Part shown: positions 1-64,000 of the stretch, piece by piece
How the letters are laid out: each line of letters starts with the position of its first letter
Position numbering within the stretch: position 1 is the stretch's first letter
IMG/VR virus record: IMGVR_UViG_3300025707_000006
Location: 32,001-96,000 of that record
Length of the DNA: 64,000 bases
Strand: one strand, 5' to 3'
From: a virus
Taxonomy: Duplodnaviria; Caudoviricetes
Made by a program: the position numbers and the translations under genes
The notes under the pieces: model-generated
What the model saw: the letters and a program-made list of their open reading frames with translations, nothing else
Told to the model about the DNA's origin: nothing
Database searches by the model: none

Positions 1-2
1 AC

Positions 3-947
3 GAAAGTTAATATAGATTGACCAACATGAGTCATTTCATGGATTACAGAAGTATGCACTGCTCTTATTACATTACGCACAGTAGGATGGTAATCAAAAG
101 ACTGAAGAATCTTTTTCCCATAGTCAGGGATAGCGATTGTGACTTCTTTTTTAGTAAAAGACCAACTACTGTTTGTTGCATCTACCTCGATCTTTACTTT
201 GATCTTGTCAAAATACTCCCAAGTACGGCTCATGTCTGACATACTTTTTTTTAAGGACTCAACCATCATTTCATAGTTTTCAATGAGGTCCTCGAACTCA
301 GGGTTGTTTTTCTTTTTCGCCTTCTCAATTATTTGAGAATACTCCACGATTTGACCCTTGGCTTTTTCCCGCATCATTTCTTGATGTTCTTCTAATGAGT
401 TTTGGTCGAGATACCAGTCACCAAAATAAATAGGGAACTCTTTAATAATCACCTGCCCCATTTTCATGGGTTTTAATTTTACTCGGATGACTTTCTTAAA
501 TTCTTTTATCTCCCCTTTAAGTTTCTTTGTCTCTCTTTCGCCCCAAGATAAGTAACTCTCCAATTCGATCTCGGTTTTCGCTATGCTTTCTTCAACGACT
601 ACTCTTATCTGTTCTCTTTTGGCGGGGTCTTTTACTCCAGAGAAGTATCTCTGTTTTAAATGCATAGATGCATAACCATATCCAAAGTACCCTGTGGACA
701 ATGAAGAAAAATCTTTATAACTATTGAAAAGACCACGAGTCCCATCCTTCCTTAACGATTCTCTAAGGGAGACAATGGAGTCTGAGAGGGCGGATAGACG
801 GGTTTCTTGCTCTCCTCGGTAGTTTTTATAACTTTTAATCTTCTCTTGTAGGGCTTTGACGATATTAGTAGCTACTTGAGAGAGTGCAAAACCATAAACA
901 TCTTGAGTCATCATTTCTGGTGGCTTCATTAGTCCTGCGTATTTCAT
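3..947 (-). CDS. Partial ORF (runs off the left edge), putative zinc metallopeptidase-domain protein; missing from the ORF track
   Basis: My translation from ATG 947 (MKYAGLMKPPEMM...) stays open to the window edge and ends ...VHTSVIHEMTHVGQSILTF, with an HExxH motif at ~41-27. Confidence 0.7.
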   Translation of the reverse strand, partial: MKYAGLMKPPEMMTQDVYGFALSQVATNIVKALQEKIKSYKNYRGEQETRLSALSDSIVSLRESLRKDGTRGLFNSYKDFSSLSTGYFGYGYASMHLKQRYFSGVKDPAKREQIRVVVEESIAKTEIELESYLSWGERETKKLKGEIKEFKKVIRVKLKPMKMGQVIIKEFPIYFGDWYLDQNSLEEHQEMMREKAKGQIVEYSQIIEKAKKKNNPEFEDLIENYEMMVESLKKSMSDMSRTWEYFDKIKVKIEVDATNSSWSFTKKEVTIAIPDYGKKILQSFDYHPTVRNVIRAVHTSVIHEMTHVGQSILTF

Positions 948-949
948 TT

Positions 950-1996
950 TTACCCCCTGTTTAGATATGAAGAAGCAACACGACTAGCCCTGCGTTTATT
1001 GATGTCTCTTAATACGAGATCGACCACGCTTAGTTGAGCCGATGGTTTGACATTGGGCAACAGACCTGCAATCTCAATCGCTAACTCTTTTCTCGACAAC
1101 CCGCTTTGAGCGAGGTTTAAGATTTGAGATACCTGTTCATCTGAAACATCTGTCTCTGACTGCAAGCAAGGCAGTAAGGAAGCCATTTTAGAGGTTGTTG
1201 AGGGTAAGTGTCTGATGATCTCTGGGAATGTGGAGATACCTTTACAAGTACGGATTAAGTCAGCCCCCTCAAACAAGAACGCAGTACATTCTCCTTGAGC
1301 GTTCTTTTCAAAATCAAGGGAATACTGTCCAACACCTGGAACTGAGACTTTGTAAACAAGATATATCCCGTCCACATCTGCTTTACATGACCACTTATCA
1401 AGCATGGTCATGTAGCCTAAGTGCTTCACACTTGATACGATCTCTTTTACAGAGCTTACAAAGTCATCTCTAGTAGCCATGATTTGTCTCCCATCTTCTG
1501 TTATTTCACGCTCAATCATAAGAGCAGGTCTGCGAACTAAGTAGTTAGGCCACTTCTCGTACCACTTAGCATAGAAGTCATCTTCGGAGACTTCACGAGT
1601 GGTCTTGTCGGGGTTGGGTAGATTCGGGTCAGCCACATGAACTACATAGCTTCCTTTTTCACCTGTAACATCAAAGATCAAACTAGCATGACTCCAATCC
1701 CTACCTTCGGGATTCCATGCAATAAGTACAGGCTTACCCTCATCTGTCCACGCTTTTACTTGGGTCAAAGTAGCTGGTGTAGTGAGGGTAGCTCGACACC
1801 CAAAATACTGAGCACAAGCTAAGACTTCTTCCCACCTAGCCCCTTGCATAGGTTTTGCACCAATCACTTGATTGACTTGATCCTCGTTGCACTTAACGCC
1901 AACAGCATTTAGAGCCATACAGGTGGAGGTCGCCACACAACTAAACTGTGAACGCTGTCGTATTGGGCTCACATCTGCTTTTGCTGATCTTCTCAT
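950..1996 (-). CDS. Peptidase C39-like cysteine protease plus two C-terminal modules
   Basis: QRSQFSC (Gln/Cys), WSHAS (His) and VADPN (Asp) in C39/papain-like order; starts MRRSA and ends RRASRVASSY. Confidence 0.7.
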   Translation of the reverse strand: MRRSAKADVSPIRQRSQFSCVATSTCMALNAVGVKCNEDQVNQVIGAKPMQGARWEEVLACAQYFGCRATLTTPATLTQVKAWTDEGKPVLIAWNPEGRDWSHASLIFDVTGEKGSYVVHVADPNLPNPDKTTREVSEDDFYAKWYEKWPNYLVRRPALMIEREITEDGRQIMATRDDFVSSVKEIVSSVKHLGYMTMLDKWSCKADVDGIYLVYKVSVPGVGQYSLDFEKNAQGECTAFLFEGADLIRTCKGISTFPEIIRHLPSTTSKMASLLPCLQSETDVSDEQVSQILNLAQSGLSRKELAIEIAGLLPNVKPSAQLSVVDLVLRDINKRRASRVASSYLNRG

Positions 1997-1997
1997 G

Positions 1998-2049
1998 ATA
2001 GGTATCCCTTTCTATTGTTAGAAAAGGCACACCTATAAAGAGACTACAA
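1998..2049 (-). promoter_or_regulatory. Class-B promoter-like motif overlapping an RBS-occluding hairpin
   Basis: TTGTAGTCTCTTTATA (2049-2034); 17-bp stem 2036-2019/2014-1998 with one bulge and an ACAA loop covers the AAGGGA RBS of the 1996 ATG. Confidence 0.65.
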
Positions 2050-2059
2050 ATCTACTGTC

Positions 2060-2821
2060 TTATCTTCTCTTAAACTTCGCTTTATTGAGGTGAATCTGAA
2101 TGTGTCCTTTTTCTCCTATACCAATATCATAGTCCTTATCGTAGCCCGATTTGAGCTTTTGAAATATGGGGTACTTTCTTGTTAGGAGTTTATTAAGATC
2201 ATTGGTTAGAGGTCCAGCCCACTCATCCCACCAACCTTCTTCATCCCAACCTTCTGGATCACAGTCATCATCCCAATCCTCATCACAGTCATAATTCTCT
2301 CCAACATAATGGTCGAGTCTATGTCTATTCATAGGTTCTATCCATAGGAACCAGGTATCTCCATCGTCACTTAGATCCATACCACTCATACGACTGCCAT
2401 TCGGGGTCCTTGATCTAATCAAGAAATCGTATACCTCTTGAGCTGTCGGTAGTTGTTCTTCAACTGTAGGTCGAGATCGAGGTGTTGATCTAGTAGGTGT
2501 TGGTTGTCGAACAGCTCTTGCACTTGGAACAGAGGGTTGTCTACCTGTTGGGTTGGATCTAAATGAGTCAGCCAAGTCAGATGCGTTGTTTCTGTGCATC
2601 ATCTTTCTGATGTTTTTTAGATCACGATCACTAAGATCTCCACCGTCTTTGAGGATCTGAAGGTATCCTCCAAGTTCAATGACCATTCTCGTGTCAGTTC
2701 GGTTTTGAGCTATGAAACCCCTAAGAACTTCATAAGCCTCTGTCTTAGTAGTCGCTTGTTTTTCAAGCCTTGCAATCCTCATCTCAAGACTTCTGATTAT
2801 TTCTGAGGCTGATCTTCTCAT
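2060..2821 (-). CDS. Leader-bearing hypothetical protein with an acidic, Trp-rich segment
   Basis: N-term MRRSASEIIRSLEMRIARLEKQA; DCDEDWDDDCDPEGWDEEGWWDEW tract. Confidence 0.75.
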   Translation of the reverse strand: MRRSASEIIRSLEMRIARLEKQATTKTEAYEVLRGFIAQNRTDTRMVIELGGYLQILKDGGDLSDRDLKNIRKMMHRNNASDLADSFRSNPTGRQPSVPSARAVRQPTPTRSTPRSRPTVEEQLPTAQEVYDFLIRSRTPNGSRMSGMDLSDDGDTWFLWIEPMNRHRLDHYVGENYDCDEDWDDDCDPEGWDEEGWWDEWAGPLTNDLNKLLTRKYPIFQKLKSGYDKDYDIGIGEKGHIQIHLNKAKFKRR

Positions 2822-2874
2822 AAGTGTTCTCCATTGATTTAGGTTAGTTAAGATCTAGTATAATGAAACTATTA
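2753..2874 (-). repeat. Promoter+UTR+leader module copy
   Basis: TAATAGTTTCATTATA...AACCTAAATCAATGGAGAACACTTATGAGAAGATC followed by leader codons. Confidence 0.85.
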
Positions 2875-3774
2875 AAAGCGATCTCTATCAAAAGAATCGC
2901 TATCAAAGTCTGCAATCACATCATATTCAATTTGAGCAACGACAATAACAGTTAAATATCTGTCATCATCTCGAAAGATGTCTCTAACTTCATAATCATA
3001 CTCGATCACTTCGATTTGAGAGATGTTATGATAGCTAGGGAGTCTCTGTTTTATCTCATATTCAACTTCACCAAAAGCTAAGTCAATTTCTTCTGATCCC
3101 ATATTTCTCAAGATGTTGTTCTCAATGTTCTTAGTGAGAGCATCACACAAGATTTTAGTAGATTTATCTTCTGGAGGATAGAAGTCATCTAAGTTCATCT
3201 TAGCTAGTTTCTCAAGGTCTTTTAAGTCAACTTTGAGCTTCATCTTGGTCTTTGATCCTACGACACCCGAAACTGTGTCCAATTCGGGATAAGCTGGATT
3301 GCTAGGGTGTAGCATAGAGTTTGATTCAACTTCGATCTCACCTTTCATAAGTTTTTCATTCTTATTGATGACTTCACCATCAAGAATAGAAGCAGACAAA
3401 GCATGGAGGAAATGATTTGCTTGTCGATCAGAAACACCTGGCATCATTGCTTGAACAGACTTTAATCCTGTACCTGCTTGTTTCAGACTCGCATTACGAT
3501 AACTCGATGTTATCCGATCTGCATCACGATCTGACAGATACATATCTGTATCCCGATCATAATACTTGCCTGCTTTCGGGTCGTAGTAAAGAACTTCACC
3601 ACCTTTAAACATGAAAGGCCCTTCAAGACCTTGATTGGAAAGATCTGTGTACCGATCACGATCAAGACGGGGCAGACGATGTTTAGCCATCATTTCTTCA
3701 TGGTGTCTCTTTGCAGAGGATCTCTTCTCAAGGTTCGCAATACGCACCTCAAGATTTCTGATTGTATCTTTCAT
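2872..3774 (-). CDS. Leader-bearing two-module hypothetical protein (start at ATG 3774)
   Basis: AAATGGAG RBS; MKDTIRNLEVRIANLEKRSS leader variant; GLEGPF..VLYYDPK module; internal RNASLKQAG junction. Confidence 0.75.
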   Translation of the reverse strand: MKDTIRNLEVRIANLEKRSSAKRHHEEMMAKHRLPRLDRDRYTDLSNQGLEGPFMFKGGEVLYYDPKAGKYYDRDTDMYLSDRDADRITSSYRNASLKQAGTGLKSVQAMMPGVSDRQANHFLHALSASILDGEVINKNEKLMKGEIEVESNSMLHPSNPAYPELDTVSGVVGSKTKMKLKVDLKDLEKLAKMNLDDFYPPEDKSTKILCDALTKNIENNILRNMGSEEIDLAFGEVEYEIKQRLPSYHNISQIEVIEYDYEVRDIFRDDDRYLTVIVVAQIEYDVIADFDSDSFDRDRF

Positions 3775-3818
3775 TAGTATCTCCATTTATTTGGTAGGGT
3801 TAATGATCTAAAATTTGA

Positions 3819-4934
3819 CTATCTAAGAGAGACTGCTTCCATTTTATAAGTCAAATAAGTGATTGCAGGGTATCGACTCGCTGTCTTACCCTCTACCATC
3901 TCATCATATTCGTCAGTATTAACCACCCAGCGATACATCGCTTTCTCTAAGAGAGCTAAAAACCCTGTTATGATGAGTGGTGCAAAACTACCTATGTTTT
4001 GTTTTAGATAATCCTTAACCTGATCTGCATTTAAACTGATCGGTTGGTATTGAGATATTGGAGTCTCTATCGTTGTATGCTCAATTTGAAGGAAGTTATT
4101 ATCTGAAGCAGGGATAGCGTCTAATGTAAGATCTCCTTTTGACATTGCTACTTCCATTTTTTTAGCAAGGTCTTGGGCTTCTTCTATCGTGGGGAGCTGT
4201 GTGGTCGGAGGAACTTCTTGAACAATACGAACCCTTGTATTTTGACTCAAAGCGGTATACTCAGTCATATCTGCTAAAGTGGTTCTTAACCCAGAGGCTT
4301 GGACAATCAAACGAGCTAACATCACAATGATCGTGGTCACTACTGTGCCTTTTAAAGCCATTATCCCCACTACCCCTATGAGAGATGTGAAAAAACGATA
4401 AAGTACCTTAGAATACCTTTTAAGAGCGTTCATGAATATCTTAAAGCTATCCCCTTCACTAATCTTCTTAGGGTTAAGGATATGCTTAAAGTCTGAATAC
4501 CATGAAAGGTATGCACTTTTCATCCTCGTTTGGTTTTCGCCCACATACTTTTTAACAAGGTCTTTTAAAGGAATCTTTTTATCCTCTGCCTTACCCCCTG
4601 TGAAGATAGATTTCAAAGGGTCTGAAGGATTAAAGGAAACGATCTTAGGTAAGCCAGCTCTTGTGGTTGTCACACCTGCCATAGCTCTAAAAATCCTTGA
4701 ACCCAACAACGCCCCTAAAGAGTCGTTAATCTTGGATTTATTTCCCTCAACTTCAAGATTGACCGTATTGTATATGTCAGCAAATCCATTGATGATCTTC
4801 TTAACAATGTTCTTAGGGATATTAACAAGACCTTTAAATGTACTTGAAATATCATCTATGAACCCTGCTTGACGCTCTAAGTTTGCGACTCTAATTTCAA
4901 GCTCTCTTATGGTTTCACTGGCAGATCTTCTCAT
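3819..4934 (-). CDS. Leader-bearing protein with hydrophobic (membrane) segments
   Basis: MRRSASETIRELEIRVANLERQA; FFTSLIGVVGIMAL..TIIVMLARLIV and FAPLIITGFLALL hydrophobic helices. Confidence 0.75.
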   Translation of the reverse strand: MRRSASETIRELEIRVANLERQAGFIDDISSTFKGLVNIPKNIVKKIINGFADIYNTVNLEVEGNKSKINDSLGALLGSRIFRAMAGVTTTRAGLPKIVSFNPSDPLKSIFTGGKAEDKKIPLKDLVKKYVGENQTRMKSAYLSWYSDFKHILNPKKISEGDSFKIFMNALKRYSKVLYRFFTSLIGVVGIMALKGTVVTTIIVMLARLIVQASGLRTTLADMTEYTALSQNTRVRIVQEVPPTTQLPTIEEAQDLAKKMEVAMSKGDLTLDAIPASDNNFLQIEHTTIETPISQYQPISLNADQVKDYLKQNIGSFAPLIITGFLALLEKAMYRWVVNTDEYDEMVEGKTASRYPAITYLTYKMEAVSLR

Positions 4935-4998
4935 AAGATTTCTCCATTTGATTTAAGGTTAATGAGATCACTTATGAGAACCTATAAAGAGATTACAA
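4866..4998 (-). repeat. Promoter+UTR+leader module copy with a 10-bp inverted repeat
   Basis: TTCTCATAAG (4928-4937) / CTTATGAGAA (4971-4980); UTR nearly identical to the copies at 14255 and 20083. Confidence 0.9.
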
Positions 4999-5427
4999 AT
5001 CTATCACCACACAAAGACCAGAGCTAGGGTACTTCCTTTTAAGAGAATCCCACACCCTCATGGCTTGGTCGCTAGTAGAACCCGATATGCTACATTTTTC
5101 GGGTATGATGACAAAGGGTTTCCTCACCCTTTTCGACCAACCCTCTATGAGCCTTTGATAAATCTCTGACCCGATTCTCTTGCCATGATAGTCTTTACTA
5201 AGACTAACCACAGTTACTTCAAGAATTCGTATCTCCTCACCCTCCATGACTTGAGGGTATTCATAACTGATGTCAATGAGGTCATCAGAACAGTGGTAGG
5301 TATGTACTACTTCCATCATAGAGATAGAGTCTCCATAAGCCCTAGCAAGCCCGATGACATTACCTTGATCTTTAACCTCTACAAAAACAGAGGTTGGTGT
5401 GGTTTTGACAGAGAACTCTAACATCAT
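4993..5427 (-). CDS. GNAT-like acetyltransferase
   Basis: VSLSKDYHGKRIGSEIY resembles the acetyl-CoA-binding motif A; TSDQAMRVWDSL; paralogous to both halves of 33147..34142. Confidence 0.6.
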   Translation of the reverse strand: MMLEFSVKTTPTSVFVEVKDQGNVIGLARAYGDSISMMEVVHTYHCSDDLIDISYEYPQVMEGEEIRILEVTVVSLSKDYHGKRIGSEIYQRLIEGWSKRVRKPFVIIPEKCSISGSTSDQAMRVWDSLKRKYPSSGLCVVIDL

Positions 5428-5428
5428 C

Positions 5429-5989
5429 TTAGTATTTGAGATCTAGTCCGAGTTTGCCATCCGTACCTGGTACTTTACAGCAGATACCTACGACTGTTGG
5501 GTCAACACCTAAATTGGCGTTAAGATTAGCGTCTGGGTCATTACATAACAACCCATTTTCGCTTATTTTGAGAGGGTCATTAAGGTTATATGTAATAGGG
5601 CCAGCGTTGCGAACGCCATTAACTGCTAAGGCTGTTGTTTCAAACTCTTTGAACAGAACTCTAGCACCCCCATTAATGAGAGTCAGAACAGCCGCACCCG
5701 AAGCTGAAGCTAATGCACCCGTGTTCTGATAGGATGTGAAGTTTCTGTATGTGGATTGTCTAGCGTCAGCGTAGTTTTCTGATCCATAGAGAACGAAACC
5801 CGCTACATATTGACCATTGGATTTTTCAACGGTAAATTCAGCCACGCTATTTTCGTTTTCTACATAGTGAACCCAAGTGCCACCTTTCCAACCTGTTTGA
5901 CGCATGATCTGTCCTGCGGTGCAAGGTGTTTTATCGCCATTTTTTAAGACATCAATGTCATCCATAGTTAAATTAAGATCTATTGACAT
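5429..5989 (-). CDS. Putative virion structural (head decoration/cement-like) protein
   Basis: Gly/Ala/Thr-rich and beta-like; YNLNDPLKISENGLL..VVGICCKVP pattern resembles capsid decoration proteins; co-oriented downstream of a class-B promoter. Confidence 0.35.
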   Translation of the reverse strand: MSIDLNLTMDDIDVLKNGDKTPCTAGQIMRQTGWKGGTWVHYVENENSVAEFTVEKSNGQYVAGFVLYGSENYADARQSTYRNFTSYQNTGALASASGAAVLTLINGGARVLFKEFETTALAVNGVRNAGPITYNLNDPLKISENGLLCNDPDANLNANLGVDPTVVGICCKVPGTDGKLGLDLKY

Positions 5990-6492
5990 TAGACTTCACC
6001 TTTGTCTTTTTTATCTTGTAAGACCTTCTTGACTGCTTTAGCCATTTCTTTCTTGTCTAAGTGTCTTTCAACAACCTTCTTTACAAGATCCTTTTTCACC
6101 TCAGATTTGGTCTGTACTTTGGGTGTAGGGGGTTTAGCTTTAGCTAACTCATCAAATGAATTAGGTACACCCTTAATCGGTTCTTCTGTTTTCACAATGA
6201 ACTGATTGAGGGTACTGAACTCTTTACCTCCAGGTCTCTTGACGATCTCATCGGGAGGAGGGGGTGCAATCACAGATTCGCTTTGGATGAGATCGTCATC
6301 TTTTTTCATCTCACCCGACTGTATCGCTTTTTCGGCTGTGTCTACTTTGTTTGTGATAGCTTTCGACTCTGCTAAGTTCCTCACTGATCTTTTGGTTGGG
6401 TTGTCAAAGAAAACAGACTCGGCTGACTGTGCCTGTTCAAGCTCTGCTACTCTCCTCATCAATGAGGCTATTTTATATCTAAGATTGCTCAT
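5989..6492 (-). CDS. Hypothetical protein with a leader-like N-terminus
   Basis: MSNLRYKIASLMRRVAELEQAQSA; exact TAATAGTTTATTTATA at 6541-6526 upstream. Confidence 0.7.
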   Translation of the reverse strand: MSNLRYKIASLMRRVAELEQAQSAESVFFDNPTKRSVRNLAESKAITNKVDTAEKAIQSGEMKKDDDLIQSESVIAPPPPDEIVKRPGGKEFSTLNQFIVKTEEPIKGVPNSFDELAKAKPPTPKVQTKSEVKKDLVKKVVERHLDKKEMAKAVKKVLQDKKDKGEV

Positions 6493-6693
6493 ACTAAACT
6501 CCTTGAGGCTTTAGTGTACGCAATTTATAAATAAACTATTACTTTTTACCTATAGCGTGGGGAATCAAAACTTTTTAGATTCAACTCTATTTCCTGTTTA
6601 GGGGCTAAGTTAGGGTCTTGAGTAAACTCGTGCCACAGGTTGATCTTGACCCATGTCGGGTATATGATTAAGGGTCATACGGTATTCGACAGG

Positions 6694-7320
6694 CTAGAGG
6701 GTGCTACGAAGCCTAATGTTCGCTCGAATATCCCAGTAGGCTTTAGAGATCTCCATTTGAGCCTCATACTCCTCTTGGGTCATGGAGGTCTCTGTGCCAC
6801 CACTCAAGTTGTTGTAGTTAGCGTGTAGAGCGTTAGGGGTGATGGGAGGTGCTTCCATATTGTCGTCCTCACTTGCGTTGATGCTCACAAGTTCCCAGTT
6901 ATCGGGAGACAACTCCATGATATTATCTCCATCTTGGGCGAGAGCCACACTATTATAAAACACCAAGTCCACAACCTTTGCGACAGGCTTAAAAGAACGC
7001 ACTACCTCCCGAAAGGGTCGGGGATCTTCCCCCTCGACTCGACTGCGAAACCCCTCGATCACTTGCTCTCCCTCTCTGATGAGAGTGATGGCACTGAAGA
7101 ACTGATCCATTACTTGCTCCTCTGTAAGACGAGCGAGGATCACTCGTCCACCTTGATTATAAGAGGCAGGCTTGTAGCCTTCGGACAAGTTCTCCTCCTC
7201 GACCTTGTGGAGAAGGAGAGCGACCTCCTCAAAACTGAGGCTTGAGTGAGAGTAAGGACTCTCAGCTGTTTGGCGTTGGCAGAAAGGATTTACTGTAGCT
7301 GAGTTGATTGTGATGTTCAT
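6694..7320 (-). CDS. DUF3228-like protein
   Basis: Motif order AKVVDLVFY / WELVSIN / PPITP / SGGT / S.AYWD..A matches my recollection of DUF3228; class-A motif and GGAG RBS upstream. Confidence 0.5.
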   Translation of the reverse strand: MNITINSATVNPFCQRQTAESPYSHSSLSFEEVALLLHKVEEENLSEGYKPASYNQGGRVILARLTEEQVMDQFFSAITLIREGEQVIEGFRSRVEGEDPRPFREVVRSFKPVAKVVDLVFYNSVALAQDGDNIMELSPDNWELVSINASEDDNMEAPPITPNALHANYNNLSGGTETSMTQEEYEAQMEISKAYWDIRANIRLRSTL

Positions 7321-7403
7321 CTTGTTCTCCCTTTCGTGGAGTTTGGTTGATGATGATGTTTTGTAATAAATAAAGGGTTACGACTTAGGACAACAACTTA
7401 GTT

Positions 7404-7568
7404 TTAGCCTAGCTCGTTCTCTTCAATCTCATGCTGAATCTCACATTGTGTGAAGCCGATAATCTCATTACGAGCCTTCTCTCGCATCTCTGCTATAGTG
7501 AAAGATTCACGAGTATGGAAAAGGAAAAGTCTTACTAGTGCGTTTATCTGTGTGATTGTGTATGTCAT
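7404..7568 (-). CDS. Small hypothetical protein (54 aa), not in the ORF track
   Basis: MTYTITQINALVRLFLFHTRESF...; ATGGAGAAC RBS; class-A motif at 7645-7630. Confidence 0.55.
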   Translation of the reverse strand: MTYTITQINALVRLFLFHTRESFTIAEMREKARNEIIGFTQCEIQHEIEENELG

Positions 7569-7720
7569 AGGGTTCTCCATTGGGAGTAAGTTATTGAGGA
7601 GTGAATGTCAGCCCCTCTACACAACACTAATAAATAAGGGGTTACGGTTTGGTTTTTATTAAGTAAATCAAACACTTATGTCTGAAGATGGTTCTTACAG
7701 TTTGGGTTCAACAGATAAGC

Positions 7721-7736
7721 GTAACCCCTTATCTAT
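7721..7736 (+). promoter_or_regulatory. Class-A promoter-like motif GTAACCCCTTATCTAT (representative copy)
   Basis: Copies or variants at 7381(-), 7645(-), 7721(+), 15438(-), 16082(-), 16298(+), 27392(+), 27819(+), 63865(-); each points toward a start codon, mostly 55-80 nt away. Confidence 0.75.
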
Positions 7737-7786
7737 GTACCTAACATAAGGGCAACCAAGCCCAACACTCCCAATGGAGAACCAAC

Positions 7787-8422
7787 ATGGACGCAACAAC
7801 AATCCTTTATATAATCCTTAGTCTGCTTCGTGCAGACAACGCAACGAACTTGGACACCCCAGTGGTTCACAATCACTTGGTCGAGGTGAGCCAATCGATT
7901 GAAGCTCACGCTTCACGCACAGTACCTGCTGTGAGACTTATCTCGTTAGCATATAACGAGAGTCGCTTCGGCTATCGCCATGTTCAAAAGGGTAAGTACC
8001 CTAAGTCAAGTTGGGGTGCTTGCGGTATATACCAACAAGTAGTGAAATACAGCAAGATTAAAACTACCTGTAAGAAACTAGGGACTGATGTTGATCATGC
8101 GACACAGGCGGCTGTGGCTTACCTCTCCTACATGATTGATCGTTGGTCAATCCGAGGTAGTAGTCGTATGGACGAGCGTATGTGTCATTATTTCAGTGGT
8201 AATGACTGCGATGACAATAAAGATGGGAAGTTGAACCTTAAAGATGACGCTATGCAATACGCATCACGACATCGTAAGATACGCTTAAAGGCTCATAAAC
8301 TACGCTCTAAGGCTAGTAGGTCTTTGAAACCACGCACTACTACTCGCAGAGCTAGAAAAGCTCGTAAGATCACATTAGAGAGCCTTTTCGCAGGTGTTCG
8401 CAAAAAGTCCCGTGAAGACTAG
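7787..8422 (+). CDS. Lytic transglycosylase (SLT-like) with a basic C-terminal tail
   Basis: LAYNESRF (catalytic Glu), GACGIYQ, AAVAYL, CHYFSG; hydrophobic N-terminus. Confidence 0.65.
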   Translation: MDATTILYIILSLLRADNATNLDTPVVHNHLVEVSQSIEAHASRTVPAVRLISLAYNESRFGYRHVQKGKYPKSSWGACGIYQQVVKYSKIKTTCKKLGTDVDHATQAAVAYLSYMIDRWSIRGSSRMDERMCHYFSGNDCDDNKDGKLNLKDDAMQYASRHRKIRLKAHKLRSKASRSLKPRTTTRRARKARKITLESLFAGVRKKSRED

Positions 8423-8495
8423 ATATATGACGCAGGTATATTAACTGTTCTTTTGCTTTGGTTTGTAGACTGTTAAGAACCTTAATCTAAAAGGC

Positions 8496-8915
8496 ATGAA
8501 GATGTATACGAAAAAAGTAGGATCACAGAGAGGGATGAAAAAGATTGAGGATTGGTATGGGGTCAATAAGAGCACCCCAGATCAGTGGTTTCATCGTTGG
8601 GAGCAGTTCTTAGTATCGTTAATGTCCGAGTTGGGCTATCAGTGCGTGGGGAATGAGTCTGTAAAAAAGCCGAAGGGGAAGCATTGGTCTAAGACGATGA
8701 AGTTCACCCACTCTAGCCTAGACGATATTATCCTTTACCTTAGTCGTAATCGTAGACAGGAAGGTGGTAGTCTCTGCCTTGTGTATGATACCTACGAAGC
8801 TACTATTGAAACATTAAGTGATGAGGTTATGTCGAGGCAAAAAGTCGGGGGCCAGATCTTAGGTCATATCCGAGAGGGATGGTCTAAGAGCAAAAATGTT
8901 AACCAAGAAGATTAA
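8496..8915 (+). CDS. Hypothetical protein, paralogue of the next gene
   Basis: VNKSTPDQWF..ELGY...IREGWS. Confidence 0.65.
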   Translation: MKMYTKKVGSQRGMKKIEDWYGVNKSTPDQWFHRWEQFLVSLMSELGYQCVGNESVKKPKGKHWSKTMKFTHSSLDDIILYLSRNRRQEGGSLCLVYDTYEATIETLSDEVMSRQKVGGQILGHIREGWSKSKNVNQED

Positions 8916-8928
8916 GGGCAAGAGAGTA

Positions 8929-9300
8929 ATGAGAGTTCTCCCTGTGTGGAGATGCGTCAATAAAACCACCCCTTTTATCTGGTTTGAGAAATATGAAAGG
9001 TTCTTAACTGATCTAGGATATGAGCTTGGTTTTATCTCTATAGAGATCAGTGGAGTACAAACCATAAGCGATAGCTTCTACCTCACGATGACTTTTCGCC
9101 ATATTGAGGGTAAAACTTTTATGTTTATGCTCATGAGGAGCAAACAGTTTTTTGGTGGTGGGATAACACTCAAACAAGACGGTGTGAAAACCGATTTCTT
9201 TATGACTGCTACTCCCTCACATGGGTCATTTCAAGAGTCTAGGACTGACATCGGGAACTGGTTTATTGAGCAGATCCGAGACTCTTGGAGTTTATTCTAG
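8929..9300 (+). CDS. Hypothetical protein, paralogue of the previous gene
   Basis: VNKTTPFIWF..ELGF...IRDSWS. Confidence 0.6.
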   Translation: MRVLPVWRCVNKTTPFIWFEKYERFLTDLGYELGFISIEISGVQTISDSFYLTMTFRHIEGKTFMFMLMRSKQFFGGGITLKQDGVKTDFFMTATPSHGSFQESRTDIGNWFIEQIRDSWSLF

Positions 9301-9873
9301 TCCAAACTTTTTACGAGATACTGGGAGAAATCCGAACCCAGGTGATATGGAGTCTCCTGTTGAGATTTGATTTCCCTTATCATCGACTTTCATATTAAAG
9401 GTCGCCTTCTCTACAGTTCCTGGAGAAAAGGTAGCGACTTCTTCAATATGGTCAGCCCATGCGAGGAGATACCGACTACCTTCAAATGGTTCACCCTTAA
9501 AGTCGGTTCGTAGTCCATAAGCAAACACAGGTATTTCGAGCAAGTCAACGACCTTTGTTAGACCGAGAACTTGCTCACGACTAAAGAACTGAGCTTCGTC
9601 AACAAAGACGACTTGGATACCCTCTGATCCGACATCTTTTCTGAAGATCACCTCTTGCATAATGAGGTTGTAGGGATCTTCACTTGTTCCGACTGTGGTA
9701 GCTTTCTGCTCAAAGCCGATCCTTGAGGCGACTTTTGATTTCCCATCCCGACCTTGTGCCACTTCTGGTACAAGGATACGAAACTCTATTTCTCGCTCTT
9801 TACAGGAATGTGCTCTCATGATGAGGTTAGCAGATTTACCTGCGTTGACAGTGGAGTAGATAAAGTTTAACAA
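9292..9873 (-). CDS. tdk: Thymidine kinase
   Basis: YSTVNAGKS P-loop, VASRIG, VFVDEAQF, YGLRTDFKGEPFEGS..LLAWAD. Confidence 0.93.
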   Translation of the reverse strand: MLNFIYSTVNAGKSANLIMRAHSCKEREIEFRILVPEVAQGRDGKSKVASRIGFEQKATTVGTSEDPYNLIMQEVIFRKDVGSEGIQVVFVDEAQFFSREQVLGLTKVVDLLEIPVFAYGLRTDFKGEPFEGSRYLLAWADHIEEVATFSPGTVEKATFNMKVDDKGNQISTGDSISPGFGFLPVSRKKFGLE

Positions 9874-10472
9874 GGTAATAAATCCTCTCGTTCAAGTAAG
9901 TAAGCGACCTTTTCACGCACCTGCTTTACATACTTATTAACGAGTCTAATTTCCCAACCATATTCACGACTGATATGGGCTTTCTTTAGTCCGTTTATAA
10001 GGGCATCATACACTTTGAGTAAAACTCCTGAAAAACTGGCTCTGATTTCTTCTGCGAAGATTGCGTCTGAGGGGTCTTCCTCATAAGACGCATTATATGA
10101 ACAAGCCACATCCTCTTCCACACCAGGTACAAATCTATCACCCACACGATTAAATTTGTTCATGAAGTTCATGGTGATGCAATCAACCACCATAACAATA
10201 TAAGTAGACAACGCAGATTTATCTGGGTCATAAGGACATGACCCTCTATTTCGGATGAGTAGCCCTTTGTATACCTCTTGTAGTACCTCTTCGGTATCGA
10301 CTCCCGTTTTCATCAAATTCACCCCTTGTCTTTTGTAGAACAGCTTTTTGATGTCTTCTTTGTGTTTCCCTATATCAATACCCAGTGCTTTTACTTTGAA
10401 AGTATATGAAAAAATAGTAGGTAATCCCTCTTGCCACTTATATTTGGGCGAGAGGTCAGTATAATCATACAT
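9867..10472 (-). CDS. ECF-type RNA polymerase sigma factor-like protein
   Basis: Region 2-like DTEEVLQEVYKGL..YDPDKSALSTYI; region 4 HTH-like GLKKAHISREYGWEIRLVNKYVKQVREK. Confidence 0.7.
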   Translation of the reverse strand: MYDYTDLSPKYKWQEGLPTIFSYTFKVKALGIDIGKHKEDIKKLFYKRQGVNLMKTGVDTEEVLQEVYKGLLIRNRGSCPYDPDKSALSTYIVMVVDCITMNFMNKFNRVGDRFVPGVEEDVACSYNASYEEDPSDAIFAEEIRASFSGVLLKVYDALINGLKKAHISREYGWEIRLVNKYVKQVREKVAYLLEREDLLPC

Positions 10473-10530
10473 TAAGCCCCCTTTGCGTTTGGTCGGTAGA
10501 TGTACTCTTCATGTAGAAAGGTTGTTGTCA

Positions 10531-11517
10531 ATGAAAAAGACATTTCAAATCGAAATACTACATTGGGCTAAGACAAAGCACAATGTAGACACTAAATATA
10601 TACATAAATCTTTATCTGACAAGGATTTTAATAGTCTTTGCTTACTTTTGCACAAAAATAGGGGTATTGGCTCGGTGGTAGACACCAAAGAGATGGTGAG
10701 CGAGTACCTCAAAGAACATGGCATACAGTATATACCTCAATCTTTTAACGGGGTCGATGTAGATCTAAACTTCTTCTTCAACACCCACCCTCTCCAAGAA
10801 GATGGCTCGATTGAAGTTGATCTGTACCATATACTCTTACATTCGTGGTGTAAACCGAGTAGGATAAACTACAGAATACTTAAAAAACATCTTAAAGAAC
10901 TAGGGTATGGTTTAAAAACTTCATCTCCTACCTATTCTAATCACACAGAAAACTGCGTAGTTTCTCTTAAAACCAACTACCCTTTAAGTTTACCAAAGAC
11001 TCTGACACGCAATACCAAATCTATTAAGTGGTATGCAGAAGTACACCGTTGGATTTATTTGGAGTCCCCTAAAATCGAACTGAATGGCGAAACCTATACT
11101 TTGAATAGTATAGGTGAGAGGTGGGAAGCGTACTTTACAAAGCGTTTAATCGATCTTTTTGTCATGTCTGAAACTCCTTATCTACATAAGCACCCTCAAG
11201 TGAGAGGTGCTTACGAAAACGCCCCCCCTGTTCTTGCCCTGTGTGAACTGACACTTCGAGATGTTTTTAAGCCGACTAAGTTAAAAGACTGGGTAAATAC
11301 AGCTTTAAGGACTTCTGACCTTGAGACTTACGGTAAAGAGTCGGAGGTAGATGAGGTCTTTTTAGATACTGTTTATGATGAGGTTTGTGGCAAACTATCT
11401 AAAACTATGATAAAAGGCAACCCCATTAAAAGTTTTGATGTCGTTGGGGGTTGGATTTCTATAATAGTGATTGCTTACCTCAATGATATTTTGAGTGAAT
11501 ACCGATCACTATTATAA
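10531..11517 (+). CDS. Hypothetical protein
   Basis: Long ORF with an AGGT RBS-like sequence before ATG 10531. Confidence 0.65.
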   Translation: MKKTFQIEILHWAKTKHNVDTKYIHKSLSDKDFNSLCLLLHKNRGIGSVVDTKEMVSEYLKEHGIQYIPQSFNGVDVDLNFFFNTHPLQEDGSIEVDLYHILLHSWCKPSRINYRILKKHLKELGYGLKTSSPTYSNHTENCVVSLKTNYPLSLPKTLTRNTKSIKWYAEVHRWIYLESPKIELNGETYTLNSIGERWEAYFTKRLIDLFVMSETPYLHKHPQVRGAYENAPPVLALCELTLRDVFKPTKLKDWVNTALRTSDLETYGKESEVDEVFLDTVYDEVCGKLSKTMIKGNPIKSFDVVGGWISIIVIAYLNDILSEYRSLL

Positions 11518-11525
11518 GGAACAAG

Positions 11526-12320
11526 ATGAATCTACTGATATTTTTAGGACTCTCTTTTCAGTGTATGTTGAACCATATGTCTTATGCGTCCTCTATCCAC
11601 ATAAGACCTGGATGGGATGTGGTTCAATCAAGACCAGCTTCAGAGAGGCAACTTAAGAGGTTTCTAAGAGAACTGACAAAGAACGAAGAAGAATATATTG
11701 ACCCTCGCATCCTAGCCTTATCTTGGGTTGAGTCTCGTATACGACCAAGAGTACGAAGAGGAGATCGTGGTAAAGCCTGTGGGATGTTTCAAATCCATGC
11801 TCGCTACTCTTATCCCATGTTCAGAAGACGAAGGGGATTCAACGGTTGGGTCGAGGAAGAACAAAAAGAGGTGATTGGTAAGGAATGTCGCAAACTCGAA
11901 TCTATAAGGTACTCTGTAAAGACCGTAGAGAAACTTTTAGGTATGATGGATAAGAGAGACTTACACCCTTGTCATCATAACAGTGGCTTCTATGGTCGGT
12001 GTAATACATGGTATAAACAACGAGTAGATTACTGGACTGCGTACTTTAAATTCGCCAACTTTATATGCAATGAAAGGATAGTGAAGATTATGGCTATGAT
12101 GAGAACAGGAAATCCCATACCCACAGCACCCGCTACAATGATACAAGGATACCTAGACGCTATGGGAGGTAAAGAACCCCATAGCGAAGATACGACTTAT
12201 AAGTCGGGGTATGATCTAGCCAAACTCGTACAAGAGGGGAAGGCTCAAGCACCCTCTTGGGCGACTGAAGACTCAAACAGCACCTCGACAACAAGCGAGG
12301 GAACTGAGCGTGAGGGATGA
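11526..12320 (+). CDS. Lytic transglycosylase (SLT-like) with signal peptide
   Basis: ILALSWVESRI, GKACGMFQI, CHHNSG; hydrophobic N-terminus. Confidence 0.6.
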   Translation: MNLLIFLGLSFQCMLNHMSYASSIHIRPGWDVVQSRPASERQLKRFLRELTKNEEEYIDPRILALSWVESRIRPRVRRGDRGKACGMFQIHARYSYPMFRRRRGFNGWVEEEQKEVIGKECRKLESIRYSVKTVEKLLGMMDKRDLHPCHHNSGFYGRCNTWYKQRVDYWTAYFKFANFICNERIVKIMAMMRTGNPIPTAPATMIQGYLDAMGGKEPHSEDTTYKSGYDLAKLVQEGKAQAPSWATEDSNSTSTTSEGTEREG

Positions 12321-12981
12321 TTGGATAAGGCAAGGATTAATAGGGACACACCCTATACACCTACCTTATCTAGTATCAAGAGGGGTGAATGAAAGTTGTC
12401 TAGTAGATTTCTACTCATGGCAACCCCACACCAATGTTCAATGTCCAAAGTTTAAAGCTAACTTTGGACATTCAGGTGAGCGTATTAAAGACTCACTCAT
12501 AATCCCTATTACTTCCCCACGAGGGGAGATCTTAGGGATGGAAACACGCAGGATCAACGAGGACGGGTCTAAAAGAGTACATCAGTACCGAACCCTCAAT
12601 GCTCAATGGAATCCTTATGCTTTAGGTGCAGAGGAAGGTTTTAAGGCATTGTGGGAACTAGGAGATTTATGGGTTGTTGAGGGGATCTTTGATAAGATCT
12701 CTCTCGATAAGGTCATACCTAGTTGTGATGCCTGTATCTCAACCTTGAGGGCTGGTATGGATGCTATCACAATGGACATGATAGAGCGTTTCTACACACC
12801 TGCCTCAACCATATACATCTGTTATGATAATGATGAGACAGGTCAGAAGAAATCATATTGGCTTCAGCGTGAGATGAAGAAGCGAGGTATGAGGGCTGTT
12901 ATCTGGAAGTATCGAGGGAAAGACCCTAACGATGTGTGGACACAAGGAGGAGATCAAGCTCTAAGGAGAATGTTCCTGTAA
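12310..12981 (+). CDS. DNA primase (DnaG-type catalytic core/TOPRIM, no zinc-binding domain)
   Basis: YLVSRG, LIIPI, WVVEGIFD, ICYDNDETG, GKDPND. Confidence 0.85.
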   Translation: MRDDWIRQGLIGTHPIHLPYLVSRGVNESCLVDFYSWQPHTNVQCPKFKANFGHSGERIKDSLIIPITSPRGEILGMETRRINEDGSKRVHQYRTLNAQWNPYALGAEEGFKALWELGDLWVVEGIFDKISLDKVIPSCDACISTLRAGMDAITMDMIERFYTPASTIYICYDNDETGQKKSYWLQREMKKRGMRAVIWKYRGKDPNDVWTQGGDQALRRMFL

Positions 12982-14255
12982 TCTTCTTCAATATCTCTTA
13001 CTTCTAAATCCATGATTGCGTAAGAAAGCCCATCAACACCTCTCTTACTTTCATTTAGATTTATAGTAAAGTGTTTAGTTCCTGTTGTGATGTCCTCATC
13101 TTCTTCATTCTCAAAATATTCAATAACACATTGAATGTCCAAACGAAAATCTTCTTCATCGAAGAAAATCTTATCCCTTTCGAGATAATAATCGGAAAGC
13201 TCATATACCTCTCTACCTAGTTCAGTGCTTATCCACCTATCCACAACCTTAATCAAATGTTTTAATGCTTTCCCACTTCTATCTATTAAGTTAAGATTAA
13301 TCGCCTTACGAGCGTTACCGTAGGATTGTTTTTCGAGTCTTGCGATCCTCATCTCAAGAGGATTAATGATTTCTGATGCTGATCTTCGGTTAGAGGTACT
13401 TTTCAGATGTTTTACCACTTCTTTACGATCATGCTTTCCATCTACACTCCCTACTTCAACCCCGACAGGTTTTGCATCGGGAGAGCTAAAGTAAATGTAA
13501 GCCAAAAAGTGTTCATCAACCATACCCTTCTCTTCACAAAAGTCATCATAGCATATTTCTTTCTTTTGACCCTTATCAATCAAAAGCTCATAAAGACCCT
13601 GCTCGGATTTGATTTGCACAGCTTTGAGAATCTTTGGTCTGCTTTTGAAACCTTTGATAAATTTGGCTCTTTCAGCGGCTTTAATGACTTCTGTCTCCGT
13701 TAAACCAAAAGAGTCTTTTACCCATCTTTGAGAGAAGAAGTCTTTAACATCTTTAAAGTTAAATGCTTGTTTTTCAAGTCTAGCGATACGACCCTGTTTA
13801 CGAAGCCTATCTCGCTCTTGGTTGACCATTTTTTGATGCTCCTCTACTTCTTTACGAGCACTCTCTTGACCTACACGATAAATAACTTGATCAACGACTC
13901 GTTTAATGAAGTTTCTTTCGCTCATCTTTGAGTCATTTGCACCACTCAGTTCAAAGTCTACTTGTCTAAAGTCTCTGTTTCCACCTGTGATCTTGTACTC
14001 AGCAGTATCTTTCCCTTCTCTTTTTAGAGAGACTTGGTACACCTCACCTTCAAATTTGAACTTCCCTGATAACCGATTGTCCTTATCCATTTTCACATCA
14101 GAATTGACTGCTCTGTTGTCTTTTAGTCCTTTTAAAAACCACCCATGTACCGTATCTAGGGGGTTTTTTTCAAAAAGTCCAAAGATTGCTTGTTTTTCAA
14201 GACGAGCAATCCTCATCTGAAGGTTATTAATAATTTCACTGGCAGATCTTCTCAT
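12954..14255 (-). CDS. Three-module polyprotein-like protein with the leader repeated three times (start at ATG 14255)
   Basis: MRRSASEIINNLQMRIARLEKQA / GRIARLEKQA / RRSASEIINPLEMRIARLEKQS, separated by ~110-125 aa of unrelated sequence. Confidence 0.8.
   Translation of the reverse strand: MRRSASEIINNLQMRIARLEKQAIFGLFEKNPLDTVHGWFLKGLKDNRAVNSDVKMDKDNRLSGKFKFEGEVYQVSLKREGKDTAEYKITGGNRDFRQVDFELSGANDSKMSERNFIKRVVDQVIYRVGQESARKEVEEHQKMVNQERDRLRKQGRIARLEKQAFNFKDVKDFFSQRWVKDSFGLTETEVIKAAERAKFIKGFKSRPKILKAVQIKSEQGLYELLIDKGQKKEICYDDFCEEKGMVDEHFLAYIYFSSPDAKPVGVEVGSVDGKHDRKEVVKHLKSTSNRRSASEIINPLEMRIARLEKQSYGNARKAINLNLIDRSGKALKHLIKVVDRWISTELGREVYELSDYYLERDKIFFDEEDFRLDIQCVIEYFENEEDEDITTGTKHFTINLNESKRGVDGLSYAIMDLEVRDIEEDYRNILLRA
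13323..13388 (-). repeat. Internal copy of the leader-coding repeat
   Basis: CGAAGATCAGCATCAGAAATCATTAATCCTCTTGAGATGAGGATCGCAAGACTCGAAAAACAATC. Confidence 0.85.
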
Positions 14256-14318
14256 AATGGTTCTCCATTTGATTAAGGTTAGACTGATCACTTATGAGAA
14301 CCTATAAATAAACTATTA
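14187..14318 (-). repeat. Promoter+UTR+leader module copy
   Basis: TAATAGTTTATTTATAGGTTCTCATAAGTGATCAGTCTAACCTTAATCAAATGGAGAACCATTATGAGAAGATC. Confidence 0.9.
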
Positions 14319-14321
14319 AAG

Positions 14322-14654
14322 TCACCACCATGAGAGGTAAACGATCTCATACCCATCGTCTATTGCCTGTATAGCCGATTCTATGAACCTCCCTGTTTGA
14401 GTCTCCTCATATTTGCCACTCACTCCCCAAAAAGACCCTTTCGCTGTTTGTAAATTTTGATATTCATCTTTGAGTCTTAACAAGTCATCTTTGTCTAGGG
14501 AAAGCTCAACGCAGTTGAAACTCTCAGCGTTACCTCCTTTGGCATAGTATAACTCAGACATCCAGCCTTCAAGGTTGGCGTGTTTACGCCACTGTATGAT
14601 GTAGGTGTCTTCTTCGTCTTGTCGTCTTGTGAACGCATATTGATCTAATCCCAT
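14322..14654 (-). CDS. Conserved phage hypothetical protein (MGLDxY type)
   Basis: MGLDQY..WRKHANLEGWM..FNCVEL..Y.SWW; GAGGAG RBS. Confidence 0.7.
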   Translation of the reverse strand: MGLDQYAFTRRQDEEDTYIIQWRKHANLEGWMSELYYAKGGNAESFNCVELSLDKDDLLRLKDEYQNLQTAKGSFWGVSGKYEETQTGRFIESAIQAIDDGYEIVYLSWW

Positions 14655-14670
14655 TTATTGCTCCTCTGTG

Positions 14671-14931
14671 TTATGGTTCATTTCTATCAAAGTATTTGGG
14701 TAAGTCTATGATCTCGATAACTAAGATACCCTCTTGATCCGTAGTTAAACCCAAGCGTTTTGAGGGGTCATAAGCCTCAACCAAATGGTACTCTTTTTCA
14801 GGTCTGCTCATGTCGTAGTAAAGGCTTATTCCGTATCCGTCATAGGTCTTTGCTAGCCAGCTATAGTTGTGTTGACCATTGGGTTTTGGGTCTTTGCCTA
14901 TCAGATAGCTGATAGTTTCGATCTCTCTCAT
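14671..14931 (-). CDS. Hypothetical protein
   Basis: GGAGG RBS before ATG 14931. Confidence 0.55.
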   Translation of the reverse strand: MREIETISYLIGKDPKPNGQHNYSWLAKTYDGYGISLYYDMSRPEKEYHLVEAYDPSKRLGLTTDQEGILVIEIIDLPKYFDRNEP

Positions 14932-15005
14932 GATGACCTCCAAGTTTTCACTAAGGCGACAATAATAGCCACCTCAATGAGTCCACAGATTAAAGCGTAT
15001 GCCAT

Positions 15006-15368
15006 TTATTTGTCCTTTCGAGTCCAAGAGCCTGTCCAACTAGACTCTGTTGAGTTAAAGCCCCATTGGGGTGTTCCCAAAACAGGTGCAGGAGCTACGG
15101 TTTTACCGAGAGCTTTACGCTCCACCTCCCAAGACGATGCTCCTGTCTCATCACAGATGTACTTGAAGCTCACATAGCGATGCTTTTGACCCTTCTTGAT
15201 GTTGAACTTAGGGTGGTCTTTACGAGCGACCACCACTTTGTTAACAAAGGTGGCGTACCAATAACCATCCTCGTACTCGTACCCACTACAAGTGAGATGA
15301 CCACGATTCAAGCCGTCATAACCTTCTTCAGCCATGTAGTCGTTGTATCTGTCCATTGCTAAACTCAT
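15006..15368 (-). CDS. Hypothetical (putative early) protein
   Basis: AAGGAGAAC RBS; class-A motif at 15438-15423. Confidence 0.65.
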   Translation of the reverse strand: MSLAMDRYNDYMAEEGYDGLNRGHLTCSGYEYEDGYWYATFVNKVVVARKDHPKFNIKKGQKHRYVSFKYICDETGASSWEVERKALGKTVAPAPVLGTPQWGFNSTESSWTGSWTRKDK

Positions 15369-15449
15369 GTTGTTCTCCTTAGTGGAGTCTTGGTTGATGA
15401 GGTTCATTCCTCATGTAGTCTTATAGATAAGGGGTTACAGTTTCACCCC

Positions 15450-16010
15450 TTAGTCCTCATCTTCCTCCTCTCGCTCCTGCTCCTCACGATCAGCGGTACA
15501 CCATTTACAAAGAGCTTCATCATGGTATTCGTACTCGCTGATCTCATTCCCACAGTCCTCACACTCGTACTCCTCTTCGGGATCAGTCTCGATCTCAAGA
15601 GCACCCTCTGAGGTGTAGAAGGTGAAAGTACCATCATAGTAGTCAGCTCTACTAACTTGATCTTTTGTCATGGACACTGCTTTGACCCCACTGTCTTTGA
15701 GTTTCTCTTGGACTACCTCGTCCTCGATAAGCTCGACAGGGATTGCCCCAATGAGTCCTGCGTCAACAGGATAAGAGCGTCCGTCAGACCCCACATAAAA
15801 TCCATCGCCATGAGCTGTGGAATGCACAAAGATGGGATGACCCATGTAAGTGAGGTGTCCGTCAAAGTCCTCTTTGGACTCTGCCTTTTCAAGATCCTCG
15901 CAGAAGTTATTAACCCAAAGAGCATCGTTAGTCGCCCCTCCTGCCTCGATGGTGTGGAGGAAATAACAAGGATCTCCGATAAAGTGTGTTGGTGTTGGTG
16001 TCGCAGTCAT
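15450..16010 (-). CDS. Hypothetical protein with a C-terminal zinc finger and acidic tail
   Basis: FIGDPCY, TAHGDG, VDAGLIG, CEDC..CKWC; class-A motif at 16082; GGAG RBS. Confidence 0.7.
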   Translation of the reverse strand: MTATPTPTHFIGDPCYFLHTIEAGGATNDALWVNNFCEDLEKAESKEDFDGHLTYMGHPIFVHSTAHGDGFYVGSDGRSYPVDAGLIGAIPVELIEDEVVQEKLKDSGVKAVSMTKDQVSRADYYDGTFTFYTSEGALEIETDPEEEYECEDCGNEISEYEYHDEALCKWCTADREEQEREEEDED

Positions 16011-16059
16011 TTTTATTCTCCGTTTGGGGGAGTGATGAGGTAGTGATTCTGCCTCCATA

Positions 16060-16293
16060 CTAGGCAATAGATAAGGGGTTACAATCACACATTCGGGATT
16101 GGTTCTCCATATATAGACGAGCAGACTTAGAGATCTCAACGACATCAATCCTTGCTGTCTTTAAGTGGTTTGCTTGATCCACCTTCTCGGCTTCGATTTC
16201 TGCCACGATGCGTAGCGAATATACCTTCTCTACCTTGCCTTTGTGCGTGTAGTAGAGTGGCTGTCCTGTAGCTTTATTCTGAACATAATACAT
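16060..16293 (-). CDS. Small hypothetical protein
   Basis: MYYVQNKATGQPLYY...; fills the intergenic gap. Confidence 0.4.
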   Translation of the reverse strand: MYYVQNKATGQPLYYTHKGKVEKVYSLRIVAEIEAEKVDQANHLKTARIDVVEISKSARLYMENQSRMCDCNPLSIA

Positions 16294-16420
16294 AACTGTA
16301 ACCCCTAACCTATAAGAGATTGTGAGCGATCTCACTTGAAAGGATATTATACATGAAAATCTTAGAACAGAATAATATAACTACACTATCCATCAACCAA
16401 GACTCCATGAAAGGGGTAGC

Positions 16421-17632
16421 ATGAATCAGAACACATTTGTTATAGGAGGTGAATCTAAGTTCGCCTCTAAGTTTGTTGAACGCCTTAACAAACGCTTTGG
16501 TGATGAGTTGAAACTCATCATATCTAATCACAAGACATGGGATCAATCAGGAGATCGCAGAGAGGACATCCCCTCTGGCACCGACTTGGTTCTTGTCCTC
16601 AAGTCCAACTGCAACCACTCTTTACGAAACTGGGCAAAACAAGAGACCCTAAAAGAGGACATCAAGTTCATCGAATGTTCACACAAGACTGCCATAGCTG
16701 AGATGGACATAAGACACTGTTATCAACTACCCATGAATACAAACCTTGATACGACTCAAGAAGAACTTGATCTGTATGAGACTTGGGGTAGTTTCTTGGG
16801 TGAGCGTATCTTTATCCTTCCCCTTCTCGGCATGGAAGACGAAGGAATCTTTAATGGAAGAGATGCTTATGAGCGTATGCCTTGGGTGAAGACAGGTAAG
16901 AAAAAGATGGTAGCCAAGTGGGATCGTCTTTGGGTGTCTTACTCGAAGGATAGCTCGGAGGGTCTTCGTGCGATTCTCAATCGTGTTGCGAAAACTGAGG
17001 GTAGAAAAGCAACTCTTGAACCTCTCCATTTAATGAATAAGGGTAAGTCTCCTTACTTCAAACTCATTGAGATCTTTAAGTCCTTTAAAGATGGTAGCTT
17101 AGGTCGAGGTCAAGTAAATATGGTCGCTGATCAATGGGTTCGTGATGCGTATCTTGGCACAAACCTAAGAGACTTTCAAAGCAAGTCCAATCTCAAATAT
17201 GCCTTAAACTTAATCTTTGGTGCAGGTCTTGATGGGTTATCGCCCGAAACCTTAGAGGTCGTAGAAGAACACTTCCCTAAGCGTGGTAGACCAAAGGCTA
17301 AGAAGAGTTTGAAGACATCCACTCCAGTGGTTGAAACTACAGAGCAGGATCAAAACGAGACTCTAACCCCTATCCTTACTCAAGAGGATTGGGATGACTA
17401 TGTGGCACAAAACCCAATCATCGAAGAGGAGATTGAGCAACCTGTTGAACAACCTGTATCGGTAGACTCTCATGTACTTCTTGGTACTCTTAAACTCACA
17501 CCTAACGATAATGTGATCTGTATTGGTGAGGTACATCTTGAGGGGGATGTTCACATTTATGGTGACATCTCTCTTGAAGTTGATCGCATTGAAAATAACA
17601 CCCTATATGGTGTTAAAATCAAGAAAGGCTAA
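16421..17632 (+). CDS. Protein with an N-terminal DUF2325-like domain
   Basis: FVIGG...IPSGTDLVLVLKSNCNHSL..AKQE...IKFI; C-terminal beta module shared with the next gene. Confidence 0.6.
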   Translation: MNQNTFVIGGESKFASKFVERLNKRFGDELKLIISNHKTWDQSGDRREDIPSGTDLVLVLKSNCNHSLRNWAKQETLKEDIKFIECSHKTAIAEMDIRHCYQLPMNTNLDTTQEELDLYETWGSFLGERIFILPLLGMEDEGIFNGRDAYERMPWVKTGKKKMVAKWDRLWVSYSKDSSEGLRAILNRVAKTEGRKATLEPLHLMNKGKSPYFKLIEIFKSFKDGSLGRGQVNMVADQWVRDAYLGTNLRDFQSKSNLKYALNLIFGAGLDGLSPETLEVVEEHFPKRGRPKAKKSLKTSTPVVETTEQDQNETLTPILTQEDWDDYVAQNPIIEEEIEQPVEQPVSVDSHVLLGTLKLTPNDNVICIGEVHLEGDVHIYGDISLEVDRIENNTLYGVKIKKG

Positions 17633-17636
17633 ATGA

Positions 17637-18221
17637 ATGAAATTGTCGTCAATGGCGAAACTAATTTTACTGGACCCCATGAAGTTCCTTGATCTCGATC
17701 ATGGACAAAAGAACCCAGTAGATGCAAAGCACATTTGGACTGTTAAACACGAACAGGACAGTGCTGTCAGCGAAGGACTCTTTGTTGACGCACTAAAGTC
17801 TATCCGTAAGTTTGCTTCACAAAGGGGAGGCAAAGGTGAAGAAAAAGCCCTTATCCATAGATCCATTATCGAATACTCTGACCTTGTGTGGTCTAGGTTC
17901 GGTTCAGTTAATCAACTGAACTATCACCTCAAGGGTCTTTACGGTTGTGAACTGCCGAAAGTGTTTAGAGACCATATGCGACATCTTTTCTCAAATGCTC
18001 CTCAAGACACCATCGAAGAAGACCCGATTGAGGAGGTCTTAGAAGATCAGCCAAACATCTCACAAATCAGCCTTTGTGGTGTGAGTTTCAATCTCACCAC
18101 AGGGTCTAGTCTCATCATCGGTGAACTGGCTACGAAGTCGCTCAATTTGAAAGGGATGAGGTCGATTAATATCGACAAGGTGTCTGAGGGTCGTTTGTTT
18201 GGGGTTAGCCTTAAAGCCTAA
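17637..18221 (+). CDS. Hypothetical protein sharing its C-terminal module with the previous gene
   Basis: SLIIGEL..IDKVSEGRLFGVSLK vs VICIGEV..VDRIENNTLYGVKIK. Confidence 0.65.
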   Translation: MKLSSMAKLILLDPMKFLDLDHGQKNPVDAKHIWTVKHEQDSAVSEGLFVDALKSIRKFASQRGGKGEEKALIHRSIIEYSDLVWSRFGSVNQLNYHLKGLYGCELPKVFRDHMRHLFSNAPQDTIEEDPIEEVLEDQPNISQISLCGVSFNLTTGSSLIIGELATKSLNLKGMRSINIDKVSEGRLFGVSLKA

Positions 18222-18302
18222 GACTATCTTATGTGTCTCGGTTTCGTATACAGAGTAGTCGGGGTCTACCTCTTTAATAGCAAAAACCTGTCGAGTGGAC
18301 GC

Positions 18303-18758
18303 TTAGTATTCCTTACCTTTGGGTTCTTTTGTGATGTCTCTACGCCTATCTTTTAAACCCGCTTCACTAGCTTGAAGAACTAAGAATTTTTGAATGTCTC
18401 TCTTAGGGATATTTTTGTCTACACCAGTAGCTGTGACAACCGCAAACAGATCTGCCATCGAATTTTTATGCTCTCCTTGCTGATACAAATTCATTGCCAC
18501 TGATACTTTAATTTTATCACCATTATGTTCAATAATGGCTGTGTTCTTTGAACCCATGCCTAGCCTTTTTTGTATTTCTGCGTACCCTATCCCATACATA
18601 GGGTTACCATGAAACCAAAGTGATGCGGTATCAAACTTGGGCCTCTTTTTTTGTTCTCTTTCAGGTTCTTTAAATAAGTCCAAGATAGCACCTAAAAAAC
18701 CTTCTTTTTGCATATATCTGTACGCAACTCTACTAGCCATCTTATTACGAGTTCTCAT
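18303..18758 (-). CDS. Hypothetical protein with an RVASRY-type leader
   Basis: MRTRNKMASRVAYRYMQKEG-FLG; TAATAGTTCTTTTATA at 18813-18798. Confidence 0.7.
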   Translation of the reverse strand: MRTRNKMASRVAYRYMQKEGFLGAILDLFKEPEREQKKRPKFDTASLWFHGNPMYGIGYAEIQKRLGMGSKNTAIIEHNGDKIKVSVAMNLYQQGEHKNSMADLFAVVTATGVDKNIPKRDIQKFLVLQASEAGLKDRRRDITKEPKGKEY

Positions 18759-18816
18759 GGTTTATTTCCTTTGTCTGAGAGTCTCTATATGACTGCCTAT
18801 AAAAGAACTATTACAC

Positions 18817-19368
18817 TTAGTCCCAATCCTCCCAATCATCCTCTTCTTCCAAAGAAGGGTAAGACTCATTGTCCTTAATATCGTTCTCTACCTCAGTAAC
18901 ACCTTTAAAGGCACTCGAACCCCAAATACAACCACTACCTACATCCCAAGGGTAGTACCAATGGACTCTCAGTCTCTCACTCGATTGAAAGGGGCAGATT
19001 TCTATACCATCATAATCTTTTGAGACAGCAACCCAATCTATCGCATCTTCCCCACCTATTTCTATGCCATACTTCCCTGTAAACATCCATAATTCTTGTT
19101 TTATTCGTATTACACACATACGATTAAGATTTACTTCAAGTAAATATTTATGTTGGTATCCCGAAGCCCAACTAGGGTTCCGACTTTGCACCCACTCTTT
19201 CCAATCCTTATCGCAAGCATACCAAAGACCCTTTGGTTTTTGGAGGGCACTTATAGTCTTGTCCTGTCGAACATTCCGAAATGACCCCATTGGTCTTGGA
19301 GAATACACCATACGATCATAGCTTTTCGCTTGAATGTGTAGAGTTGCGATTTTTCTGATTACATCCAT
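18817..19368 (-). CDS. Hypothetical protein (KPxGLWY / YDGIE / WDVxSGCIW type)
   Basis: Class-B motif at 19417-19401; MDVIRKIATLHIQAKS leader-like start; acidic tail. Confidence 0.7.
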   Translation of the reverse strand: MDVIRKIATLHIQAKSYDRMVYSPRPMGSFRNVRQDKTISALQKPKGLWYACDKDWKEWVQSRNPSWASGYQHKYLLEVNLNRMCVIRIKQELWMFTGKYGIEIGGEDAIDWVAVSKDYDGIEICPFQSSERLRVHWYYPWDVGSGCIWGSSAFKGVTEVENDIKDNESYPSLEEEDDWEDWD

Positions 19369-19419
19369 GATACTCTCCTATATAATATATGTAAGAGATT
19401 AGATAAAGGAACTACAAAT

Positions 19420-19764
19420 ATGAGTGAATGGGTCGTATATGTCATCCAGAGTCAGCAGATCAGACGCTCTGCTAAGACAGGTAAAGAACTACCTGGTTTC
19501 TTCTATGTAGGTTGCACCACAGATGTTAACCGTAGGCTGAGACAGCATCAGGGTTTCATCAAAGGAGGCGGGAAATACACTGCAAAGCACCGACCTTGGA
19601 AGCTCATGTGTACTTATGGCACATACGCTAATAGATCAGAAGCCATGAAAGCTGAGATGGCTCTAAAGAAAAAGCGTGGTAAGGCTAGGCTCTATTGGAC
19701 AGAGCAAGAGTCTAAATGGTGTCGAGGTCGTAAAGAAATAGGACTTAAAAACGACTGTATTTAG
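19420..19764 (+). CDS. GIY-YIG endonuclease (SLX1/UPF0213-like)
   Basis: VVYVI...FYVGCTTDVNRRLRQH..GGKYT..RPWKL...EAMKAE..LKK. Confidence 0.88.
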   Translation: MSEWVVYVIQSQQIRRSAKTGKELPGFFYVGCTTDVNRRLRQHQGFIKGGGKYTAKHRPWKLMCTYGTYANRSEAMKAEMALKKKRGKARLYWTEQESKWCRGRKEIGLKNDCI

Positions 19765-20083
19765 CTATGTCTGAATCCATCTGTTCATTCATCATCCCAT
19801 GAGGCGGGTTTCCAATATCTAAAGCGTCACCCGTAGATGTTGTCATAAGAATATGATGATACTTTGAGTAGTTTATTTCTACACCATTAGAAAGAGAGAT
19901 AGAAACCATCTCTCGACCTGTAGGGTCCTTCCCTCTTTGCACATCAACAACATTTCTGTTTGATAGTTTTTGCTCGGCAAGATCGTGAACATAACGCAGA
20001 TCTACGGCCTCACTAGCAAACCTTTCAAGTTTCGCAATCCTAGTCTCAAGGTTTCTAAGGATTTCTGATGCAGATCTTCTCAT
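19745..20083 (-). CDS. Leader-bearing small protein
   Basis: MRRSASEILRNLETRIAKLERFA. Confidence 0.75.
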   Translation of the reverse strand: MRRSASEILRNLETRIAKLERFASEAVDLRYVHDLAEQKLSNRNVVDVQRGKDPTGREMVSISLSNGVEINYSKYHHILMTTSTGDALDIGNPPHGMMNEQMDSDIAKYSRF

Positions 20084-20147
20084 AAGGGTTTCTCCATTTG
20101 ATTAAGGTTAAGATGATCACTTAAGAGAACCTATAAATAAACTATTA
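20015..20147 (-). repeat. Promoter+UTR+leader module copy
   Basis: TAATAGTTTATTTATAGGTTCTCTTAAGTGATCATCTTAACCTTAATCAAATGGAGAAACCCTTATGAGAAGATC. Confidence 0.9.
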
Positions 20148-20179
20148 AAGTTATGGTGTCGAGGTAGAGAACCTAGATT

Positions 20180-20569
20180 TTAGAGCCTGCGAAGAACCCT
20201 CTTAGACTCCTTGAGGAAGTCTGCCTTAACAGAGTCAGAGTCTGGTCCAACCTCGACACGACCAATGGTCAGTCTACCCTGGTTTCCTTCAGACACATCA
20301 ACTAAAATGAGATATCCATTCTTCAAGTCTTCTTCATACACGACATTAACATGATTCATATAGCCATTTGTCCACCTTAACGCTCCTGTAGGCGAAGACT
20401 CAAGAGTATAACCTAACAATTTAGTTCCCGCTAACCTTCTCACAGATTGCATGGGGGACGAGGCGAGGCTGTGTCGGATGCGATAGAGGGGATCAGGTGT
20501 AGATTGTCTTTCAAGACGAGCGACCCTAGTCTCAAGGTTACGGATGATTTCTGATGCTGATCTTCTCAT
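20180..20569 (-). CDS. Leader-bearing small protein (start at ATG 20569)
   Basis: MRRSASEIIRNLETRVARLERQS. Confidence 0.75.
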   Translation of the reverse strand: MRRSASEIIRNLETRVARLERQSTPDPLYRIRHSLASSPMQSVRRLAGTKLLGYTLESSPTGALRWTNGYMNHVNVVYEEDLKNGYLILVDVSEGNQGRLTIGRVEVGPDSDSVKADFLKESKRVLRRL

Positions 20570-20632
20570 AGGAGTTCTCCATTTTGTTAAGGTTAATGAG
20601 ATCACTTAAGATCATTTATAAATAAACTATTA
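20501..20632 (-). repeat. Promoter+UTR+leader module copy
   Basis: TAATAGTTTATTTATAAATGATCTTAAGTGATCTCATTAACCTTAACAAAATGGAGAACTCCTATGAGAAGATC. Confidence 0.9.
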
Positions 20633-20917
20633 AAGTTTAAGGAAAGACTCTACAAGCACCTCTGCGAGATCTTCCCCCTCAACCCCATGTGAACTTACCC
20701 ATACCTCCCCATCTCTCCTTACAGACCCATTATTGAGTGCGTATAGGTGGTGGAGGTACGCAAGGGTAACCGTGTCCTCAAAGTCGGGCAACCATGTTTC
20801 ACTAGTAAGAGTGTATCTAACTTTTTGTTTAGGTTTGAAGTGAGGGAAAACTAGGATGCCAGTCACGCAGACCCACTTAGGGTGTTTAACTAAAAGCCTA
20901 AGACGATCAATATCCAC
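20630..20917 (-). CDS. Hypothetical protein
   Basis: ORF in a co-oriented overlapping run. Confidence 0.55.
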   Translation of the reverse strand: MDIDRLRLLVKHPKWVCVTGILVFPHFKPKQKVRYTLTSETWLPDFEDTVTLAYLHHLYALNNGSVRRDGEVWVSSHGVEGEDLAEVLVESFLKL

Positions 20918-21089
20918 CAGAGTTAAACCAACCCTCTCCCTTTAATACGAAGCTACTCTTTGAGATAAGTTTCTGGGGGTCTTCTGTCTTACATTTAGGA
21001 CAAGGAGGTGATGGGTCATTCATTTTATGTGTGGCTTCAAAGTCATGTTTACATTCTTCTTGTTTACATCTGTAGTTGTAAGTCGGCAT
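20907..21089 (-). CDS. FmdB-family zinc ribbon protein
   Basis: MPTYNYRC..C.HDFE...CPKC...KLIS.SSFVLKG.GW. Confidence 0.85.
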   Translation of the reverse strand: MPTYNYRCKQEECKHDFEATHKMNDPSPPCPKCKTEDPQKLISKSSFVLKGEGWFNSGGY

Positions 21090-21343
21090 TATTTTTTATC
21101 ACTTTCTTGTTTGAGTCTTTCTTCACGCTGTCTTCTTCGAGCTTGACTCTCTAAAGATTGCACATACTCTAGTAATCTACCAAGCTCTCGATCTACTTGC
21201 TTGAGGTTTTTAGCCAAATCTTTATCGGAACATACCTTATCGTCTTTTCTATAAGTACAATAAGAAATAACCGATCTGACAGCCTCCTTGCTTGTGAGGA
21301 GTTTTTGTTGGATAGCCCTAGCAGACCTTAATGGAGTTGACAT
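21089..21343 (-). CDS. Hypothetical coiled-coil protein
   Basis: AAGGGGA RBS; TAATG overlap with the next gene. Confidence 0.55.
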   Translation of the reverse strand: MSTPLRSARAIQQKLLTSKEAVRSVISYCTYRKDDKVCSDKDLAKNLKQVDRELGRLLEYVQSLESQARRRQREERLKQESDKK

Positions 21344-21797
21344 GAATATATCCCCTTTTGACTTTCATAATGAAGCCTACAATATGATAAACACAACCGT
21401 GTCTGGTGCTAAAGAGAACGGTCTTGATATATCTACATTACCTCCTCATTTATCCATAATGACAAGTGAGGAGGTACTTCATGGAAAAAAAGTTATACTT
21501 GGATTCTCTTTACCAGAGATCCTTCAAGATGTAAGCCCTAGTTTATGGTCTTTCATTGCACATCAAAAAATGCAAGAGGAAACAAACAGTATAGGGTTCG
21601 TTTTTTGGTGCTTGGTTGAAGATTCTAAGTGTGGTGGACAATCTGTCTTTGGTATGTCCTACTTTAAAGAAGAAGGATTCAAAGGATTTATCTCGGACAT
21701 CGAGTTTCAATATGAACCCGAACTTCTAACAGACCCTCATCAAATTGTTCCCTCTTTCTTAGACTACGACTTTGAAAATGAATATCTGGTTCATTAA
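21342..21797 (+). CDS. Hypothetical protein
   Basis: GGAG RBS before ATG 21342; abuts the next gene. Confidence 0.55.
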   Translation: MNISPFDFHNEAYNMINTTVSGAKENGLDISTLPPHLSIMTSEEVLHGKKVILGFSLPEILQDVSPSLWSFIAHQKMQEETNSIGFVFWCLVEDSKCGGQSVFGMSYFKEEGFKGFISDIEFQYEPELLTDPHQIVPSFLDYDFENEYLVH

Positions 21798-22118
21798 ATG
21801 AGTTATTTAATCCCAGTTATTCTCTTGTGCCTCGCTGAACTCATTTTTTGGTTTAAGGGTAACTCAAAGGCTCTCTATGGGATAGATTGGGGACCTTTAA
21901 AATGGTGGCTCTATACAAGTTTATTCACAAACTACCTATGCCTATATGCTTGGTGGAAGCTAATAGAAATCGGAGATGTTTGGAAGGCCGGCGTAACTTG
22001 GGGGTTGTGTAGTTTCACTATAGAACTTATTCTTAACTGCTACTTTTTCGGGTTCAACTGGAAAGGTGTTGTCGCATTATGCCTATGTGCATTAGCCACA
22101 GTCATCGTACACACTTAA
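21798..22118 (+). CDS. Small multi-pass membrane protein (SMR/DMT-like size)
   Basis: Four hydrophobic segments in 106 aa. Confidence 0.6.
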   Translation: MSYLIPVILLCLAELIFWFKGNSKALYGIDWGPLKWWLYTSLFTNYLCLYAWWKLIEIGDVWKAGVTWGLCSFTIELILNCYFFGFNWKGVVALCLCALATVIVHT

Positions 22119-22130
22119 AAGGAACGCAAT

Positions 22131-22592
22131 ATGAAAGCTCTTTATTTCGCTTATGGTCTTTGTCTTGAAGAACACACAATGGTTGACTACCACCCTAGTG
22201 CTAGGTTTCACCTGTTCGCAACCTTGAGGGGTTTTAAACTCATCTTCTCTGGTGATGGAGTATGTTCCATAGATAAAGGGTCATTTAATGACATTGTTGA
22301 GGGCGTTTTATACACCGTAGATCATCAAGAGTTATCCGAACCCAGAGAGGGTTCTTCACTGTCGATACTCGACATTATGGGTCATGACGGAAACTATGTC
22401 TCAGCTCATGTTTATTATACGAACCGAAAAGATCTGGTAGCCCCAACTCAAGATTATCTTATGAGAGTACATAAAAAGTATCAAGATTATGGCTTTAACA
22501 TGACACCCTTAGAGAACGCACTTGATAAATCAAACTATCAAGATACAGAGCAAGAGGAGGACACAGTATGTGGGCCATTGCTGTCTTTATAA
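22131..22592 (+). CDS. Gamma-glutamylcyclotransferase (GGCT/AIG2)-like protein
   Basis: LYFAYG, ATLRGFKLIF, VEGVLY, PTQDYL. Confidence 0.75.
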   Translation: MKALYFAYGLCLEEHTMVDYHPSARFHLFATLRGFKLIFSGDGVCSIDKGSFNDIVEGVLYTVDHQELSEPREGSSLSILDIMGHDGNYVSAHVYYTNRKDLVAPTQDYLMRVHKKYQDYGFNMTPLENALDKSNYQDTEQEEDTVCGPLLSL

Positions 22593-22739
22593 CCTCCCTA
22601 ATTCTCCTATATGTGATCGCAGAATATGTAGCCTAAACAAGCACTTCCAAATAAAAGCAAATACACATCATAAGCTCTTCTGAGTAGATACAATCCATCA
22701 TATTAACTTGTCTTTTTGTATGTTATATCGCATATCAGC

Positions 22740-22768
22740 CACCTTATAAGTTTAGTTCCTATAAGGTG
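22740..22768. terminator. Stem-loop between convergent genes
   Basis: CACCTTATA...TATAAGGTG 9-bp inverted repeat; no clear U-tract. Confidence 0.3.
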
Positions 22769-22794
22769 ACTGATAATAAATAAGGTATTAAGAT

Positions 22795-23106
22795 CTATCC
22801 GTTCGACACAAAGTCATTCAACTTCTTTGCAATAGTTAAAACTTCGTCAACACCCATAGGGGGCATCTTCAACCCCTCGATGTTTTCTTTCGCAGATGTA
22901 ATCAACTCAGCGGCTGCAACACCAATCGTATCTTCATGTCGATCATAAAAGCTACCTGCAATGTCACCTTGTGTGTGCATATACTGAATTTGCTTTTCTA
23001 CACTGTCTTCAACGATATGTTGAGCGAGATGTAAAATCTCTACACGAAGCTCATAGGGGGTCTTGTTTGGTTTAGGTGCAAGGTCACCTTTTAGACTTGA
23101 CGACAT
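22795..23106 (-). CDS. Conserved phage hypothetical protein
   Basis: NKTPYELRVEILHLAQ...EVLTIAKKLNDFVS. Confidence 0.7.
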   Translation of the reverse strand: MSSSLKGDLAPKPNKTPYELRVEILHLAQHIVEDSVEKQIQYMHTQGDIAGSFYDRHEDTIGVAAAELITSAKENIEGLKMPPMGVDEVLTIAKKLNDFVSNG

Positions 23107-23186
23107 AAGTCATCCTTTCTCTGTGTGTGTGTTACCCAAATGGGCGTTTATACTTTCGACTCTCTAATAATGAGAGTCAATAGAAA

Positions 23187-23372
23187 TTAATCGCTATTTC
23201 TAGCTTCAAGAACCGCCTTACGAATCTCTTTAGACTGAGCGACTACATCTTGTAGTGATTTACGGACTCGTGTCCCTGCGGCTTTGTTTCCATCGTCAAC
23301 TTTAGAAGCGTCTGATTCGAGGTCTGCGATTACTTGTTTAAGGGTAGCGATGCGATCTGAGATAGTACTCAT
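23187..23372 (-). CDS. Histone H1-like (Hc1-family) small DNA-binding protein
   Basis: DASKVDDGNKAAGTRVRKSLQD..AQSKEIR signature. Confidence 0.75.
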   Translation of the reverse strand: MSTISDRIATLKQVIADLESDASKVDDGNKAAGTRVRKSLQDVVAQSKEIRKAVLEARNSD

Positions 23373-23435
23373 ATTGATTTCTCCGAAGAAGGAAAAGGTT
23401 GGTTAATTGTATAGGGGTATCCTAAACAATACTTA

Positions 23436-23804
23436 TTATACTATGGGATTCTCTATTTCAGACCTTTTTTTAAGCTCTTCAAACATTTCTTTGCGTGTCC
23501 AACCCTCTCTAGTCACCCTTTGTAGAAGCTCAGTGCTAACTCTCAAAACCTGTTTTTTTAACCAATTTTTACGATGTATTTTATCAGTACCTATATACAC
23601 ACGATTGTCTTTACCTAGATAAACACTCTCATTACCGTAGGCTTCTCCAAGCGTAAATAATATGGTTAACCCATTCTTAGAGAGCCAAGCCTCAATCTCT
23701 TTAAGGATCTGAGCATCTTGTTCATAATAGCCTCTTATAAGGTCGGGAGGTAGGATTTTAGAAGGCTTAACAAGACGCTCATATTTCAAAGATAATCTCG
23801 CCAT
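23436..23804 (-). CDS. Hypothetical protein
   Basis: Co-oriented run downstream of the polymerase. Confidence 0.6.
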   Translation of the reverse strand: MARLSLKYERLVKPSKILPPDLIRGYYEQDAQILKEIEAWLSKNGLTILFTLGEAYGNESVYLGKDNRVYIGTDKIHRKNWLKKQVLRVSTELLQRVTREGWTRKEMFEELKKRSEIENPIV

Positions 23805-23988
23805 AATGAACGATCTTCGCTTGAAGCAGAGACCCAGCCGACAAACTTGATCTTATCATTAGGGTTTAACTCGGAAGGGCTAGATACAACACCTTTAGAA
23901 TACTTAGGTAATATTTGTACATTCATGCTTTTAGGTAACACGACAATGTACCCATTACGAATATGATTACAAATGACTAGTTCTATCA
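23786..23988 (-). CDS. Small hypothetical protein
   Basis: MIELVICNHIRNGY... in the co-oriented run; start approximate. Confidence 0.45.
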
Positions 23989-23990
23989 TT

Positions 23991-24584
23991 TTATTTTCCC
24001 ATCTTAAACTTTCCACCCACAGGCAGAGTTTCGGTTACAGCCCAAGAATCTGATTGATACCTCTTAGGTCGAGATTGTGGTTGAGTAGGCTTGGGTGCTT
24101 CACCTATCGTGATTTCTTGAGGTGGCGTATTCAGTGGGTTCTGATACACCTGTGGATTAGGTAATCCGACTTTAGGTGCTGAGGTCTTCACTGAACTCTC
24201 TTCTTCTCCTTCAAACTCTGGTGTATCCACTGGAGGTGCAGGGAGCGTATCTTCTTCCCCCCTATCTATGACACCACCTATAATCAAAGGGGATTGTGGC
24301 AGTTCTTCTGGGACTCCCCAAACCTCTATCACTTGTGGTTCTTGAAAACCTTCAAAGTCTGAAACACCCTCCCATCTGCTACCATCTGCTTGAAGCACAA
24401 TGTTAGGGTTTTCAAGGAGTCGGTCTACTTGACTGAGTATACGCCTATCCCAAGAGCTAAAAGCCATCCCTGCACGAACACACTCTCTATTTTTACATTG
24501 GTTACAAAAGGTACGCTCGAACTCTGGTGGACTCATCATCCCACCCTCATTACAATCTACAAAGAAATCTTTATTAGGCTTCAT
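23991..24584 (-). CDS. Hypothetical protein with a Cys cluster and Pro-rich tail
   Basis: DC..FCNQCKNREC. Confidence 0.65.
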   Translation of the reverse strand: MKPNKDFFVDCNEGGMMSPPEFERTFCNQCKNRECVRAGMAFSSWDRRILSQVDRLLENPNIVLQADGSRWEGVSDFEGFQEPQVIEVWGVPEELPQSPLIIGGVIDRGEEDTLPAPPVDTPEFEGEEESSVKTSAPKVGLPNPQVYQNPLNTPPQEITIGEAPKPTQPQSRPKRYQSDSWAVTETLPVGGKFKMGK

Positions 24585-24594
24585 ATAACTGCTC

Positions 24595-27339
24595 TCATTC
24601 TAACAAGGTACTAATACTTCGTCCTTCATAGACTACATCATACCCTCCTTCTTGCACCTTAATCCACTCGGCAAGATCTTTTGCAATCTCTTCAGTTAGT
24701 TCCTCTACACAAAAAGTAGGAAGAACGGGGGTTTTCTGAACGGGTTCTTCTACGACCTTCTTTTTAACTATGTTATCGGGGTTTACTCCATAGTCTACAT
24801 AAAGTTGTTCTGTCTGCCTTTTGATCTTGGCGATGAATTCCTCTGTGTAATCACATTTAATATTGCTAGATCCACAGTGCATACAAACGGTTGGGCTAGG
24901 ATCACGAGGTGTTTTCCCATCACAACCTACCTCTTTGCACTTGTAAGGTGCATTGATGATCTTATCTCCAGCCTCTCCTGCAATCACATCTTTCACATCA
25001 AAAGGCACTGTCCAATCTTTACCCAGCTCAACATCGACAAGTAAAGGCACACGCCACCCTAAACGCTTAATGACTTTGTTGCGAGTCATTAATTCAGAAA
25101 TGATGTCAATCGCTTCTTTCAAGATTGATTTGTGAATCTCAAAAACGATTTCGTCATGTACTGTTAAGACCATCATCAGTTTGTCTTGCCAGCCACGCTT
25201 CTTAGTCTCTTGATAGATGAAGCTCATCGCCAACTTAGTCACATCAGCACTTGTACCTTGAACTGGTCCATTCACTGCCTTACGCTCATCTTTGGACTTG
25301 AACCTAAAGTCATCAGATTTGATGTCGGGTAAAGGCTGAACACGACCCATTCCTGTCTTTACATAACCATGTTTACGACCAAAATTGTGTTGCTTAGACC
25401 ACCATTTAGTCAACTCACTATAAGTTGCTGTAAACTTCTTAAACTTCTCGTCTGCTTCTTCCGAAGTGCAACCAATAGTACGCTGAACAGCTTTACCTGT
25501 ACCCCCATAGGATAGAGCAAAGTTGCACCCCTTACCATTGCCCCTCAACGCTTTCCAATCATCACGCTTCTTAGCTCCCTCACCATAAAATGCAACTGCT
25601 GTGATTGTATGTAAGTCTCCAATCTTGTCCGACCCACAACCAGTACAGTTTGAAGGTGGTGCTTTAGCGAATCCATCCTCTTGGAATTCTTGTGGGTAAG
25701 CTGTGCCACATTCAGAACATTCAAAGAAAGCCTTGATCCATTTAGGCTCAAGACTAAGATTGGTTACTAACCGAAGCTCTACACCTGCATAGTCAATGGC
25801 CGCTAACCACCAATCATCATCTCGTACAGACACACATGAACGCATCTTAGAAATCGCTTCGGGTTTGTTTGGATCATAGGTAGCAGGTATGCCTTGAAAG
25901 GGTACACGACACCCTCCATCTTTGACCTTCCAAGGCTTGCTATTCGTCTTACAGGAAAAACGACCTGTGTCAGCGGCGAACTGATCAAACTTAGGTTTAA
26001 GCGTACCATCTGGTCCAACATCTTCTACAAATGGAATGAGATACTGACCCATTGCCTTCCCAAGCTCTCGAAAGGTCTTAACCTTAGCCATAAAAGGAAA
26101 GTCTTCAGCCGCATTTTTAATCACATCTTCAAGAATGTCCTTAGAAGTCACGACCTGACCCGACTTTTCACTCGCCTTAAGCCCTGGTACACTCAACTCT
26201 CTAAATAACAGACCGAGCTTTTGAGGAGATAAAATGTCATAGGTTAATGGAAACTCAATCTCTTCTGTACCTACACTCTTACCGAGAACCGTTACAGCCT
26301 TAGTAACAAAACCCTTTTCATCGGGATAAAGTCGGAGTGCTTCTTTACGAGCTTCATCAACACGAGTTTTATAACTCATGCCTTCTACTTCCATGTGATT
26401 AAACTTATTCTCTCCTTTAAGAGCACCCTTAAGGACACGCACATAGTTAGGGGTGATGTCTCTCCCTAAAATATCTTTCGCACCGTTGTAAACTTCAATC
26501 AAAGAGTCAAACCATAGCTTCTGACCTTGCTGACTATATTTCAATGCAGTATCTCGATCTATGTAAACACGATTTCTGTGCATCCACCGAGTCGCAAGTA
26601 AACACATACGCTCTAAAACATACATCGAGTTAGTGTGTTCTTTAGCTTCACTGTACTTCTTATACAAAACTTCCCACAGCCCAAGCGTACACATTGCATC
26701 ACTAGCGGCATACCAAACACAGGGTTCCCAGCTCACATCAAGTTTAGAGTAGTTTTTGTCGGGAGCATCGGGCATGAGGTCTGATAACTCAATCATCTCA
26801 CGATCAAGGTGAACATTGGTTAAATGCTTTAGTCCTCGACCACCTTTTTCACGAGGGTTCAAGAGATACTGAATGATGTAAGTGTCATGCCACTTGAAGG
26901 AGTCCCATCGAGCTTCACCGAGTCCTTTTTTATACTCGTTAAACTCCAAGAACTCTTGATCAAAACCTGCGTTATGGAAGATAGGTTGTGCTTCTACTCT
27001 TGGGTCAAGTAATCGCTCTAGTGCAGGATACATTAAACGCCAAGGAATGTTATGCTCAACACCTTCTTGATGACCAACAGGGAAATAATAGCCTTTATCT
27101 TTGTGTGCTGAGAGGCATACACCCACAATCGTATCTCTCGTGCGACCATTAAACACACGATTATCAAGACCTGTTGTCTCAAGGTCAAGCCCATAGGCAA
27201 CGCTGTTAATACACTCGTCAATGCACTCATCAAGGTTCTCTTTCGTACCTAAGATCAGTTCGGTGTCTTTCATCCACAACTTGGGTTTGATATTTGGTCG
27301 TCTTAATGATTCAAGCATATCTGCAAACATTGGTTGCAC
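24595..27339 (-). CDS. polA: Family A DNA polymerase with a 3'-5' exonuclease domain
   Basis: Exo I LDLETTG, Exo II HNAGFD, Exo III YAASD; DTGRFS; motif A IDYAGVELR; motif B RGNGKGCNFALSYG; NGPVQGTSAD; motif C TVHDEIVFE. Confidence 0.95.
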   Translation of the reverse strand: MQPMFADMLESLRRPNIKPKLWMKDTELILGTKENLDECIDECINSVAYGLDLETTGLDNRVFNGRTRDTIVGVCLSAHKDKGYYFPVGHQEGVEHNIPWRLMYPALERLLDPRVEAQPIFHNAGFDQEFLEFNEYKKGLGEARWDSFKWHDTYIIQYLLNPREKGGRGLKHLTNVHLDREMIELSDLMPDAPDKNYSKLDVSWEPCVWYAASDAMCTLGLWEVLYKKYSEAKEHTNSMYVLERMCLLATRWMHRNRVYIDRDTALKYSQQGQKLWFDSLIEVYNGAKDILGRDITPNYVRVLKGALKGENKFNHMEVEGMSYKTRVDEARKEALRLYPDEKGFVTKAVTVLGKSVGTEEIEFPLTYDILSPQKLGLLFRELSVPGLKASEKSGQVVTSKDILEDVIKNAAEDFPFMAKVKTFRELGKAMGQYLIPFVEDVGPDGTLKPKFDQFAADTGRFSCKTNSKPWKVKDGGCRVPFQGIPATYDPNKPEAISKMRSCVSVRDDDWWLAAIDYAGVELRLVTNLSLEPKWIKAFFECSECGTAYPQEFQEDGFAKAPPSNCTGCGSDKIGDLHTITAVAFYGEGAKKRDDWKALRGNGKGCNFALSYGGTGKAVQRTIGCTSEEADEKFKKFTATYSELTKWWSKQHNFGRKHGYVKTGMGRVQPLPDIKSDDFRFKSKDERKAVNGPVQGTSADVTKLAMSFIYQETKKRGWQDKLMMVLTVHDEIVFEIHKSILKEAIDIISELMTRNKVIKRLGWRVPLLVDVELGKDWTVPFDVKDVIAGEAGDKIINAPYKCKEVGCDGKTPRDPSPTVCMHCGSSNIKCDYTEEFIAKIKRQTEQLYVDYGVNPDNIVKKKVVEEPVQKTPVLPTFCVEELTEEIAKDLAEWIKVQEGGYDVVYEGRSISTLLE

Positions 27340-27465
27340 CTCCTTATAAGTATCGCTCTCTCCCTCCTATTATATGAGAGACACACAAAGCGTAACCCCT
27401 TATCTATAGAATAGTGTAAGAGGTTCAGAATCATCACGAACCCCACACTCCTCAAGGAGAACCAA

Positions 27466-27807
27466 ATGACAGCCAAGAAGATCAAAACCAAGAAGGTCAA
27501 CACCCTCCGCCATCAGCCCGATGAGCACACCGTCCTCGCTTACACTCCCTTTGAGGATGGGTGTGATGAAGGGTGGTACGAGCCTGTCGGTAATGTGCGA
27601 AAGTTTGACGCACACTACTCAGCGACCCCACTCTGCCTTGAGGAAGATCCTCGTAGGATGACTCAGAGGAAGCAGTTCAAGACACGCAAGCTCGCTTGTG
27701 AGTGGCTTCTCAAAGTCCGAAATCTCTCTTATTGGGATGAGCGTGATGCCGTCCTTGGAGAGTACGGAATGGATTCTGACGAGTTCCGTCAAATCGACAG
27801 CCCATGA
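27466..27807 (+). CDS. Hypothetical (putative early) protein
   Basis: Class-A motif at 27392; AAGGAGAAC RBS. Confidence 0.65.
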   Translation: MTAKKIKTKKVNTLRHQPDEHTVLAYTPFEDGCDEGWYEPVGNVRKFDAHYSATPLCLEEDPRRMTQRKQFKTRKLACEWLLKVRNLSYWDERDAVLGEYGMDSDEFRQIDSP

Positions 27808-27879
27808 AAAGATGGGGCGTAACCCCTTAAGTATACCCTTATGTCATCAACCAAAACTCTCTTGGAAGGAGAACCTAAT

Positions 27880-28272
27880 ATGACTATCGCATCAATCCTC
27901 AAAACACCAACTACTCGTGTAGTCCTCAGTTCGGCTTTCAGCAATCGTATGCTAGCCGAGAACGCTCTTGTCCACAAGATCGACCTTGATGTCGATCAAG
28001 CTAAGGCTATCATCTCTCTCGCAGAGATGGCAAGCAACATCACCTTCGAGAACGCTATCAATCCACGCCACGAGTCCACTGTGGCTCTCGCTCAAGGACT
28101 TACCAAGTCCGAGTGTGTCGGTGGCAATGTGAGTCTCAACGATGGTGATGTGGTGGTCATCATTCAGCCCTCAGCATCGAGTCGAAACGACACCGAGTTC
28201 GAGGTCGAACACTTTAACGAGTGTATCTTCCAAGTCCTTCAATGTCTACCCCTCTCAATGCTCCAGAGTTAA
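27880..28272 (+). CDS. DUF1874 / AcrIII-1-like (STIV B116-like) putative ring nuclease
   Basis: VVLSSAFSNRML, NAINPRHESTVAL and VSLNDGDVVVIIQ parallel the AcrIII-1 motifs YLANAFSINML, NSIGHDSTIQL and IKL...D.LYVVQ (from memory); class-A motif at 27819. Confidence 0.6.
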   Translation: MTIASILKTPTTRVVLSSAFSNRMLAENALVHKIDLDVDQAKAIISLAEMASNITFENAINPRHESTVALAQGLTKSECVGGNVSLNDGDVVVIIQPSASSRNDTEFEVEHFNECIFQVLQCLPLSMLQS

Positions 28273-28283
28273 AGGGAGGGTGT

Positions 28284-28511
28284 ATGTTGATCTACACAGA
28301 TGTGGATCAGTGTGGCTTATTCGGAGCTAAATACTTTGGTCTTAACGAGATGCTTGTCTGCTCTGCTGATGCTCTCTTACGCTCCAAAGGTGGCGATGGA
28401 TACGACAAAGAACACCGAGACTTTCTTGAGCCACTAGGTTCACAAACCTTAGTCCTCCAGCGTACTGAACAATGTAGTCCAGGTTGGTGGGAACTTATCA
28501 AAACACTTTAA
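28284..28511 (+). CDS. Small hypothetical protein
   Basis: GGGAGG RBS. Confidence 0.55.
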   Translation: MLIYTDVDQCGLFGAKYFGLNEMLVCSADALLRSKGGDGYDKEHRDFLEPLGSQTLVLQRTEQCSPGWWELIKTL

Positions 28512-28520
28512 AAAAGGAGA

Positions 28521-28718
28521 ATGGATATGCCTTATAAACGAATGGAAAATGGAGAACGAGTATGGGTCGAAGTCGGTGGTCGTTATAACAACGAAGTCAC
28601 CTATCACAGCCGACCCCCAGCACCCGCCCCTATGCCTGTCTTTCGGGTTCGTGAGAACATCGACTACAACACAGGTAAGACAACACGAGAGATCGTAATC
28701 GTAGAAGATAAAGAATAG
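28521..28718 (+). CDS. Small hypothetical protein
   Basis: AAGGAG RBS. Confidence 0.55.
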   Translation: MDMPYKRMENGERVWVEVGGRYNNEVTYHSRPPAPAPMPVFRVRENIDYNTGKTTREIVIVEDKE

Positions 28719-28750
28719 CCTGTCAGCAACCACTCTGAAAGGATACCTCT

Positions 28751-29074
28751 ATGTTAAATTCAAGAACCCTTAAAGTTAATACGATGCAAGATCGTAGTTT
28801 TAACGAGCTACTGGGTGAGTTTACTCTACACTGCCGAGATCTACTCGAAGAATATAACTTCAACAGAGTAGATGTATCAACTCTCATACCACCATACCAA
28901 GTACATGACGGTGGTTATGTTGAGTTTACTGTCGCAGATCATTTCGATCAAGTTAAGTTTGAGCGTATCCAAGATGAGATTGCTCGAAAACTACACCTAA
29001 CAGCTCAAAAGATAAAACTAGGTGGGTGCTACTTTATAGGAAAGACTTACACACTACGAGTGTTTGCTCACTAA
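28751..29074 (+). CDS. Hypothetical protein
   Basis: AAAGGA RBS; early-type UTR. Confidence 0.55.
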   Translation: MLNSRTLKVNTMQDRSFNELLGEFTLHCRDLLEEYNFNRVDVSTLIPPYQVHDGGYVEFTVADHFDQVKFERIQDEIARKLHLTAQKIKLGGCYFIGKTYTLRVFAH

Positions 29075-29103
29075 CACTCCACATCTCTTGAAAGGAGAAC
29101 AAA

Positions 29104-29253
29104 ATGGACACAATCAAAGACTTAAAGGCACTAAGGTTGAGTGATAATGAGAACCATAATAGTGGCTTGTCTTTGCTTCGTGTGTTTAAACACACAAACC
29201 TAAAGTATATTTTAATCTTTGTGCATGGGCAAGGCAGAACAAATAAGAGTTAG
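29104..29253 (+). CDS. Small ORF (49 aa), not in the ORF track
   Basis: AAAGGAGAAC RBS; MDTIKDLKALRLSD... Confidence 0.35.
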   Translation: MDTIKDLKALRLSDNENHNSGLSLLRVFKHTNLKYILIFVHGQGRTNKS

Positions 29254-29318
29254 AAGTCTCATTCGTTTGCTTCATGTAGTATGGTATAGTATCTCCATCT
29301 AAACAAAGGAGATTAACT

Positions 29319-30407
29319 ATGTCTGAACTATACTTTAAATACGCCCTGTATGGACTTGCAAGCCTCTTTCTTGTATCGGTGGGGGGTAATGCTTGGACTG
29401 TCTATAAAATGCAACGAATGGACGCTACAATACAAGATCAGATTGCAGGTGTTCTTAGTGAGAACGCTACAAAGATAACCAATATGAATGAGACTTTAGG
29501 TACTGTGAAATCTCAGATGGTTGATCGTGCCACGCTTGAACAAAGAGCAAAAGAAATCATTAGTGGACTTGACCAAAAGACCCAAGACGCTATAGGGAAG
29601 TATACTTCTGAAACGGGAGCAAAAGTAGACTCAATCAGCAAACGCTTTGTTAGAATGGAAGCAAGACTCGATCAAGGGATCTCTCGCATAGGTAAAAAAG
29701 TAGATCGCCAAAGAAAAACCCCTCCACCACCTAAAAGCTGGAAAGGTGTGAGTGGACAAGATCAAACCCGATGTGCAGACCACCCAGAGAGATGTGAAAC
29801 ATTTGAGTTTAGCTGGCACTCACCTTTCTCTCTAAAAGGTAGACCCATATATACTTTCTCAAGTAGAAATATATGGGAAGGAAAAGGGAGTCTCGATCTC
29901 AACTTAGCATTTAAGGTGGTGGCGATCACTTATGGTGAGGACCAATCCAAACTCGGTTCGGGTGCAGTTCAAAATCAAGGTATGCACATTTATGGTGGGT
30001 ACTTTGATGAACAAGGAGAGTTTGTGGAGATAGAGGGTCTTGAGAGTAAACTCATGAAAGGAGATAAAAACTTAGATCCTAGACTGATTTATGTCCCAAA
30101 GGTTGATGCACCTATTGGGCGTTTAGGGTTAAGTTTGTTTGAACCAAGTTTACTTGTAGGCTCAACATATCAAGCTGGAGATTTTGGTCTGTCTATTGGA
30201 GGTAGCTTTTTGAATCTCCGTAAAGGGGAGTATCGGTTAGGTGGGAACTTTGCCCTTACAGAATCTAATCAGTATCTAGGACTGATGGGAACATGGCATC
30301 CATATATAGCGGGTAAGAACCTCAACATCGCTCCTGGTCTTGGTTGGGTATTAGGTGCAGATGGTTCTAACACATGGTCGTTGGGAGTCCACTTTCAAGT
30401 TTGGTGA
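29319..30407 (+). CDS. Membrane-anchored coiled-coil protein with C-terminal beta-barrel-like strands
   Basis: N-terminal TM YALYGLASLFLVSVGG; coiled coil; alternating-hydrophobic strands ending WSLGVHFQVW. Confidence 0.65.
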   Translation: MSELYFKYALYGLASLFLVSVGGNAWTVYKMQRMDATIQDQIAGVLSENATKITNMNETLGTVKSQMVDRATLEQRAKEIISGLDQKTQDAIGKYTSETGAKVDSISKRFVRMEARLDQGISRIGKKVDRQRKTPPPPKSWKGVSGQDQTRCADHPERCETFEFSWHSPFSLKGRPIYTFSSRNIWEGKGSLDLNLAFKVVAITYGEDQSKLGSGAVQNQGMHIYGGYFDEQGEFVEIEGLESKLMKGDKNLDPRLIYVPKVDAPIGRLGLSLFEPSLLVGSTYQAGDFGLSIGGSFLNLRKGEYRLGGNFALTESNQYLGLMGTWHPYIAGKNLNIAPGLGWVLGADGSNTWSLGVHFQVW

Positions 30408-30408
30408 G

Positions 30409-30783
30409 TTAAAGTCGGTAAAACTTTTTAAACCCTCTCCAATCTTTGGGGTGCATCTCACTAAACATACTTGGGATCTTAGAAATCAAGATCCATTCCC
30501 ATTCAGTATGCTCATGGTCTAAAACAGGTTCTATCTCTGTTTTACATACTCCGACATACATGGTGTAAATCCTGTCCTCAACATGATCGACTACCTTGTA
30601 TTGGTCGGGAGTTATACCAGTCTCTTCTTCAGTCTCCCTAAGAGCTGTCTGATAAGTCGTTTCATTTGGTTCGCCCTGTCCTCCTGGGAAGTCCCAATAA
30701 CTCGACCATTTATCATATTTATAATGTGTTCTTTTCATTATGAGGGTCTTATTACCGCATAATAGCATTATTCCAGCACCCAT
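30409..30783 (-). CDS. NUDIX hydrolase
   Basis: Nudix box GGQGEPNETTYQTALRETEEETG; EHTEWEW. Confidence 0.92.
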   Translation of the reverse strand: MGAGIMLLCGNKTLIMKRTHYKYDKWSSYWDFPGGQGEPNETTYQTALRETEEETGITPDQYKVVDHVEDRIYTMYVGVCKTEIEPVLDHEHTEWEWILISKIPSMFSEMHPKDWRGFKKFYRL

Positions 30784-30889
30784 AGTGGTTCTCCTTTTGT
30801 AATTTGTTTATTAGTACCTCTACTGTACTTATTAAAGGAGTATAAAATGAAGCCGAACCAACAAGTAGCTTTGAGATTAGGGGCAACCC

Positions 30890-31393
30890 ATGAGTGATGG
30901 AAACATATCAGGCACTACACCATTACCTGAACACTGTCACTTTGTTGGCAGTGATAAGATAATCTGCTCGGACAACGATGGCGTTGATCGAGAATGTGAA
31001 TTTTTCGAGGGTGAATTAGGATGCAAGGTGACAGCACAACTTGTGGATGTAAACCCAACAGGTGCGGAGATGAAAGATGTCTTTATAGGTCATGCTTATC
31101 TTGTAGTGGTTGTCGCTATTTTGAGTTTAGCCTTAACTCAAATCATTAAACCTTTCATTTGGAAAACCTGCACCGAAAAGTCGGATGCTGTGATTAGACT
31201 ATTTGCGATACTCACGGGTGCGGGTATTGCCTACCATTTATCAAACCCACTTAAGATGATTGATGTCTATATGGGAGCAAGTGCGGGAGCTATCAATGCT
31301 TTCGTGATAAAAATGTTTAAAGCTAAAGTCAAGAAATCACTAGGTGTTGAATCAACACCAGACCCACAAGATAAGGAAAAAGAAGATGAATAA
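30890..31393 (+). CDS. Holin-like membrane protein (paralogue 1)
   Basis: Three hydrophobic segments and a basic/charged C-terminus; highly similar to 31770..32153. Confidence 0.55.
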   Translation: MSDGNISGTTPLPEHCHFVGSDKIICSDNDGVDRECEFFEGELGCKVTAQLVDVNPTGAEMKDVFIGHAYLVVVVAILSLALTQIIKPFIWKTCTEKSDAVIRLFAILTGAGIAYHLSNPLKMIDVYMGASAGAINAFVIKMFKAKVKKSLGVESTPDPQDKEKEDE

Positions 31394-31742
31394 ATCAGTA
31401 CAACGAGTTGCTTCAAAATATATGGAAGCAAGATTATTTGGAATACTTAGTACTCCTGTTAGCAATCAGGAAATAAGAAGAGCAGTTAAAAGATTACAAT
31501 GGGCTTTCCCAAAAGGTGAATACAAAGTCATGTCCATTATGGGGCAAGACAGGAAGAAAGTGATTAGGACTACTACACCAGATGGTTTCTTGTCTGAGAT
31601 TACTGGTCTTGAAATGGACAAAAAAGGGAATCTATCTTATCGGGTCTTAACTGTGTCTAACCCTCATGGCAGAGACATTAAAGTTGATAGTTTAGACGAA
31701 GCGACAGATACTGTATATAGATTATTAAAGAATCACTTGTAA
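31386..31742 (+). CDS. Hypothetical protein with an RVASRY-type leader
   Basis: MNKSVQRVASKYMEAR-LFG. Confidence 0.65.
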   Translation: MNKSVQRVASKYMEARLFGILSTPVSNQEIRRAVKRLQWAFPKGEYKVMSIMGQDRKKVIRTTTPDGFLSEITGLEMDKKGNLSYRVLTVSNPHGRDIKVDSLDEATDTVYRLLKNHL

Positions 31743-31769
31743 GGATGCTTTGAAAACCATAGGAGGCTT

Positions 31770-32153
31770 ATGAGTAACGAGACTAAAAAAACTGAAACGA
31801 CCGAGACTCTGATGGGACCGCCTGCTCCTAAAATAGAAAAATATGATCATATTGGTCATGTGTATCTTATAGTCGTGGCGGCTATTGTTAGTTATGCAGT
31901 CACTGAAATTGTAAAACCTTTCATCTTCAAAACCTGTGCAGAAAAATCTGAGGCTGTTATTCGCCTCTTTGCTGTTATTACAGGAGCGATTGTAGGGTAC
32001 TCTTTAAGTAATGATATTCTTGACCTATGGCTTGGAGCTTCGGCAGGGGCATTAAATGCTTATGTCATCAAAATCATCAAGTCAAAAATTAAATCCACAG
32101 TGGGTGTCGAACTCACACCCACTCCCTCCGAAGAGGGGGGTAAAGAAAAGTAA
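31770..32153 (+). CDS. Holin-like membrane protein (paralogue 2)
   Basis: IGHVYLIVVAAIVS..KPFIFKTCAEKSEAVIRLFAVITGA..GASAGALNAYVIK. Confidence 0.55.
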   Translation: MSNETKKTETTETLMGPPAPKIEKYDHIGHVYLIVVAAIVSYAVTEIVKPFIFKTCAEKSEAVIRLFAVITGAIVGYSLSNDILDLWLGASAGALNAYVIKIIKSKIKSTVGVELTPTPSEEGGKEK

Positions 32154-32269
32154 TAGTTTATTTATCATTCACTCTTTTGAAAATGAAATGGAGAAATAAA
32201 ATGAGAAGATCCGCATCAGAAATCATCCGTAACCTTGAGTCTAGGATTGCTCGTCTTGAACGACAATCG
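32151..32269 (+). repeat. Promoter+RBS+leader module copy (plus strand, divergent UTR)
   Basis: TAATAGTTTATTTATC...AAATGGAGAAATAAAATGAGAAGATCCGCATCAGAAATCATCCGTAACCTTGAG. Confidence 0.85.
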
Positions 32270-32650
32270 GGTCGAGGATCAAATCGTCTTGAAAGACAAG
32301 CAAGACCAAATGAGAAAATAGAAAATGAAACATCAAAAACAATTCTCACTAAGAAGCAATGGGCAGGGATTGCAAAGACACACGCCCCAAAACCTTTTGA
32401 GAATCCTCTTGGAGATCAAGAGGTGTATTATGACTATCGCAGAGGAGGTATAATCGTTGATGATCGTGATGAGCATGGTGATGATGGAGAAATATTTCTA
32501 ATCAAAGAGATTAAGGGGGGCGGGGCTGAGGGTGCATTTCAAGTCTATCAAGAGGTTTATCCAGATGCTAGACTGGGCCAAAATGGCTGGAATTTTGATG
32601 ATATGAAGTATTTAGGGAAGACACTAGATCAACGAGCGAGGAGGGGATAA
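32201..32650 (+). CDS. Leader-bearing protein with a duplicated leader end
   Basis: MRRSASEIIRNLESRIARLERQS-GRGSN-RLERQA. Confidence 0.75.
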   Translation: MRRSASEIIRNLESRIARLERQSGRGSNRLERQARPNEKIENETSKTILTKKQWAGIAKTHAPKPFENPLGDQEVYYDYRRGGIIVDDRDEHGDDGEIFLIKEIKGGGAEGAFQVYQEVYPDARLGQNGWNFDDMKYLGKTLDQRARRG

Positions 32651-32729
32651 AAGATATTTTATCCAAAGGCTAAAGGACTTGAAGACTATCGAAATGAAAC
32701 TCAACAAAGCAGGTTTAAAGCACAAGTCT

Positions 32730-32782
32730 TAATAACTTATTTATATCTCACATTACATGAAACTAAATGTGAGGAATAAATA
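32730..32782 (+). promoter_or_regulatory. Class-B promoter-like motif overlapping an RBS-occluding hairpin
   Basis: TAATAACTTATTTATA; stem 32738-32754/32766-32782 (16 of 17 positions pair) covers GAGGA. Confidence 0.7.
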
Positions 32783-33150
32783 TGAGATACCTATACCACT
32801 ACAAAGCTGAAGTCCTCTCCGTCTATGATGGAGACACCGTTACCCTTATGATTGATCAAGGCATGAAACACTTTGCTAGGGTCAAGGTAAGAATGATTGG
32901 GATTGACACGCCCGAAATACGCACTAAAGACCTCGAAGAAAAGAAGCGAGGTTATGAAGCTAAGGACTACCTAAAGTCCCGAATCGAAGGTAAAACCATT
33001 ATCGTACAAACCCTTAAAAAGGGTAAGTTCGGTAGGTGGCTTGGCGTTATGTGGGATTACACCGAAGATGCAGATGATCTAGGTGAATCACTTAACGATG
33101 AAATGATCCGCATGGGTCATGCTAAAGCCTATGACGGTGGTAAGAGATGA
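32782..33150 (+). CDS. Thermonuclease (SNase-like)
   Basis: VYDGDTV, VRMIGIDTPE, GKFGRWLG, LNDEMIRMGHA. Confidence 0.9.
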   Translation: MRYLYHYKAEVLSVYDGDTVTLMIDQGMKHFARVKVRMIGIDTPEIRTKDLEEKKRGYEAKDYLKSRIEGKTIIVQTLKKGKFGRWLGVMWDYTEDADDLGESLNDEMIRMGHAKAYDGGKR

Positions 33151-34142
33151 GTATCACTATAGAGAAAGGTAGTAAAAGCTATCCTCCATCTAATATACAA
33201 GTTCTTCTATGTAAGGATAGTGTAGTCTTAGGTGAAGTTAATGGGTATAGTGTGAACATGGAATACTCAGAGGTCGATGGCTCTGAATGCTATGAAGAAA
33301 TATACGACCTTATTGAAAGATACCCTCAAGTCCTAGATGAAAACGGTAAACCTAGAATATCTGAAATTTACCAATCCGATATAGTTAAGTCTTTTAGAGG
33401 ACAAGGCTTCGGTGTTGATATGTATATAGAGTTCATGCTTCGGTGTTGGGCTGAAAATAGTAAGGGCAAACCATTTATCCTAATCCCTAACGGTTGCAAC
33501 TTAGATATGGAGGGGAACAACTCAGAGGACTCTATAAGAGTTTGGGAATCTCTAAGTCGTAAGTTTCCGAGTTCGGGAAAAAGCTACTCAACTTGCATTG
33601 CAGTGTTAAGGAAACCATCCTCAAGTAAAATGGCTCAAAGAGTTGCGAGTAGACATATCGCTCGTCTTGATATTAAGTTCGTAGAAACGGATGACTTCAC
33701 TAATACAAATTCAACTCATTCGATAGAGATTGTAAATAATAAAGTGAAATTATATAGGGATGTTGTAGGTTTTATAGAGGGTAAGTTTGGAACCCATACT
33801 TTAGAAGAACTATATGAATATGCCTGTTCTGAAGATATTTTAGCCCTTTATGAACTATGGGCGATAGATGCTGAATGGCACGATGAGATCCCTGTATTTG
33901 AAGTCTTAGAGAGCAGTGTCGATGAGGAGTATCGCTCAAAAAAGTTAGGTCTTCAAATGTATAAAGAACTCGCCAACTTAGCTAGGGAAGAGTCTAGGAC
34001 ACCAATGTTCTTTATCCCTAACTACTGCAATACGAGGTCTACAACCCCTTCAGCACTAAGGGTTTGGAAATCCTTAACAAAATCAAATGCTCCGACCAGC
34101 TCTGGTGATGTTGTTTTGATGGTAGATCGAAAGTTGAGATAA
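33147..34142 (+). CDS. Tandem GNAT-like acetyltransferase domains joined by an RVASRY-type motif
   Basis: SFRGQGFGVDMY...SIRVWESL; KMAQRVASRHIARL; EYRSKKLGLQMY...ALRVWKSL. Confidence 0.65.
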   Translation: MSITIEKGSKSYPPSNIQVLLCKDSVVLGEVNGYSVNMEYSEVDGSECYEEIYDLIERYPQVLDENGKPRISEIYQSDIVKSFRGQGFGVDMYIEFMLRCWAENSKGKPFILIPNGCNLDMEGNNSEDSIRVWESLSRKFPSSGKSYSTCIAVLRKPSSSKMAQRVASRHIARLDIKFVETDDFTNTNSTHSIEIVNNKVKLYRDVVGFIEGKFGTHTLEELYEYACSEDILALYELWAIDAEWHDEIPVFEVLESSVDEEYRSKKLGLQMYKELANLAREESRTPMFFIPNYCNTRSTTPSALRVWKSLTKSNAPTSSGDVVLMVDRKLR

Positions 34143-34144
34143 CG

Positions 34145-35200
34145 ATGAACAGATATGCAAGTGTAAATAGAGTCGCCCGTATCCATACAGCTCGTATGCA
34201 AAAGAGAGCGATGTTCTTTGATAATGTCAAAGAAGATGTAGCTTCAGCCTTCATGCAAAATGAAGCGTCAAAAGAACGAAAGAAGATTTCTAGCGAAGGT
34301 AAGTCTGGATTAAAGTTCTTGCAGAAGCAGTTTGGACTAAACTCAATGGATTCCTTCATCAAAGCGATTGGGCAATCTAAATATGATCCCAATGACCCAA
34401 TACAAAAAATGATTGCAGAAGCTGGGGCTAAAACTAACTCGCCAGGTGAAGCAGGTGATATGTTAGGTAGGTTCGCTAATGCTTATCAGAAGCAAGACAT
34501 TGAGGGGATGGCTAAAGAGGTAGGAGTTGAAAAAGAGACTATGGCTCTCGTCCTGCTCTGGTATGTGAGAGACAATAAAAATGTGAAACTCAAAAATGCT
34601 TCCATGAACAAAAATGCTTTTTGGAATCCATTTGCCGTTGCTCCTGTCCCCCCACTCCCCCCTTTCCACGCACAATCTGTTGTAGTGGAAAATGTACTAA
34701 ATATAGGTGGTGGTGTGGTTAGCCAAGTATCTCACTATACAGGTGAAGGGATTTCATGGCTTTGGTCTATAATCCCTTCAGGGTATGCTCCAACTTTACC
34801 CACAGGTAAAGTGTGGACTGCAATATACTTCATTCTGAAGAATGCATGGCTAGGGATTATGAAGGCAGGTGGCCTAGCTATAGGGGCGATTAAAGCGTCA
34901 ATAGTTAAAAGCACAGCGACATTCGGAATCATCGCAGTGCTGAAAGTCATAGGGATTGCACTTATTGTATATTACGCCATAATAGGTTTGTCTTGGATGA
35001 GTTATCAGATCACAAGACTACCTGCTAGGGTACTAATAGAGTTCCCTGTACAGGTCATATGGAAGATCCTTAAGATGGTTGGAAATGGTGCTATTAAACT
35101 CACCACATGGGCTTATGATAAGATCAAGTCAGTAATCTATGAAAATGAAGACCAAATAGAGCCAAGTGACCCTATGCTCCCCGCAGTCCAAGCGATTTGA
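34145..35200 (+). CDS. Leader-bearing protein with C-terminal hydrophobic helices
   Basis: MNRYASVNRVARIHTARMQKRA-MFF; internal KNASMNKNA-FW; several TM-like segments. Confidence 0.7.
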   Translation: MNRYASVNRVARIHTARMQKRAMFFDNVKEDVASAFMQNEASKERKKISSEGKSGLKFLQKQFGLNSMDSFIKAIGQSKYDPNDPIQKMIAEAGAKTNSPGEAGDMLGRFANAYQKQDIEGMAKEVGVEKETMALVLLWYVRDNKNVKLKNASMNKNAFWNPFAVAPVPPLPPFHAQSVVVENVLNIGGGVVSQVSHYTGEGISWLWSIIPSGYAPTLPTGKVWTAIYFILKNAWLGIMKAGGLAIGAIKASIVKSTATFGIIAVLKVIGIALIVYYAIIGLSWMSYQITRLPARVLIEFPVQVIWKILKMVGNGAIKLTTWAYDKIKSVIYENEDQIEPSDPMLPAVQAI

Positions 35201-35283
35201 AATGATTAATGAGGTAGACCTTTTAATCCAAAGGACAGTTCCAGCAGAGAGGTCATCCAAAGCGTCATTGATCGAAGCTACAG

Positions 35284-36219
35284 TCAATGACCAAAGTCTG
35301 CTTGGTTCTCGATAAATACTTCTCTAATTTGAGTGATTTGAGAGGTCAAGACTTTGTAAGACACCGAACGAGCCGAAGCCCACTTCTTCTTACTCTCATA
35401 CTCTGCATATCTAAGCTCAAGCCAAAGCGAGTAGTACATATCTACCTTCGCTTCACCGAAACGATCAAGTAAAAGAGATCTCATGTACGCATTAGTGGAC
35501 TTTTCTTCAAGAGAATGATTTTCGTCCTCATGCACAAAGTAGTCTGGCTCTCCGACTGACACACCAGTATCTGCGTCAGTCTTGGAAACCACTTGAGCGA
35601 TCTGCCAACCTTGCGACTCAAGATTCTGTATATGATGGACAGGAACATAATCTGTGTTCGACTCTTTAGAAGCGTATGCTTTGACTTTCGTAACCTCTGA
35701 TTGAGTCCTCGCACCACGACTCCGTTGTAGAGCATCTGCACCCTCTTTGTACTTTTCACGCACTACATACTGCAAGAACCACTCATAGACCACAGAGGGC
35801 TTGATTCTCTTGCCTTTATCAATCTCAGTTTTGAGCTGATTTTTCTTGATAAAGTGTTCAGATAGGAAGCTATGGAAGTAGCTTACGATCTGATCTTCGG
35901 GTAGAGTGAAACGCTTGTTGTAAGGGGTTCTTCTCTGAACCATCCCCAACACTCGTTCGTAGTTCTCACACTTAGCATTATAAAGCCAATTTTCAGTCTC
36001 ATTTCGCACCCTAACAGGTTTTTTTGGCTGTGAGTCTGATAAGATCATGTCAAAGTGATCATCTGCTGAAGTGTCGTAGATCATATCGAAGTGATCATCT
36101 GCTGATGTATCGTAGATCATATCGAAGTGATCATCTGCTGATGTATCGTAGATCATATCGAAGTGGGCATCTGCACCACTCCTTATAGGGTAAGCTAAAC
36201 CCTTAGTTATTCTATTCAT
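35284..36219 (-). CDS. Putative divergent sigma-like/HTH protein with N-terminal 12-aa repeats
   Basis: (SADDHFDMIYDT)x~3.7; C-terminal SKKKWASARSVSYKVLTSQITQIR resembles an HTH. Confidence 0.45.
   Translation of the reverse strand: MNRITKGLAYPIRSGADAHFDMIYDTSADDHFDMIYDTSADDHFDMIYDTSADDHFDMILSDSQPKKPVRVRNETENWLYNAKCENYERVLGMVQRRTPYNKRFTLPEDQIVSYFHSFLSEHFIKKNQLKTEIDKGKRIKPSVVYEWFLQYVVREKYKEGADALQRSRGARTQSEVTKVKAYASKESNTDYVPVHHIQNLESQGWQIAQVVSKTDADTGVSVGEPDYFVHEDENHSLEEKSTNAYMRSLLLDRFGEAKVDMYYSLWLELRYAEYESKKKWASARSVSYKVLTSQITQIREVFIENQADFGH
36042..36174. repeat. 36-bp tandem repeat (~3.7 copies), in frame
   Basis: AGATCATATCGAAGTGATCATCTGCTGATGTATCGT units starting at 36042, 36078, 36114 and 36150. 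Confidence 0.95.
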
Positions 36220-36397
36220 TTGTGTCTCCGACAGGTCGGGTTAAAGTTTGACTTATTGGACATCTATCCAAGTCAGCAGATACCTTACCACACACCAACC
36301 GACCTAGCAACGATTTTGCCCCCAAATATGAATTTGTAGATCGTTTATATATGGTATATCTTGTAAACCTTAGCCCACATCTGAAAGTGTGAGAGAT

Positions 36398-38740
36398 ATG
36401 AACATAAAACAAGCAAACGAGATGCTAAATCAGATCAAGAAATCTGGCCTTCATACCAAGACCAAAGTTGCTCAAGAACTTGTAAGAGAGCTTGAAATGT
36501 TCCTCAAATCAGCGGGCATGAAAAAGCAAGCCGATCTGAGGTTGCTGTCTAAAAGAGATGATGATCTTAAGAAGATCTTCTTCTATTGGGCAAGTGCCGC
36601 TCTCTCTGAAATGACTAGTGAGACAGAACTGCAAGGTATGACTATCCCCCCTGTTGGGTCTGATACTGGAGACATCTATGGTGCAAAGATCCTCAACCAA
36701 CTTGGTGGTCGAATGAAAAGAAGGCGACAAGCGAGTGTTGCAATGTACGCAAACTTTTTGAACAATCTATATGAGGAACTTAAACCACTCCTTATCAGCG
36801 GTATCAACAAAGCCTATACTAAATTTGCTTATAATAATAAAGAATTTGAGAGACTAAACAGCGACATTCTTGAAGATCTTTGGCAGAGAGCTACGCTGTG
36901 GGCTGTGACTGGTACAAGAGATAGTGCAATAAGAGATACAGAGGTATCCCCTTGGAAAAGGATCGAGGGAAATGTCGAGGGGGGAGGATCTCTCGCTGAG
37001 AGAGTTATGAAAGCTATCCGTAAGGGTGTATTCAGTGCTATGACTTCTAAAGGACGCTACCTAAGCCTTGATGAAAGAAGACGACTAGGACTGGCTAAGG
37101 TAGATGGGGAAAAAATCAGACAAGAATCTATCGAGGGGCAATCTTCGTCTGGTGAAGAATACAGCAAACTCGATCAGTTTTCAGCTCAAGGGTTCATTGA
37201 GAATATGGATGGAGTGGGTGATACTGAGAAGTACATAAAAAAGCATAAACTAACGGAGGAAGAATTAGAGACTCTAACAGGTCTATTGACTGATGGGACT
37301 TACGAAGATAAACCTTATCAGAGGGCACTCGTACTTGAGATACTTGTAAGGTCAGGTCATATTCTCAAGGACGATGCCTTTATAAGAACCTTAAAACTCG
37401 ACTTCATGGATGGTAAGTTTGAGGGTACAGAAGCAATGGAAAAAGCGGTAGAGGTACTTGAGTTGACAGGAAACCCCATCACTAAGGAACTTGTGGATCT
37501 TCTCCAAAGTTATGCTTCGGGTGAACTCGATGAAGATGCTTTTGAGGATCTTGAGGGTAACTTGATAGCTGACGGTTGGTTGGTTGATAACATAGAAATA
37601 GAGATAGAATCCGAAGAAGCTGTTAAGATGATCAATGAGAAAGCTGAACAAATGGCAGAAATAGCTGTTCAAGCTATTAACTTACCAGAAGGTGAGCTTG
37701 GAGAAGCCATCGGTGACCTAGCTAAAAAAGAACTAGAAGTGAAAGAGTTAAAGAAGCTCTTAAAGCTGTTCACCGAAGATGGTTTCCATTGGATGCTTGA
37801 CGCTAATCTGTATCTTGATGACGCAGAATGGGCTAAAGCTCTGAGGGAGTCGAACCCTAAAGCTTTGAAAGCAATCCAAGAAGCCATCGAAGAACACCAA
37901 GAGCCTCTTCTACCTCTAGGGTTGAAGAATGTTCTCAATTCATCTGTCTTTGAGGACAAGCAAAAAGTGATAGCAATCAAAGAGTTTGTTGATCAGTGTA
38001 TGAATAGTGGTGCTATTAAAAAAATGTTCGGTCAGTCTAGGGGGCCTCTTGGTTGGTTCATTGAGTTAGCTATCGTTTTAAACGGAAAGTCTATCACAGG
38101 GAGAAAAAATGGATCTCCTTTTACACTAAATATTGAGAAGGTAAGATTCTTTGACCTCACCCAAGACTTTTATGCTCAACTTGCTGAATTTGTTAGAGTG
38201 GCGACTGATGGAGAGATAGACGCTCTTGTGGGTAAGCTTGATGAACTCGTTGAACCATATAGGCCAAAAGGGTTGACTTATTCAGTATCAGATTGGTTAG
38301 AAAAGATAGTGGTGACCTGTAAAGAAAGAAAGAAATCTGGAAATCAAGCATGGAAAGAAGCTCGGACAAGTGGGATTGGGACAATGAAAGGTTTCTATAG
38401 CGTTGTCGCTAGTGATCTTGTTCGGTATCGCTTCTATCTCGACATTGGTCTTACTGAGGGGGATAACTTACCAGAGGGTCTAGGTAATCCAGATTGTGAT
38501 AATCGTGTTCTAGGTCTAATGAGACCGATCCCCACCAACGCTGTTAATGAAGTTAAGAGCGAGGGTTATGATCTTATGTTAAGGTCTTGGCAAGCTGAAG
38601 TAACACAGGCCACTCAAAGGCGAGTTGATTTGAGGATTACTGAAAAAGCTAAACTTAACCAACAAGTAAAAAAGGTATTCAAAGAGTTCGGTATCGAAGA
38701 GGGTACAGAGCTATATGAGGCATTTGTTAATCTCGGTTAA
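36398..38740 (+). CDS. Large hypothetical protein with a K-x-A-type N-terminus and acidic core
   Basis: ~780 aa ORF; KSAGMKKQA after an N-terminal helix; TGTAGATCGTTTATA upstream. Confidence 0.75.
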   Translation: MNIKQANEMLNQIKKSGLHTKTKVAQELVRELEMFLKSAGMKKQADLRLLSKRDDDLKKIFFYWASAALSEMTSETELQGMTIPPVGSDTGDIYGAKILNQLGGRMKRRRQASVAMYANFLNNLYEELKPLLISGINKAYTKFAYNNKEFERLNSDILEDLWQRATLWAVTGTRDSAIRDTEVSPWKRIEGNVEGGGSLAERVMKAIRKGVFSAMTSKGRYLSLDERRRLGLAKVDGEKIRQESIEGQSSSGEEYSKLDQFSAQGFIENMDGVGDTEKYIKKHKLTEEELETLTGLLTDGTYEDKPYQRALVLEILVRSGHILKDDAFIRTLKLDFMDGKFEGTEAMEKAVEVLELTGNPITKELVDLLQSYASGELDEDAFEDLEGNLIADGWLVDNIEIEIESEEAVKMINEKAEQMAEIAVQAINLPEGELGEAIGDLAKKELEVKELKKLLKLFTEDGFHWMLDANLYLDDAEWAKALRESNPKALKAIQEAIEEHQEPLLPLGLKNVLNSSVFEDKQKVIAIKEFVDQCMNSGAIKKMFGQSRGPLGWFIELAIVLNGKSITGRKNGSPFTLNIEKVRFFDLTQDFYAQLAEFVRVATDGEIDALVGKLDELVEPYRPKGLTYSVSDWLEKIVVTCKERKKSGNQAWKEARTSGIGTMKGFYSVVASDLVRYRFYLDIGLTEGDNLPEGLGNPDCDNRVLGLMRPIPTNAVNEVKSEGYDLMLRSWQAEVTQATQRRVDLRITEKAKLNQQVKKVFKEFGIEEGTELYEAFVNLG

Positions 38741-38741
38741 T

Positions 38742-38801
38742 CTGTAGTTTATTTATCATCGGTAGTTTAGTATCAAACCCCACTAGACTACTGGTGATAA
38801 C
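38742..38801 (+). promoter_or_regulatory. Class-B promoter-like motif overlapping an 18-bp RBS-occluding hairpin at the head of the baseplate operon
   Basis: CTGTAGTTTATTTATC; stem 38753-38770/38783-38800 fully paired with 3 G-U wobbles on the + strand, ending 1 nt before ATG 38802. Confidence 0.75.
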
Positions 38802-39842
38802 ATGAGCGAAGACCTACAGATTTCTTATGCCTGTCCTCATTATCTTCGATATGAGAGGGTAGGACTACAAAACAGTATCTACATTATACCCGCATCACCA
38901 ATCAATGGTGAGGGTCTTGTAGTGATTAGACGAGATGGTGTCGTCCTTGAACCTCAAGGTAATTACCGAGAAGCGACTATCACCACTCCTAATGTGTCTC
39001 CTTTTAGGGTGAGAAGTACCTCCAATGTGCTTACAATAACCACTACAGAGGGGTACTCAAACACAATCACCTTACCCTCGAAGATATACAAATCAAAGAC
39101 CTTGATCTCCGAAATACAAAGCCAAATCGGAGCGATCATTGTTGAAGAGACTACATCAAAAGCGTTGAGGTTTTCTGATCGAAAATTAGGTATTGGGTTT
39201 ACCCTCACAGGAAGCCTATTAAAAGCACTTGGTTTCAAGAAGCAAAAGCAAGTTATTAAAACGAAAAAGTCTACTCCTGCTTGGGGGTTAGTTTCACGAC
39301 TCAACGGACATGATATACAGTTCAAGAGCAGATTAGAACCTGAAGGTTTACTAGAAATATCTTACACTACCGAAAAGCGATACTGTAGAAGATGTGGTGG
39401 CACAGGGGTTGAAAACGACTTTAGATTCGGTACTGATGGAGACATTCAAAAGATACAAGACACTGATCTACTCTATCAGAACATAGCCAAGACTCTTTTG
39501 ACTGAGATCGGGTCGAACCCTTACCACGCTTGGTATGGATCAAACGCTAACCGACTCATAGGTAAAAAGAATAATGCTTCGGTTGGGGTCGCTTTAAGGA
39601 TGAGTGTACAACAGGCACTAGATAAGTTGCAGAAAATCCAACAAGATCTCAAGAGGGTACAATACCTTAGCCAAGAAGAAAGATTAATGAGCGTTCAGTC
39701 TGTGGAAGTTTCTACACTCAATAACAATGCGACTGCATTATTGTGTAATGTGGTTGTTCGTAGTGGAGCAAATCGTCAAGTGAGCGTAAATATAGTCTTT
39801 GAAGTACCTGGTAGCATTTCATTAGATGGGAGTTTGACATGA
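38802..39842 (+). CDS. Baseplate wedge protein with a C-terminal gp25/GPW-like domain
   Basis: LLYQNIAKTLLTEIGSNPYHAWYGS; directly upstream of baseplate J. Confidence 0.7.
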   Translation: MSEDLQISYACPHYLRYERVGLQNSIYIIPASPINGEGLVVIRRDGVVLEPQGNYREATITTPNVSPFRVRSTSNVLTITTTEGYSNTITLPSKIYKSKTLISEIQSQIGAIIVEETTSKALRFSDRKLGIGFTLTGSLLKALGFKKQKQVIKTKKSTPAWGLVSRLNGHDIQFKSRLEPEGLLEISYTTEKRYCRRCGGTGVENDFRFGTDGDIQKIQDTDLLYQNIAKTLLTEIGSNPYHAWYGSNANRLIGKKNNASVGVALRMSVQQALDKLQKIQQDLKRVQYLSQEERLMSVQSVEVSTLNNNATALLCNVVVRSGANRQVSVNIVFEVPGSISLDGSLT

Positions 39843-42800
39843 GCTATAGCTTAAAAATTGTAAAGCCAGATGGAGTTAGTTCCACTGTTTCAACAAGTTA
39901 TTCTACAGATAAAGAAGAAGTATTCATTCATGGTCTTGTTGAGGGGTACGATCAAATCACAGTGTCATTCTTAGATGAAGTATTCACCTCCGTAGGACAA
40001 GAAGCAGACATCACAATTAGTAATGGGACTTGGGTATTCCCGAATCCAGACACGACACAAGAGGGGATAGACTTAAATCAAGGGGCTAACAGCTTCTTTA
40101 TCACAGCAACAGATGGGTCAAACACTACCTCTTTAACACTCATCGTCATCTCTAGTCTTGACTCAAATACTGCTAAACCTCAGCCCCCTCTCAATATAAA
40201 ATCCGAGAGAGCGGATGATAATGTAGTTCTTAGTTGGTTACATTCAGACTCTGAGATTATCTCTTATAATGTGTACGCTTCTACTGTAAGTGGAGGGGGT
40301 GATGGTTATCGACAGATCAACAAGATACCTATTGACCCGATTTCTTATGGGTTTAAGTCTGAGAAGGTTACCTCTGTAGTAGATTTCTCTAGTGATCTTA
40401 AAACAATCGAAGAAGACCCAAATGTCCTTACGATAAAAGCCTTACAGAACACCACATCAAGTGATATAGGTACACAAGAAATTGCTGAGAGCATCAGTCG
40501 ATTAAGAGTGTCAACAAATGTGTCTGCAATCGAGTTAGAAACAAAGGTGTCTTTCAAACATAATCGTAGTATACCAGACCAAGCGAATACAATAGATATA
40601 GGCGATTTTTCTTCTCTCAATGCAAACACACCTCTTTACTATGTCATTACAGCAGTCAAGGTCGTGGATAACCAATCGGTTGAGTCCACTTTTAGTGTTG
40701 AAGTTGGATCCGCACCGATTGACTTACAGATTGTCAATACAATCCTACCCAATGTGACTGATGCACAGATTACAGAGAGTATGATCTCAGCTATTTATGA
40801 TGCAGACTCCACAGCGAGTGTCCATGCTGGGTCTGCGATAAGAGACTTGTTTATAGACCCAGTAGTGTCAGAGATCTCTCGCATGAGAGTCCTCTTAGAT
40901 TTCTGCTACAAAGCTACCAACTTTGTGTCTCTTAACGACATTGATGACCCAACAGGATTGGGTGAGTCCATCTTCGTATCTAACTCAAGTTATAAACAGC
41001 TCTTAAAAGAGGCTTACTTCCTTGATACCGACACACAGGTACAAAACCTTATCGACATCTGTTTTGATCGCCTAGCGTCTAATCTAGGCATTGTTAGGTT
41101 ATCAGGTCAGGTGGCTAGAGGTGAAGCAACTTTCTTCTCAAGAAGTCTGCCTACTTTTGATCTGATCGTACCTATAGGACAGATCCTCTCTAGTGGTGGT
41201 GTGAGATTTAGAACTCTTCAAGGGGGGACAATCACAGTTTCTGAAGCACCTAGCTTTTACAACCCAATCACACGCGGATATGAGATCACCTTACCAATCC
41301 AAGCTGACACAGCAGGTCTTAGTGGGAATGTTACATCGGGTCAAATCACAACTGGTGCTCCTTTAGGGTTAAGTGTAATCAATAACTCATCTACATTTGG
41401 AGGTTCTACTAGAGAGACAAACCAAGAAATGATGACACGAGCAATGACTTACATATCTTCTGTAGATGTAGGCACAAGAGCTGGTTATGAGCGAGTGGCT
41501 AGAGAGTCAGCAGGTGTTTTAGGCTATGAGGTTATAGATGCTGACAACCCATATATGCTTCGAGATAACGATCAAGGGGGGAAGGTAGACATTTGGATTA
41601 GAGGTGAACTGTTGAGCCGAGTAACTGATGTATATGCTCCGTCCTATAGGTCAAGAAAAGACTCAAGGTTCATCCCTATACAATCGGAGGGTGCATATAG
41701 GTTTCAAGCCTCAGATGCCACCTCAGAGAACCCTCTCTTTCAAATGATTGATCGAACTAATACCTTTGGACTTAAAAACCAAACCAATGGTGAGTTCTTC
41801 GACCTTACAGGAGCAACTATTTCTGAAGGTAAGATCCTTCGACTCAATACAGACATATCCCAACCCACATATCGCATGACCGACATTATCTTGGGAGACT
41901 ATAGAACTGATGTTACTAATAAAGTCGTGCTTGATCGACAACCTGTTCGACAAGTCATTTCTGTCCGTAAAGCAGATGGTACTGATCTGACTTTCACCTT
42001 CTATAAAACCGAAGATCCTCTTGTGCAAGGACAGTCCTCAAAATCTCAAGACTATATCATCCTTGATAACGATGGATTAGAGAAGATCATCTCAATCACA
42101 GCCGAGCAACAAACCCTTAATGAACTCTACACTGAAACGCTATCAAATCGTGGGGTAGACATCACTACCATTGTAGTCAAAGACTCAAATGGTAATACTT
42201 TTGCAAGCCCATTGACCTCTGCAACGCCAGATTATGTTATCGAAGTTAATGGTGATCTGACAACGATTAAGAGGACTACTTCAAGTACAATCACATCGAG
42301 TCAAACAGTCCTTGTCGATTATGAATACCTAGAAAACATTACAGTAACCTATCAGACAAACCTAGTTGTATCTAACCTACAACTAGAAGTTGATGAACAA
42401 AAACACATGGGTGCAGATGTTCTTATAAAAGAAGTTTCTCCTGTTCGAGTTAATGTAAAAGGTCTTGTCTACTTAGAACAAGGGACATCAGCTACTAGTG
42501 TTGACTCAATAATCAAAGCCTCTTTATTCAATCGCATAACGGAAACAACTCTTGGTGGGAGTCTTTACCCATCCGATTTCATTCGGGAGATTGACTCTGT
42601 ACGAGGTGTTTCTTATGTCTCTGTTCCTTTGACAGAGCTTTCACTGACTGAAGGAGATCAGATCCTTCGTGAAAAAGTGAACCCAACAGTGCCTGTGGAA
42701 GTCACAGAGTTTACAAGCTCTAGTCATAAAGTATGGCTCATGGATGTTCAACTAGATCATGTACCTCAACAAAGTGGGGGGTCAAATGCTAGGGTGTTTT

Positions 42801-43114
42801 TAAATCGAAAAGAAATCGAAACGCTCAAGGTCGGACAAAGAGAAACAGCCTCAAACTGGATCGGTGAGAAAGGGAGCATCGTAGGTTTAGAGAAAGCCTC
42901 TGTTAACTCTAACGGAGTTCTCACAGAGATACCAAACTCCACTCGAAAACTTATGATCTCATTACCTTTGGGGGAAACTCCTTTAGGGTATGAGATTGAG
43001 GTCAACTACACTTGTGGTAATGGGACTGGAGTAGTAGGTGAGATCAGATTAAATAACTTTAGCTACTTTCAAGTGGGAGATCTCAGCTTCACTTATGAAG
43101 AGGAGAGAAGATAA
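39839..43114 (+). CDS. Baseplate J-like protein (T4 gp6/P2 J) with N-terminal Ig/FN3-like domains
   Basis: GSAIRDLFIDP, FDRLASNLGIVR, ARGEATF, GLSGNV..GQI, TFGGSTRETN, GGKVDIWI. Confidence 0.85.
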   Translation: MSYSLKIVKPDGVSSTVSTSYSTDKEEVFIHGLVEGYDQITVSFLDEVFTSVGQEADITISNGTWVFPNPDTTQEGIDLNQGANSFFITATDGSNTTSLTLIVISSLDSNTAKPQPPLNIKSERADDNVVLSWLHSDSEIISYNVYASTVSGGGDGYRQINKIPIDPISYGFKSEKVTSVVDFSSDLKTIEEDPNVLTIKALQNTTSSDIGTQEIAESISRLRVSTNVSAIELETKVSFKHNRSIPDQANTIDIGDFSSLNANTPLYYVITAVKVVDNQSVESTFSVEVGSAPIDLQIVNTILPNVTDAQITESMISAIYDADSTASVHAGSAIRDLFIDPVVSEISRMRVLLDFCYKATNFVSLNDIDDPTGLGESIFVSNSSYKQLLKEAYFLDTDTQVQNLIDICFDRLASNLGIVRLSGQVARGEATFFSRSLPTFDLIVPIGQILSSGGVRFRTLQGGTITVSEAPSFYNPITRGYEITLPIQADTAGLSGNVTSGQITTGAPLGLSVINNSSTFGGSTRETNQEMMTRAMTYISSVDVGTRAGYERVARESAGVLGYEVIDADNPYMLRDNDQGGKVDIWIRGELLSRVTDVYAPSYRSRKDSRFIPIQSEGAYRFQASDATSENPLFQMIDRTNTFGLKNQTNGEFFDLTGATISEGKILRLNTDISQPTYRMTDIILGDYRTDVTNKVVLDRQPVRQVISVRKADGTDLTFTFYKTEDPLVQGQSSKSQDYIILDNDGLEKIISITAEQQTLNELYTETLSNRGVDITTIVVKDSNGNTFASPLTSATPDYVIEVNGDLTTIKRTTSSTITSSQTVLVDYEYLENITVTYQTNLVVSNLQLEVDEQKHMGADVLIKEVSPVRVNVKGLVYLEQGTSATSVDSIIKASLFNRITETTLGGSLYPSDFIREIDSVRGVSYVSVPLTELSLTEGDQILREKVNPTVPVEVTEFTSSSHKVWLMDVQLDHVPQQSGGSNARVFLNRKEIETLKVGQRETASNWIGEKGSIVGLEKASVNSNGVLTEIPNSTRKLMISLPLGETPLGYEIEVNYTCGNGTGVVGEIRLNNFSYFQVGDLSFTYEEERR

Positions 43115-46100
43115 TGGTATATGATTTCGACCCACGCACAAATAGAGAAAACTTAAACTCAAAGTCCTACCCTAGACGACTCCTAGAGGACATAATTACC
43201 AACAAAATCGTAGACTCCATGTCCTTCGGGACTGCCTCAAACTACCTCACTCGTAGCTATGGCCCGAACCATAGGGTTATCTACGAGGGTGTAGGCCGAC
43301 TCCTTGCAGGATTATTAGTAGACACCTTAGATAACCTAGAAGATGTTGAATACTCCCAACTAAGAGCTGAGTTTATTGCTACTCGCCTCATGTACCTTGT
43401 GTTCCCCGATGAGGACTCTGTACCTGTCGGGGATACACATGAAGAGACTATCTCTTTTCTCCTACAAACCTATGAAGCTCTATTAAAAGGGGCGACTAAA
43501 AAATCTGTCGATGAAGTGTTGAATGACATCGCTGAAGGAAATGCCGTTGTACTTAGCAACATCGAGGGATATATCGCTAACATCAAGTCCTCTATCCTCG
43601 CTACAACAGAATACAACACAGATGGGGTGTTTTCCAAACACAGACACTTTGCCTTCACTGATGAATCTGGACTAGGTTCTACCAACAAGCCGATTGAATA
43701 TAAATGGGGAGATGAACTTCATACACACGACATTATTGACGGAGTTATTCAGCCACACATAGATGCTGACGGAAACTCTCACTCCCATGAGGTTTATCTT
43801 GGGATACCAGAAAACATCATAAGATTACAAACGAACTTACGCAAGGTTTTAAGGGTAACCAAACCCGCACATATTAAAACAGGTGAGGTTTCCTCAGTCA
43901 TTGATGAGGACATACCTATTCTCTCTAAAGGGAAAGGAGATGTGTTTAGCCCTATTCTCGGAATCGACCCTGCTCAAACAGATGCTCTGATAATCGAGGG
44001 CAACAAGATTGACGCAACACTACCATATTACAACCAAAACGCACAGTATGGGCTTGTTGGAGTCTCGCTAGGGTCTTTCTTCCAAGAAGAGATGAGGAAG
44101 GCTAGGGAGGGTGTTTACGAAGAATATTTCTACGGGTATGCGTCTGGTAATACCATTCGTGTATGGAGGACTAATGTCCAAGTAGCAGACAACCTCGTCC
44201 TCAGTGATGATGACTCCAACACAGCAGATCAAAAGTTTAGGGTCATAGAGGTCGAAAGTGGTATTAAACCAGTAGATGGCATCTATCAGAAAATGACTGG
44301 TAGTGATGGAGTAGAATACACAACTAAAACAATACGGGATTTGAATCGTGGTGCGAGTTCTTCACTGAAACCCATAAATGTCGCTGATGTAGAGATCATT
44401 AATGGGAGTATGTACCCAATAGAGGAAAACGGTATAAGAGAGGGTCGGGCAGGTGATACACAATCCTTAAATGATGGTGAGCCTATCTTCCTAAAAGATA
44501 AAGTGTACTTCTGTGAGTTAAAATCTGACTTGGGTCAATACCTTTTGAGTTTTGATTCTGTTCGTGAACCTATGATGTCTGGTCATAGGGTAGGTCTTGT
44601 AGCGACTGTCATCACTGTAGATTCTAGGATACAACAAGAAGGGTTGATCAAGTTCAAAAACAACTCATCTCCTTGGAATGTTAGAGATGAATTAAAGTAC
44701 GAGACAGTTACCTTCACTAACACTTTTGATGTGGCTAGATGGGGTGTAAACTACAACTACGCTATAAACCTACCCAACTTTATCGTGAAAGATATGCTCA
44801 AATCTATAGGCACACTGCCTGTGTCTATGAATGACATCACCATAAAAATAGACAAAGGAGCAGGGTTCGTAGATCCCGATTACTCTTATTCTAACCTATT
44901 CTTAGAATCTATCAACTGGTATACATACTCAGATAAAGATGGGATCATGCGTATAAGTGATCGGACTTATACCACTGTGGGGGCTAATAACTATAATAAC
45001 CCACTTATAAGTTCGGGACATAAAGTTTCAATCACATATCCCAAATCCAAATCGGAAATCAGACGCTTCAGAGAACTTAATAGTCTTGAGATGACCCTCA
45101 ATGCCACAAGACCAGCTCGTAAAGTCTCCGACTCTGGTAGAGGGTTATTAGGTCAAAACAGAGTCATTGGGACAACATCACCAATCTCTTATGTACTTAA
45201 TGAACCACAACCTGTCACCCCTTTCACACAAGAACAAAAGACTGCTACCTACTCTGCGGGTAGTTCCGACCTGCTCAATACAAAAAATCAAAATCTATAT
45301 GCAAACACAATCACAGACCCTTTAGTCTTTAATAGCACATACACCCTCAATAACTTCTCACTCAATCAAACAGCAACTCAAGATCAAGTCTTTAAGCCGT
45401 CTACGAAAACCATCACTACATCAAACCCTAAGATTTCTTTTTATCTCCTGGGATTTAGACCCTCGTACATCACCTCCGTGGTCGATAGTAGTGCTGTGTC
45501 TTATGCCTATACACTCAATCAAGATCATGTCTTAGTCAGTGGATTAACAAGTGAAAAAACACTGACCATTACTGGTATCTCTTCTAACCCATTCTCCTCT
45601 GATCTTGATTGGTACAAAGGAGAAAAGTTAGCAGAAGGTCAAGCGTTCTACAAACACACCTCCACTAATGAATTAGATGTCTTCTCGGAGTCTACTCCTG
45701 AAGAATACATGACGAACCCTCTAGGTCTTGCATACGACAAAAACGGTGTTGTATCCGATCAAATACGCTCTGTATACTCTATGGAAGACACTAAAACATC
45801 GGGTATAGAGGGTGAACTAGACTTTTATGAGGACAAGGTTACAGGGTATGAGTTTAAGCAAGATGAAGACGGAAGGGATGGGTTTGCTAGTGAATATAAT
45901 ACGCAATGCACACAAGATGAAGTTCTTTACCCAGATCCGACTCTATATGTGTTAGGCCCAATATCCACATTAACAGGGGGTGTGCCTGTAAACACGATCC
46001 CCACATATCTCTTCTTTGGGTACTTTATGCTTATTGACCAAGATAGCAACAATGATATTGTATACTACCTCTCCATATATCGAATAGATGCTAATGGGGA

Positions 46101-46692
46101 TAAGCAATATCAAACACTAACACCAATACAAGATTCAAATGGAGATGACGCTTTACAGGTGTCGGGAACACTACCAGAATCTAATGGCTCTCCACTTGCA
46201 TATAGATTCTTAGGGAATAATGGGTTTGGAAGTCTTGAATACAACCAAATGAGTTCTACTGCTTACGCTAATATCTCATTTAATCACATACCTAATGAGA
46301 CCTATTATATGGAAGTCTTCTTTGAACGATCACCAGCAGGAGGGGCTTCTTTTCTTGGTTTTACAGCCAGAGGTTCAAACTCAGATGTAAACCTCTCTGA
46401 TACTTGGTTTAACTTAAATCAAGACGCAAATCAGAATGAAGTTGAGTTCTTAGGTCAAGGTGGCACAGATGTTTCGGAAACATACGAAGTCACATTCACT
46501 AATAATCCTGGTGGGGGTGAGATAGATACGATCAGTAATATCGCTGACCCAGACGCAGGGGCAACAAAAGACACCGAAAATGTAGGGGTGACTCACACCA
46601 CCACTACTACTACTTATTCCGCTACGGACTACTATCCTATCAGACCCTTAGAATATGACTACGGGTATAAAAGACTATTCACTGAGAGTTAA
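43114..46692 (+). CDS. Large baseplate/tail structural protein
   Basis: Follows baseplate J; LRVTKPAHI motif typical of P2 I/gp7-like wedge proteins; His-rich insert. Confidence 0.6.
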   Translation: MVYDFDPRTNRENLNSKSYPRRLLEDIITNKIVDSMSFGTASNYLTRSYGPNHRVIYEGVGRLLAGLLVDTLDNLEDVEYSQLRAEFIATRLMYLVFPDEDSVPVGDTHEETISFLLQTYEALLKGATKKSVDEVLNDIAEGNAVVLSNIEGYIANIKSSILATTEYNTDGVFSKHRHFAFTDESGLGSTNKPIEYKWGDELHTHDIIDGVIQPHIDADGNSHSHEVYLGIPENIIRLQTNLRKVLRVTKPAHIKTGEVSSVIDEDIPILSKGKGDVFSPILGIDPAQTDALIIEGNKIDATLPYYNQNAQYGLVGVSLGSFFQEEMRKAREGVYEEYFYGYASGNTIRVWRTNVQVADNLVLSDDDSNTADQKFRVIEVESGIKPVDGIYQKMTGSDGVEYTTKTIRDLNRGASSSLKPINVADVEIINGSMYPIEENGIREGRAGDTQSLNDGEPIFLKDKVYFCELKSDLGQYLLSFDSVREPMMSGHRVGLVATVITVDSRIQQEGLIKFKNNSSPWNVRDELKYETVTFTNTFDVARWGVNYNYAINLPNFIVKDMLKSIGTLPVSMNDITIKIDKGAGFVDPDYSYSNLFLESINWYTYSDKDGIMRISDRTYTTVGANNYNNPLISSGHKVSITYPKSKSEIRRFRELNSLEMTLNATRPARKVSDSGRGLLGQNRVIGTTSPISYVLNEPQPVTPFTQEQKTATYSAGSSDLLNTKNQNLYANTITDPLVFNSTYTLNNFSLNQTATQDQVFKPSTKTITTSNPKISFYLLGFRPSYITSVVDSSAVSYAYTLNQDHVLVSGLTSEKTLTITGISSNPFSSDLDWYKGEKLAEGQAFYKHTSTNELDVFSESTPEEYMTNPLGLAYDKNGVVSDQIRSVYSMEDTKTSGIEGELDFYEDKVTGYEFKQDEDGRDGFASEYNTQCTQDEVLYPDPTLYVLGPISTLTGGVPVNTIPTYLFFGYFMLIDQDSNNDIVYYLSIYRIDANGDKQYQTLTPIQDSNGDDALQVSGTLPESNGSPLAYRFLGNNGFGSLEYNQMSSTAYANISFNHIPNETYYMEVFFERSPAGGASFLGFTARGSNSDVNLSDTWFNLNQDANQNEVEFLGQGGTDVSETYEVTFTNNPGGGEIDTISNIADPDAGATKDTENVGVTHTTTTTTYSATDYYPIRPLEYDYGYKRLFTES

Positions 46693-46757
46693 TAACTCTT
46701 TTATACATTGGTAATATGTAAACAAGACCCCCCACAATTTTTAGATTGGAGGACAAT

Positions 46758-47399
46758 ATGATACACACGAAAATCCCACCACCAAAAACGACTGCTATTA
46801 ACTTTGGATTAGGTTTCTCAGAAGGAATCGGAGTTAAAATCAAAGGGGATGTTTTTGGGGTTCTCCAACATAAAGACGGTCAAGAAGAAATCGTCTTAGA
46901 TAAATCAAATATATACACACTAGATGGTGGGATTTTAGCCGCTATCTTGTTTTCCAAAAACTTAGGTGTGGGTAATTTTCGTGGCATTGATATGTTAGCT
47001 GTTGGAACAGGAGCATCGGGATCAACTGCGAGTCCCGACATCGCTGATTATAGGCAAAGAATTATCAACACACCCCTTTATCGTAAAGAATTTTCAAGTG
47101 TTGTTTATCGAAACTCTAACGGTACTCTAGCTTCAGTTCCCACAAACATCGTAGACTTCACAACTACATTTGATGCTTCGGATGCTGTTGGTGCATTAAC
47201 TGAGATGGGGTTGGTGTGTACTACTGACGGTATAGGAAATGCCCCACAAGACTTCGATCAGTTAGCGGATGCTTTTCCTGTTCGCACATTGACTACAGAC
47301 ATCACCACAAAAGACATCTTAGTAAATTACCTCACTTTTCCAGTAATCAATAAACCCGCAGGGTCTATATTAGCGATTACTTGGCGTTTAACATTCTAA
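46758..47399 (+). CDS. Tail-fibre/collar-like baseplate protein
   Basis: MLAVGTG, FDASDAVGALTEMGL, FPVINKP...ITWRLTF; class-B motif at 46690-46705. Confidence 0.65.
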   Translation: MIHTKIPPPKTTAINFGLGFSEGIGVKIKGDVFGVLQHKDGQEEIVLDKSNIYTLDGGILAAILFSKNLGVGNFRGIDMLAVGTGASGSTASPDIADYRQRIINTPLYRKEFSSVVYRNSNGTLASVPTNIVDFTTTFDASDAVGALTEMGLVCTTDGIGNAPQDFDQLADAFPVRTLTTDITTKDILVNYLTFPVINKPAGSILAITWRLTF

Positions 47400-47414
47400 G
47401 AGAGGGTTTAAGTA

Positions 47415-50400
47415 ATGTCACAAAAGTATTTACCCTCTACAAGTAGAGATTTAGACCCCACAAATTATGCGTGGGACTCCATTGTATATCAAGCTGGGAG
47501 ACCCATGCTTGATAGTGAACTTAACCTCACCCAAGATATCCTCAATAAGAAAAACACCCTCCCAAGTGGAATGATTTCTTATCAAGGTGAAGATGACTCT
47601 GTGGGTTCATTCGCATATGAAAAACCGTATGTTGAGGGTGTTCTAAACGGCAACTTCACTGCTAACACCTTCATCATTAATCCGTTCAAAGCAATGGTAA
47701 ATGGAATAGTGATTGATGTACGAAACACAAATGCTACCGATGGTACGAATAAAATCACCCTACCAGCACCAGATGCAGGGTCTGGGCCAGGTGATCGTGG
47801 GGATTTTGTTTTCCTTGAAGTATGGCGAAAAGATGTGACTCCTGCCATGCAGTCAAAGTCTAGGATTAAGTTACTTTCCCCCCAAGCTAATGACACATTC
47901 ACCTTTAAAAAGGGTGGTGGAGCAAATGATGTAGTCCTCACTGTGGACACTACTTTTGCAATAGGGGCTTCTCTAGCTCACACAGCTCGCAATATGGCTT
48001 CATACATAAATGATCATGGTGGGGCAGGGTTAGGACTCACTGTTGATGGTGTTACCACATTTGCCGAAACTAGAGGTACAGAGTTTGTATTCCTAAACCA
48101 TAATGGTGGAGCTAGTGGGAACTATACTGGTGGAGCTAGCTTTACCTTAGCCTCTTCAGATGTTACAGGGATTGAAATCCAAATACAACCTTCTGGTGGT
48201 TCTGATGGTGACGGAAAGCCTTCTGCTACTACAGTTTATTATGCAGGGAATGTACTATCTGATATTTCAACGCACCTACCTGATGATATACAAGACCCAA
48301 ATGTAAATGTATCTTCTACTCGAAGGATACAAGTTCAGTATCGTATCAGGACTCAACAAAATCTTAATCTTTCACATCAGATTTTCGGGTTTGAAAATGG
48401 AATCCTCTACGCACAAGGGTCACAAGGTGCTCCTGTAAACACAAAATCTTTTAGTAAACATTCTACTGACACAGGTTTATGGTATGCTGGAGATGGTTCA
48501 GAAGCCGATGCCACTGCATTAGGTACTGTTGATGGGTATGTTTACGCTATCCCTCTCTGTTATGTCTTTAGGAGACAATCTCCAGGTGGTGGAAACGCAG
48601 GATTCAATGCGAGTGGTTCATTCAACACAGGTGCATTACATGATCATGACGGAAACACCTTAGCGAGTAATGACTATGTGGATAATGTAGCAATTAAAGA
48701 ATCTGATCGACCCGATGGGTTATTTGCAGATGAAGTCGCTCAAAGTGATGTACTTGATCTTAGACGCAGAGTTTACCCTAGAGGAATAGACTTCTCGGCA
48801 GAGCTTGAGTATCAATATCATACTCTACTCGATAATGAGAATCGGACATGGTTTGCTAAAGCACACTCTCTACAAAAAACAGGGAATACTTCGGGAGGTG
48901 CAAGTTCTACCCCTCTAGTTTGTGATGTCTATGGTGGAGTTGCAAATTTAGAAGGTGAACATAGAAGAACCTTTGACCATATTGCTCGTAGGTGGTCAGA
49001 CACACCTACAACTGAACGCATATATATCGTAGCCAAGCCCTTTACCACATTAACTCAACCCTCAACAGGTGTCACTGTAACAAGAGGAAACAATACGACT
49101 ACGGGGGACTATTGGTACGCAGGAGATAAAATCACAATAGACTTAACAAATCTTAAAGTCTCAAGTCACCTTCTTTGGGCGACCAATGGAAATCAGACCT
49201 TTGATCAAGAGGCTGACGATTTTGCACCAAAACTCTTAGATATAGGGTTCTGTTGGCATAACGATGGTCATTACACTAACGCTATCGAACAACAAGTCAA
49301 GATATCAAGTGTTGATGGGTTAGGTTCTAATACAATCAACATCACCCTAGAGGAAAACCCTAACATCACAGCTAATGGGGGTATGTCGGCAGGGGCTGAT
49401 TACGACCTTGTTGGGGATGATACCAATGGTGAGTCCACAGGGAGTAATAAAGAAATCTTCATCGAGTTAATCTTTGACTATGCGTCTTTTGATCGAGGGT
49501 TGAGCGGGGTTGCTATTGATGTCCCTACACCAGATCCTTCGGGTTACCCAACAGGATCGGCTGTCCTCATTGAATCCGATCCTGCATTTGCGTATGACCT
49601 TTACCCAGGTCAAGGGAATGGTAATGCACCCCCTATAAGTAATGTCATACCAAAGACAAAACAAGTGTCTCTTGAATATGTGTACGAACAACAATCTATA
49701 GATATCGTGTCTAATACCAAGCTCAGTGCTTATCTACCTTGGAGACTTTATTATAGATCAGGATTAGCTCCTGGGATAACAGACAGTAGTGGTGTAGGTG
49801 CGACTATCTGTACTCTTGATAATGCAACCACAAAGTATCAACACGCTGAATCAAAGATAGGCTGGACTAACTCAGTGAATGGTTGGGCTACAGGACAAAG
49901 GAAACTAACGATCTCAGCTTTCCCAATAGAACCTTACCCTGCGGATACAGTCACAGATAGTACTCTGTTAGTTTACTATAACCGATCTGCACCTATGACT
50001 GCGGGTTCAGATTTCGCTATTCCAAATACCGTAGCAGTATCAAATATTGGTGTTGTACCCGATGAGTTGAACCTTCAACCTTTAGCCATAGGTAAAGAAG
50101 TTAGTGTCTTTCTCAAAACAAACGACCACTACCCATTCTTTAACCCCACAGATCAGTTAGGTACTCATCCTAACGCTTCTAATTATGCTGAGTATGAAAC
50201 TCTCAGTAATCCTGATGTTTTCCTTGATGACTTAAAGATCAACACAGGGTCAGTTGTCCTACCCTCATTCGTACCTTTTGTATCCTCTGTGAACATCACT
50301 CTTGGAGATACAGGTCCAGGCCAACCTCCAGTTAAAGATGATTATAGTCGAGTGGTATACCCCACTATGGAGGACTCAAGTTATTTCCCATCAGCTTTCG

Positions 50401-50633
50401 CTAAGAATATGAGTGGATACCATAGTGCTTATAAAACAGCTATCCCATGTCTTATGAAGATTGTTGATGATACCCATACGCTCTATCGTAAGGGTGAAGT
50501 CGTGTTAGTTGTCTTTGTTAAAACGAATACTTGGGGTCAAGGGGTTTCTGTAGACATGAGATCTACCCTCGCTGATAACTATGTAGTCGCTTGTGTTTAT
50601 CGCACAAAAAACCAGCTTTTGCTCGGAGAATAA
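47415..50633 (+). CDS. Tail/baseplate-associated structural protein (paralogue of 57500..62818)
   Basis: VYQAGRPMLDSELN, DFVFLEVW, RIQVQYRIR, RPDGLFAD. Confidence 0.7.
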   Translation: MSQKYLPSTSRDLDPTNYAWDSIVYQAGRPMLDSELNLTQDILNKKNTLPSGMISYQGEDDSVGSFAYEKPYVEGVLNGNFTANTFIINPFKAMVNGIVIDVRNTNATDGTNKITLPAPDAGSGPGDRGDFVFLEVWRKDVTPAMQSKSRIKLLSPQANDTFTFKKGGGANDVVLTVDTTFAIGASLAHTARNMASYINDHGGAGLGLTVDGVTTFAETRGTEFVFLNHNGGASGNYTGGASFTLASSDVTGIEIQIQPSGGSDGDGKPSATTVYYAGNVLSDISTHLPDDIQDPNVNVSSTRRIQVQYRIRTQQNLNLSHQIFGFENGILYAQGSQGAPVNTKSFSKHSTDTGLWYAGDGSEADATALGTVDGYVYAIPLCYVFRRQSPGGGNAGFNASGSFNTGALHDHDGNTLASNDYVDNVAIKESDRPDGLFADEVAQSDVLDLRRRVYPRGIDFSAELEYQYHTLLDNENRTWFAKAHSLQKTGNTSGGASSTPLVCDVYGGVANLEGEHRRTFDHIARRWSDTPTTERIYIVAKPFTTLTQPSTGVTVTRGNNTTTGDYWYAGDKITIDLTNLKVSSHLLWATNGNQTFDQEADDFAPKLLDIGFCWHNDGHYTNAIEQQVKISSVDGLGSNTINITLEENPNITANGGMSAGADYDLVGDDTNGESTGSNKEIFIELIFDYASFDRGLSGVAIDVPTPDPSGYPTGSAVLIESDPAFAYDLYPGQGNGNAPPISNVIPKTKQVSLEYVYEQQSIDIVSNTKLSAYLPWRLYYRSGLAPGITDSSGVGATICTLDNATTKYQHAESKIGWTNSVNGWATGQRKLTISAFPIEPYPADTVTDSTLLVYYNRSAPMTAGSDFAIPNTVAVSNIGVVPDELNLQPLAIGKEVSVFLKTNDHYPFFNPTDQLGTHPNASNYAEYETLSNPDVFLDDLKINTGSVVLPSFVPFVSSVNITLGDTGPGQPPVKDDYSRVVYPTMEDSSYFPSAFAKNMSGYHSAYKTAIPCLMKIVDDTHTLYRKGEVVLVVFVKTNTWGQGVSVDMRSTLADNYVVACVYRTKNQLLLGE

Positions 50634-50634
50634 A

Positions 50635-53600
50635 ATGCCAAAGAAATCCATAGAGAAAAATAGAGTCGTTATCTCATCAGGTCAAGGTACTGATGGGTCT
50701 AGTAATGACATCACCATCATTAGTGGCTTAGATGTAAGCGTTACTGCTTCAGATGTGATCTCATCAAATGATTTAGGTGGGTATCTTGGCAATAATGTAC
50801 AAATAAATCTTGATGACTTGACCTCTGATGCACGAGAGGGGCAACCCCCAAAGATTGGATATGAAGCGATCACATTTAGTAATGGTGAGACAACCACCAC
50901 ACATGAGGGTCGCCCCGATTGGGGACAAGCAAAAATTGTAGACACTCCACCTTGGACTGCGAAGCAACCAAGAAAAAAATGGACTGCTCAATATGAGATG
51001 CCACATTATGGTGTAGGCAAGAAAACAGACGAAGCAAACACCCCTAGTGACAACCTGTTCCCTAAGTATGTTAATGATAGCGGAGCATATGACACAATCA
51101 ATCTAAACTACAGAGATAATAGTGATAATAGTTACTATGGACTAGCTCTTTATAATGATTTCCCCTTTCTTGTGGATGCTCCTCAGTTCACACAAAGCAA
51201 CTACCCACACATTGCACAATCAGTTCCAAGATCTGCCTTCCAAACTAATCTCCAAGACAATTTAAGATTCCCATTTTTATATCAAAAACCGTTCATCGCA
51301 GAAGAGAACAACAGAGATTTTTTCAATACCTCTGACTATAAGTTAGGGTTTAATGCTGGTGAAGGAACTTCATCTTTAGGTGTTAAAAACGGTCAAGCCT
51401 CAATAAGTCTCTCTTCGCCTTTTAGCACTGAACTATTTGACCCTAGAAAATCTCATGAAGCATTAGATGCCACAGATGCAAATAGCCCACCCTTTGATGT
51501 AGGGTTAATTGTTTCTGGTCTTTTATTCCCTGCCGATAGAGGTGTTCTTGCACTCATCAGATTTCCTTCTGATGATAACAATGTGGCACAGGGGTTCAAC
51601 AATCCTGCTACCACTGTGGACATCATTGAAAATAGAGTTTTAGCGGCCATAAATCTCGGTGTTGGTGCAGGAGTCAACGATGGTGCTTCGGGTGGAGTCA
51701 TCTTCAATAACTCTGATAACAATACCTTCCCTTCAAGAGTTACAGGACAATACGATCTGTATGAGCTACACACAGGGAACTATGTACCGAACTCTACTAG
51801 AATTGGGGCTAATGGGGATTTAACTGCTGACCCAAGCATAGGGAAAGTAAGACTGCTTACTAATATAGATGCGTTTTACCCTTCAAGTGGGTCTTCTGTT
51901 AGACCTGGTGGTATTCCCGTTCTGTTTTCTCCTTATGAGAAACATAACACAAGTATATCTGCGGATACCATTTCATTTAACTCATTCTACTCCGAAAGTG
52001 ACCCCATAAGTGATCTAAAAGCTTATGCTATAGATGACGCGGGTGTTTATTATGACTGCACAATCAACACCCAAGGGAGTCAAATAGAGGTTAATAACCC
52101 AGCAGGAATCACAGACCCTACAACATTTTATGCTCATGTCTTAAAGCAAAATCGTAGCTTCTTATCTTACAGACTCCCCGCCTTAAAAGATTACTCGTCA
52201 GAAGGAATCACTACTCCATTTGCTGAACGAGATCGCTTCTTCGTTAAAAACACACCTAATGAAGATGAGTTTAAAGCAGATTACAAATCTATCTTTGACA
52301 CAGCAGGTGGATACATCACATTCGGTGAAGAAGATAACTATTCATATCAAGTTGCACGATACAGGCAAGTGGTAAGGTTAGTGCAAGATTATATTAAAAC
52401 TCTTTCTCAAGGGGAATCCACCACAGACGATGAACCCGAATATAACTTTGGATCATTTGCTCTGATACACTTTAAAACTGAAAAAGCATTTGAATCTCTT
52501 GTTCGTGATGGTATCGCACCTAGTGATGATGAAGTGTACAGTAGAAACCTACTCGATTATTCCAACCTCAATAATAACTTAGGGTCTTCCTTAAGCACTG
52601 TTGGTGGTGATGGGTTAGAAGATGGAGTGGACTCTTTCACACCAAGTCCTTCAATGTCTATCTTTAGACCTAATGTTAACTTTGAAAAAAGACTTGATGG
52701 ATACCCTCAAGACTTAGTGATCAAAACAAAAGCACAGGCATGGGGTTTATACCCCAGCGTTCAAGCAAATGAGTTGAGGGCAAACGATACTTACTTCATG
52801 TGGACATCGGGTGTTATTTATGTCAATCCAACCACTTGGAGAGCCTATAAAGGACACCCTAGTGATAAAGGTGGTGCGTCTGCTACTCATTCTACTGACA
52901 CACAACACTCAAGACTACAGACTATCATTGAAATCACGCAGAAGTCTGTACAAGGAGATGACCACATTTCGGAGTTTGATCAAGTTAAACCAACAATCTC
53001 TAAACCATTCCACACAGTTAGACCCACAGCTCAAATACTAACAAGTGAGCTATCCGCTTCGGATAACCTTTTTGCGGGTAAATATGAAAGGTTATCTAAT
53101 AACGCTCTAACTGAATATGAGACAATACCAAAACATCAACAAGTTTGGGTTACAACTAGTGGTCTCGGTGGAAACCTTGCAGGTAACATCACAGTCATAC
53201 CTAAAGGTGATGCAGGTGAGGCTCTCGATGATCTTTCTTTATACAACCCTAAAGATGGTCTTTGTTCTTTCACAACCGTTGGATTAAGACCTTCGGTGAT
53301 GATTAATAAACCTCACAGGCAGTTTAATAACTTAGGTGTTGAGTACATTAAAGATAACATCAACGATAACAGCAGTTCCACCATCAAGAAACTTCTCTAT
53401 CACTCTGCAAGAAAGATCTCATTACTAGAACTATATGGTGAGAAGTTAAGCCCTAATGGAAAACTCATAAAAGATGAGTCCTCCATCTCAAGCATTAACA
53501 ATATTTATACAGGGATTGACCTTACTAAAAATCGTGTCGGTGAAGACTATCGCTCAAATAATAACTTTGCCTATGGTTATATTTGGGCTGATTGGGAAAA

Positions 53601-56600
53601 TACTAATGTAGGGACTCAAACTTATACCCCAAGGTCATCTGGACAAGCGTTCTCTATTTATAGGTATGATGTAGAAGGGTATAAAGTTTATCAAGAACTT
53701 GAGCTACTACCCATAGGTGGTGATGTTGTAAATGGTTACGCTTTAGAGTTATGCACAGGTTGGGATTGGGTAAAGAACAGTGATGATTCTGACGCAGGTG
53801 TTGGGTTATCTTTTAAGTATTCTCGATATGTACCTGTTTATCGCCCTGTAGAACCAAACCACACAAGAACAACACTTGAGACTCATGCCGATGCAAAGTT
53901 CCTCGTAATCAAAGGTGTTGACTACTATGTGGAAATGCACCCTTCAATCCCTTATAATTGGAATACAAACACGAACCCCGCAGTAGGCGGACACGACCCG
54001 ACAAACTTCATAAACTACACAGAGCCTAAAAATTCTATTGGAGATTTAGGTGGGGACGCTACTTCTGATTTGAGTCTGATCTTTAGCCCAAGTCTGACAG
54101 ATAAAACCACAGCCGCTACTGCATTAACTTCTTTGTACGACTTTATGGGTACTACAACAAATAATCATGGTGAATATGTAGGGCATGGGGTGTCTCCCAT
54201 TGACGCGGCCTCAGCTAACGCTATTGTAAACCCTACAGTTGGGAACACATATCACTTAGCTAAACTATCTCTTAGTTCACTCGCAGTATTCTCCATTACA
54301 ACAAACCCTCAACACCCTCACCCTACGACAAGCGTAAGGGTGGACACTGGTGGGTTTGTCGCAGGTACTAGAGAGTTTGGTGATGTTATTGTTGAAGCGA
54401 TACCTACAGGGCGTAGACAACTTCCAGAGTATGGAAACTATACGATGGATATTAGAGGGTATATCACCGTTAGTGGTATGGGGAATACTAGTGTTTTCAT
54501 TTCGGATCAACTACAAGCAGTATCTACTATCTCAAGACTCCCTCTTGTTTCTCTTTTCACACCTAGAAAAGACACCCAAGAACGCTTCTTAGACGAATCT
54601 TATCGCATAGAACATAGCCTCGCTCACCTTTTCTTCATACAGGGCAATGACCCTGATTTTAACTATCAATTTGGCAACCATCAAGACACTAGTGGTGTCA
54701 CTCCAATCACAGGGAATACCGAGTTAAGAGATAACTTAATCGGCCCAGGCATCCCTAACTTCGGATCGGGTTATAATGGAGGCTATATTTCATTCCCTGT
54801 GAGAGATGAGTCAAATGTTTCTCCAGAAGGTTGGTTAGCTAACACAACTAACTTAAGATTGTATAGCTTTCATGGGTTCGCAGGATACTTACGAAACAGT
54901 TTACACATGAGAAGGATACAAATCACAAGCCCTCTTATTTTCTCTGACTGGTTAGAAGCACAAGTGAGTGGATTCCCTAACATGACGAGAAATCACTTGT
55001 CGGGAGCTAAATATGGAACGCCTCCAAGAGGTGTCTTAATTTACCCTTATCAAGACTTTGATGGTAACACGATAAGTGCTTTTGGATATAACCTCAGTAA
55101 TAGTGGTCAAGCCACAGTCAATCCTCTTGTTGATTCGGAGTCGGGATTCTATCTACCTAACTCTAATGCAGGTCTTTCGGCTTATGACGATGTAGCTAAC
55201 AACATCGCAGGGAACTATGGCAATAATGGAACATGGCTTGATGACGATGCAGGAGGTGTGGGAGTTTCTACTGACCCTATCCTAAGACACGCACAACCCA
55301 CCTATTCTGGAGGTGGTTTTGTGGCATCTAATGATTCTCCCGATGTGGGCTACTTGAGAGCCTTCGATCTAAACTTTGGAAAGAGCGTAGAACGATCTCC
55401 CCACCTCCCTTATTGGGATACAGATTGGACAGAAACAACTGCAAGTGGAGAAGAAAAAGATCGACTCTCCACAAGTGCTACACCTAAAGGTTTGATAGAA
55501 TCAAAGGAATGGGAGAGAGTTAAGGGTGATGAATTTGCACCCATTAAGTTAAGGCTAGTAGGTGTTGATTGGGATATGATCTCTTATGTCGATCCTCAGT
55601 TCCCAAATGCTAGAAGAGATGGCACAGTTTATACGATTGACAATAAACAACACCTCATGCGTAAGAGGGTCATGAGAGTCTTTGTAAAAGTACCAGGTCT
55701 AACCACATGGCTTGATGTTGGTGTAATGAACGGAGAAGTCGGTGAGTCTTATGTGCAGTATGCAGGAGACCCCACAGGCACATTCGGTGTGATGAGTGAA
55801 GGGGGTGCAACCTCTGACAAAACACACCCAAGTCTTGATGGTGCAGGGTGTTGTGTTTCATACAAAGAAACATTCCTTGTTGAAGAAGGATTAGTCGCTC
55901 TTGACCTTGAACTTGATGTTGGTTTTGTACCTGCTTTTATGAGCGTAGGTGATGATACAGTATCTACTGACACCATAGCTTCTTCGGATAACTTCTTAGG
56001 GCAAGAAAAAGTTATTTATGTGAATAACTCTGACAAATTCTTTAGTGCGAGTAAATCTGATGACCTCGCTTATGGTAAAGGTGGCACAGAAGCACCTATC
56101 CTTGTCAAAGTTATCTTAGGTAATCCCGATTTCCCTAAGTATGAAGTCCACCCTGAAAATGCATTTGCTCTTGTAAATCGAGATGACTTAGCAGACCAAA
56201 CAACTTTAATCGCTAATGTGTACGGAGGTGTGGGTACTAACGCTATATACGATATATGGCCTTCACCTAATAAGTCTTATCGAGGTCATTCATTCCCACC
56301 CGATGATCGTGCTCCAACATGGTCGAGAAGAGGGCTGATGGGTATTGAAGTTCTTAGACCAGATGGATCAAACTTTGATCATGACCTTGTAGTTGACAGA
56401 CCTGACTTTGCAGATTTGTCCTTGTTTGGATCGCTAAAAGCAACCAAATCAGGAACTAGTGAAGATGATAGATCACATTATATGGTTTATCGACAAGTTA
56501 GTCATTCGGCATCAGGGTATTTAAGAGGGGATACTGCATTAGAAGGTACGATAAAAACAAACAAACAAACATATACCTTTGATGATGACCTATTAGATGA

Positions 56601-56652
56601 GGGAGTCGATTATGAGGAGAAGTACTCTTTATCTAAAAAAGGGGAAGGGTGA
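50635..56652 (+). CDS. Very large (~2000 aa) virion structural protein
   Basis: Uninterrupted ORF within the tail module, rich in Asn/Ser/Thr/Gly. Confidence 0.65.
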   Translation: MPKKSIEKNRVVISSGQGTDGSSNDITIISGLDVSVTASDVISSNDLGGYLGNNVQINLDDLTSDAREGQPPKIGYEAITFSNGETTTTHEGRPDWGQAKIVDTPPWTAKQPRKKWTAQYEMPHYGVGKKTDEANTPSDNLFPKYVNDSGAYDTINLNYRDNSDNSYYGLALYNDFPFLVDAPQFTQSNYPHIAQSVPRSAFQTNLQDNLRFPFLYQKPFIAEENNRDFFNTSDYKLGFNAGEGTSSLGVKNGQASISLSSPFSTELFDPRKSHEALDATDANSPPFDVGLIVSGLLFPADRGVLALIRFPSDDNNVAQGFNNPATTVDIIENRVLAAINLGVGAGVNDGASGGVIFNNSDNNTFPSRVTGQYDLYELHTGNYVPNSTRIGANGDLTADPSIGKVRLLTNIDAFYPSSGSSVRPGGIPVLFSPYEKHNTSISADTISFNSFYSESDPISDLKAYAIDDAGVYYDCTINTQGSQIEVNNPAGITDPTTFYAHVLKQNRSFLSYRLPALKDYSSEGITTPFAERDRFFVKNTPNEDEFKADYKSIFDTAGGYITFGEEDNYSYQVARYRQVVRLVQDYIKTLSQGESTTDDEPEYNFGSFALIHFKTEKAFESLVRDGIAPSDDEVYSRNLLDYSNLNNNLGSSLSTVGGDGLEDGVDSFTPSPSMSIFRPNVNFEKRLDGYPQDLVIKTKAQAWGLYPSVQANELRANDTYFMWTSGVIYVNPTTWRAYKGHPSDKGGASATHSTDTQHSRLQTIIEITQKSVQGDDHISEFDQVKPTISKPFHTVRPTAQILTSELSASDNLFAGKYERLSNNALTEYETIPKHQQVWVTTSGLGGNLAGNITVIPKGDAGEALDDLSLYNPKDGLCSFTTVGLRPSVMINKPHRQFNNLGVEYIKDNINDNSSSTIKKLLYHSARKISLLELYGEKLSPNGKLIKDESSISSINNIYTGIDLTKNRVGEDYRSNNNFAYGYIWADWENTNVGTQTYTPRSSGQAFSIYRYDVEGYKVYQELELLPIGGDVVNGYALELCTGWDWVKNSDDSDAGVGLSFKYSRYVPVYRPVEPNHTRTTLETHADAKFLVIKGVDYYVEMHPSIPYNWNTNTNPAVGGHDPTNFINYTEPKNSIGDLGGDATSDLSLIFSPSLTDKTTAATALTSLYDFMGTTTNNHGEYVGHGVSPIDAASANAIVNPTVGNTYHLAKLSLSSLAVFSITTNPQHPHPTTSVRVDTGGFVAGTREFGDVIVEAIPTGRRQLPEYGNYTMDIRGYITVSGMGNTSVFISDQLQAVSTISRLPLVSLFTPRKDTQERFLDESYRIEHSLAHLFFIQGNDPDFNYQFGNHQDTSGVTPITGNTELRDNLIGPGIPNFGSGYNGGYISFPVRDESNVSPEGWLANTTNLRLYSFHGFAGYLRNSLHMRRIQITSPLIFSDWLEAQVSGFPNMTRNHLSGAKYGTPPRGVLIYPYQDFDGNTISAFGYNLSNSGQATVNPLVDSESGFYLPNSNAGLSAYDDVANNIAGNYGNNGTWLDDDAGGVGVSTDPILRHAQPTYSGGGFVASNDSPDVGYLRAFDLNFGKSVERSPHLPYWDTDWTETTASGEEKDRLSTSATPKGLIESKEWERVKGDEFAPIKLRLVGVDWDMISYVDPQFPNARRDGTVYTIDNKQHLMRKRVMRVFVKVPGLTTWLDVGVMNGEVGESYVQYAGDPTGTFGVMSEGGATSDKTHPSLDGAGCCVSYKETFLVEEGLVALDLELDVGFVPAFMSVGDDTVSTDTIASSDNFLGQEKVIYVNNSDKFFSASKSDDLAYGKGGTEAPILVKVILGNPDFPKYEVHPENAFALVNRDDLADQTTLIANVYGGVGTNAIYDIWPSPNKSYRGHSFPPDDRAPTWSRRGLMGIEVLRPDGSNFDHDLVVDRPDFADLSLFGSLKATKSGTSEDDRSHYMVYRQVSHSASGYLRGDTALEGTIKTNKQTYTFDDDLLDEGVDYEEKYSLSKKGEG

Positions 56653-56657
56653 TTTAG

Positions 56658-57479
56658 ATGCCAGCTATATTTGAAAGAATAAATGATAACCTCGTTGAAG
56701 TTATCCCGAAGTATTCGGACTCTATGCCTATGTCTGGGAAATATGTAATAGACTTCCCAGACCACTTTGACTTGAAACTCACTACAGCCAAACCTAGTCG
56801 GGCAGATGTGATCACTAAAGTAGACGAGCTAATGAAAGAGAAGTTCGTTTCATTCGATTATTTCAGCACAAACAACTTTATAGTGGATACAGAGTTCACG
56901 AACGCTTTTGAGGTTACCCCTAATTTGTCTGTCTCTTTTGTTGACAAGCAGTTTTTACCTGTACACCCTTCAAGCAACCCAGAATATACCTTCAAAAACT
57001 CCTTTAAAAGCGGAACACAACCTAACACGATTCAAGTAATGGGTAGATTCCCTCAACAAAACCATATCGAAGGTGCTTCTATCACATCAAACAAGGCACT
57101 TTCTGGAAACAGATGTATCATCACAAAAGATATTGATATCTCTGGGAATACAAATGACCAACTGGGCAGAAACGATTTCTTCGTGTACTTTCGCAGTGTC
57201 TTAAAATCTTACACTAAAGACTCATCTCTTTCTGATGTGGATCGTGGGGTTGTTTCTCCACAGACTTCTAATCAAGAAGGATTCATGAGTTACACTGAGA
57301 CTCAATACGATTCCACAAATCGTCTTAGATGTTTTATATCTAGTGATGGGAGTACCTACTCGGAAATTGAAAACCTTAAAGTTTTCTCATTCCCACAAAA
57401 GGTAGACACTATCAAACTCGCCTTTGTGAACTACACAGACGCAGACCTCACATTACTCTCATACACTTTGATGTACTGA
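56658..57479 (+). CDS. Hypothetical structural protein
   Basis: Co-oriented within the tail module. Confidence 0.6.
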   Translation: MPAIFERINDNLVEVIPKYSDSMPMSGKYVIDFPDHFDLKLTTAKPSRADVITKVDELMKEKFVSFDYFSTNNFIVDTEFTNAFEVTPNLSVSFVDKQFLPVHPSSNPEYTFKNSFKSGTQPNTIQVMGRFPQQNHIEGASITSNKALSGNRCIITKDIDISGNTNDQLGRNDFFVYFRSVLKSYTKDSSLSDVDRGVVSPQTSNQEGFMSYTETQYDSTNRLRCFISSDGSTYSEIENLKVFSFPQKVDTIKLAFVNYTDADLTLLSYTLMY

Positions 57480-57499
57480 AACCATAAAGGATTATAGTC

Positions 57500-60400
57500 A
57501 TGGCTGATGATTTTAAGACCACAGTTAGTAGAACGCTAGATACGACCAATCGCCAATACACAAATGTAGTATGGCAAGCAGGTAAACCTCCTCTCGATAG
57601 TGAGCTTAACCTAGTAGGTCAACTCGCCACAGATAATCTCTCAAAGACTATTTCGGCAACTGCTCATAGTGGTATCCTAATGAACCCTAGAACTGCCGAC
57701 AGAGACTTTGAGTTTAATCCCCTATGGTCAAACATCTTAAAATCCAAGCCCCTAAAGGCTTTAGTCAATGGGTTGGTTTTAAACATTGAAGAGACTACCA
57801 TTAACCTCTCTCCACCACCCACACAAGACAATCGAGTAGACTTTGTTTTCCTAGAGGTGTGGAAGACCATTATCTCTGCTAGCAATGCAATAGCTGATGC
57901 AGACCTTCTTAAGATCAAACCTACTACAACAACCGTTTATTCCAATGGCAATCTTGCGGGTAGTGGGCTAGAAGATGAGATGGTAGACACCAATGTTGGA
58001 TTTGAAACCACAAAGCGTGTACAGGTTCAGTATCGCTTTAGAGTAGTTGATAACATTGACATTTACTCTCACATCGAAGGTATGTCCAGCAACCTCGTTA
58101 AAGCTAAAGGCCCTTTAGATGCTGTTAGCACTGTGAGCTTCAATAACCAACACGCAAATGGAGATGCTGGTCTTTGGGTCGCTCACATGACAAGTGATGG
58201 ATGTCCTCTTGGTCAACCTTGTGACCCTAATGTGCCAAACACAGCACTGAGCGATTTCTTAGCAGAGAACATCGTTTATGGTATCCCTATCTGTGCAATC
58301 ACTCGAAGAAATGACCACGCTTATGTTGCGTCTGTAAACGCAGGCAATGCTAATCAGAATGGAGCGATGGATCGTAAGCCTTCATCTACCATGAGTACAG
58401 ACGCAATTACTCTCCTACAAGCAACATTGACTAATGCTTTAGATGCTTCAATCACAGGTAATGTAACGATCACTAATGGTGTTGGTTCGGGTCTTGATGA
58501 TGCTGATCTTTATGGTTCTGAAAGATACTTGGTGCTTGGTGAAGGTCTTAACAGAGAAATCATTAGAGTAAGTGGATTTGCAAACCCAAATCTTACGATT
58601 GTGGCTAGAGGTGAAGGTGGAACACAAGCTAAGTACCACTCAGCAGGAACAAATGTTGTTCTCTTTAACAACCGACCTGATGGTAAATATGCTGATCAGA
58701 TCCATGCCGAAGATCTATTCGATATGCGTCATGCTACCACTATCGGTGAGTGGGATTATCAGTCTCTACTTGAAAGCTCTCTCTCTGATCTCCTCTTCGG
58801 AAATCTAAAGACTGCCTACAAGCAGAACCAACAAAACAACACCACATCGGGAACGACCATAGAAGAAGTTTCTATGATCGACAACCAAACCCCACCACAA
58901 ACATACAATATGGATTGGCCTAATGGGTTTAGAGACACATGGTCTGATGCTTCTGTACCCCAAATGGGATTGACTATGTATCTTAGTTTGCCGAGTGCAA
59001 GAGACTCTTTTGGGGTAACACAAACAAACCTCAATGTAGCCAACTCAACCTTTTGGTCTATCGGACCAAACTTATCTCCTAGTGCTTTCATTTATGATGG
59101 TCTTGTCATGAAGTCTGGCTCATGGATCAAAATAACACTTAATAGTGATCAGACAAACTTAGCTTATGGGGTCAATCAGATTGTTGGTGCAAATACCTCC
59201 GAAGAGAGAGGTGTTCGCTTTATCGCACCTAAAGAAGTCAGAGATGCTTCAATAAAACGATCACCATTCACCATCGAAGAGGTAGGTGATAATCATGGTC
59301 AGTTATACTACCCGACCCTTGCATCTAGCTTTGAAAGACCATTTATCGTACTAGGTAAATCTCAGTACGATGCTACATTCACCACATCTACTGCTGACAA
59401 TGTGACAGATCAAAACTATCGTTATTTGTATCGACCAAATGCGATCAATCAGTCAAATGTTGTTGTTGATCAGCAGACTGGAGCTGGTAAAGCTACAGAA
59501 CAAGTCGTTGCTGTCAGATTGGGTGCGAGTGGTGTTGATTTACCTCTCGCTGTGAGAAATATCGAATCCCTCGTGACAAACAATGGGTATGACACGAGTG
59601 GAGATCACTCTAGTTTATATGCTGTCATCTATGGTGACCCAGCCGCTCAACAGAACAATGGTGTATTCAAAGTAATAGACATATTAAACGATGACTTAGA
59701 CACACCTAATGCTATTTACTATAAATCAACCGACACTACTGTTGGTTGGGCTCCAACATCCAAAGTAGGTTGGCTTATACTCAAGCCTATCGACAACATT
59801 AACAGAACCCCTGATCTAATTACCGAAAAAATATTGAAGATTGAGTTCAGAACGCAAGACCTCGCTAACAAAGACGATGAGGTGATGATCGCCATTACAG
59901 AATCTGTAGACCACGCCATTGCCAACTCTACTCTAGGTAAACTCTCTATCACAAGCGAGTTCCAACTTGGTGTCTCTGTCCTCTACCCCTCTGCAACAGG
60001 TGGCATTGCTAATGTAGCTGAGGACATTCATAAGATCGGTTTAGTACCAGATGTCTCCACAGGCGAGTTCCTTAACAACTCGAAGTCTGTTTTACATGGT
60101 GCAGATTTCTCTAACTTGCCCCTTATAGGGAATGAGATAGACCTACCAACGAAGAACCATGTCTCTCTTTGGAATAGGCTACCCTCATCAAACCTGCCAA
60201 TCGGTATAGCACAGTCTACTCAGATGGGTGGTCGTATCATCAATGAAGAAGCTGATCGTGAGGCTGAAGCGTTTACAGATGAAAACAGTAAGACTGTCGT
60301 TCTTAGACCTTTCCAAAACAAGACTGTCATCATCAATAAAGCGATTACGAAGAACCTCGAAGCAAACAATGTTACTCTACCTCTAGTTCCAGAACATTGG

Positions 60401-62818
60401 AACAGCACAACTATTGATGTAGATCTTGAAACATCAGAAATGTTCCTTGCAACTAAGAATGCCGCTTTCGTATTGCCCGAAGCAATCATGCCTCGATTCG
60501 GTAGGCAAGACATCCCTCTACACAACTATACTGGGACAGAAGATCAGTTTAGAAACGGTCTGAACCATATCTTTATTGATAAGTCCTCTGCAAACTCTGA
60601 TGGTGTATTTAACATCATTGGGGGGCTTGATAACGGAGGTAATCCAGGTGTTAGTAATGTCCTATTCGTCACAGACGACCCAAATACCTCGTGGGGTGAG
60701 CGAAAGACAATCACCACAATAGACAGCAAGATTGGTATTGGAGCTAGAAAAACCTCATTAACTGTTCCTACAAGCGACTTTGGATCTACCCTCAATGGTA
60801 TCGAACTTCCTCCTTATTACGGCATTGTTCGTGTCTATGGTGTCTATGAGAGATCTCTATTCCACGATCATTTAAACCAACTAGGAGGTCACGCAATTGA
60901 TCGTGTGACCGTTGCAGGTAATGTGTCAAGTGATGCCTGCCCTAATCTACTAAGAACCGACTCATCAGCGTTCACTATGTATATCAGACAAAACGGTGGT
61001 AAAGATCATGTCAATGGTGTGGATGGCTTGTCTAACACAGACTATTTACACGCACACACTTATATGCTCACCGAACACGCAATCGACATCACCCGACTAA
61101 ATGGTGTGGGTGCTGGTTGGTCTGACGCATCTGTTTTCACAGACTTTAACTATGTTGTTGAAGCTGTGGTATTTATGTTTGCTGATGGGTTTATCTCACA
61201 TAACCGTTATGTACTACCTAGAAAACATAACGGTTCTGGATCTGCTCTTGTGGCGACCACTACACAAAAGGCTGTTGTATCCACAGTCATTCCTTTTGCT
61301 CCTCCTCTTGGTTCACATATCACAGTCGCTTATAAGCGTACTCCATACCAAGGCGACCCTTTAGGTACTCTCGGACAAGCAGACCAAACAGTACCTCAAG
61401 GTCGAAAGAGTCTATCAGAACTCAGACTTGGGACTAAGGTACAGCCAGTAGACCTCTCAAACACCAATAAGCGTAATGTTGAAGTTCTCGCAAGTATGGA
61501 TTTCTACACGACACTCGGAACAGGTAAGATTGGTGGGGTGGTTTACCCGACAACAATCACTGATGTCGGTCATACTCCATTCCCAATCAATCGAGATCCC
61601 ACTGCGTTATTGGCTGACGGTCTTACCCACATCCCTTTAAAGACAGCTACCTTTAAAGGTGAGTCTGAACTAAAAGGAGGTTGGGCGAGCCTATTCCTAT
61701 TTGAGAAGGCAAAAGATGTCGTTAATGGGGAAGTCACCTTAGCTCTCTATAAGAATGACACATCGGTTAGTACCTTTGCGATTGTTACTGCCACGATCCA
61801 AGAACAAGTTACATTGGCGATGTTATGGCTACAGGGATTAGGTTATAACTGCTTCCAAACTCGTGGAGAAATCAAACAAAGTGGTACGGATAACTCAAAC
61901 TATTTTGGTCTACTCATCCAAGCACCTAACCCTACGGACACCTTTGAGTTAGAGGTTCAATGGAAAGATCTTAGAAACGGACAAGACATTCAAGTCTTTG
62001 GAAACCTAAGAGAATCGCCTTTGAGTTTTCAAATGTGGACATTAACAGGACCTCCTCTTGTAAACTATGAATCAACACTCAATTCTCGAAGCATGAGTCG
62101 TGTTCATTTCTCTAAGGTTAACACACCAAGAATAAACGCAGGTGATGGTAATACCCCTATCTCTCTAACAGGGATCACCTCAAGATTACCTATCGGATCT
62201 CTCGTTCGAGACTCGGACTTTGTATGCGAAGATATCCTAAGCAATAAGTCGAGCTATTTATTCTCCTCTGCGGGTTCGTTCTCCACTATTTCTAATCCTG
62301 TACCTGTAAGCCCCGATGGTATCCCTTACACAGCTACATTAGGAGTGAGTGGAGATACCTTACAGATGAATGATGGGAAGATATACAATGGAATAACACC
62401 TGCAACACAAACTAAATATACTATCGCAAGAGGGGGAGGATCTGTCTTTAGTGCAGGGGGAAATGTAGAGGGTGGACCTCTAAGTTTCCTAGCGACATCA
62501 TTCAATGAATTTTTACAACCTGTTTTGAAAGGAAGTGCTTTGGTCGGTAGGGCGATGCTTGTGTCTAACAGTTATGAGGAAGATGATACATCAAGCCCTA
62601 CAAGTTATGGAAGCGAACTGCAACTTGTAGTAGTAACCCATGCTGTGGATGGTGGTTCTCCCTCTATTACTCTAGGAGGAGACATTTCACCTTCGGGGTA
62701 TGGAGAAGGTCTAGCGGCGGCTGATCGGTTTAGAGTCAAAGGTAAACCTTTAGTTAAGGTCTACAGTCAAGCCTCTAACCTAAGTGTTGTACCTGCTTCG
62801 TATAACTCTAGCAACTAA
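57500..62818 (+). CDS. Large tail/baseplate-associated structural protein (paralogue of 47415..50633)
   Basis: VWQAGKPPLDSELN, DFVFLEVW, RVQVQYRFR, RPDGKYAD. Confidence 0.7.
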   Translation: MADDFKTTVSRTLDTTNRQYTNVVWQAGKPPLDSELNLVGQLATDNLSKTISATAHSGILMNPRTADRDFEFNPLWSNILKSKPLKALVNGLVLNIEETTINLSPPPTQDNRVDFVFLEVWKTIISASNAIADADLLKIKPTTTTVYSNGNLAGSGLEDEMVDTNVGFETTKRVQVQYRFRVVDNIDIYSHIEGMSSNLVKAKGPLDAVSTVSFNNQHANGDAGLWVAHMTSDGCPLGQPCDPNVPNTALSDFLAENIVYGIPICAITRRNDHAYVASVNAGNANQNGAMDRKPSSTMSTDAITLLQATLTNALDASITGNVTITNGVGSGLDDADLYGSERYLVLGEGLNREIIRVSGFANPNLTIVARGEGGTQAKYHSAGTNVVLFNNRPDGKYADQIHAEDLFDMRHATTIGEWDYQSLLESSLSDLLFGNLKTAYKQNQQNNTTSGTTIEEVSMIDNQTPPQTYNMDWPNGFRDTWSDASVPQMGLTMYLSLPSARDSFGVTQTNLNVANSTFWSIGPNLSPSAFIYDGLVMKSGSWIKITLNSDQTNLAYGVNQIVGANTSEERGVRFIAPKEVRDASIKRSPFTIEEVGDNHGQLYYPTLASSFERPFIVLGKSQYDATFTTSTADNVTDQNYRYLYRPNAINQSNVVVDQQTGAGKATEQVVAVRLGASGVDLPLAVRNIESLVTNNGYDTSGDHSSLYAVIYGDPAAQQNNGVFKVIDILNDDLDTPNAIYYKSTDTTVGWAPTSKVGWLILKPIDNINRTPDLITEKILKIEFRTQDLANKDDEVMIAITESVDHAIANSTLGKLSITSEFQLGVSVLYPSATGGIANVAEDIHKIGLVPDVSTGEFLNNSKSVLHGADFSNLPLIGNEIDLPTKNHVSLWNRLPSSNLPIGIAQSTQMGGRIINEEADREAEAFTDENSKTVVLRPFQNKTVIINKAITKNLEANNVTLPLVPEHWNSTTIDVDLETSEMFLATKNAAFVLPEAIMPRFGRQDIPLHNYTGTEDQFRNGLNHIFIDKSSANSDGVFNIIGGLDNGGNPGVSNVLFVTDDPNTSWGERKTITTIDSKIGIGARKTSLTVPTSDFGSTLNGIELPPYYGIVRVYGVYERSLFHDHLNQLGGHAIDRVTVAGNVSSDACPNLLRTDSSAFTMYIRQNGGKDHVNGVDGLSNTDYLHAHTYMLTEHAIDITRLNGVGAGWSDASVFTDFNYVVEAVVFMFADGFISHNRYVLPRKHNGSGSALVATTTQKAVVSTVIPFAPPLGSHITVAYKRTPYQGDPLGTLGQADQTVPQGRKSLSELRLGTKVQPVDLSNTNKRNVEVLASMDFYTTLGTGKIGGVVYPTTITDVGHTPFPINRDPTALLADGLTHIPLKTATFKGESELKGGWASLFLFEKAKDVVNGEVTLALYKNDTSVSTFAIVTATIQEQVTLAMLWLQGLGYNCFQTRGEIKQSGTDNSNYFGLLIQAPNPTDTFELEVQWKDLRNGQDIQVFGNLRESPLSFQMWTLTGPPLVNYESTLNSRSMSRVHFSKVNTPRINAGDGNTPISLTGITSRLPIGSLVRDSDFVCEDILSNKSSYLFSSAGSFSTISNPVPVSPDGIPYTATLGVSGDTLQMNDGKIYNGITPATQTKYTIARGGGSVFSAGGNVEGGPLSFLATSFNEFLQPVLKGSALVGRAMLVSNSYEEDDTSSPTSYGSELQLVVVTHAVDGGSPSITLGGDISPSGYGEGLAAADRFRVKGKPLVKVYSQASNLSVVPASYNSSN

Positions 62819-62824
62819 AGCCTG

Positions 62825-63013
62825 ATGGCTAAGGACAAGCGTATACCAGGACATTGCACTTGTTGTGGATATAAACTCCCCGAAAGCAATAGAGGGTGGG
62901 GTTTGAACTGGCATGACGGTGCTGGTATGTGTGCTAAATGTCTTTATACTATTCGGAAGTCGATTGGATACTTTGATCGTCTTGAGAAGAAGAAGACTCG
63001 TCAAGATCAGTAG
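62825..63013 (+). CDS. Small zinc-finger-like protein
   Basis: CTCC...CAKC. Confidence 0.45.
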   Translation: MAKDKRIPGHCTCCGYKLPESNRGWGLNWHDGAGMCAKCLYTIRKSIGYFDRLEKKKTRQDQ

Positions 63014-63200
63014 GAGTACCCTCTTCAGTCGCTTCTGAGTCTGCGAGTTTTTGTAAAGTCTGAGCGTTCTCTGCGATAACCTTAAGGTATGACTTAATCA
63101 TCTTCTCCCTACGCTTTAAATCTTCAATACGCTGATTTGCCTTACGAGTCTTACGCCTCGATTTGATTTCTGCCTTCTTGTTCTTCTTTGGTTTCCCCAT
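62949..63200 (-). CDS. Small basic protein
   Basis: AAGGAG RBS; Lys/Arg-rich N-terminus; convergent overlap with the previous ORF. Confidence 0.45.
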   Translation of the reverse strand: MGKPKKNKKAEIKSRRKTRKANQRIEDLKRREKMIKSYLKVIAENAQTLQKLADSEATEEGTPTDLDESSSSQDDQSIQSTSE

Positions 63201-63306
63201 GATCTTTCATCTCCTTTAAGGTAGTGCGTAGATCATCTATACCATTTGTAAAAGTTAAATGTACCTATACATATATAAGATTAACCTTCGCACTTAGGAG
63301 TTAAAT

Positions 63307-63687
63307 ATGTTCAAGAACGCAAAACCATTTTTCTTTGAGAACTCAAAAGTACCAGTTTGGCTCTCAAAGTTAGCACCTATCGAGATCTCTGCTATAACAC
63401 TTGGACCTCTAGTTTTCTCAAGGGGTGTTATCTCAGAGAAAACAAAACGACACGAAACAATCCACTATCAGCAGTATATTGAACTGTTGTTCGTGGGTTT
63501 CCTTGCCATCTATGTGTTTGATTTCTTATATGCCGCCATCATCAAGCGTAAAGGATTTACAAGAGACTCATATCTCGCTATACGATTTGAACAAGAAGCA
63601 TGGCAATGCGATGACTACGAGAACTACTTAGAGACTCGCCAAAGATTCGCTTGGAGAGGATACCCTTTAGGGGGAGAGAGTGTTTAA
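63307..63687 (+). CDS. Small HExxH metallopeptidase-like membrane protein
   Basis: AITLGP, RHETIHYQQ, hydrophobic helix, IRFEQEA; AGGAG RBS. Confidence 0.7.
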   Translation: MFKNAKPFFFENSKVPVWLSKLAPIEISAITLGPLVFSRGVISEKTKRHETIHYQQYIELLFVGFLAIYVFDFLYAAIIKRKGFTRDSYLAIRFEQEAWQCDDYENYLETRQRFAWRGYPLGGESV

Positions 63688-63883
63688 ATACTACATAGGG
63701 TGGAAATACCTAGAGCAAAGCTCAAATGGAGGGGTCGGAGCCTTTATTGTAGGATTCTTACTCATCTGTACCATCTTATACTTTGCATATAAGTCTACTC
63801 GCTAGTCTATCTAGTCCCATTAAACATACTGTTCTCCTTTACTTATATATCATATAAGGGGTTACACACTCATGGAGGAAAGT

Positions 63884-64000
63884 ATGAGCTATAGAACTAA
63901 AAATAAACGGGGTAAAACTTGCTTTACAGACAGTGCTAAAAATGACTTTAAAATTGCCCCCCTTGATTGCAAGGATGGTGTTCTCATGGATATGCTAGGG
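63884..64000 (+). CDS. Partial ORF truncated at the right edge
   Basis: GGAGG RBS; MSYRTKNKRGKTCFTD... stays open to the end. Confidence 0.5.
   Translation, partial: MSYRTKNKRGKTCFTDSAKNDFKIAPLDCKDGVLMDMLG

Follow-up and report, generated by a model that had tools for sequence, protein, structure and literature searches.

A 23-residue N-terminal leader on unrelated proteins of a marine jumbo phage: a candidate capsid-targeting-like docking tag spread by promoter–UTR–leader cassettes

Results and discussion

Leader genes of the window

The window, a stretch of 64,000 nucleotides, is part of a 107-kb fragment (G000) of an uncultured marine jumbo myophage, and its genes were called with a simple ORF picker. 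Six of them open with the leader consensus MRRSASE(I/V)IRNLExR(I/V)ARLE(K/R)Q(A/S), and a partial copy is present in one more. The genes and leader copies are as follows.

950..1996, minus strand: C39-like cysteine peptidase (Pfam; domain residues 8–124), not a leader gene; ends in a second motif, RVASSYLNRG
2060..2821, minus strand: leader-tagged gene, 253 aa; leader codons 1–23 at 2753–2821
2872..3786, minus strand: gene with partial leader (residues 8–28; leader HMM)
3819..4934, minus strand: leader-tagged gene, 371 aa; leader at 4866–4934
5989..6492, minus strand: conserved gene, 167 aa, with leader-class promoter box at 6526–6541; N-terminal helix not significant as a leader
12954..14255, minus strand: leader-tagged gene, 433 aa, in which the leader occurs three times (pattern, translation, HMM)
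13308..13388, minus strand: internal full leader copy in gene 14255 (residues 290–316), starting with Asn, not Met
13743..13793, minus strand: internal partial copy in gene 14255, GRIARLEKQAF (residues 155–171)
19745..20083, minus strand: leader-tagged gene, 112 aa; leader at 20015–20083
20180..20569, minus strand: leader-tagged gene, 129 aa; leader at 20501–20569
32201..32650, plus strand: leader-tagged gene, 149 aa; leader at 32201–32269, followed by an RLERQ repeat

A degenerate pattern for the first nine leader codons matched the window seven times, against 0.10 matches expected, and none of 100 shuffles reached seven. The original prediction had listed seven leader genes. Translation confirmed full leaders for the genes with ATG at 2821, 4934, 14255, 20083 and 20569 (minus) and 32201 (plus), whereas gene 3786/3774 lacks MRRSASE and aligns with positions 8–28 of the leader HMM only (24.2 bits). 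Two further genes had been put forward as weaker versions and were dropped: gene 6492 falls below significance (4.7 bits, E 0.13), and gene 1996 scores −0.6 bits. The MRRSAK of the latter belongs to the conserved N-terminus of the C39-like peptidase, xAKAxVxPxRQRxQFxC, which is visible in 45 of 47 relative loci (45 being those with the N-terminus recovered). With its internal copies, gene 14255 looks like three fused cassettes.

Promoter class and cassette DNA

Upstream of the leader genes lies a promoter box, TAATAGTTTATTTATA, with 10 matches in the window against 1.47 expected. The upstream elements are listed below.

2822..2874, minus strand: 5′UTR and late-type promoter box (2859–2874) of gene 2821
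4935..5000, minus strand: conserved 5′UTR and promoter box (4981–5000, PWM 14.3 bits) of gene 4934
14256..14318, minus strand: conserved 5′UTR and promoter box (14303–14318) of gene 14255
20084..20147, minus strand: conserved 5′UTR and promoter box (20132–20147) of gene 20083
20570..20632, minus strand: conserved 5′UTR and promoter box (20617–20632) of gene 20569
32151..32200, plus strand: promoter box (32151–32166) and UTR of gene 32201
36332..36351, plus strand: leader-class promoter, 15.8 bits, ahead of the first baseplate-block gene (36398)
38740..38759, plus strand: leader-class promoter, 18.2 bits, ahead of baseplate-wedge gene 38802

Comparison with blastn returned dispersed blocks of about 60–135 bp that run from the box to about codon 20–24. 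The proposed dispersed module of ~130 bp, comprising promoter, UTR and leader, is supported. The UTR is common to genes 4934, 14255, 20083 and 20569, only partly shared by gene 2821, and replaced by a different and shorter one behind the box of gene 32201.

The promoter PWM gave 24 matches on the 107-kb fragment versus 0–2 in shuffles. In a complete relative of 375,691 bp (G001) it gave 68, of which 61 lie within 150 nt of a gene start and 23 precede leader genes. Further boxes of G001 stand ahead of the baseplate block and the head operon, ahead of the operon with the major head protein (phrog_2522, 2e-51), and before the gene of a 2,084-aa protein, tail-fibre-like as judged by its N-terminus. 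These positions fit a structural-gene promoter class of the phage, and with it expression of the tagged proteins alongside virion parts. As the box also precedes a topoisomerase-IB-like gene, as well as lipoprotein and glutamine-synthetase-like genes (judged from N-terminal sequences only), which are not obviously structural, “late” is a property that we infer.

Selection on the leader peptide

Among 85 unique cassettes, all six codons occur for the invariant R15, TCN as well as AGY for S6, and four codons each for A5 and A17. Such synonymous variation at invariant residues indicates that selection acts on the peptide, as originally proposed. Conservation ends sharply after codon 23. An account in which the conserved entity is mainly the DNA or RNA of a mobile expression cassette, with the peptide as a passenger, could draw on the joint movement of promoter, UTR and first codons, and on codons 2–3, which are nearly always AGA AGA (73 and 75 of the 85), unlike later Arg codons. 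It is nevertheless very unlikely in view of the codon usage just described. Moreover, the canonical UTR is missing from 38 of the 85 cassettes, which retain the leader all the same; internal copies retain it without a start codon, RNAalifold found no consensus structure in UTR plus start (energy 0.0), and the conserved span coincides exactly with a capped amphipathic helix.

This helix is preceded by a basic start (MRR) and an N-cap, S-x-x-E, continues over two heptads (I9/L12/I16/L19/A23) and gives way to small linker residues. Its a/d seam is I-L-I-L-A and its e/g positions are charged; the hydrophobic moment is 0.57, compared to 0.29 ± 0.15 for shuffles. In sequence the tag resembles a mini leucine zipper, amphipathic and N-capped, the conservation of which covers ~2 to 2.5 heptads and stops at residue 23, short of the three to four or more heptads of a leucine zipper. 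The e/g residues R15 and E20 would also allow leader–leader pairing. Position 22 is Q in 64%, K in 12% and S in 12% of cases; at position 23, A (53%) and S (35%) prevail. The three invariant Glu residues follow A-S, N-L and R-L, none of which fits the T4 cleavage rule, (L/I)-x-E. Only A5-S6-E7 agrees with the AxE rule of SPN3US-type phages, in the form given in the cited excerpt (PMC5694885); a cut at this site would leave the helix on the protein.

Unrelated and exchanged cargo

Past the leader, the 11 tagged proteins of the contig show no likeness in any of 55 pairs (best E-value 0.5), in line with the complete divergence described at the outset. The cargo parts of 87 proteins fell into 61 BLAST clusters, and a larger set of 228 into 152, of which 113 are singletons. 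Nearly all cargos are ORFans: any Pfam family was assigned to 4 of 88 tagged proteins, and to at most 5 of 150 in a second set. Segments resembling transmembrane helices are rarer in cargo (6 of 228) than in background proteins (35 of 312, p = 1.2e-4).

Turnover at homologous loci, a check suggested with the original prediction, was evident from comparison of the contig with G001. Locus flanks are syntenic at 75–87% nucleotide identity, and the homology between them comprises the cassette only; close relatives carry different cargo at the same locus, with the break at the leader end. Gene 4934 has no cargo counterpart in G001, the cargo of gene 2821 is kept there at 81% identity, and the body of gene 3786 sits behind a different N-terminus of 120 aa, with the junction right after the leader. 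The data support a portable tag, placed on unrelated proteins.

Homologous cargo would instead point to an ordinary paralogue family that has diverged beyond recognition outside the N-terminus. The comparison was made at the sequence level, and a very remote fold similarity among small cargos is possible. Still, we regard common descent as highly improbable given the 152 clusters, the spread of protein lengths from 43 to 433 aa, the drop in conservation at codon 23, the exchanged N-terminus of gene 3786, and the confinement of WGR or OB-fold domains to a few members.

Scale and distribution

In G001, 30 of 448 ORF proteins score at least 28 bits against the leader HMM, and a strict pattern finds 23 leader sites (reversed-pattern control: 0). 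Clustering of N-termini de novo yielded one cluster of 28. A profile search of 1.84 billion proteins returned 1,121 cluster representatives at E ≤ 0.001, 157 of them at E ≤ 1e-10, and the best match begins at residue 1 in 144 of the top 150. No leader match was found in 185,579 species genomes, no GenBank phage or cultured relative with the tag was identified, and our literature search found no paper on it. The tag is apparently phage-borne only.

The neighbouring C39-like peptidase

Genes 4934, 3786 and 2821 lie immediately upstream of the peptidase gene. The Pfam match of its product (1.6e-5) scores 26 bits vs a cut-off of 24, and Cys, His and Asp motifs can be read from the sequence. Double-glycine leaders have a similar length and amphipathic-helix character to the tag. 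This arrangement invites the suggestion that a phage peptidase recognises the leader as a pro-peptide or handle, be it the C39-like peptidase or the head maturation protease that the phage also encodes (phrog_18299, 4.9e-14). The leader would then keep the cargo inactive or time its processing and have no role in addressing; the [KR]-Q-[AS] followed by small residues after the helix would suit such a role. However, the leader does not end in Gly-Gly, Gly-Ala or Gly-Ser, positions 22–23 being mostly Q and A/S (the latter 88%), no cleavage site is conserved past the helix, and the peptidase protein has no ABC-transporter partner. Furthermore, the peptidase is kept at 59–64% identity in five jumbo-phage records, two of which are 94–100% complete, and the leader has no match in four of these and a single weak one (16.6 bits) in the fifth. 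Although the tag shares an N-terminal amphipathic leader of ~20 residues and an adjacent C39-like gene with double-glycine systems, the absence of Gly-Gly and transporter and the occurrence of the peptidase in tag-less relatives make a processing signal distinctly unlikely.

Head proteins and the destination of the tag

No leader match was found among the recognised head proteins, i.e. the major head protein (292 aa, phrog_2522), the protease and an acidic scaffold-like protein. The AlphaFold model of the head protease (pLDDT 52) is too poor for classification, and PF07068 (T4 Gp23) and PF03420 (Peptidase_S77) gave no match in G000, G001 or a further genome, G002, with control genomes blank as well. 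More distant relatives that bear the tag do not retain the LE sites of the scaffold-like protein. As relatives without the tag have a capsid protein that is 84–89% identical, the extreme capsid conservation is not specific to tag-bearing phages. The phage further encodes a volactin-like actin (5e-75).

We tentatively favour a docking tag akin to a capsid-targeting signal, carried by late proteins and disseminated through promoter–UTR–leader cassettes. The 23-residue leader would act as a portable N-terminal tag by which many small, soluble and otherwise unrelated proteins, a large repertoire with fast turnover, dock on a single conserved partner; their synthesis would coincide with that of the virion proteins. 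Their likeliest destination would be the assembling head, in which they would be packed so as to enter the next host cell together with the DNA, in the manner of the T4 capsid-targeting sequence (CTS). The ~130 bp module of promoter box, 5′UTR and leader codons would serve as a recombination site; tag spread and cargo swapping would follow from the location of the tag in this dispersed module. Common partner, late expression, head destination and injection are all steps that we infer.

A rather unlikely alternative, albeit the closest contender, is that the leader is a common zipper by which tagged proteins pair together or dock on a non-virion hub (a replication or cytoskeletal structure, or a condensate), acting late in the same infection, unpackaged. 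The heptad seam with invariant R15 at a g-position and E20 at an e-position suits parallel self-pairing, tandem and internal leader copies exist, and RIARLE also turns up in literature on the c-Jun zipper. The volactin-like actin of the phage also speaks for it, and the recognised head proteins neither bear the tag nor show a visible match to it. Against this, the leader spans only two heptads, which is short for a stable free-standing zipper, and its near-invariance across more than 1,000 families is easier to reconcile with a single fixed receptor than with promiscuous pairing. In addition, the promoter class is common to tagged, head, baseplate and fibre genes, and the T4 injected proteins, as portrayed in the excerpted literature, look like hyper-variable small ORFans co-made with virion parts. 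A broader claim appears similarly doubtful to us, namely that the tag is not a capsid signal but addresses proteins within a new kind of phage sorting system. A single invariant mini-zipper would then gather dozens of unrelated, rapidly exchanged proteins into one body or compartment, via leader–leader pairing or a receptor; this system would be confined to one sub-clade of cosmopolitan marine jumbo phages and have no described counterpart.

Comparison with known systems

The docking-tag reading has its nearest parallel in the T4 CTS, a short N-terminal peptide described in the cited excerpts as the sole shared part of highly diverse proteins (PMC3012670; PMC5694885). Both systems place such a peptide on unrelated proteins, the genes of which vary between close relatives; expression with head genes would be a further parallel, suggested here by promoter class. 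In contrast, the leader has 23 residues and resembles a capped mini-zipper, while the T4 CTS has 10–20; it does not follow the T4 cleavage rule; and the phage's major head protein is small and of another family. The present tag also differs in scale, with ~30 genes in each genome and over 1,100 clusters.

The PeSL cassettes of T4-like phages are presented in the cited passages as dispersed promoter motifs that lie at the edges of variable genes and to which modular shuffling is attributed (PMC2839356, PMC4122927). To the extent of that description, the dispersed conserved motif at the borders of variable genes is similar here. The module differs in that it extends ~70 nt into coding sequence, where it encodes a peptide under selection, and its promoter class goes with structural rather than early genes. 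PeSL units join an early promoter to a stem-loop terminator, whereas RNAalifold, applied here to UTR plus start, showed no stem-loop.

For the phiKZ- and SPN3US-type phages, likewise giant myophages packing many proteins, the excerpted account proposes that N-terminal propeptides of head proteins target the prohead, and reports two diverged paralogues with an identical 15-residue N-terminus (PMC5694885). According to the same excerpt, these propeptides mostly exceed 100 residues, end at AxE or (S/A/G)xE and are not common to unrelated proteins, unlike the short tag, which is near-invariant over unrelated cargos. A putative cargo-docking role would also be shared with peptides of a further kind. 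In encapsulin cargo-loading peptides and in the targeting tails of phage scaffolds and proteases, a short helical or extended peptide docks cargo inside an HK97-fold shell. These signals are mostly C-terminal and serve one or few cargos, whereas the leader is N-terminal and borne by many.

Should the tag prove to be a loading signal, a single 23-residue profile would list the delivered accessory proteins of an uncultured phage clade, ~30 proteins in each genome and over 1,100 families, with nearly all functions uncharacterised. It would provide a rich, testable pool of candidate host-takeover and anti-defence proteins as well as a short natural tag with which foreign proteins could be packed into a large capsid, with the promoter–UTR–leader cassette as a way for the phage to exchange such genes fast. 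Whatever the destination, this would rank among the largest known sets of unrelated phage proteins under a single short signal. The tag-bearing clade is represented in seawater metagenomes of many studies.

Leader copies in the window and the source phage

A degenerate pattern for leader codons 1–9 matched the window seven times, compared with 0.10 matches expected, and seven were reached in none of 100 shuffles. The original prediction had seven genes starting with variants of one 23-residue leader (the tag); six carry it in full, whereas the remaining one (gene 3786, predicted start 3774) retains only a partial copy.

Leader copies in the window
2821, minus strand: gene starting with a full leader
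4934, minus strand: gene starting with a full leader
14255, minus strand: gene starting with a full leader; three leader copies in all, two of them internal and lacking a start codon
20083, minus strand: gene starting with a full leader
20569, minus strand: gene starting with a full leader
32201, plus strand: gene starting with a full leader
3786: gene with a partial leader copy (HMM positions 8–28, 24.2 bits)

Weaker versions had also been proposed at genes 1996 and 6492, and neither stood. Gene 6492 reached 4.7 bits with the leader HMM (E 0.13) and gene 1996 scored −0.6 bits; the latter encodes a C39-like peptidase, and its MRRSAK is part of the conserved N-terminal sequence of that enzyme, seen in 45 of 47 relative loci, i.e. 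in all with a recovered N-terminus. Four more tagged genes lie outside the window, giving 11 tagged proteins in the contig.

The window covers bases 32001–96000 of the IMG/VR source record (G000; 107,480 bp, estimated CheckV completeness 34%, GC 41.5%). The record's genes include one for a family-A-like DNA polymerase (phrog_17, 4e-94) and a baseplate block in which wedge proteins are encoded (phrog_6, phrog_975 and phrog_43); on this gene content the record is part of a jumbo myophage genome. Among GenBank phages none matched at the DNA level. Of the named records, an uncultured 485-kb phage comes closest, with a baseplate protein that is 32% identical. Most genes are common with a tag-bearing relative, G001 (375,691 bp, CheckV 100%), at about 80–95% protein identity and in largely syntenic order. 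The gene lists of G000, G001 and the tag-less relative G006 were obtained with an in-house greedy ORF picker. Nineteen DNA runs with a marine or seawater label contained the cassette region. The record may stem from eight of these; the remaining 11 represent ten studies plus one run naming none.

Three further genes of these phages may be recorded here (L-handles denote extracted loci with their own coordinates). Upstream of the window, at L010:3142-4143 (contig 19142-20143), lies a gene for a full-length actin homologue of the volactin-like type (Pfam PF25216, 5e-75); the protein is 97% identical between G000 and G001. Downstream of the peptidase cluster, L010:11689-12471 encodes a DUF481 outer-membrane beta-barrel-like protein (3.5e-11) with an apparent signal peptide. 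The large terminase of G001 (L095:3255-7340) has 1,361 aa, and since its N-terminal part also matches an endonuclease family (phrog_4645, 1.3e-5), the sequence suggests an inserted or fused element.

Distribution of the tag

In IMG/VR, 53 stretches match the strict DNA pattern of the leader, and the tag lies at most six residues from a Met in 84 of 87 regex matches. Strict sites number 23 in G001 and 10, 11 and 7 in the tag-bearing records G002, G003 and G004, with none for a reversed-pattern control in G001. The leader HMM recovered 30 of the 448 G001 ORFs at ≥28 bits, and blind clustering of G001 N-termini returned one cluster of 28. A 32-column leader profile searched against 1.84 billion representative proteins gave 1,121 matches at E ≤ 0.001 and 157 at E ≤ 1e-10; the best match starts at residue 1 in 144 of the best 150 proteins. 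The leader pattern was absent from 185,579 species genomes, and tblastn of the leader against GenBank phages gave no match at E ≤ 1. An ESM Atlas search with the leader returned only unnamed clusters under 0.9, and a word-based homologue search with residues 1–40 gave four matches and was uninformative. MRRSASE and ARLEKQ occurred in no paper found, and RIARLE only in unrelated ones. The tagged-leader feature is real, large and apparently undescribed, nothing on it having been found in the literature searched.

Relatives with a head protein at 84–89% identity, including G006 (complete, 436 kb, 62% GC), are tag-less, and the largest set of G006 genes with a common N-terminus comprises four; on the sequences compared, this distribution marks the tag as an expansion of one sub-clade. 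G006 has common N-termini of its own on proteins of different size, MSxLxKQWGPTI(K/R)EA on four and LREALIKLAxExPELRKHLVPLL on three. Across this phage group, the labelling of several proteins with a common N-terminus may be more general.

Selection on the peptide and its predicted shape

Across 85 unique cassettes (promoter box, 5′UTR and leader codons), the invariant R15 is encoded by all six Arg codons, S6 by TCN (44+) and AGY (32), and A5 and A17 by four codons each. The canonical UTR is absent from 38 of the 85, and these still keep the peptide. This synonymous variety at invariant residues, together with retention of the peptide where the UTR is lost, bears out the proposed selection on the peptide. 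RNAalifold on the UTR plus start gave no consensus structure; for this reason, and for want of covariation, pairing of TGATCT in the UTR with codons 3–5 as a stem was rejected. Conservation stops past codon 23: positions 21–23 are [KR] in 84%, Q in 64% and [AS] in 88%, and small polar residues follow.

M1, A5, S6, E7, I9, L12, E13, R15, A17, L19 and E20 are invariant or nearly so. By established helix rules, S4-x-x-E7 reads as a helix capping box. The hydrophobic moment of residues 6–23 is 0.57, compared with 0.29 ± 0.15 in shuffles, of which 4% reach the observed value, and a single heptad register places I9, L12, I16, L19 and A23 at a/d and E13, R15 and E20 at e/g. Taken together, capping box, moment and register describe the tag as a predicted capped two-heptad mini-zipper with a net charge of +3.

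Cargo and its turnover

That the cargo, i.e. the protein part after the leader, is unrelated from gene to gene was confirmed: none of 55 pairs within the contig are alike, and BLAST clustering gave 61 clusters from 87 cargo sequences and, in a larger set, 152 clusters from 228 with 113 singletons. A Pfam family was found in four of 88 tagged proteins (WGR in three, HAAS in one) and in at most five of 150 in a second set. The pI distribution equals background, and TM-like segments are rarer in cargo (6/228 vs 35/312 in the background, p = 1.2e-4). In contrast to the leader set, four full-length paralogues of ~400 aa start with MFF(D/E)YEK (L009:7487-11272 and 15111-16286).

At seven loci the flanks align between G000 and G001 at 75–87% nucleotide identity. 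Within these loci only ~60–135 bp, from the box to codon ~20–24, matches, and this block also aligns with many cassettes dispersed over G001, where the cargo DNA lacks a counterpart. Genes 20083 and 20569, both tagged, occupy in G000 an interval whose flanking genes enclose a different gene in G001, one that has an internal leader. In G001 the body of gene 3786 sits behind an unrelated 120-residue N-terminus, the junction falling directly past the leader, and a gene of 191 aa in G001 is in G000 fused in frame to leader plus cargo. Homology confined to the cassette, exchanged cargo, the junction past the leader and the in-frame fusion support the earlier proposal of the cassette as a recombination site, as read from these two genomes.

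Summed over contigs, depth at the cassette 20554–20660 was 5–10 times that of its neighbours (window 18200–21400) in three independent DNA runs from seawater. Many contigs stop at cassette borders in this region, a pattern that a dispersed repeat whose flanks vary would be expected to give. Joints between two neighbouring cassettes were seen in reads with sides of only 23–24 letters and are possibly repeat artefacts. The single RNA run (X20) gave only two 151-nt contigs at 20884–21226, outside the cassette genes.

Promoter class

A weight matrix of the box matched G000 24 times (0–2 in five shuffles). In 20 cases a gene start lies no more than 150 nt away, and the baseplate genes at window 36398 and 38802 each have a match upstream. 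G001 has 68 matches, 61 before a gene start and 23 before leader genes. Others precede its head operon, which encodes a 344-aa protein, a 1,171-aa protein, the maturation protease (phrog_18299, 4.9e-14) and an acidic EF-hand protein, the probable scaffold; the operon of the 292-aa major head protein (phrog_2522, 2e-51) likewise has the box upstream. The box is also found before the baseplate block, an amidase, a 2,084-aa protein resembling a tail fibre (N-terminus only), a topoisomerase-IB-like gene (L098:1721-3145; eukaryotic-type, Pfam PF01028, 1.3e-12), and lipoprotein and glutamine-synthetase-like genes, both judged from N-terminal sequence only. We infer that the box represents a structural (late) promoter class.

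Proposed destination, partner and proteases

More than 1,000 unrelated proteins display a short, exposed helix that hardly varies, which points to a single fixed binding partner. Likely co-expression with virion genes and the T4 precedent (PMC3012670) make the assembling head the most likely destination, a reading we hold tentatively; the tag would dock tagged proteins on one conserved partner there. Pairing of leaders with one another, or a hub outside the virion, would take the place of head docking and is the less likely reading. The leader HMM matched no head protein, and complex prediction of the major head protein with the leader gave a score of 0.00, which weighs neither for nor against binding.

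Over the best 80 of 573 IMG/VR contigs (L114–L193), the 292-aa head protein (L115:6001-6876) is 92–100% identical, compared with medians of 62% for the protease and 44% for the scaffold-like protein, and the leader persists where the latter is only 35% identical. Co-conservation as an argument for the head protein was dropped because tag-less relatives keep it at 84–89%, so its conservation is not specific to tag-bearing phages. With only 81 of 448 G001 proteins having a homologue in G006, whose ORF list misses the head gene, the two are too distant to single out a receptor. The scaffold-like protein as leader source was rejected (leader HMM score −0.5).

The tag does not fit the T4 cleavage rule. 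A-S-E7 does conform to the AxE rule that applies in SPN3US-type phages (PMC5694885), but after a cut there the helix would stay on the protein. The tag would work most like the T4 capsid targeting sequence, and its cassette shuffling resembles PeSL, but it belongs to neither by sequence or cleavage rule. Action of the C39-like peptidase adjoining the tagged genes on the leader is a weakened alternative: the leader lacks Gly-Gly, and the peptidase is kept in five jumbo-phage records, of which four gave no match to the leader and the fifth a single weak one (16.6 bits). LE as a protease site common with the scaffold-like protein was rejected, as several distant tag-bearing relatives have 0–2 LE; the [DE]LEA[DE] repeats of that protein occur in near relatives. 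Solved-structure sequence searches with the protease and the C39-like protein gave nothing useful, and the AlphaFold2 model of the maturation protease (mean pLDDT 52) was too poor for fold comparison.

Further observations on the head operon

The probable scaffold (L097:10555-12096 in G001) is a very acidic protein of 513 aa, located between protease and head gene, with EF-hand calcium-binding motifs (1e-7) and repeated [DE]LEA[DE] units. In G001 the protease, this protein, a 208-aa protein and the major head protein are all encoded between 48.9 and 58.1 kb. The head protein remains 84–89% identical in phages (G005–G009) with only 81 of 448 proteins in common at a median identity of 35%, and with GC contents of 45% vs 62%. 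Such conservation would reflect either extreme constraint or capsid-gene transfer.

A second motif, (A)SRVA(S/R)(R/K)Y(M/L), occurs four times in G000 and ten times in G001.

Sites of the second motif, from sequence
Window 950-985: second motif, C-terminus of gene 1996
Window 18710-18758: second motif
Window 31386-31430: second motif
Window 34145-34190: second motif
L097:13586-17101 (G001): second motif
L097:17108-18142 (G001): second motif

It is placed 5–9 residues from the N-terminus, at the extreme C-terminus or within large proteins; a head-operon protein and the C39-like peptidase are among the C-terminal cases. Diverse relatives retain the motif in the 1,171-aa protein of the head operon. 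Its role may be that of a second signal, for docking or for cleavage.

Follow-up and report, generated by a model that had tools for sequence, protein, structure and literature searches.

A marine phage gene of three leader–cargo units, very probably fused by recombination at a shared leader sequence

Introduction

How might a single phage gene have come to carry three copies of the same short leader, each followed by a different protein sequence? The gene that raises this question lies on the minus strand of the window (the whole 64,000-nt stretch of DNA analysed here), which derives from a 107-kb fragment (G000) of an uncultured marine giant phage.

Results and Discussion

The gene (12957–14255, minus strand, as are all features below unless stated) is a single open frame of 433 amino acids, and the original prediction of three leader–cargo units in one frame proved correct, in that the frame is open and all three leader copies can be located. 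The N-terminal leader, MRRSASEIINNLQMRIARLEKQA (aa 1–23, 14187–14255), is followed by module 1 (aa 24–154, 13794–14186), a partial leader, GRIARLEKQA, matching leader positions 15–23 (aa 155–164, 13764–13793), module 2 (aa 165–289, 13389–13763), a full leader that lacks its methionine, RRSASEIINPLEMRIARLEKQS (aa 290–311, 13323–13388; HMM iE 1.3e-14), and module 3 (aa 312–433, 12957–13322), which is closed by the stop codon at 12954–12956. The stretches after the three leaders are 131, 125 and 122 amino acids long. The partial copy had been predicted at ~13794–13765; it is present, but one base away, at 13793–13764. The position predicted for the full internal copy (13388–13323) is exact, with Asn preceding it instead of Met, and this copy has neither a Shine–Dalgarno (SD) sequence nor a promoter. 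The ORF is uninterrupted from 12954 to 14291, and translation probably begins with the ATG at 14255, which has GGAGA (~14262–14266) 6 nt upstream. The GGAGA belongs to a 5′UTR conserved among leader genes (14256–14302; …CATAAGTGATC…AACCTTAA…AATGGAGAA… in a by-eye alignment of 95 upstream regions), which is preceded by an exact match to a promoter-like motif, TAATAGTTTATTTATA (14303–14318), that ends 47 nt upstream of the ATG and is common to leader genes and some others.

Could an assembler have jumped between leader repeats and so produced a chimeric ORF? De Bruijn contigs do break at leader repeats, and most contigs end at 14224, within the N-terminal leader. However, both internal junctions are crossed without a stop or an indel by contigs in four runs from four studies not flagged as a possible source (X12, 12800–14224; X11, 13089–14224; X10, 12906–13811; X14, 13164–13811), and these contigs differ from the window by missense or synonymous changes only. 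Moreover, the internal junctions contain no stop, UTR or ATG, and a repeat-mediated misjoin would not create such junctions. The identical 433-aa protein (P0135) is encoded on 49 contigs, the longest of 310 kb, and three variants with one or two residues changed are found on 6 further contigs, so that the full-length ORF occurs on 55 contigs in total. At least 80% of the words of the fusion locus are present in 20 runs from 13 named studies; no RNA run is listed among those holding the locus. As far as contigs allow, an assembly artefact is refuted, with a negligible chance left to it, and the ORF is almost certainly a real gene.

The three modules are dissimilar to one another and to other leader-gene cargos (blastp, 12 cargos; best E 0.86), and relatives of the kind expected of a fusion, in which a module directly follows its own N-terminal leader, were found for all three (P0005; P0003 and P0013; P0139). 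Module 1 is the sole cargo of P0005 (156 aa; 49% identical), and in P0002, P0004, P0012 and P0014 it precedes four other cargos. Module 2 is the first unit after a full Met-leader in P0003 (79%), P0013 (88%), P0007 and P0008. P0139, of 145 aa, consists of a leader and module 3 alone, with 100% identity over the cargo; module 3 is also the first unit of P0006 (51%) and weakly resembles the second cargo of a sister phage, L009 (33% over 55 aa, E 2e-4). As IMG/VR queries, modules 2 and 3 each alone found nothing. AlphaFold2 (AF2) models module 1 as a helix, a five-stranded sheet and a long helix (pLDDT 84–93 at residues 31–130, 75–88 at 131–150); its fold match to the Fbxo7 FP domain (Z 9.1, rmsd 2.8, 100 residues aligned) is weak and in a range that the tool calls common; confidence for module 2 is low. 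No Pfam family matches the fusion ORF, a PDB profile search gave only E >0.2, the ESM Atlas gave no usable match, and a BFVD fold search gave TM of 0.2 at most.

A family of leader genes

The leader HMM detects 11 N-terminal leader copies, plus variants, in the 107-kb record, where they head unrelated small ORFan genes. Those in the window include genes of 253 aa (2060–2821), 371 aa (3819–4934), 112 aa (19745–20083) and 129 aa (20180–20569), and a 304-aa gene with a divergent leader (MKDTIRNLEVRIANLEKRS…; 2872–3786; HMM iE 1.6e-6). A plus-strand gene of 149 aa (32201–32650) carries, as had been noticed earlier, a duplicated leader end, RIARLERQS-GRGSN-RLERQA. The relative G002 (375,691 bp, CheckV 100% complete) has 33 leader HMM matches, and IMG/VR contains 125 confirmed leader stretches. 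A loose 8-residue pattern of the leader core has 109 matches, many more than chance allows (20 residue shuffles: mean 1.75, maximum 5), in 14,234 distinct open frames, a set made up of three phage records and the loci fetched around leader matches and hence leader-enriched by design. Because only 3 of the 105 motif-bearing frames contain the pattern at least twice, and the fusion gene alone has three copies, the separate-gene state is the norm; the fusion ORF is also the longest among the 91 complete leader ORFs sampled (59–433 aa, median 149). The leader genes are interspersed with replication genes (Toprim, DNA polymerase, helicases) and do not belong to a recognised head module. A convincing Pfam domain, WGR, was found in just one of the 33 leader proteins scanned, so that the cargos give no functional hint.

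The leader was absent from 50,697 GenBank phage records (tblastn), and neither positions 12000–16000 (blastn) nor the fusion ORF (tblastn) matched these records or revealed a cultured relative. The nearest named record, LR745208.1 (a 485-kb uncultured phage, DNA polymerase 45% identity), lacks the leader. A mycobacteriophage tail protein matching the leader alone (tblastn, E=10) was treated as chance, and the one match of a strict leader pattern in bacterial and archaeal genomes was spurious, lying inside an unrelated high-GC ORF. The matches to phrog_32499 and phrog_19498, which cover leader residues only (E ~1e-5, no stretch passing alone), were not counted.

In G002, a 15-nt version of the TAATAGTTTATTTATA motif occurs 37 times, against 0–1 in five shuffles. 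Ten of the genes behind it were examined and comprised an Mtd_N tail fibre, a topoisomerase IB and eight without known function; the motif also precedes a nuclease gene. A 286-aa protein behind this promoter, which has 1259 homologues and was considered as a capsid or tube protein, yielded a structural model (mean pLDDT 48.9) too poor for a fold search. No consensus RNA structure was found in the leader-gene 5′UTR (alifold, 31 canonical UTRs), and a hairpin hiding the ribosome-binding site was dropped as a candidate: single folds showed a paired SD in 23 of 31 cases, a count without a control, and alifold gave no consensus. The normal leader–cargo unit would be portable, consisting of the promoter-like motif, the conserved 5′UTR, a 23-codon leader and ~100–200 aa of unrelated ORFan cargo.

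The leader as a peptide

Is it the peptide or its DNA that is conserved? The leader might have no peptide function: a mobile cassette for expression, with its promoter, UTR and initiation region, would be maintained at the DNA or RNA level, and the leader would be no more than the end of it that is translated. Codons 2–4 are nearly fixed (AGA 80/84, AGA 83/84, TCA 57/69), and the 60 nt upstream are conserved between phages of 41% and 45% GC. However, the invariant residues use up to six synonymous codons, with TCN/AGY switches: across the 91 distinct leader DNAs, six codons are used for Arg15, six for Arg18, and both TCA (49) and AGT (33) for Ser6, and pN/pS is 0.37. In addition, the full internal leader is present without promoter, UTR or ATG. 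We consider such a cassette very unlikely to be the whole explanation, and these substitution patterns indicate that the leader is conserved at the peptide level, not just as DNA.

The leader is predicted to be a basic amphipathic helix with a heptad stripe of I9, L12, I16 and L19 (muH 0.51 versus 0.27±0.13 in shuffles). AF2 places helices at residues 5–26 of the fusion protein (pLDDT 70–79) and, at low confidence, at 293–317 (pLDDT <50). The expectation that it would be unlike a Sec or Tat signal was borne out: the mean Kyte–Doolittle hydropathy is −0.62, the best 9-residue window reaches 0.47, and an RR pair occurs without the hydrophobic core that would make an h-region. Residues A5-S6-E7 are conserved among leaders found with a search pattern in which A5 was required and the choice at positions 6 and 7 restricted.

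Recombination at the leader

Comparison with L009 places a breakpoint at the partial leader. The window is 95.9% identical to L009 from 14320 to 13765, the latter position falling in the final codon of this leader; past it no homology is seen until 12998, where identity resumes at 85.9%. L009 has kept the leader and module 1 but carries a different cargo after the same GRIARLEKQA. The contig joint 12982→13765 was found in runs X10 and X14, and three-unit and L009-type alleles coexist in the same samples. Elsewhere, the region 24332–25375 of G000 is fused whereas G001 has a stand-alone gene at the matching place, and four more fusions were found in G002. The cargo ‘IA.TIV.QLGGGRKLQ…’ is found in three settings: on its own at G001:19008, preceded by a partial leader at G002:191526, and downstream of module 1 in P0004. 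Related phages thus present three-unit, two-unit and single-unit states, two of which coexist in the same water samples.

Because the modules recur behind their own leaders and the L009 breakpoint falls at the partial leader, recombination at the leader is well supported, and we regard it as highly probable that both fusion and cassette exchange proceeded in this way. The original prediction of concatenation at the repeat is likewise supported by the separate modules, the L009 break and the coexisting alleles. With leader DNA present 10–30 times per genome, recombination would swap, delete and duplicate cargos and sometimes fuse them. In the present gene, one deletion would have brought codon 15 of the following leader directly behind module 1, and a second would have placed codon 2 of a third leader behind module 2. 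Since any deletion with an endpoint in a leader leaves the 3′ end of that leader in place, the retained RIARLEKQA is expected even without a function. The internal copies would be, at the least, scars of recombination; they may still serve as cleavage or docking sites, in line with the original proposal of a leader that works internally.

A further joint, 14226→13366, was observed in three runs and may reflect either a different allele or sequence from other leader genes that cross-maps here.

Possible functions of the leader

What, then, might the leader do? We consider it probably a docking or sorting tag, by which every protein of the family would bind a single shared partner. Most likely, such a tag would sort leader proteins into the phage head, to be delivered together with the DNA, in the manner of the capsid-targeting sequence (CTS) on the internal proteins of T4; all three cargos of the fusion would then be carried by its first leader. 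For the combined reading of a genuine fusion through leader recombination, with the leader docking proteins to a common partner and capsid-type sorting as its most likely role, we see a slightly better than even chance, and a capsid-targeting tag specifically is a tentative proposal. Neither the T4-type prohead protease S77 (PF03420) nor S78 had a Pfam match in G000 or the complete G002, although divergent ones may be missed. The T4 Gp23 capsid (PF07068) had no match in G000, where no capsid, portal or head module was identified and where, among 20 further ORFs, PHROGs matches were confined to helicases, a nuclease and one QueC-like case. Also against capsid sorting, the leader itself has no L/I-X-E motif, the P3 residues before E7, E13 and E20 being A, N and R. 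Its only A-X-E is A5-S6-E7, 16 residues short of where the conserved block ends, so that a cut there would remove 7 residues and leave 16; the partial internal leader contains no A-X-E. Leader genes lie among replication genes, and the promoter-like motif, which precedes the Mtd_N tail-fibre gene, also precedes those for a topoisomerase IB and a nuclease.

Alternatively, as originally proposed, the gene could encode a true polyprotein, in which a phage protease cuts at or near every leader end (…LE(K/R)Q(A/S)|) to release three mature proteins, the internal leaders being selected spacers. Leader conservation does stop abruptly at position 23, and small residues predominate at positions 23 and 24 (A/S in 76/91 and S/A/G/T in 64/91 leaders, respectively). 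The C-terminal leader piece recurs at the junctions of independent fusions (the present gene, L009, P0014, P0006, P0009 and G002:191526) and is duplicated in the gene at 32201. The head proteases of T4 and SPN3US clip short N-terminal propeptides and also cut internally (PMC10052503). On the other hand, a deletion ending within a leader keeps its 3′ end whether functional or not, and the internal copies range from intact to decayed, being degenerate or nearly lost in P0003, P0004 and P0013. The intact internal copy has an atypical Pro at position 11, found in none of the 91 N-terminal leaders, and one population variant has Gly for its Glu7. In this gene the three sites are followed by I, F and Y in place of the small residues usual there, and the S77 and S78 profiles found no prohead protease in G000 or G002. 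We consider the polyprotein reading unlikely, and the same applies to putative cleavage at the internal copies as such.

It is also conceivable that the leader helix mediates docking or oligomerisation with a partner outside the virion (for instance a host factor, a hub protein of the phage, or a chaperone or protease adaptor), the fusion then being a multi-domain effector. A two-to-three-heptad amphipathic pattern with Arg/Glu flanks, the scattering of leader genes among replication and accessory genes, and hypervariable ORFan cargos like those of host-takeover or counter-defence sets would all suit this explanation. However, it shares with the capsid reading the weakness that no partner has been identified, and in silico evidence does not separate the two; we rate it as rather improbable. 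Bolder still is the idea that this clade runs its own protein-sorting code, in which the helix, on ~7% of called genes, loads dozens of interchangeable ORFan effectors into the particle, acts as the recombination site for their shuffling and serves as a cut spacer that frees fused cassettes, a DNA-phage counterpart of viral polyproteins; this we find distinctly doubtful.

Comparison with known systems

The T4 CTS is ~10 residues long and ends in L/I-X-E, the motif cleaved by gp21. The leader differs from it in length (23 versus about 10 residues), in having no sequence similarity to it, in lacking L/I-X-E, in its number of copies (~30 per genome versus a handful) and in its multi-unit fusions, with packaging being only predicted here; S77 was not detected in G000 or G002, nor Gp23 in G000. 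The resemblance to the CTS of IPI, IPII and IPIII (PMC3012670; Mullaney and Black 1996 is cited in PMC10052503) is that of a short conserved N-terminal peptide on unrelated, fast-evolving small proteins encoded by cassette-like genes, and the leader too is shared by unrelated small proteins (cargo blastp best E 0.86).

Giant-phage head proteins can bear N-terminal propeptides of 20–24 residues, and SPN3US gp245 cleaves at A-X-E occupying P3–P1 (PMC10052503). The leader is similar in length and in its giant-phage origin, and has an A-S-E that is conserved among leaders found with a pattern constraining these very positions. In contrast, the SPN3US propeptides are not one shared sequence, a leader cut after A-S-E would leave 16 residues, and the partial copy lacks A-X-E. 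Polyvalent proteins (Iyer et al. 2017, PMC5512222) likewise combine several unrelated modules variably, with proposed co-delivery with DNA and possible processing, but they contain enzymatic domains (MuF, ART, MPTase and others) and often their own peptidase, whereas here small ORFans are separated by leaders and no peptidase is found. The present gene does combine three unrelated modules, of a kind that occur in variable combinations, and none of the known domains (MuF, ART, MPTase) is among them, the fusion ORF having no Pfam match. In RNA-virus polyproteins, units are separated by a recurring short sequence and delimited by protease sites; here, by contrast, the protease is not known and separate genes are the norm (3/105 multi-leader frames).

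Implications

This locus is a clear case of a short repeated coding sequence that would drive cassette exchange, gain, loss and fusion in phage genomes. If the leader is indeed a sorting tag, the accessory proteins delivered or co-localised by this uncultured giant-phage clade, ~30 per genome and nearly all without known domains, would all be recognisable by one peptide of 23 residues, which would offer a direct handle on counter-defence or host-takeover effectors in metagenomes. Foreign proteins might then also be loaded by attaching the leader to them, a use to which the T4 CTS is put.

Organization and reality of the three-unit gene

The minus-strand ORF at window 12954–14291 is open throughout, forming the single frame with three leader-cargo units that the original prediction had described and that our analysis confirmed. 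Starting at the conserved ATG at 14255, six bases behind GGAGA, the frame encodes 433 aa. Its N-terminal leader MRRSASEIINNLQMRIARLEKQA (aa 1–23), a peptide common to many otherwise unrelated small genes, is followed by module 1 (aa 24–154), the partial leader GRIARLEKQA (aa 155–164; window 13793–13764), module 2 (aa 165–289), the full internal leader RRSASEIINPLEMRIARLEKQS (aa 290–311; window 13388–13323) and module 3 (aa 312–433), all on the minus strand. Asn precedes the full internal leader, and an ATG, a Shine-Dalgarno sequence and a promoter are all absent upstream of it. As had been claimed, a different sequence follows each leader: modules 1–3 show no resemblance to one another or to a further nine cargos (best blastp E 0.86), and the gene at 32201 carries a duplicated leader end. 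The median length of complete leader ORFs is 149 aa (n = 91; range 59–433 aa), so the gene amounts to about three normal units. In 14,234 distinct open frames, a sample leader-enriched by design because most frames were fetched around leader matches, there were 109 matches to a loose 8-residue core pattern of the leader, against a mean of 1.75 and a maximum of 5 in 20 shuffles; only three of these frames contained it at least twice, and the three-unit gene alone contained it three times.

The 433-aa ORF is a real gene. The identical protein (P0135) is present on 49 contigs, the longest of 310 kb, and six further contigs carry the variants M415K, N31T+M415K and E295G. Among public sequencing runs, twenty, drawn from 13 named studies, contain at least 80% of the sampled words of the locus. 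Four runs were compared, from four studies without a possible-source flag, and the uninterrupted frame was supported by single contigs spanning 12800–14224 (run X12) and 13089–14224 (X11) and by shorter ones spanning 12906–13811 (X10) and 13164–13811 (X14), none with an indel; at the locus, contigs differ from the window by missense or synonymous changes only. Contig breaks do occur within the N-terminal leader, which a repeat would lead one to expect, and rare variants would stay hidden because the data are Logan contigs, not raw reads. A repeat-mediated misjoin was considered and rejected, as it cannot yield junctions without a stop, UTR and ATG.

Fusion and exchange of leader cassettes

An origin of the gene by fusion and cassette exchange is well supported by comparison with related phages, in keeping with the proposed concatenation by recombination at the leader. 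Modules recur separately, each behind its own leader: module 1 alone in P0005 (156 aa; 49% identity), and module 3 in the stand-alone leader gene P0139 (145 aa), whose cargo is 100% identical. Four other cargos come after module 1 in the proteins P0004, P0014, P0002 and P0012. Module 2 is the first unit after a full Met-leader in P0003 (79%), P0013 (88%), P0007 and P0008, where the junction, …LE(K/R)(Q/E)A followed by FNFKDVKDF, matches that of the three-unit gene, and module 3 (51%) is the first unit of the two-unit protein P0006. In the sister phage G001, the same locus (L009), adjoining the same Toprim gene, holds a 274-aa ORF in which a leader, module 1 (99% identical) and then GRIARLEKQA precede another cargo. 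DNA identity between the window and L009 is 95.9% over 14320–13765, nil to 12998 and then 85.9%, and homology breaks off in the partial leader's final codon. Runs X10 and X14 contain the L009-type joint (12982 to 13765) alongside the three-unit form.

At 24332–25375 of the 107,480-bp record (G000), outside the window, a 190-aa non-leader gene runs in frame into a complete Met-leader and cargo unit; this 190-aa gene stands alone in G001 (24077–24661). Four more fusions are present in the complete relative G002, one with the second cargo of L009 after an internal leader, and another with a cargo that stands alone at G001:19008 and forms the second unit in P0004. Three consecutive leader genes (window 2060–4934) are missing from G001 as one 2.9-kb block, with one edge of the gap at the last gene's stop and the other in the first gene's UTR.

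Two further joints were observed. Contigs in three runs link 14226 to 13366 with 3 extra letters; this may be an additional allele (module 2, leader and a different cargo), or other leader genes may have cross-mapped. In G001, sequence on the promoter side of the three-unit gene (window 14320) directly adjoins, in inverted order, the homologue of window ~63854; the genomes are rearranged at the promoter repeat, or one of the two assemblies is chimeric there. A cargo-less leader mini-ORF (promoter, UTR, …LESRIARLENKLF, stop) at G000 24244–24313, about 7.7 kb before the window start and directly 3′ of another leader gene, resembles the remains of a cassette.

Shared promoter-like motif and 5′UTR

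The leader unit extends into upstream DNA, with a promoter-like TAATAGTTTATTTATA (window 14303–14318; about 25 other sites in the record) and a conserved 47-nt 5′UTR (…TCTCATAAGTGATCTCTTTAACCTTAA…AATGGAGAA…; window 14256–14302) that has an equivalent in other leader genes. In G002, a 15-nt version of TAATAGTTTATTTATA occurs 37 times (0–1 in shuffles), and the motif precedes 13 leader genes as well as the genes for an Mtd_N tail fibre (2084 aa) and a type IB topoisomerase, and many ORFans; in G000 a nuclease gene also lies behind it, and replication genes lack it. The topoisomerase (G002 61715–63145; L099:1715–3142) is of the eukaryote/poxvirus type (Pfam Topoisom_I, 1.3e-12). The UTR is conserved across phages of 41% and 45% GC and could serve as an operator bound by a protein. 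In many copies, pairing between its 5′ end and the Shine-Dalgarno region is possible; alifold gave no consensus RNA structure for 31 UTRs.

Two other genes share the promoter. The 167-aa gene at window 5989–6492 (minus strand), kept in G002 (211013–211531), starts with MSNLRYKIASLMRRVAELEQAQ…, a heptad helix like that of the leader but lacking RRSASE, and could encode a related tag or partner. The 286-aa protein at G000 1855–2715 (L115:1858–2715), outside the window, has 1259 homologues at E <1e-5 and many invariant residues. Neither Pfam nor PHROGs assigns it to a family, its AF2 pLDDT is only 48.9, and a core structural role in the phage group is probable.

Source phage and distribution of the leader

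The gene content of the window (family-A DNA polymerase, gp6-like baseplate wedge protein and several 1000–2000-aa proteins), together with a 485-kb uncultured phage as the closest named record by DNA polymerase (45% identity), indicates that the window is part of the genome of a giant phage, uncultured and myovirus-like. Its genes also specify helicases and a Toprim protein. The window, bases 32001–96000 of the 107,480-bp IMG/VR record, has a GC content of 41% and no tRNA genes; the record is 34% complete (CheckV), and the runs containing the three-unit locus are labelled marine or seawater metagenomes. Five paralogous ~400-aa genes starting MFF(D/E)Y(E/K)… lie outside the window (G000 7487–17423), one with weak DNA-methyltransferase-like PHROG matches.

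An HMM built from leaders found 11 N-terminal copies in the record, plus a divergent copy (window 3765), two internal copies and one cargo-less remnant; it matched 33 times in G002 (375,691 bp, rated 100% complete) and 11–13 times in each of three other large relatives. IMG/VR holds 125 confirmed leader stretches over many contigs. The leader was not found in the 485-kb distant relative or among 50,697 GenBank phage records, one strict pattern gave a sole, spurious match in 185,579 species genomes, and a keyword-level search of open-access text returned no description of the family. Among 33 leader proteins, the only convincing Pfam domain was WGR (4e-13), and nothing informative came from PHROGs.

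Possible functions of the leader

Codon usage shows that the leader is under selection at the peptide level. Across 91 distinct leader DNAs, Arg15 and Arg18 use six codons each and Ala5 and Ala17 four each, Ser6 is encoded by TCA (49) or AGT (33), and pN/pS is 0.37 at a pS of 0.58; because the search pattern fixed or limited positions 1–7, 12, 13, 15, 16, 19 and 20, residue conservation there is partly by construction, and codon diversity is unaffected. The peptide is hydrophilic overall (mean Kyte-Doolittle −0.62), lacks a hydrophobic core on that scale and is strongly amphipathic (muH 0.51 versus 0.27±0.13 in shuffles, 4.4% of which equal or exceed it), with I9, L12, I16 and L19 forming one heptad stripe; it is therefore no Sec or Tat signal, in line with the original prediction. 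AlphaFold places helices at 5–26 and 293–317, the second with low confidence (pLDDT <50). Module 1 alone is confidently predicted (pLDDT 84–93 over residues 31–130) as a helix-sheet-helix domain; its best fold match is to the FP domain of Fbxo7 (Z 9.1, rmsd 2.8, 100 residues aligned), in a range that the tool rates as common, and points to no function.

The internal copies may still work, as the original prediction proposed; cleavage at them seems to us unlikely. In favour, a C-terminal leader piece is present at the junctions of several independent fusions, and leader conservation stops sharply at positions 23/24, mostly small residues. On the other side, a deletion with an endpoint anywhere within a leader retains the 3′ end of that leader, which accounts for the junctions without selection, and in the three-unit gene the residues following the three sites are I, F and Y instead of the usual small ones. 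Moreover, the internal copies in P0003, P0004 and P0013 are decayed, and the intact one of the three-unit gene has Pro at position 11, seen in 0 of 91 N-terminal leaders, and E7G in one variant.

L/I-X-E, the cleavage motif of the T4 system, is missing from the leader. SPN3US head proteins have N-terminal propeptides of 20 and 24 residues (PMC10052503). The sole A-X-E of the leader stands at residues 5–7. Searches for the Pfam protease families S77 and S78 gave no match, even in the complete G002, and no virion proteome, cultured relative or partner protein was found. The position of leader genes among replication genes and the promoter motif that they share with topoisomerase IB and a nuclease also count against membership in the T4 or SPN3US systems. 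Nearest in kind are the T4 CTS cassettes and the polyvalent proteins (PMC5512222), and by the features tested the three-unit gene belongs to neither. Our best guess is that the leader is a common docking or sorting tag, and by analogy with the T4 internal proteins the likeliest destination would be the capsid.
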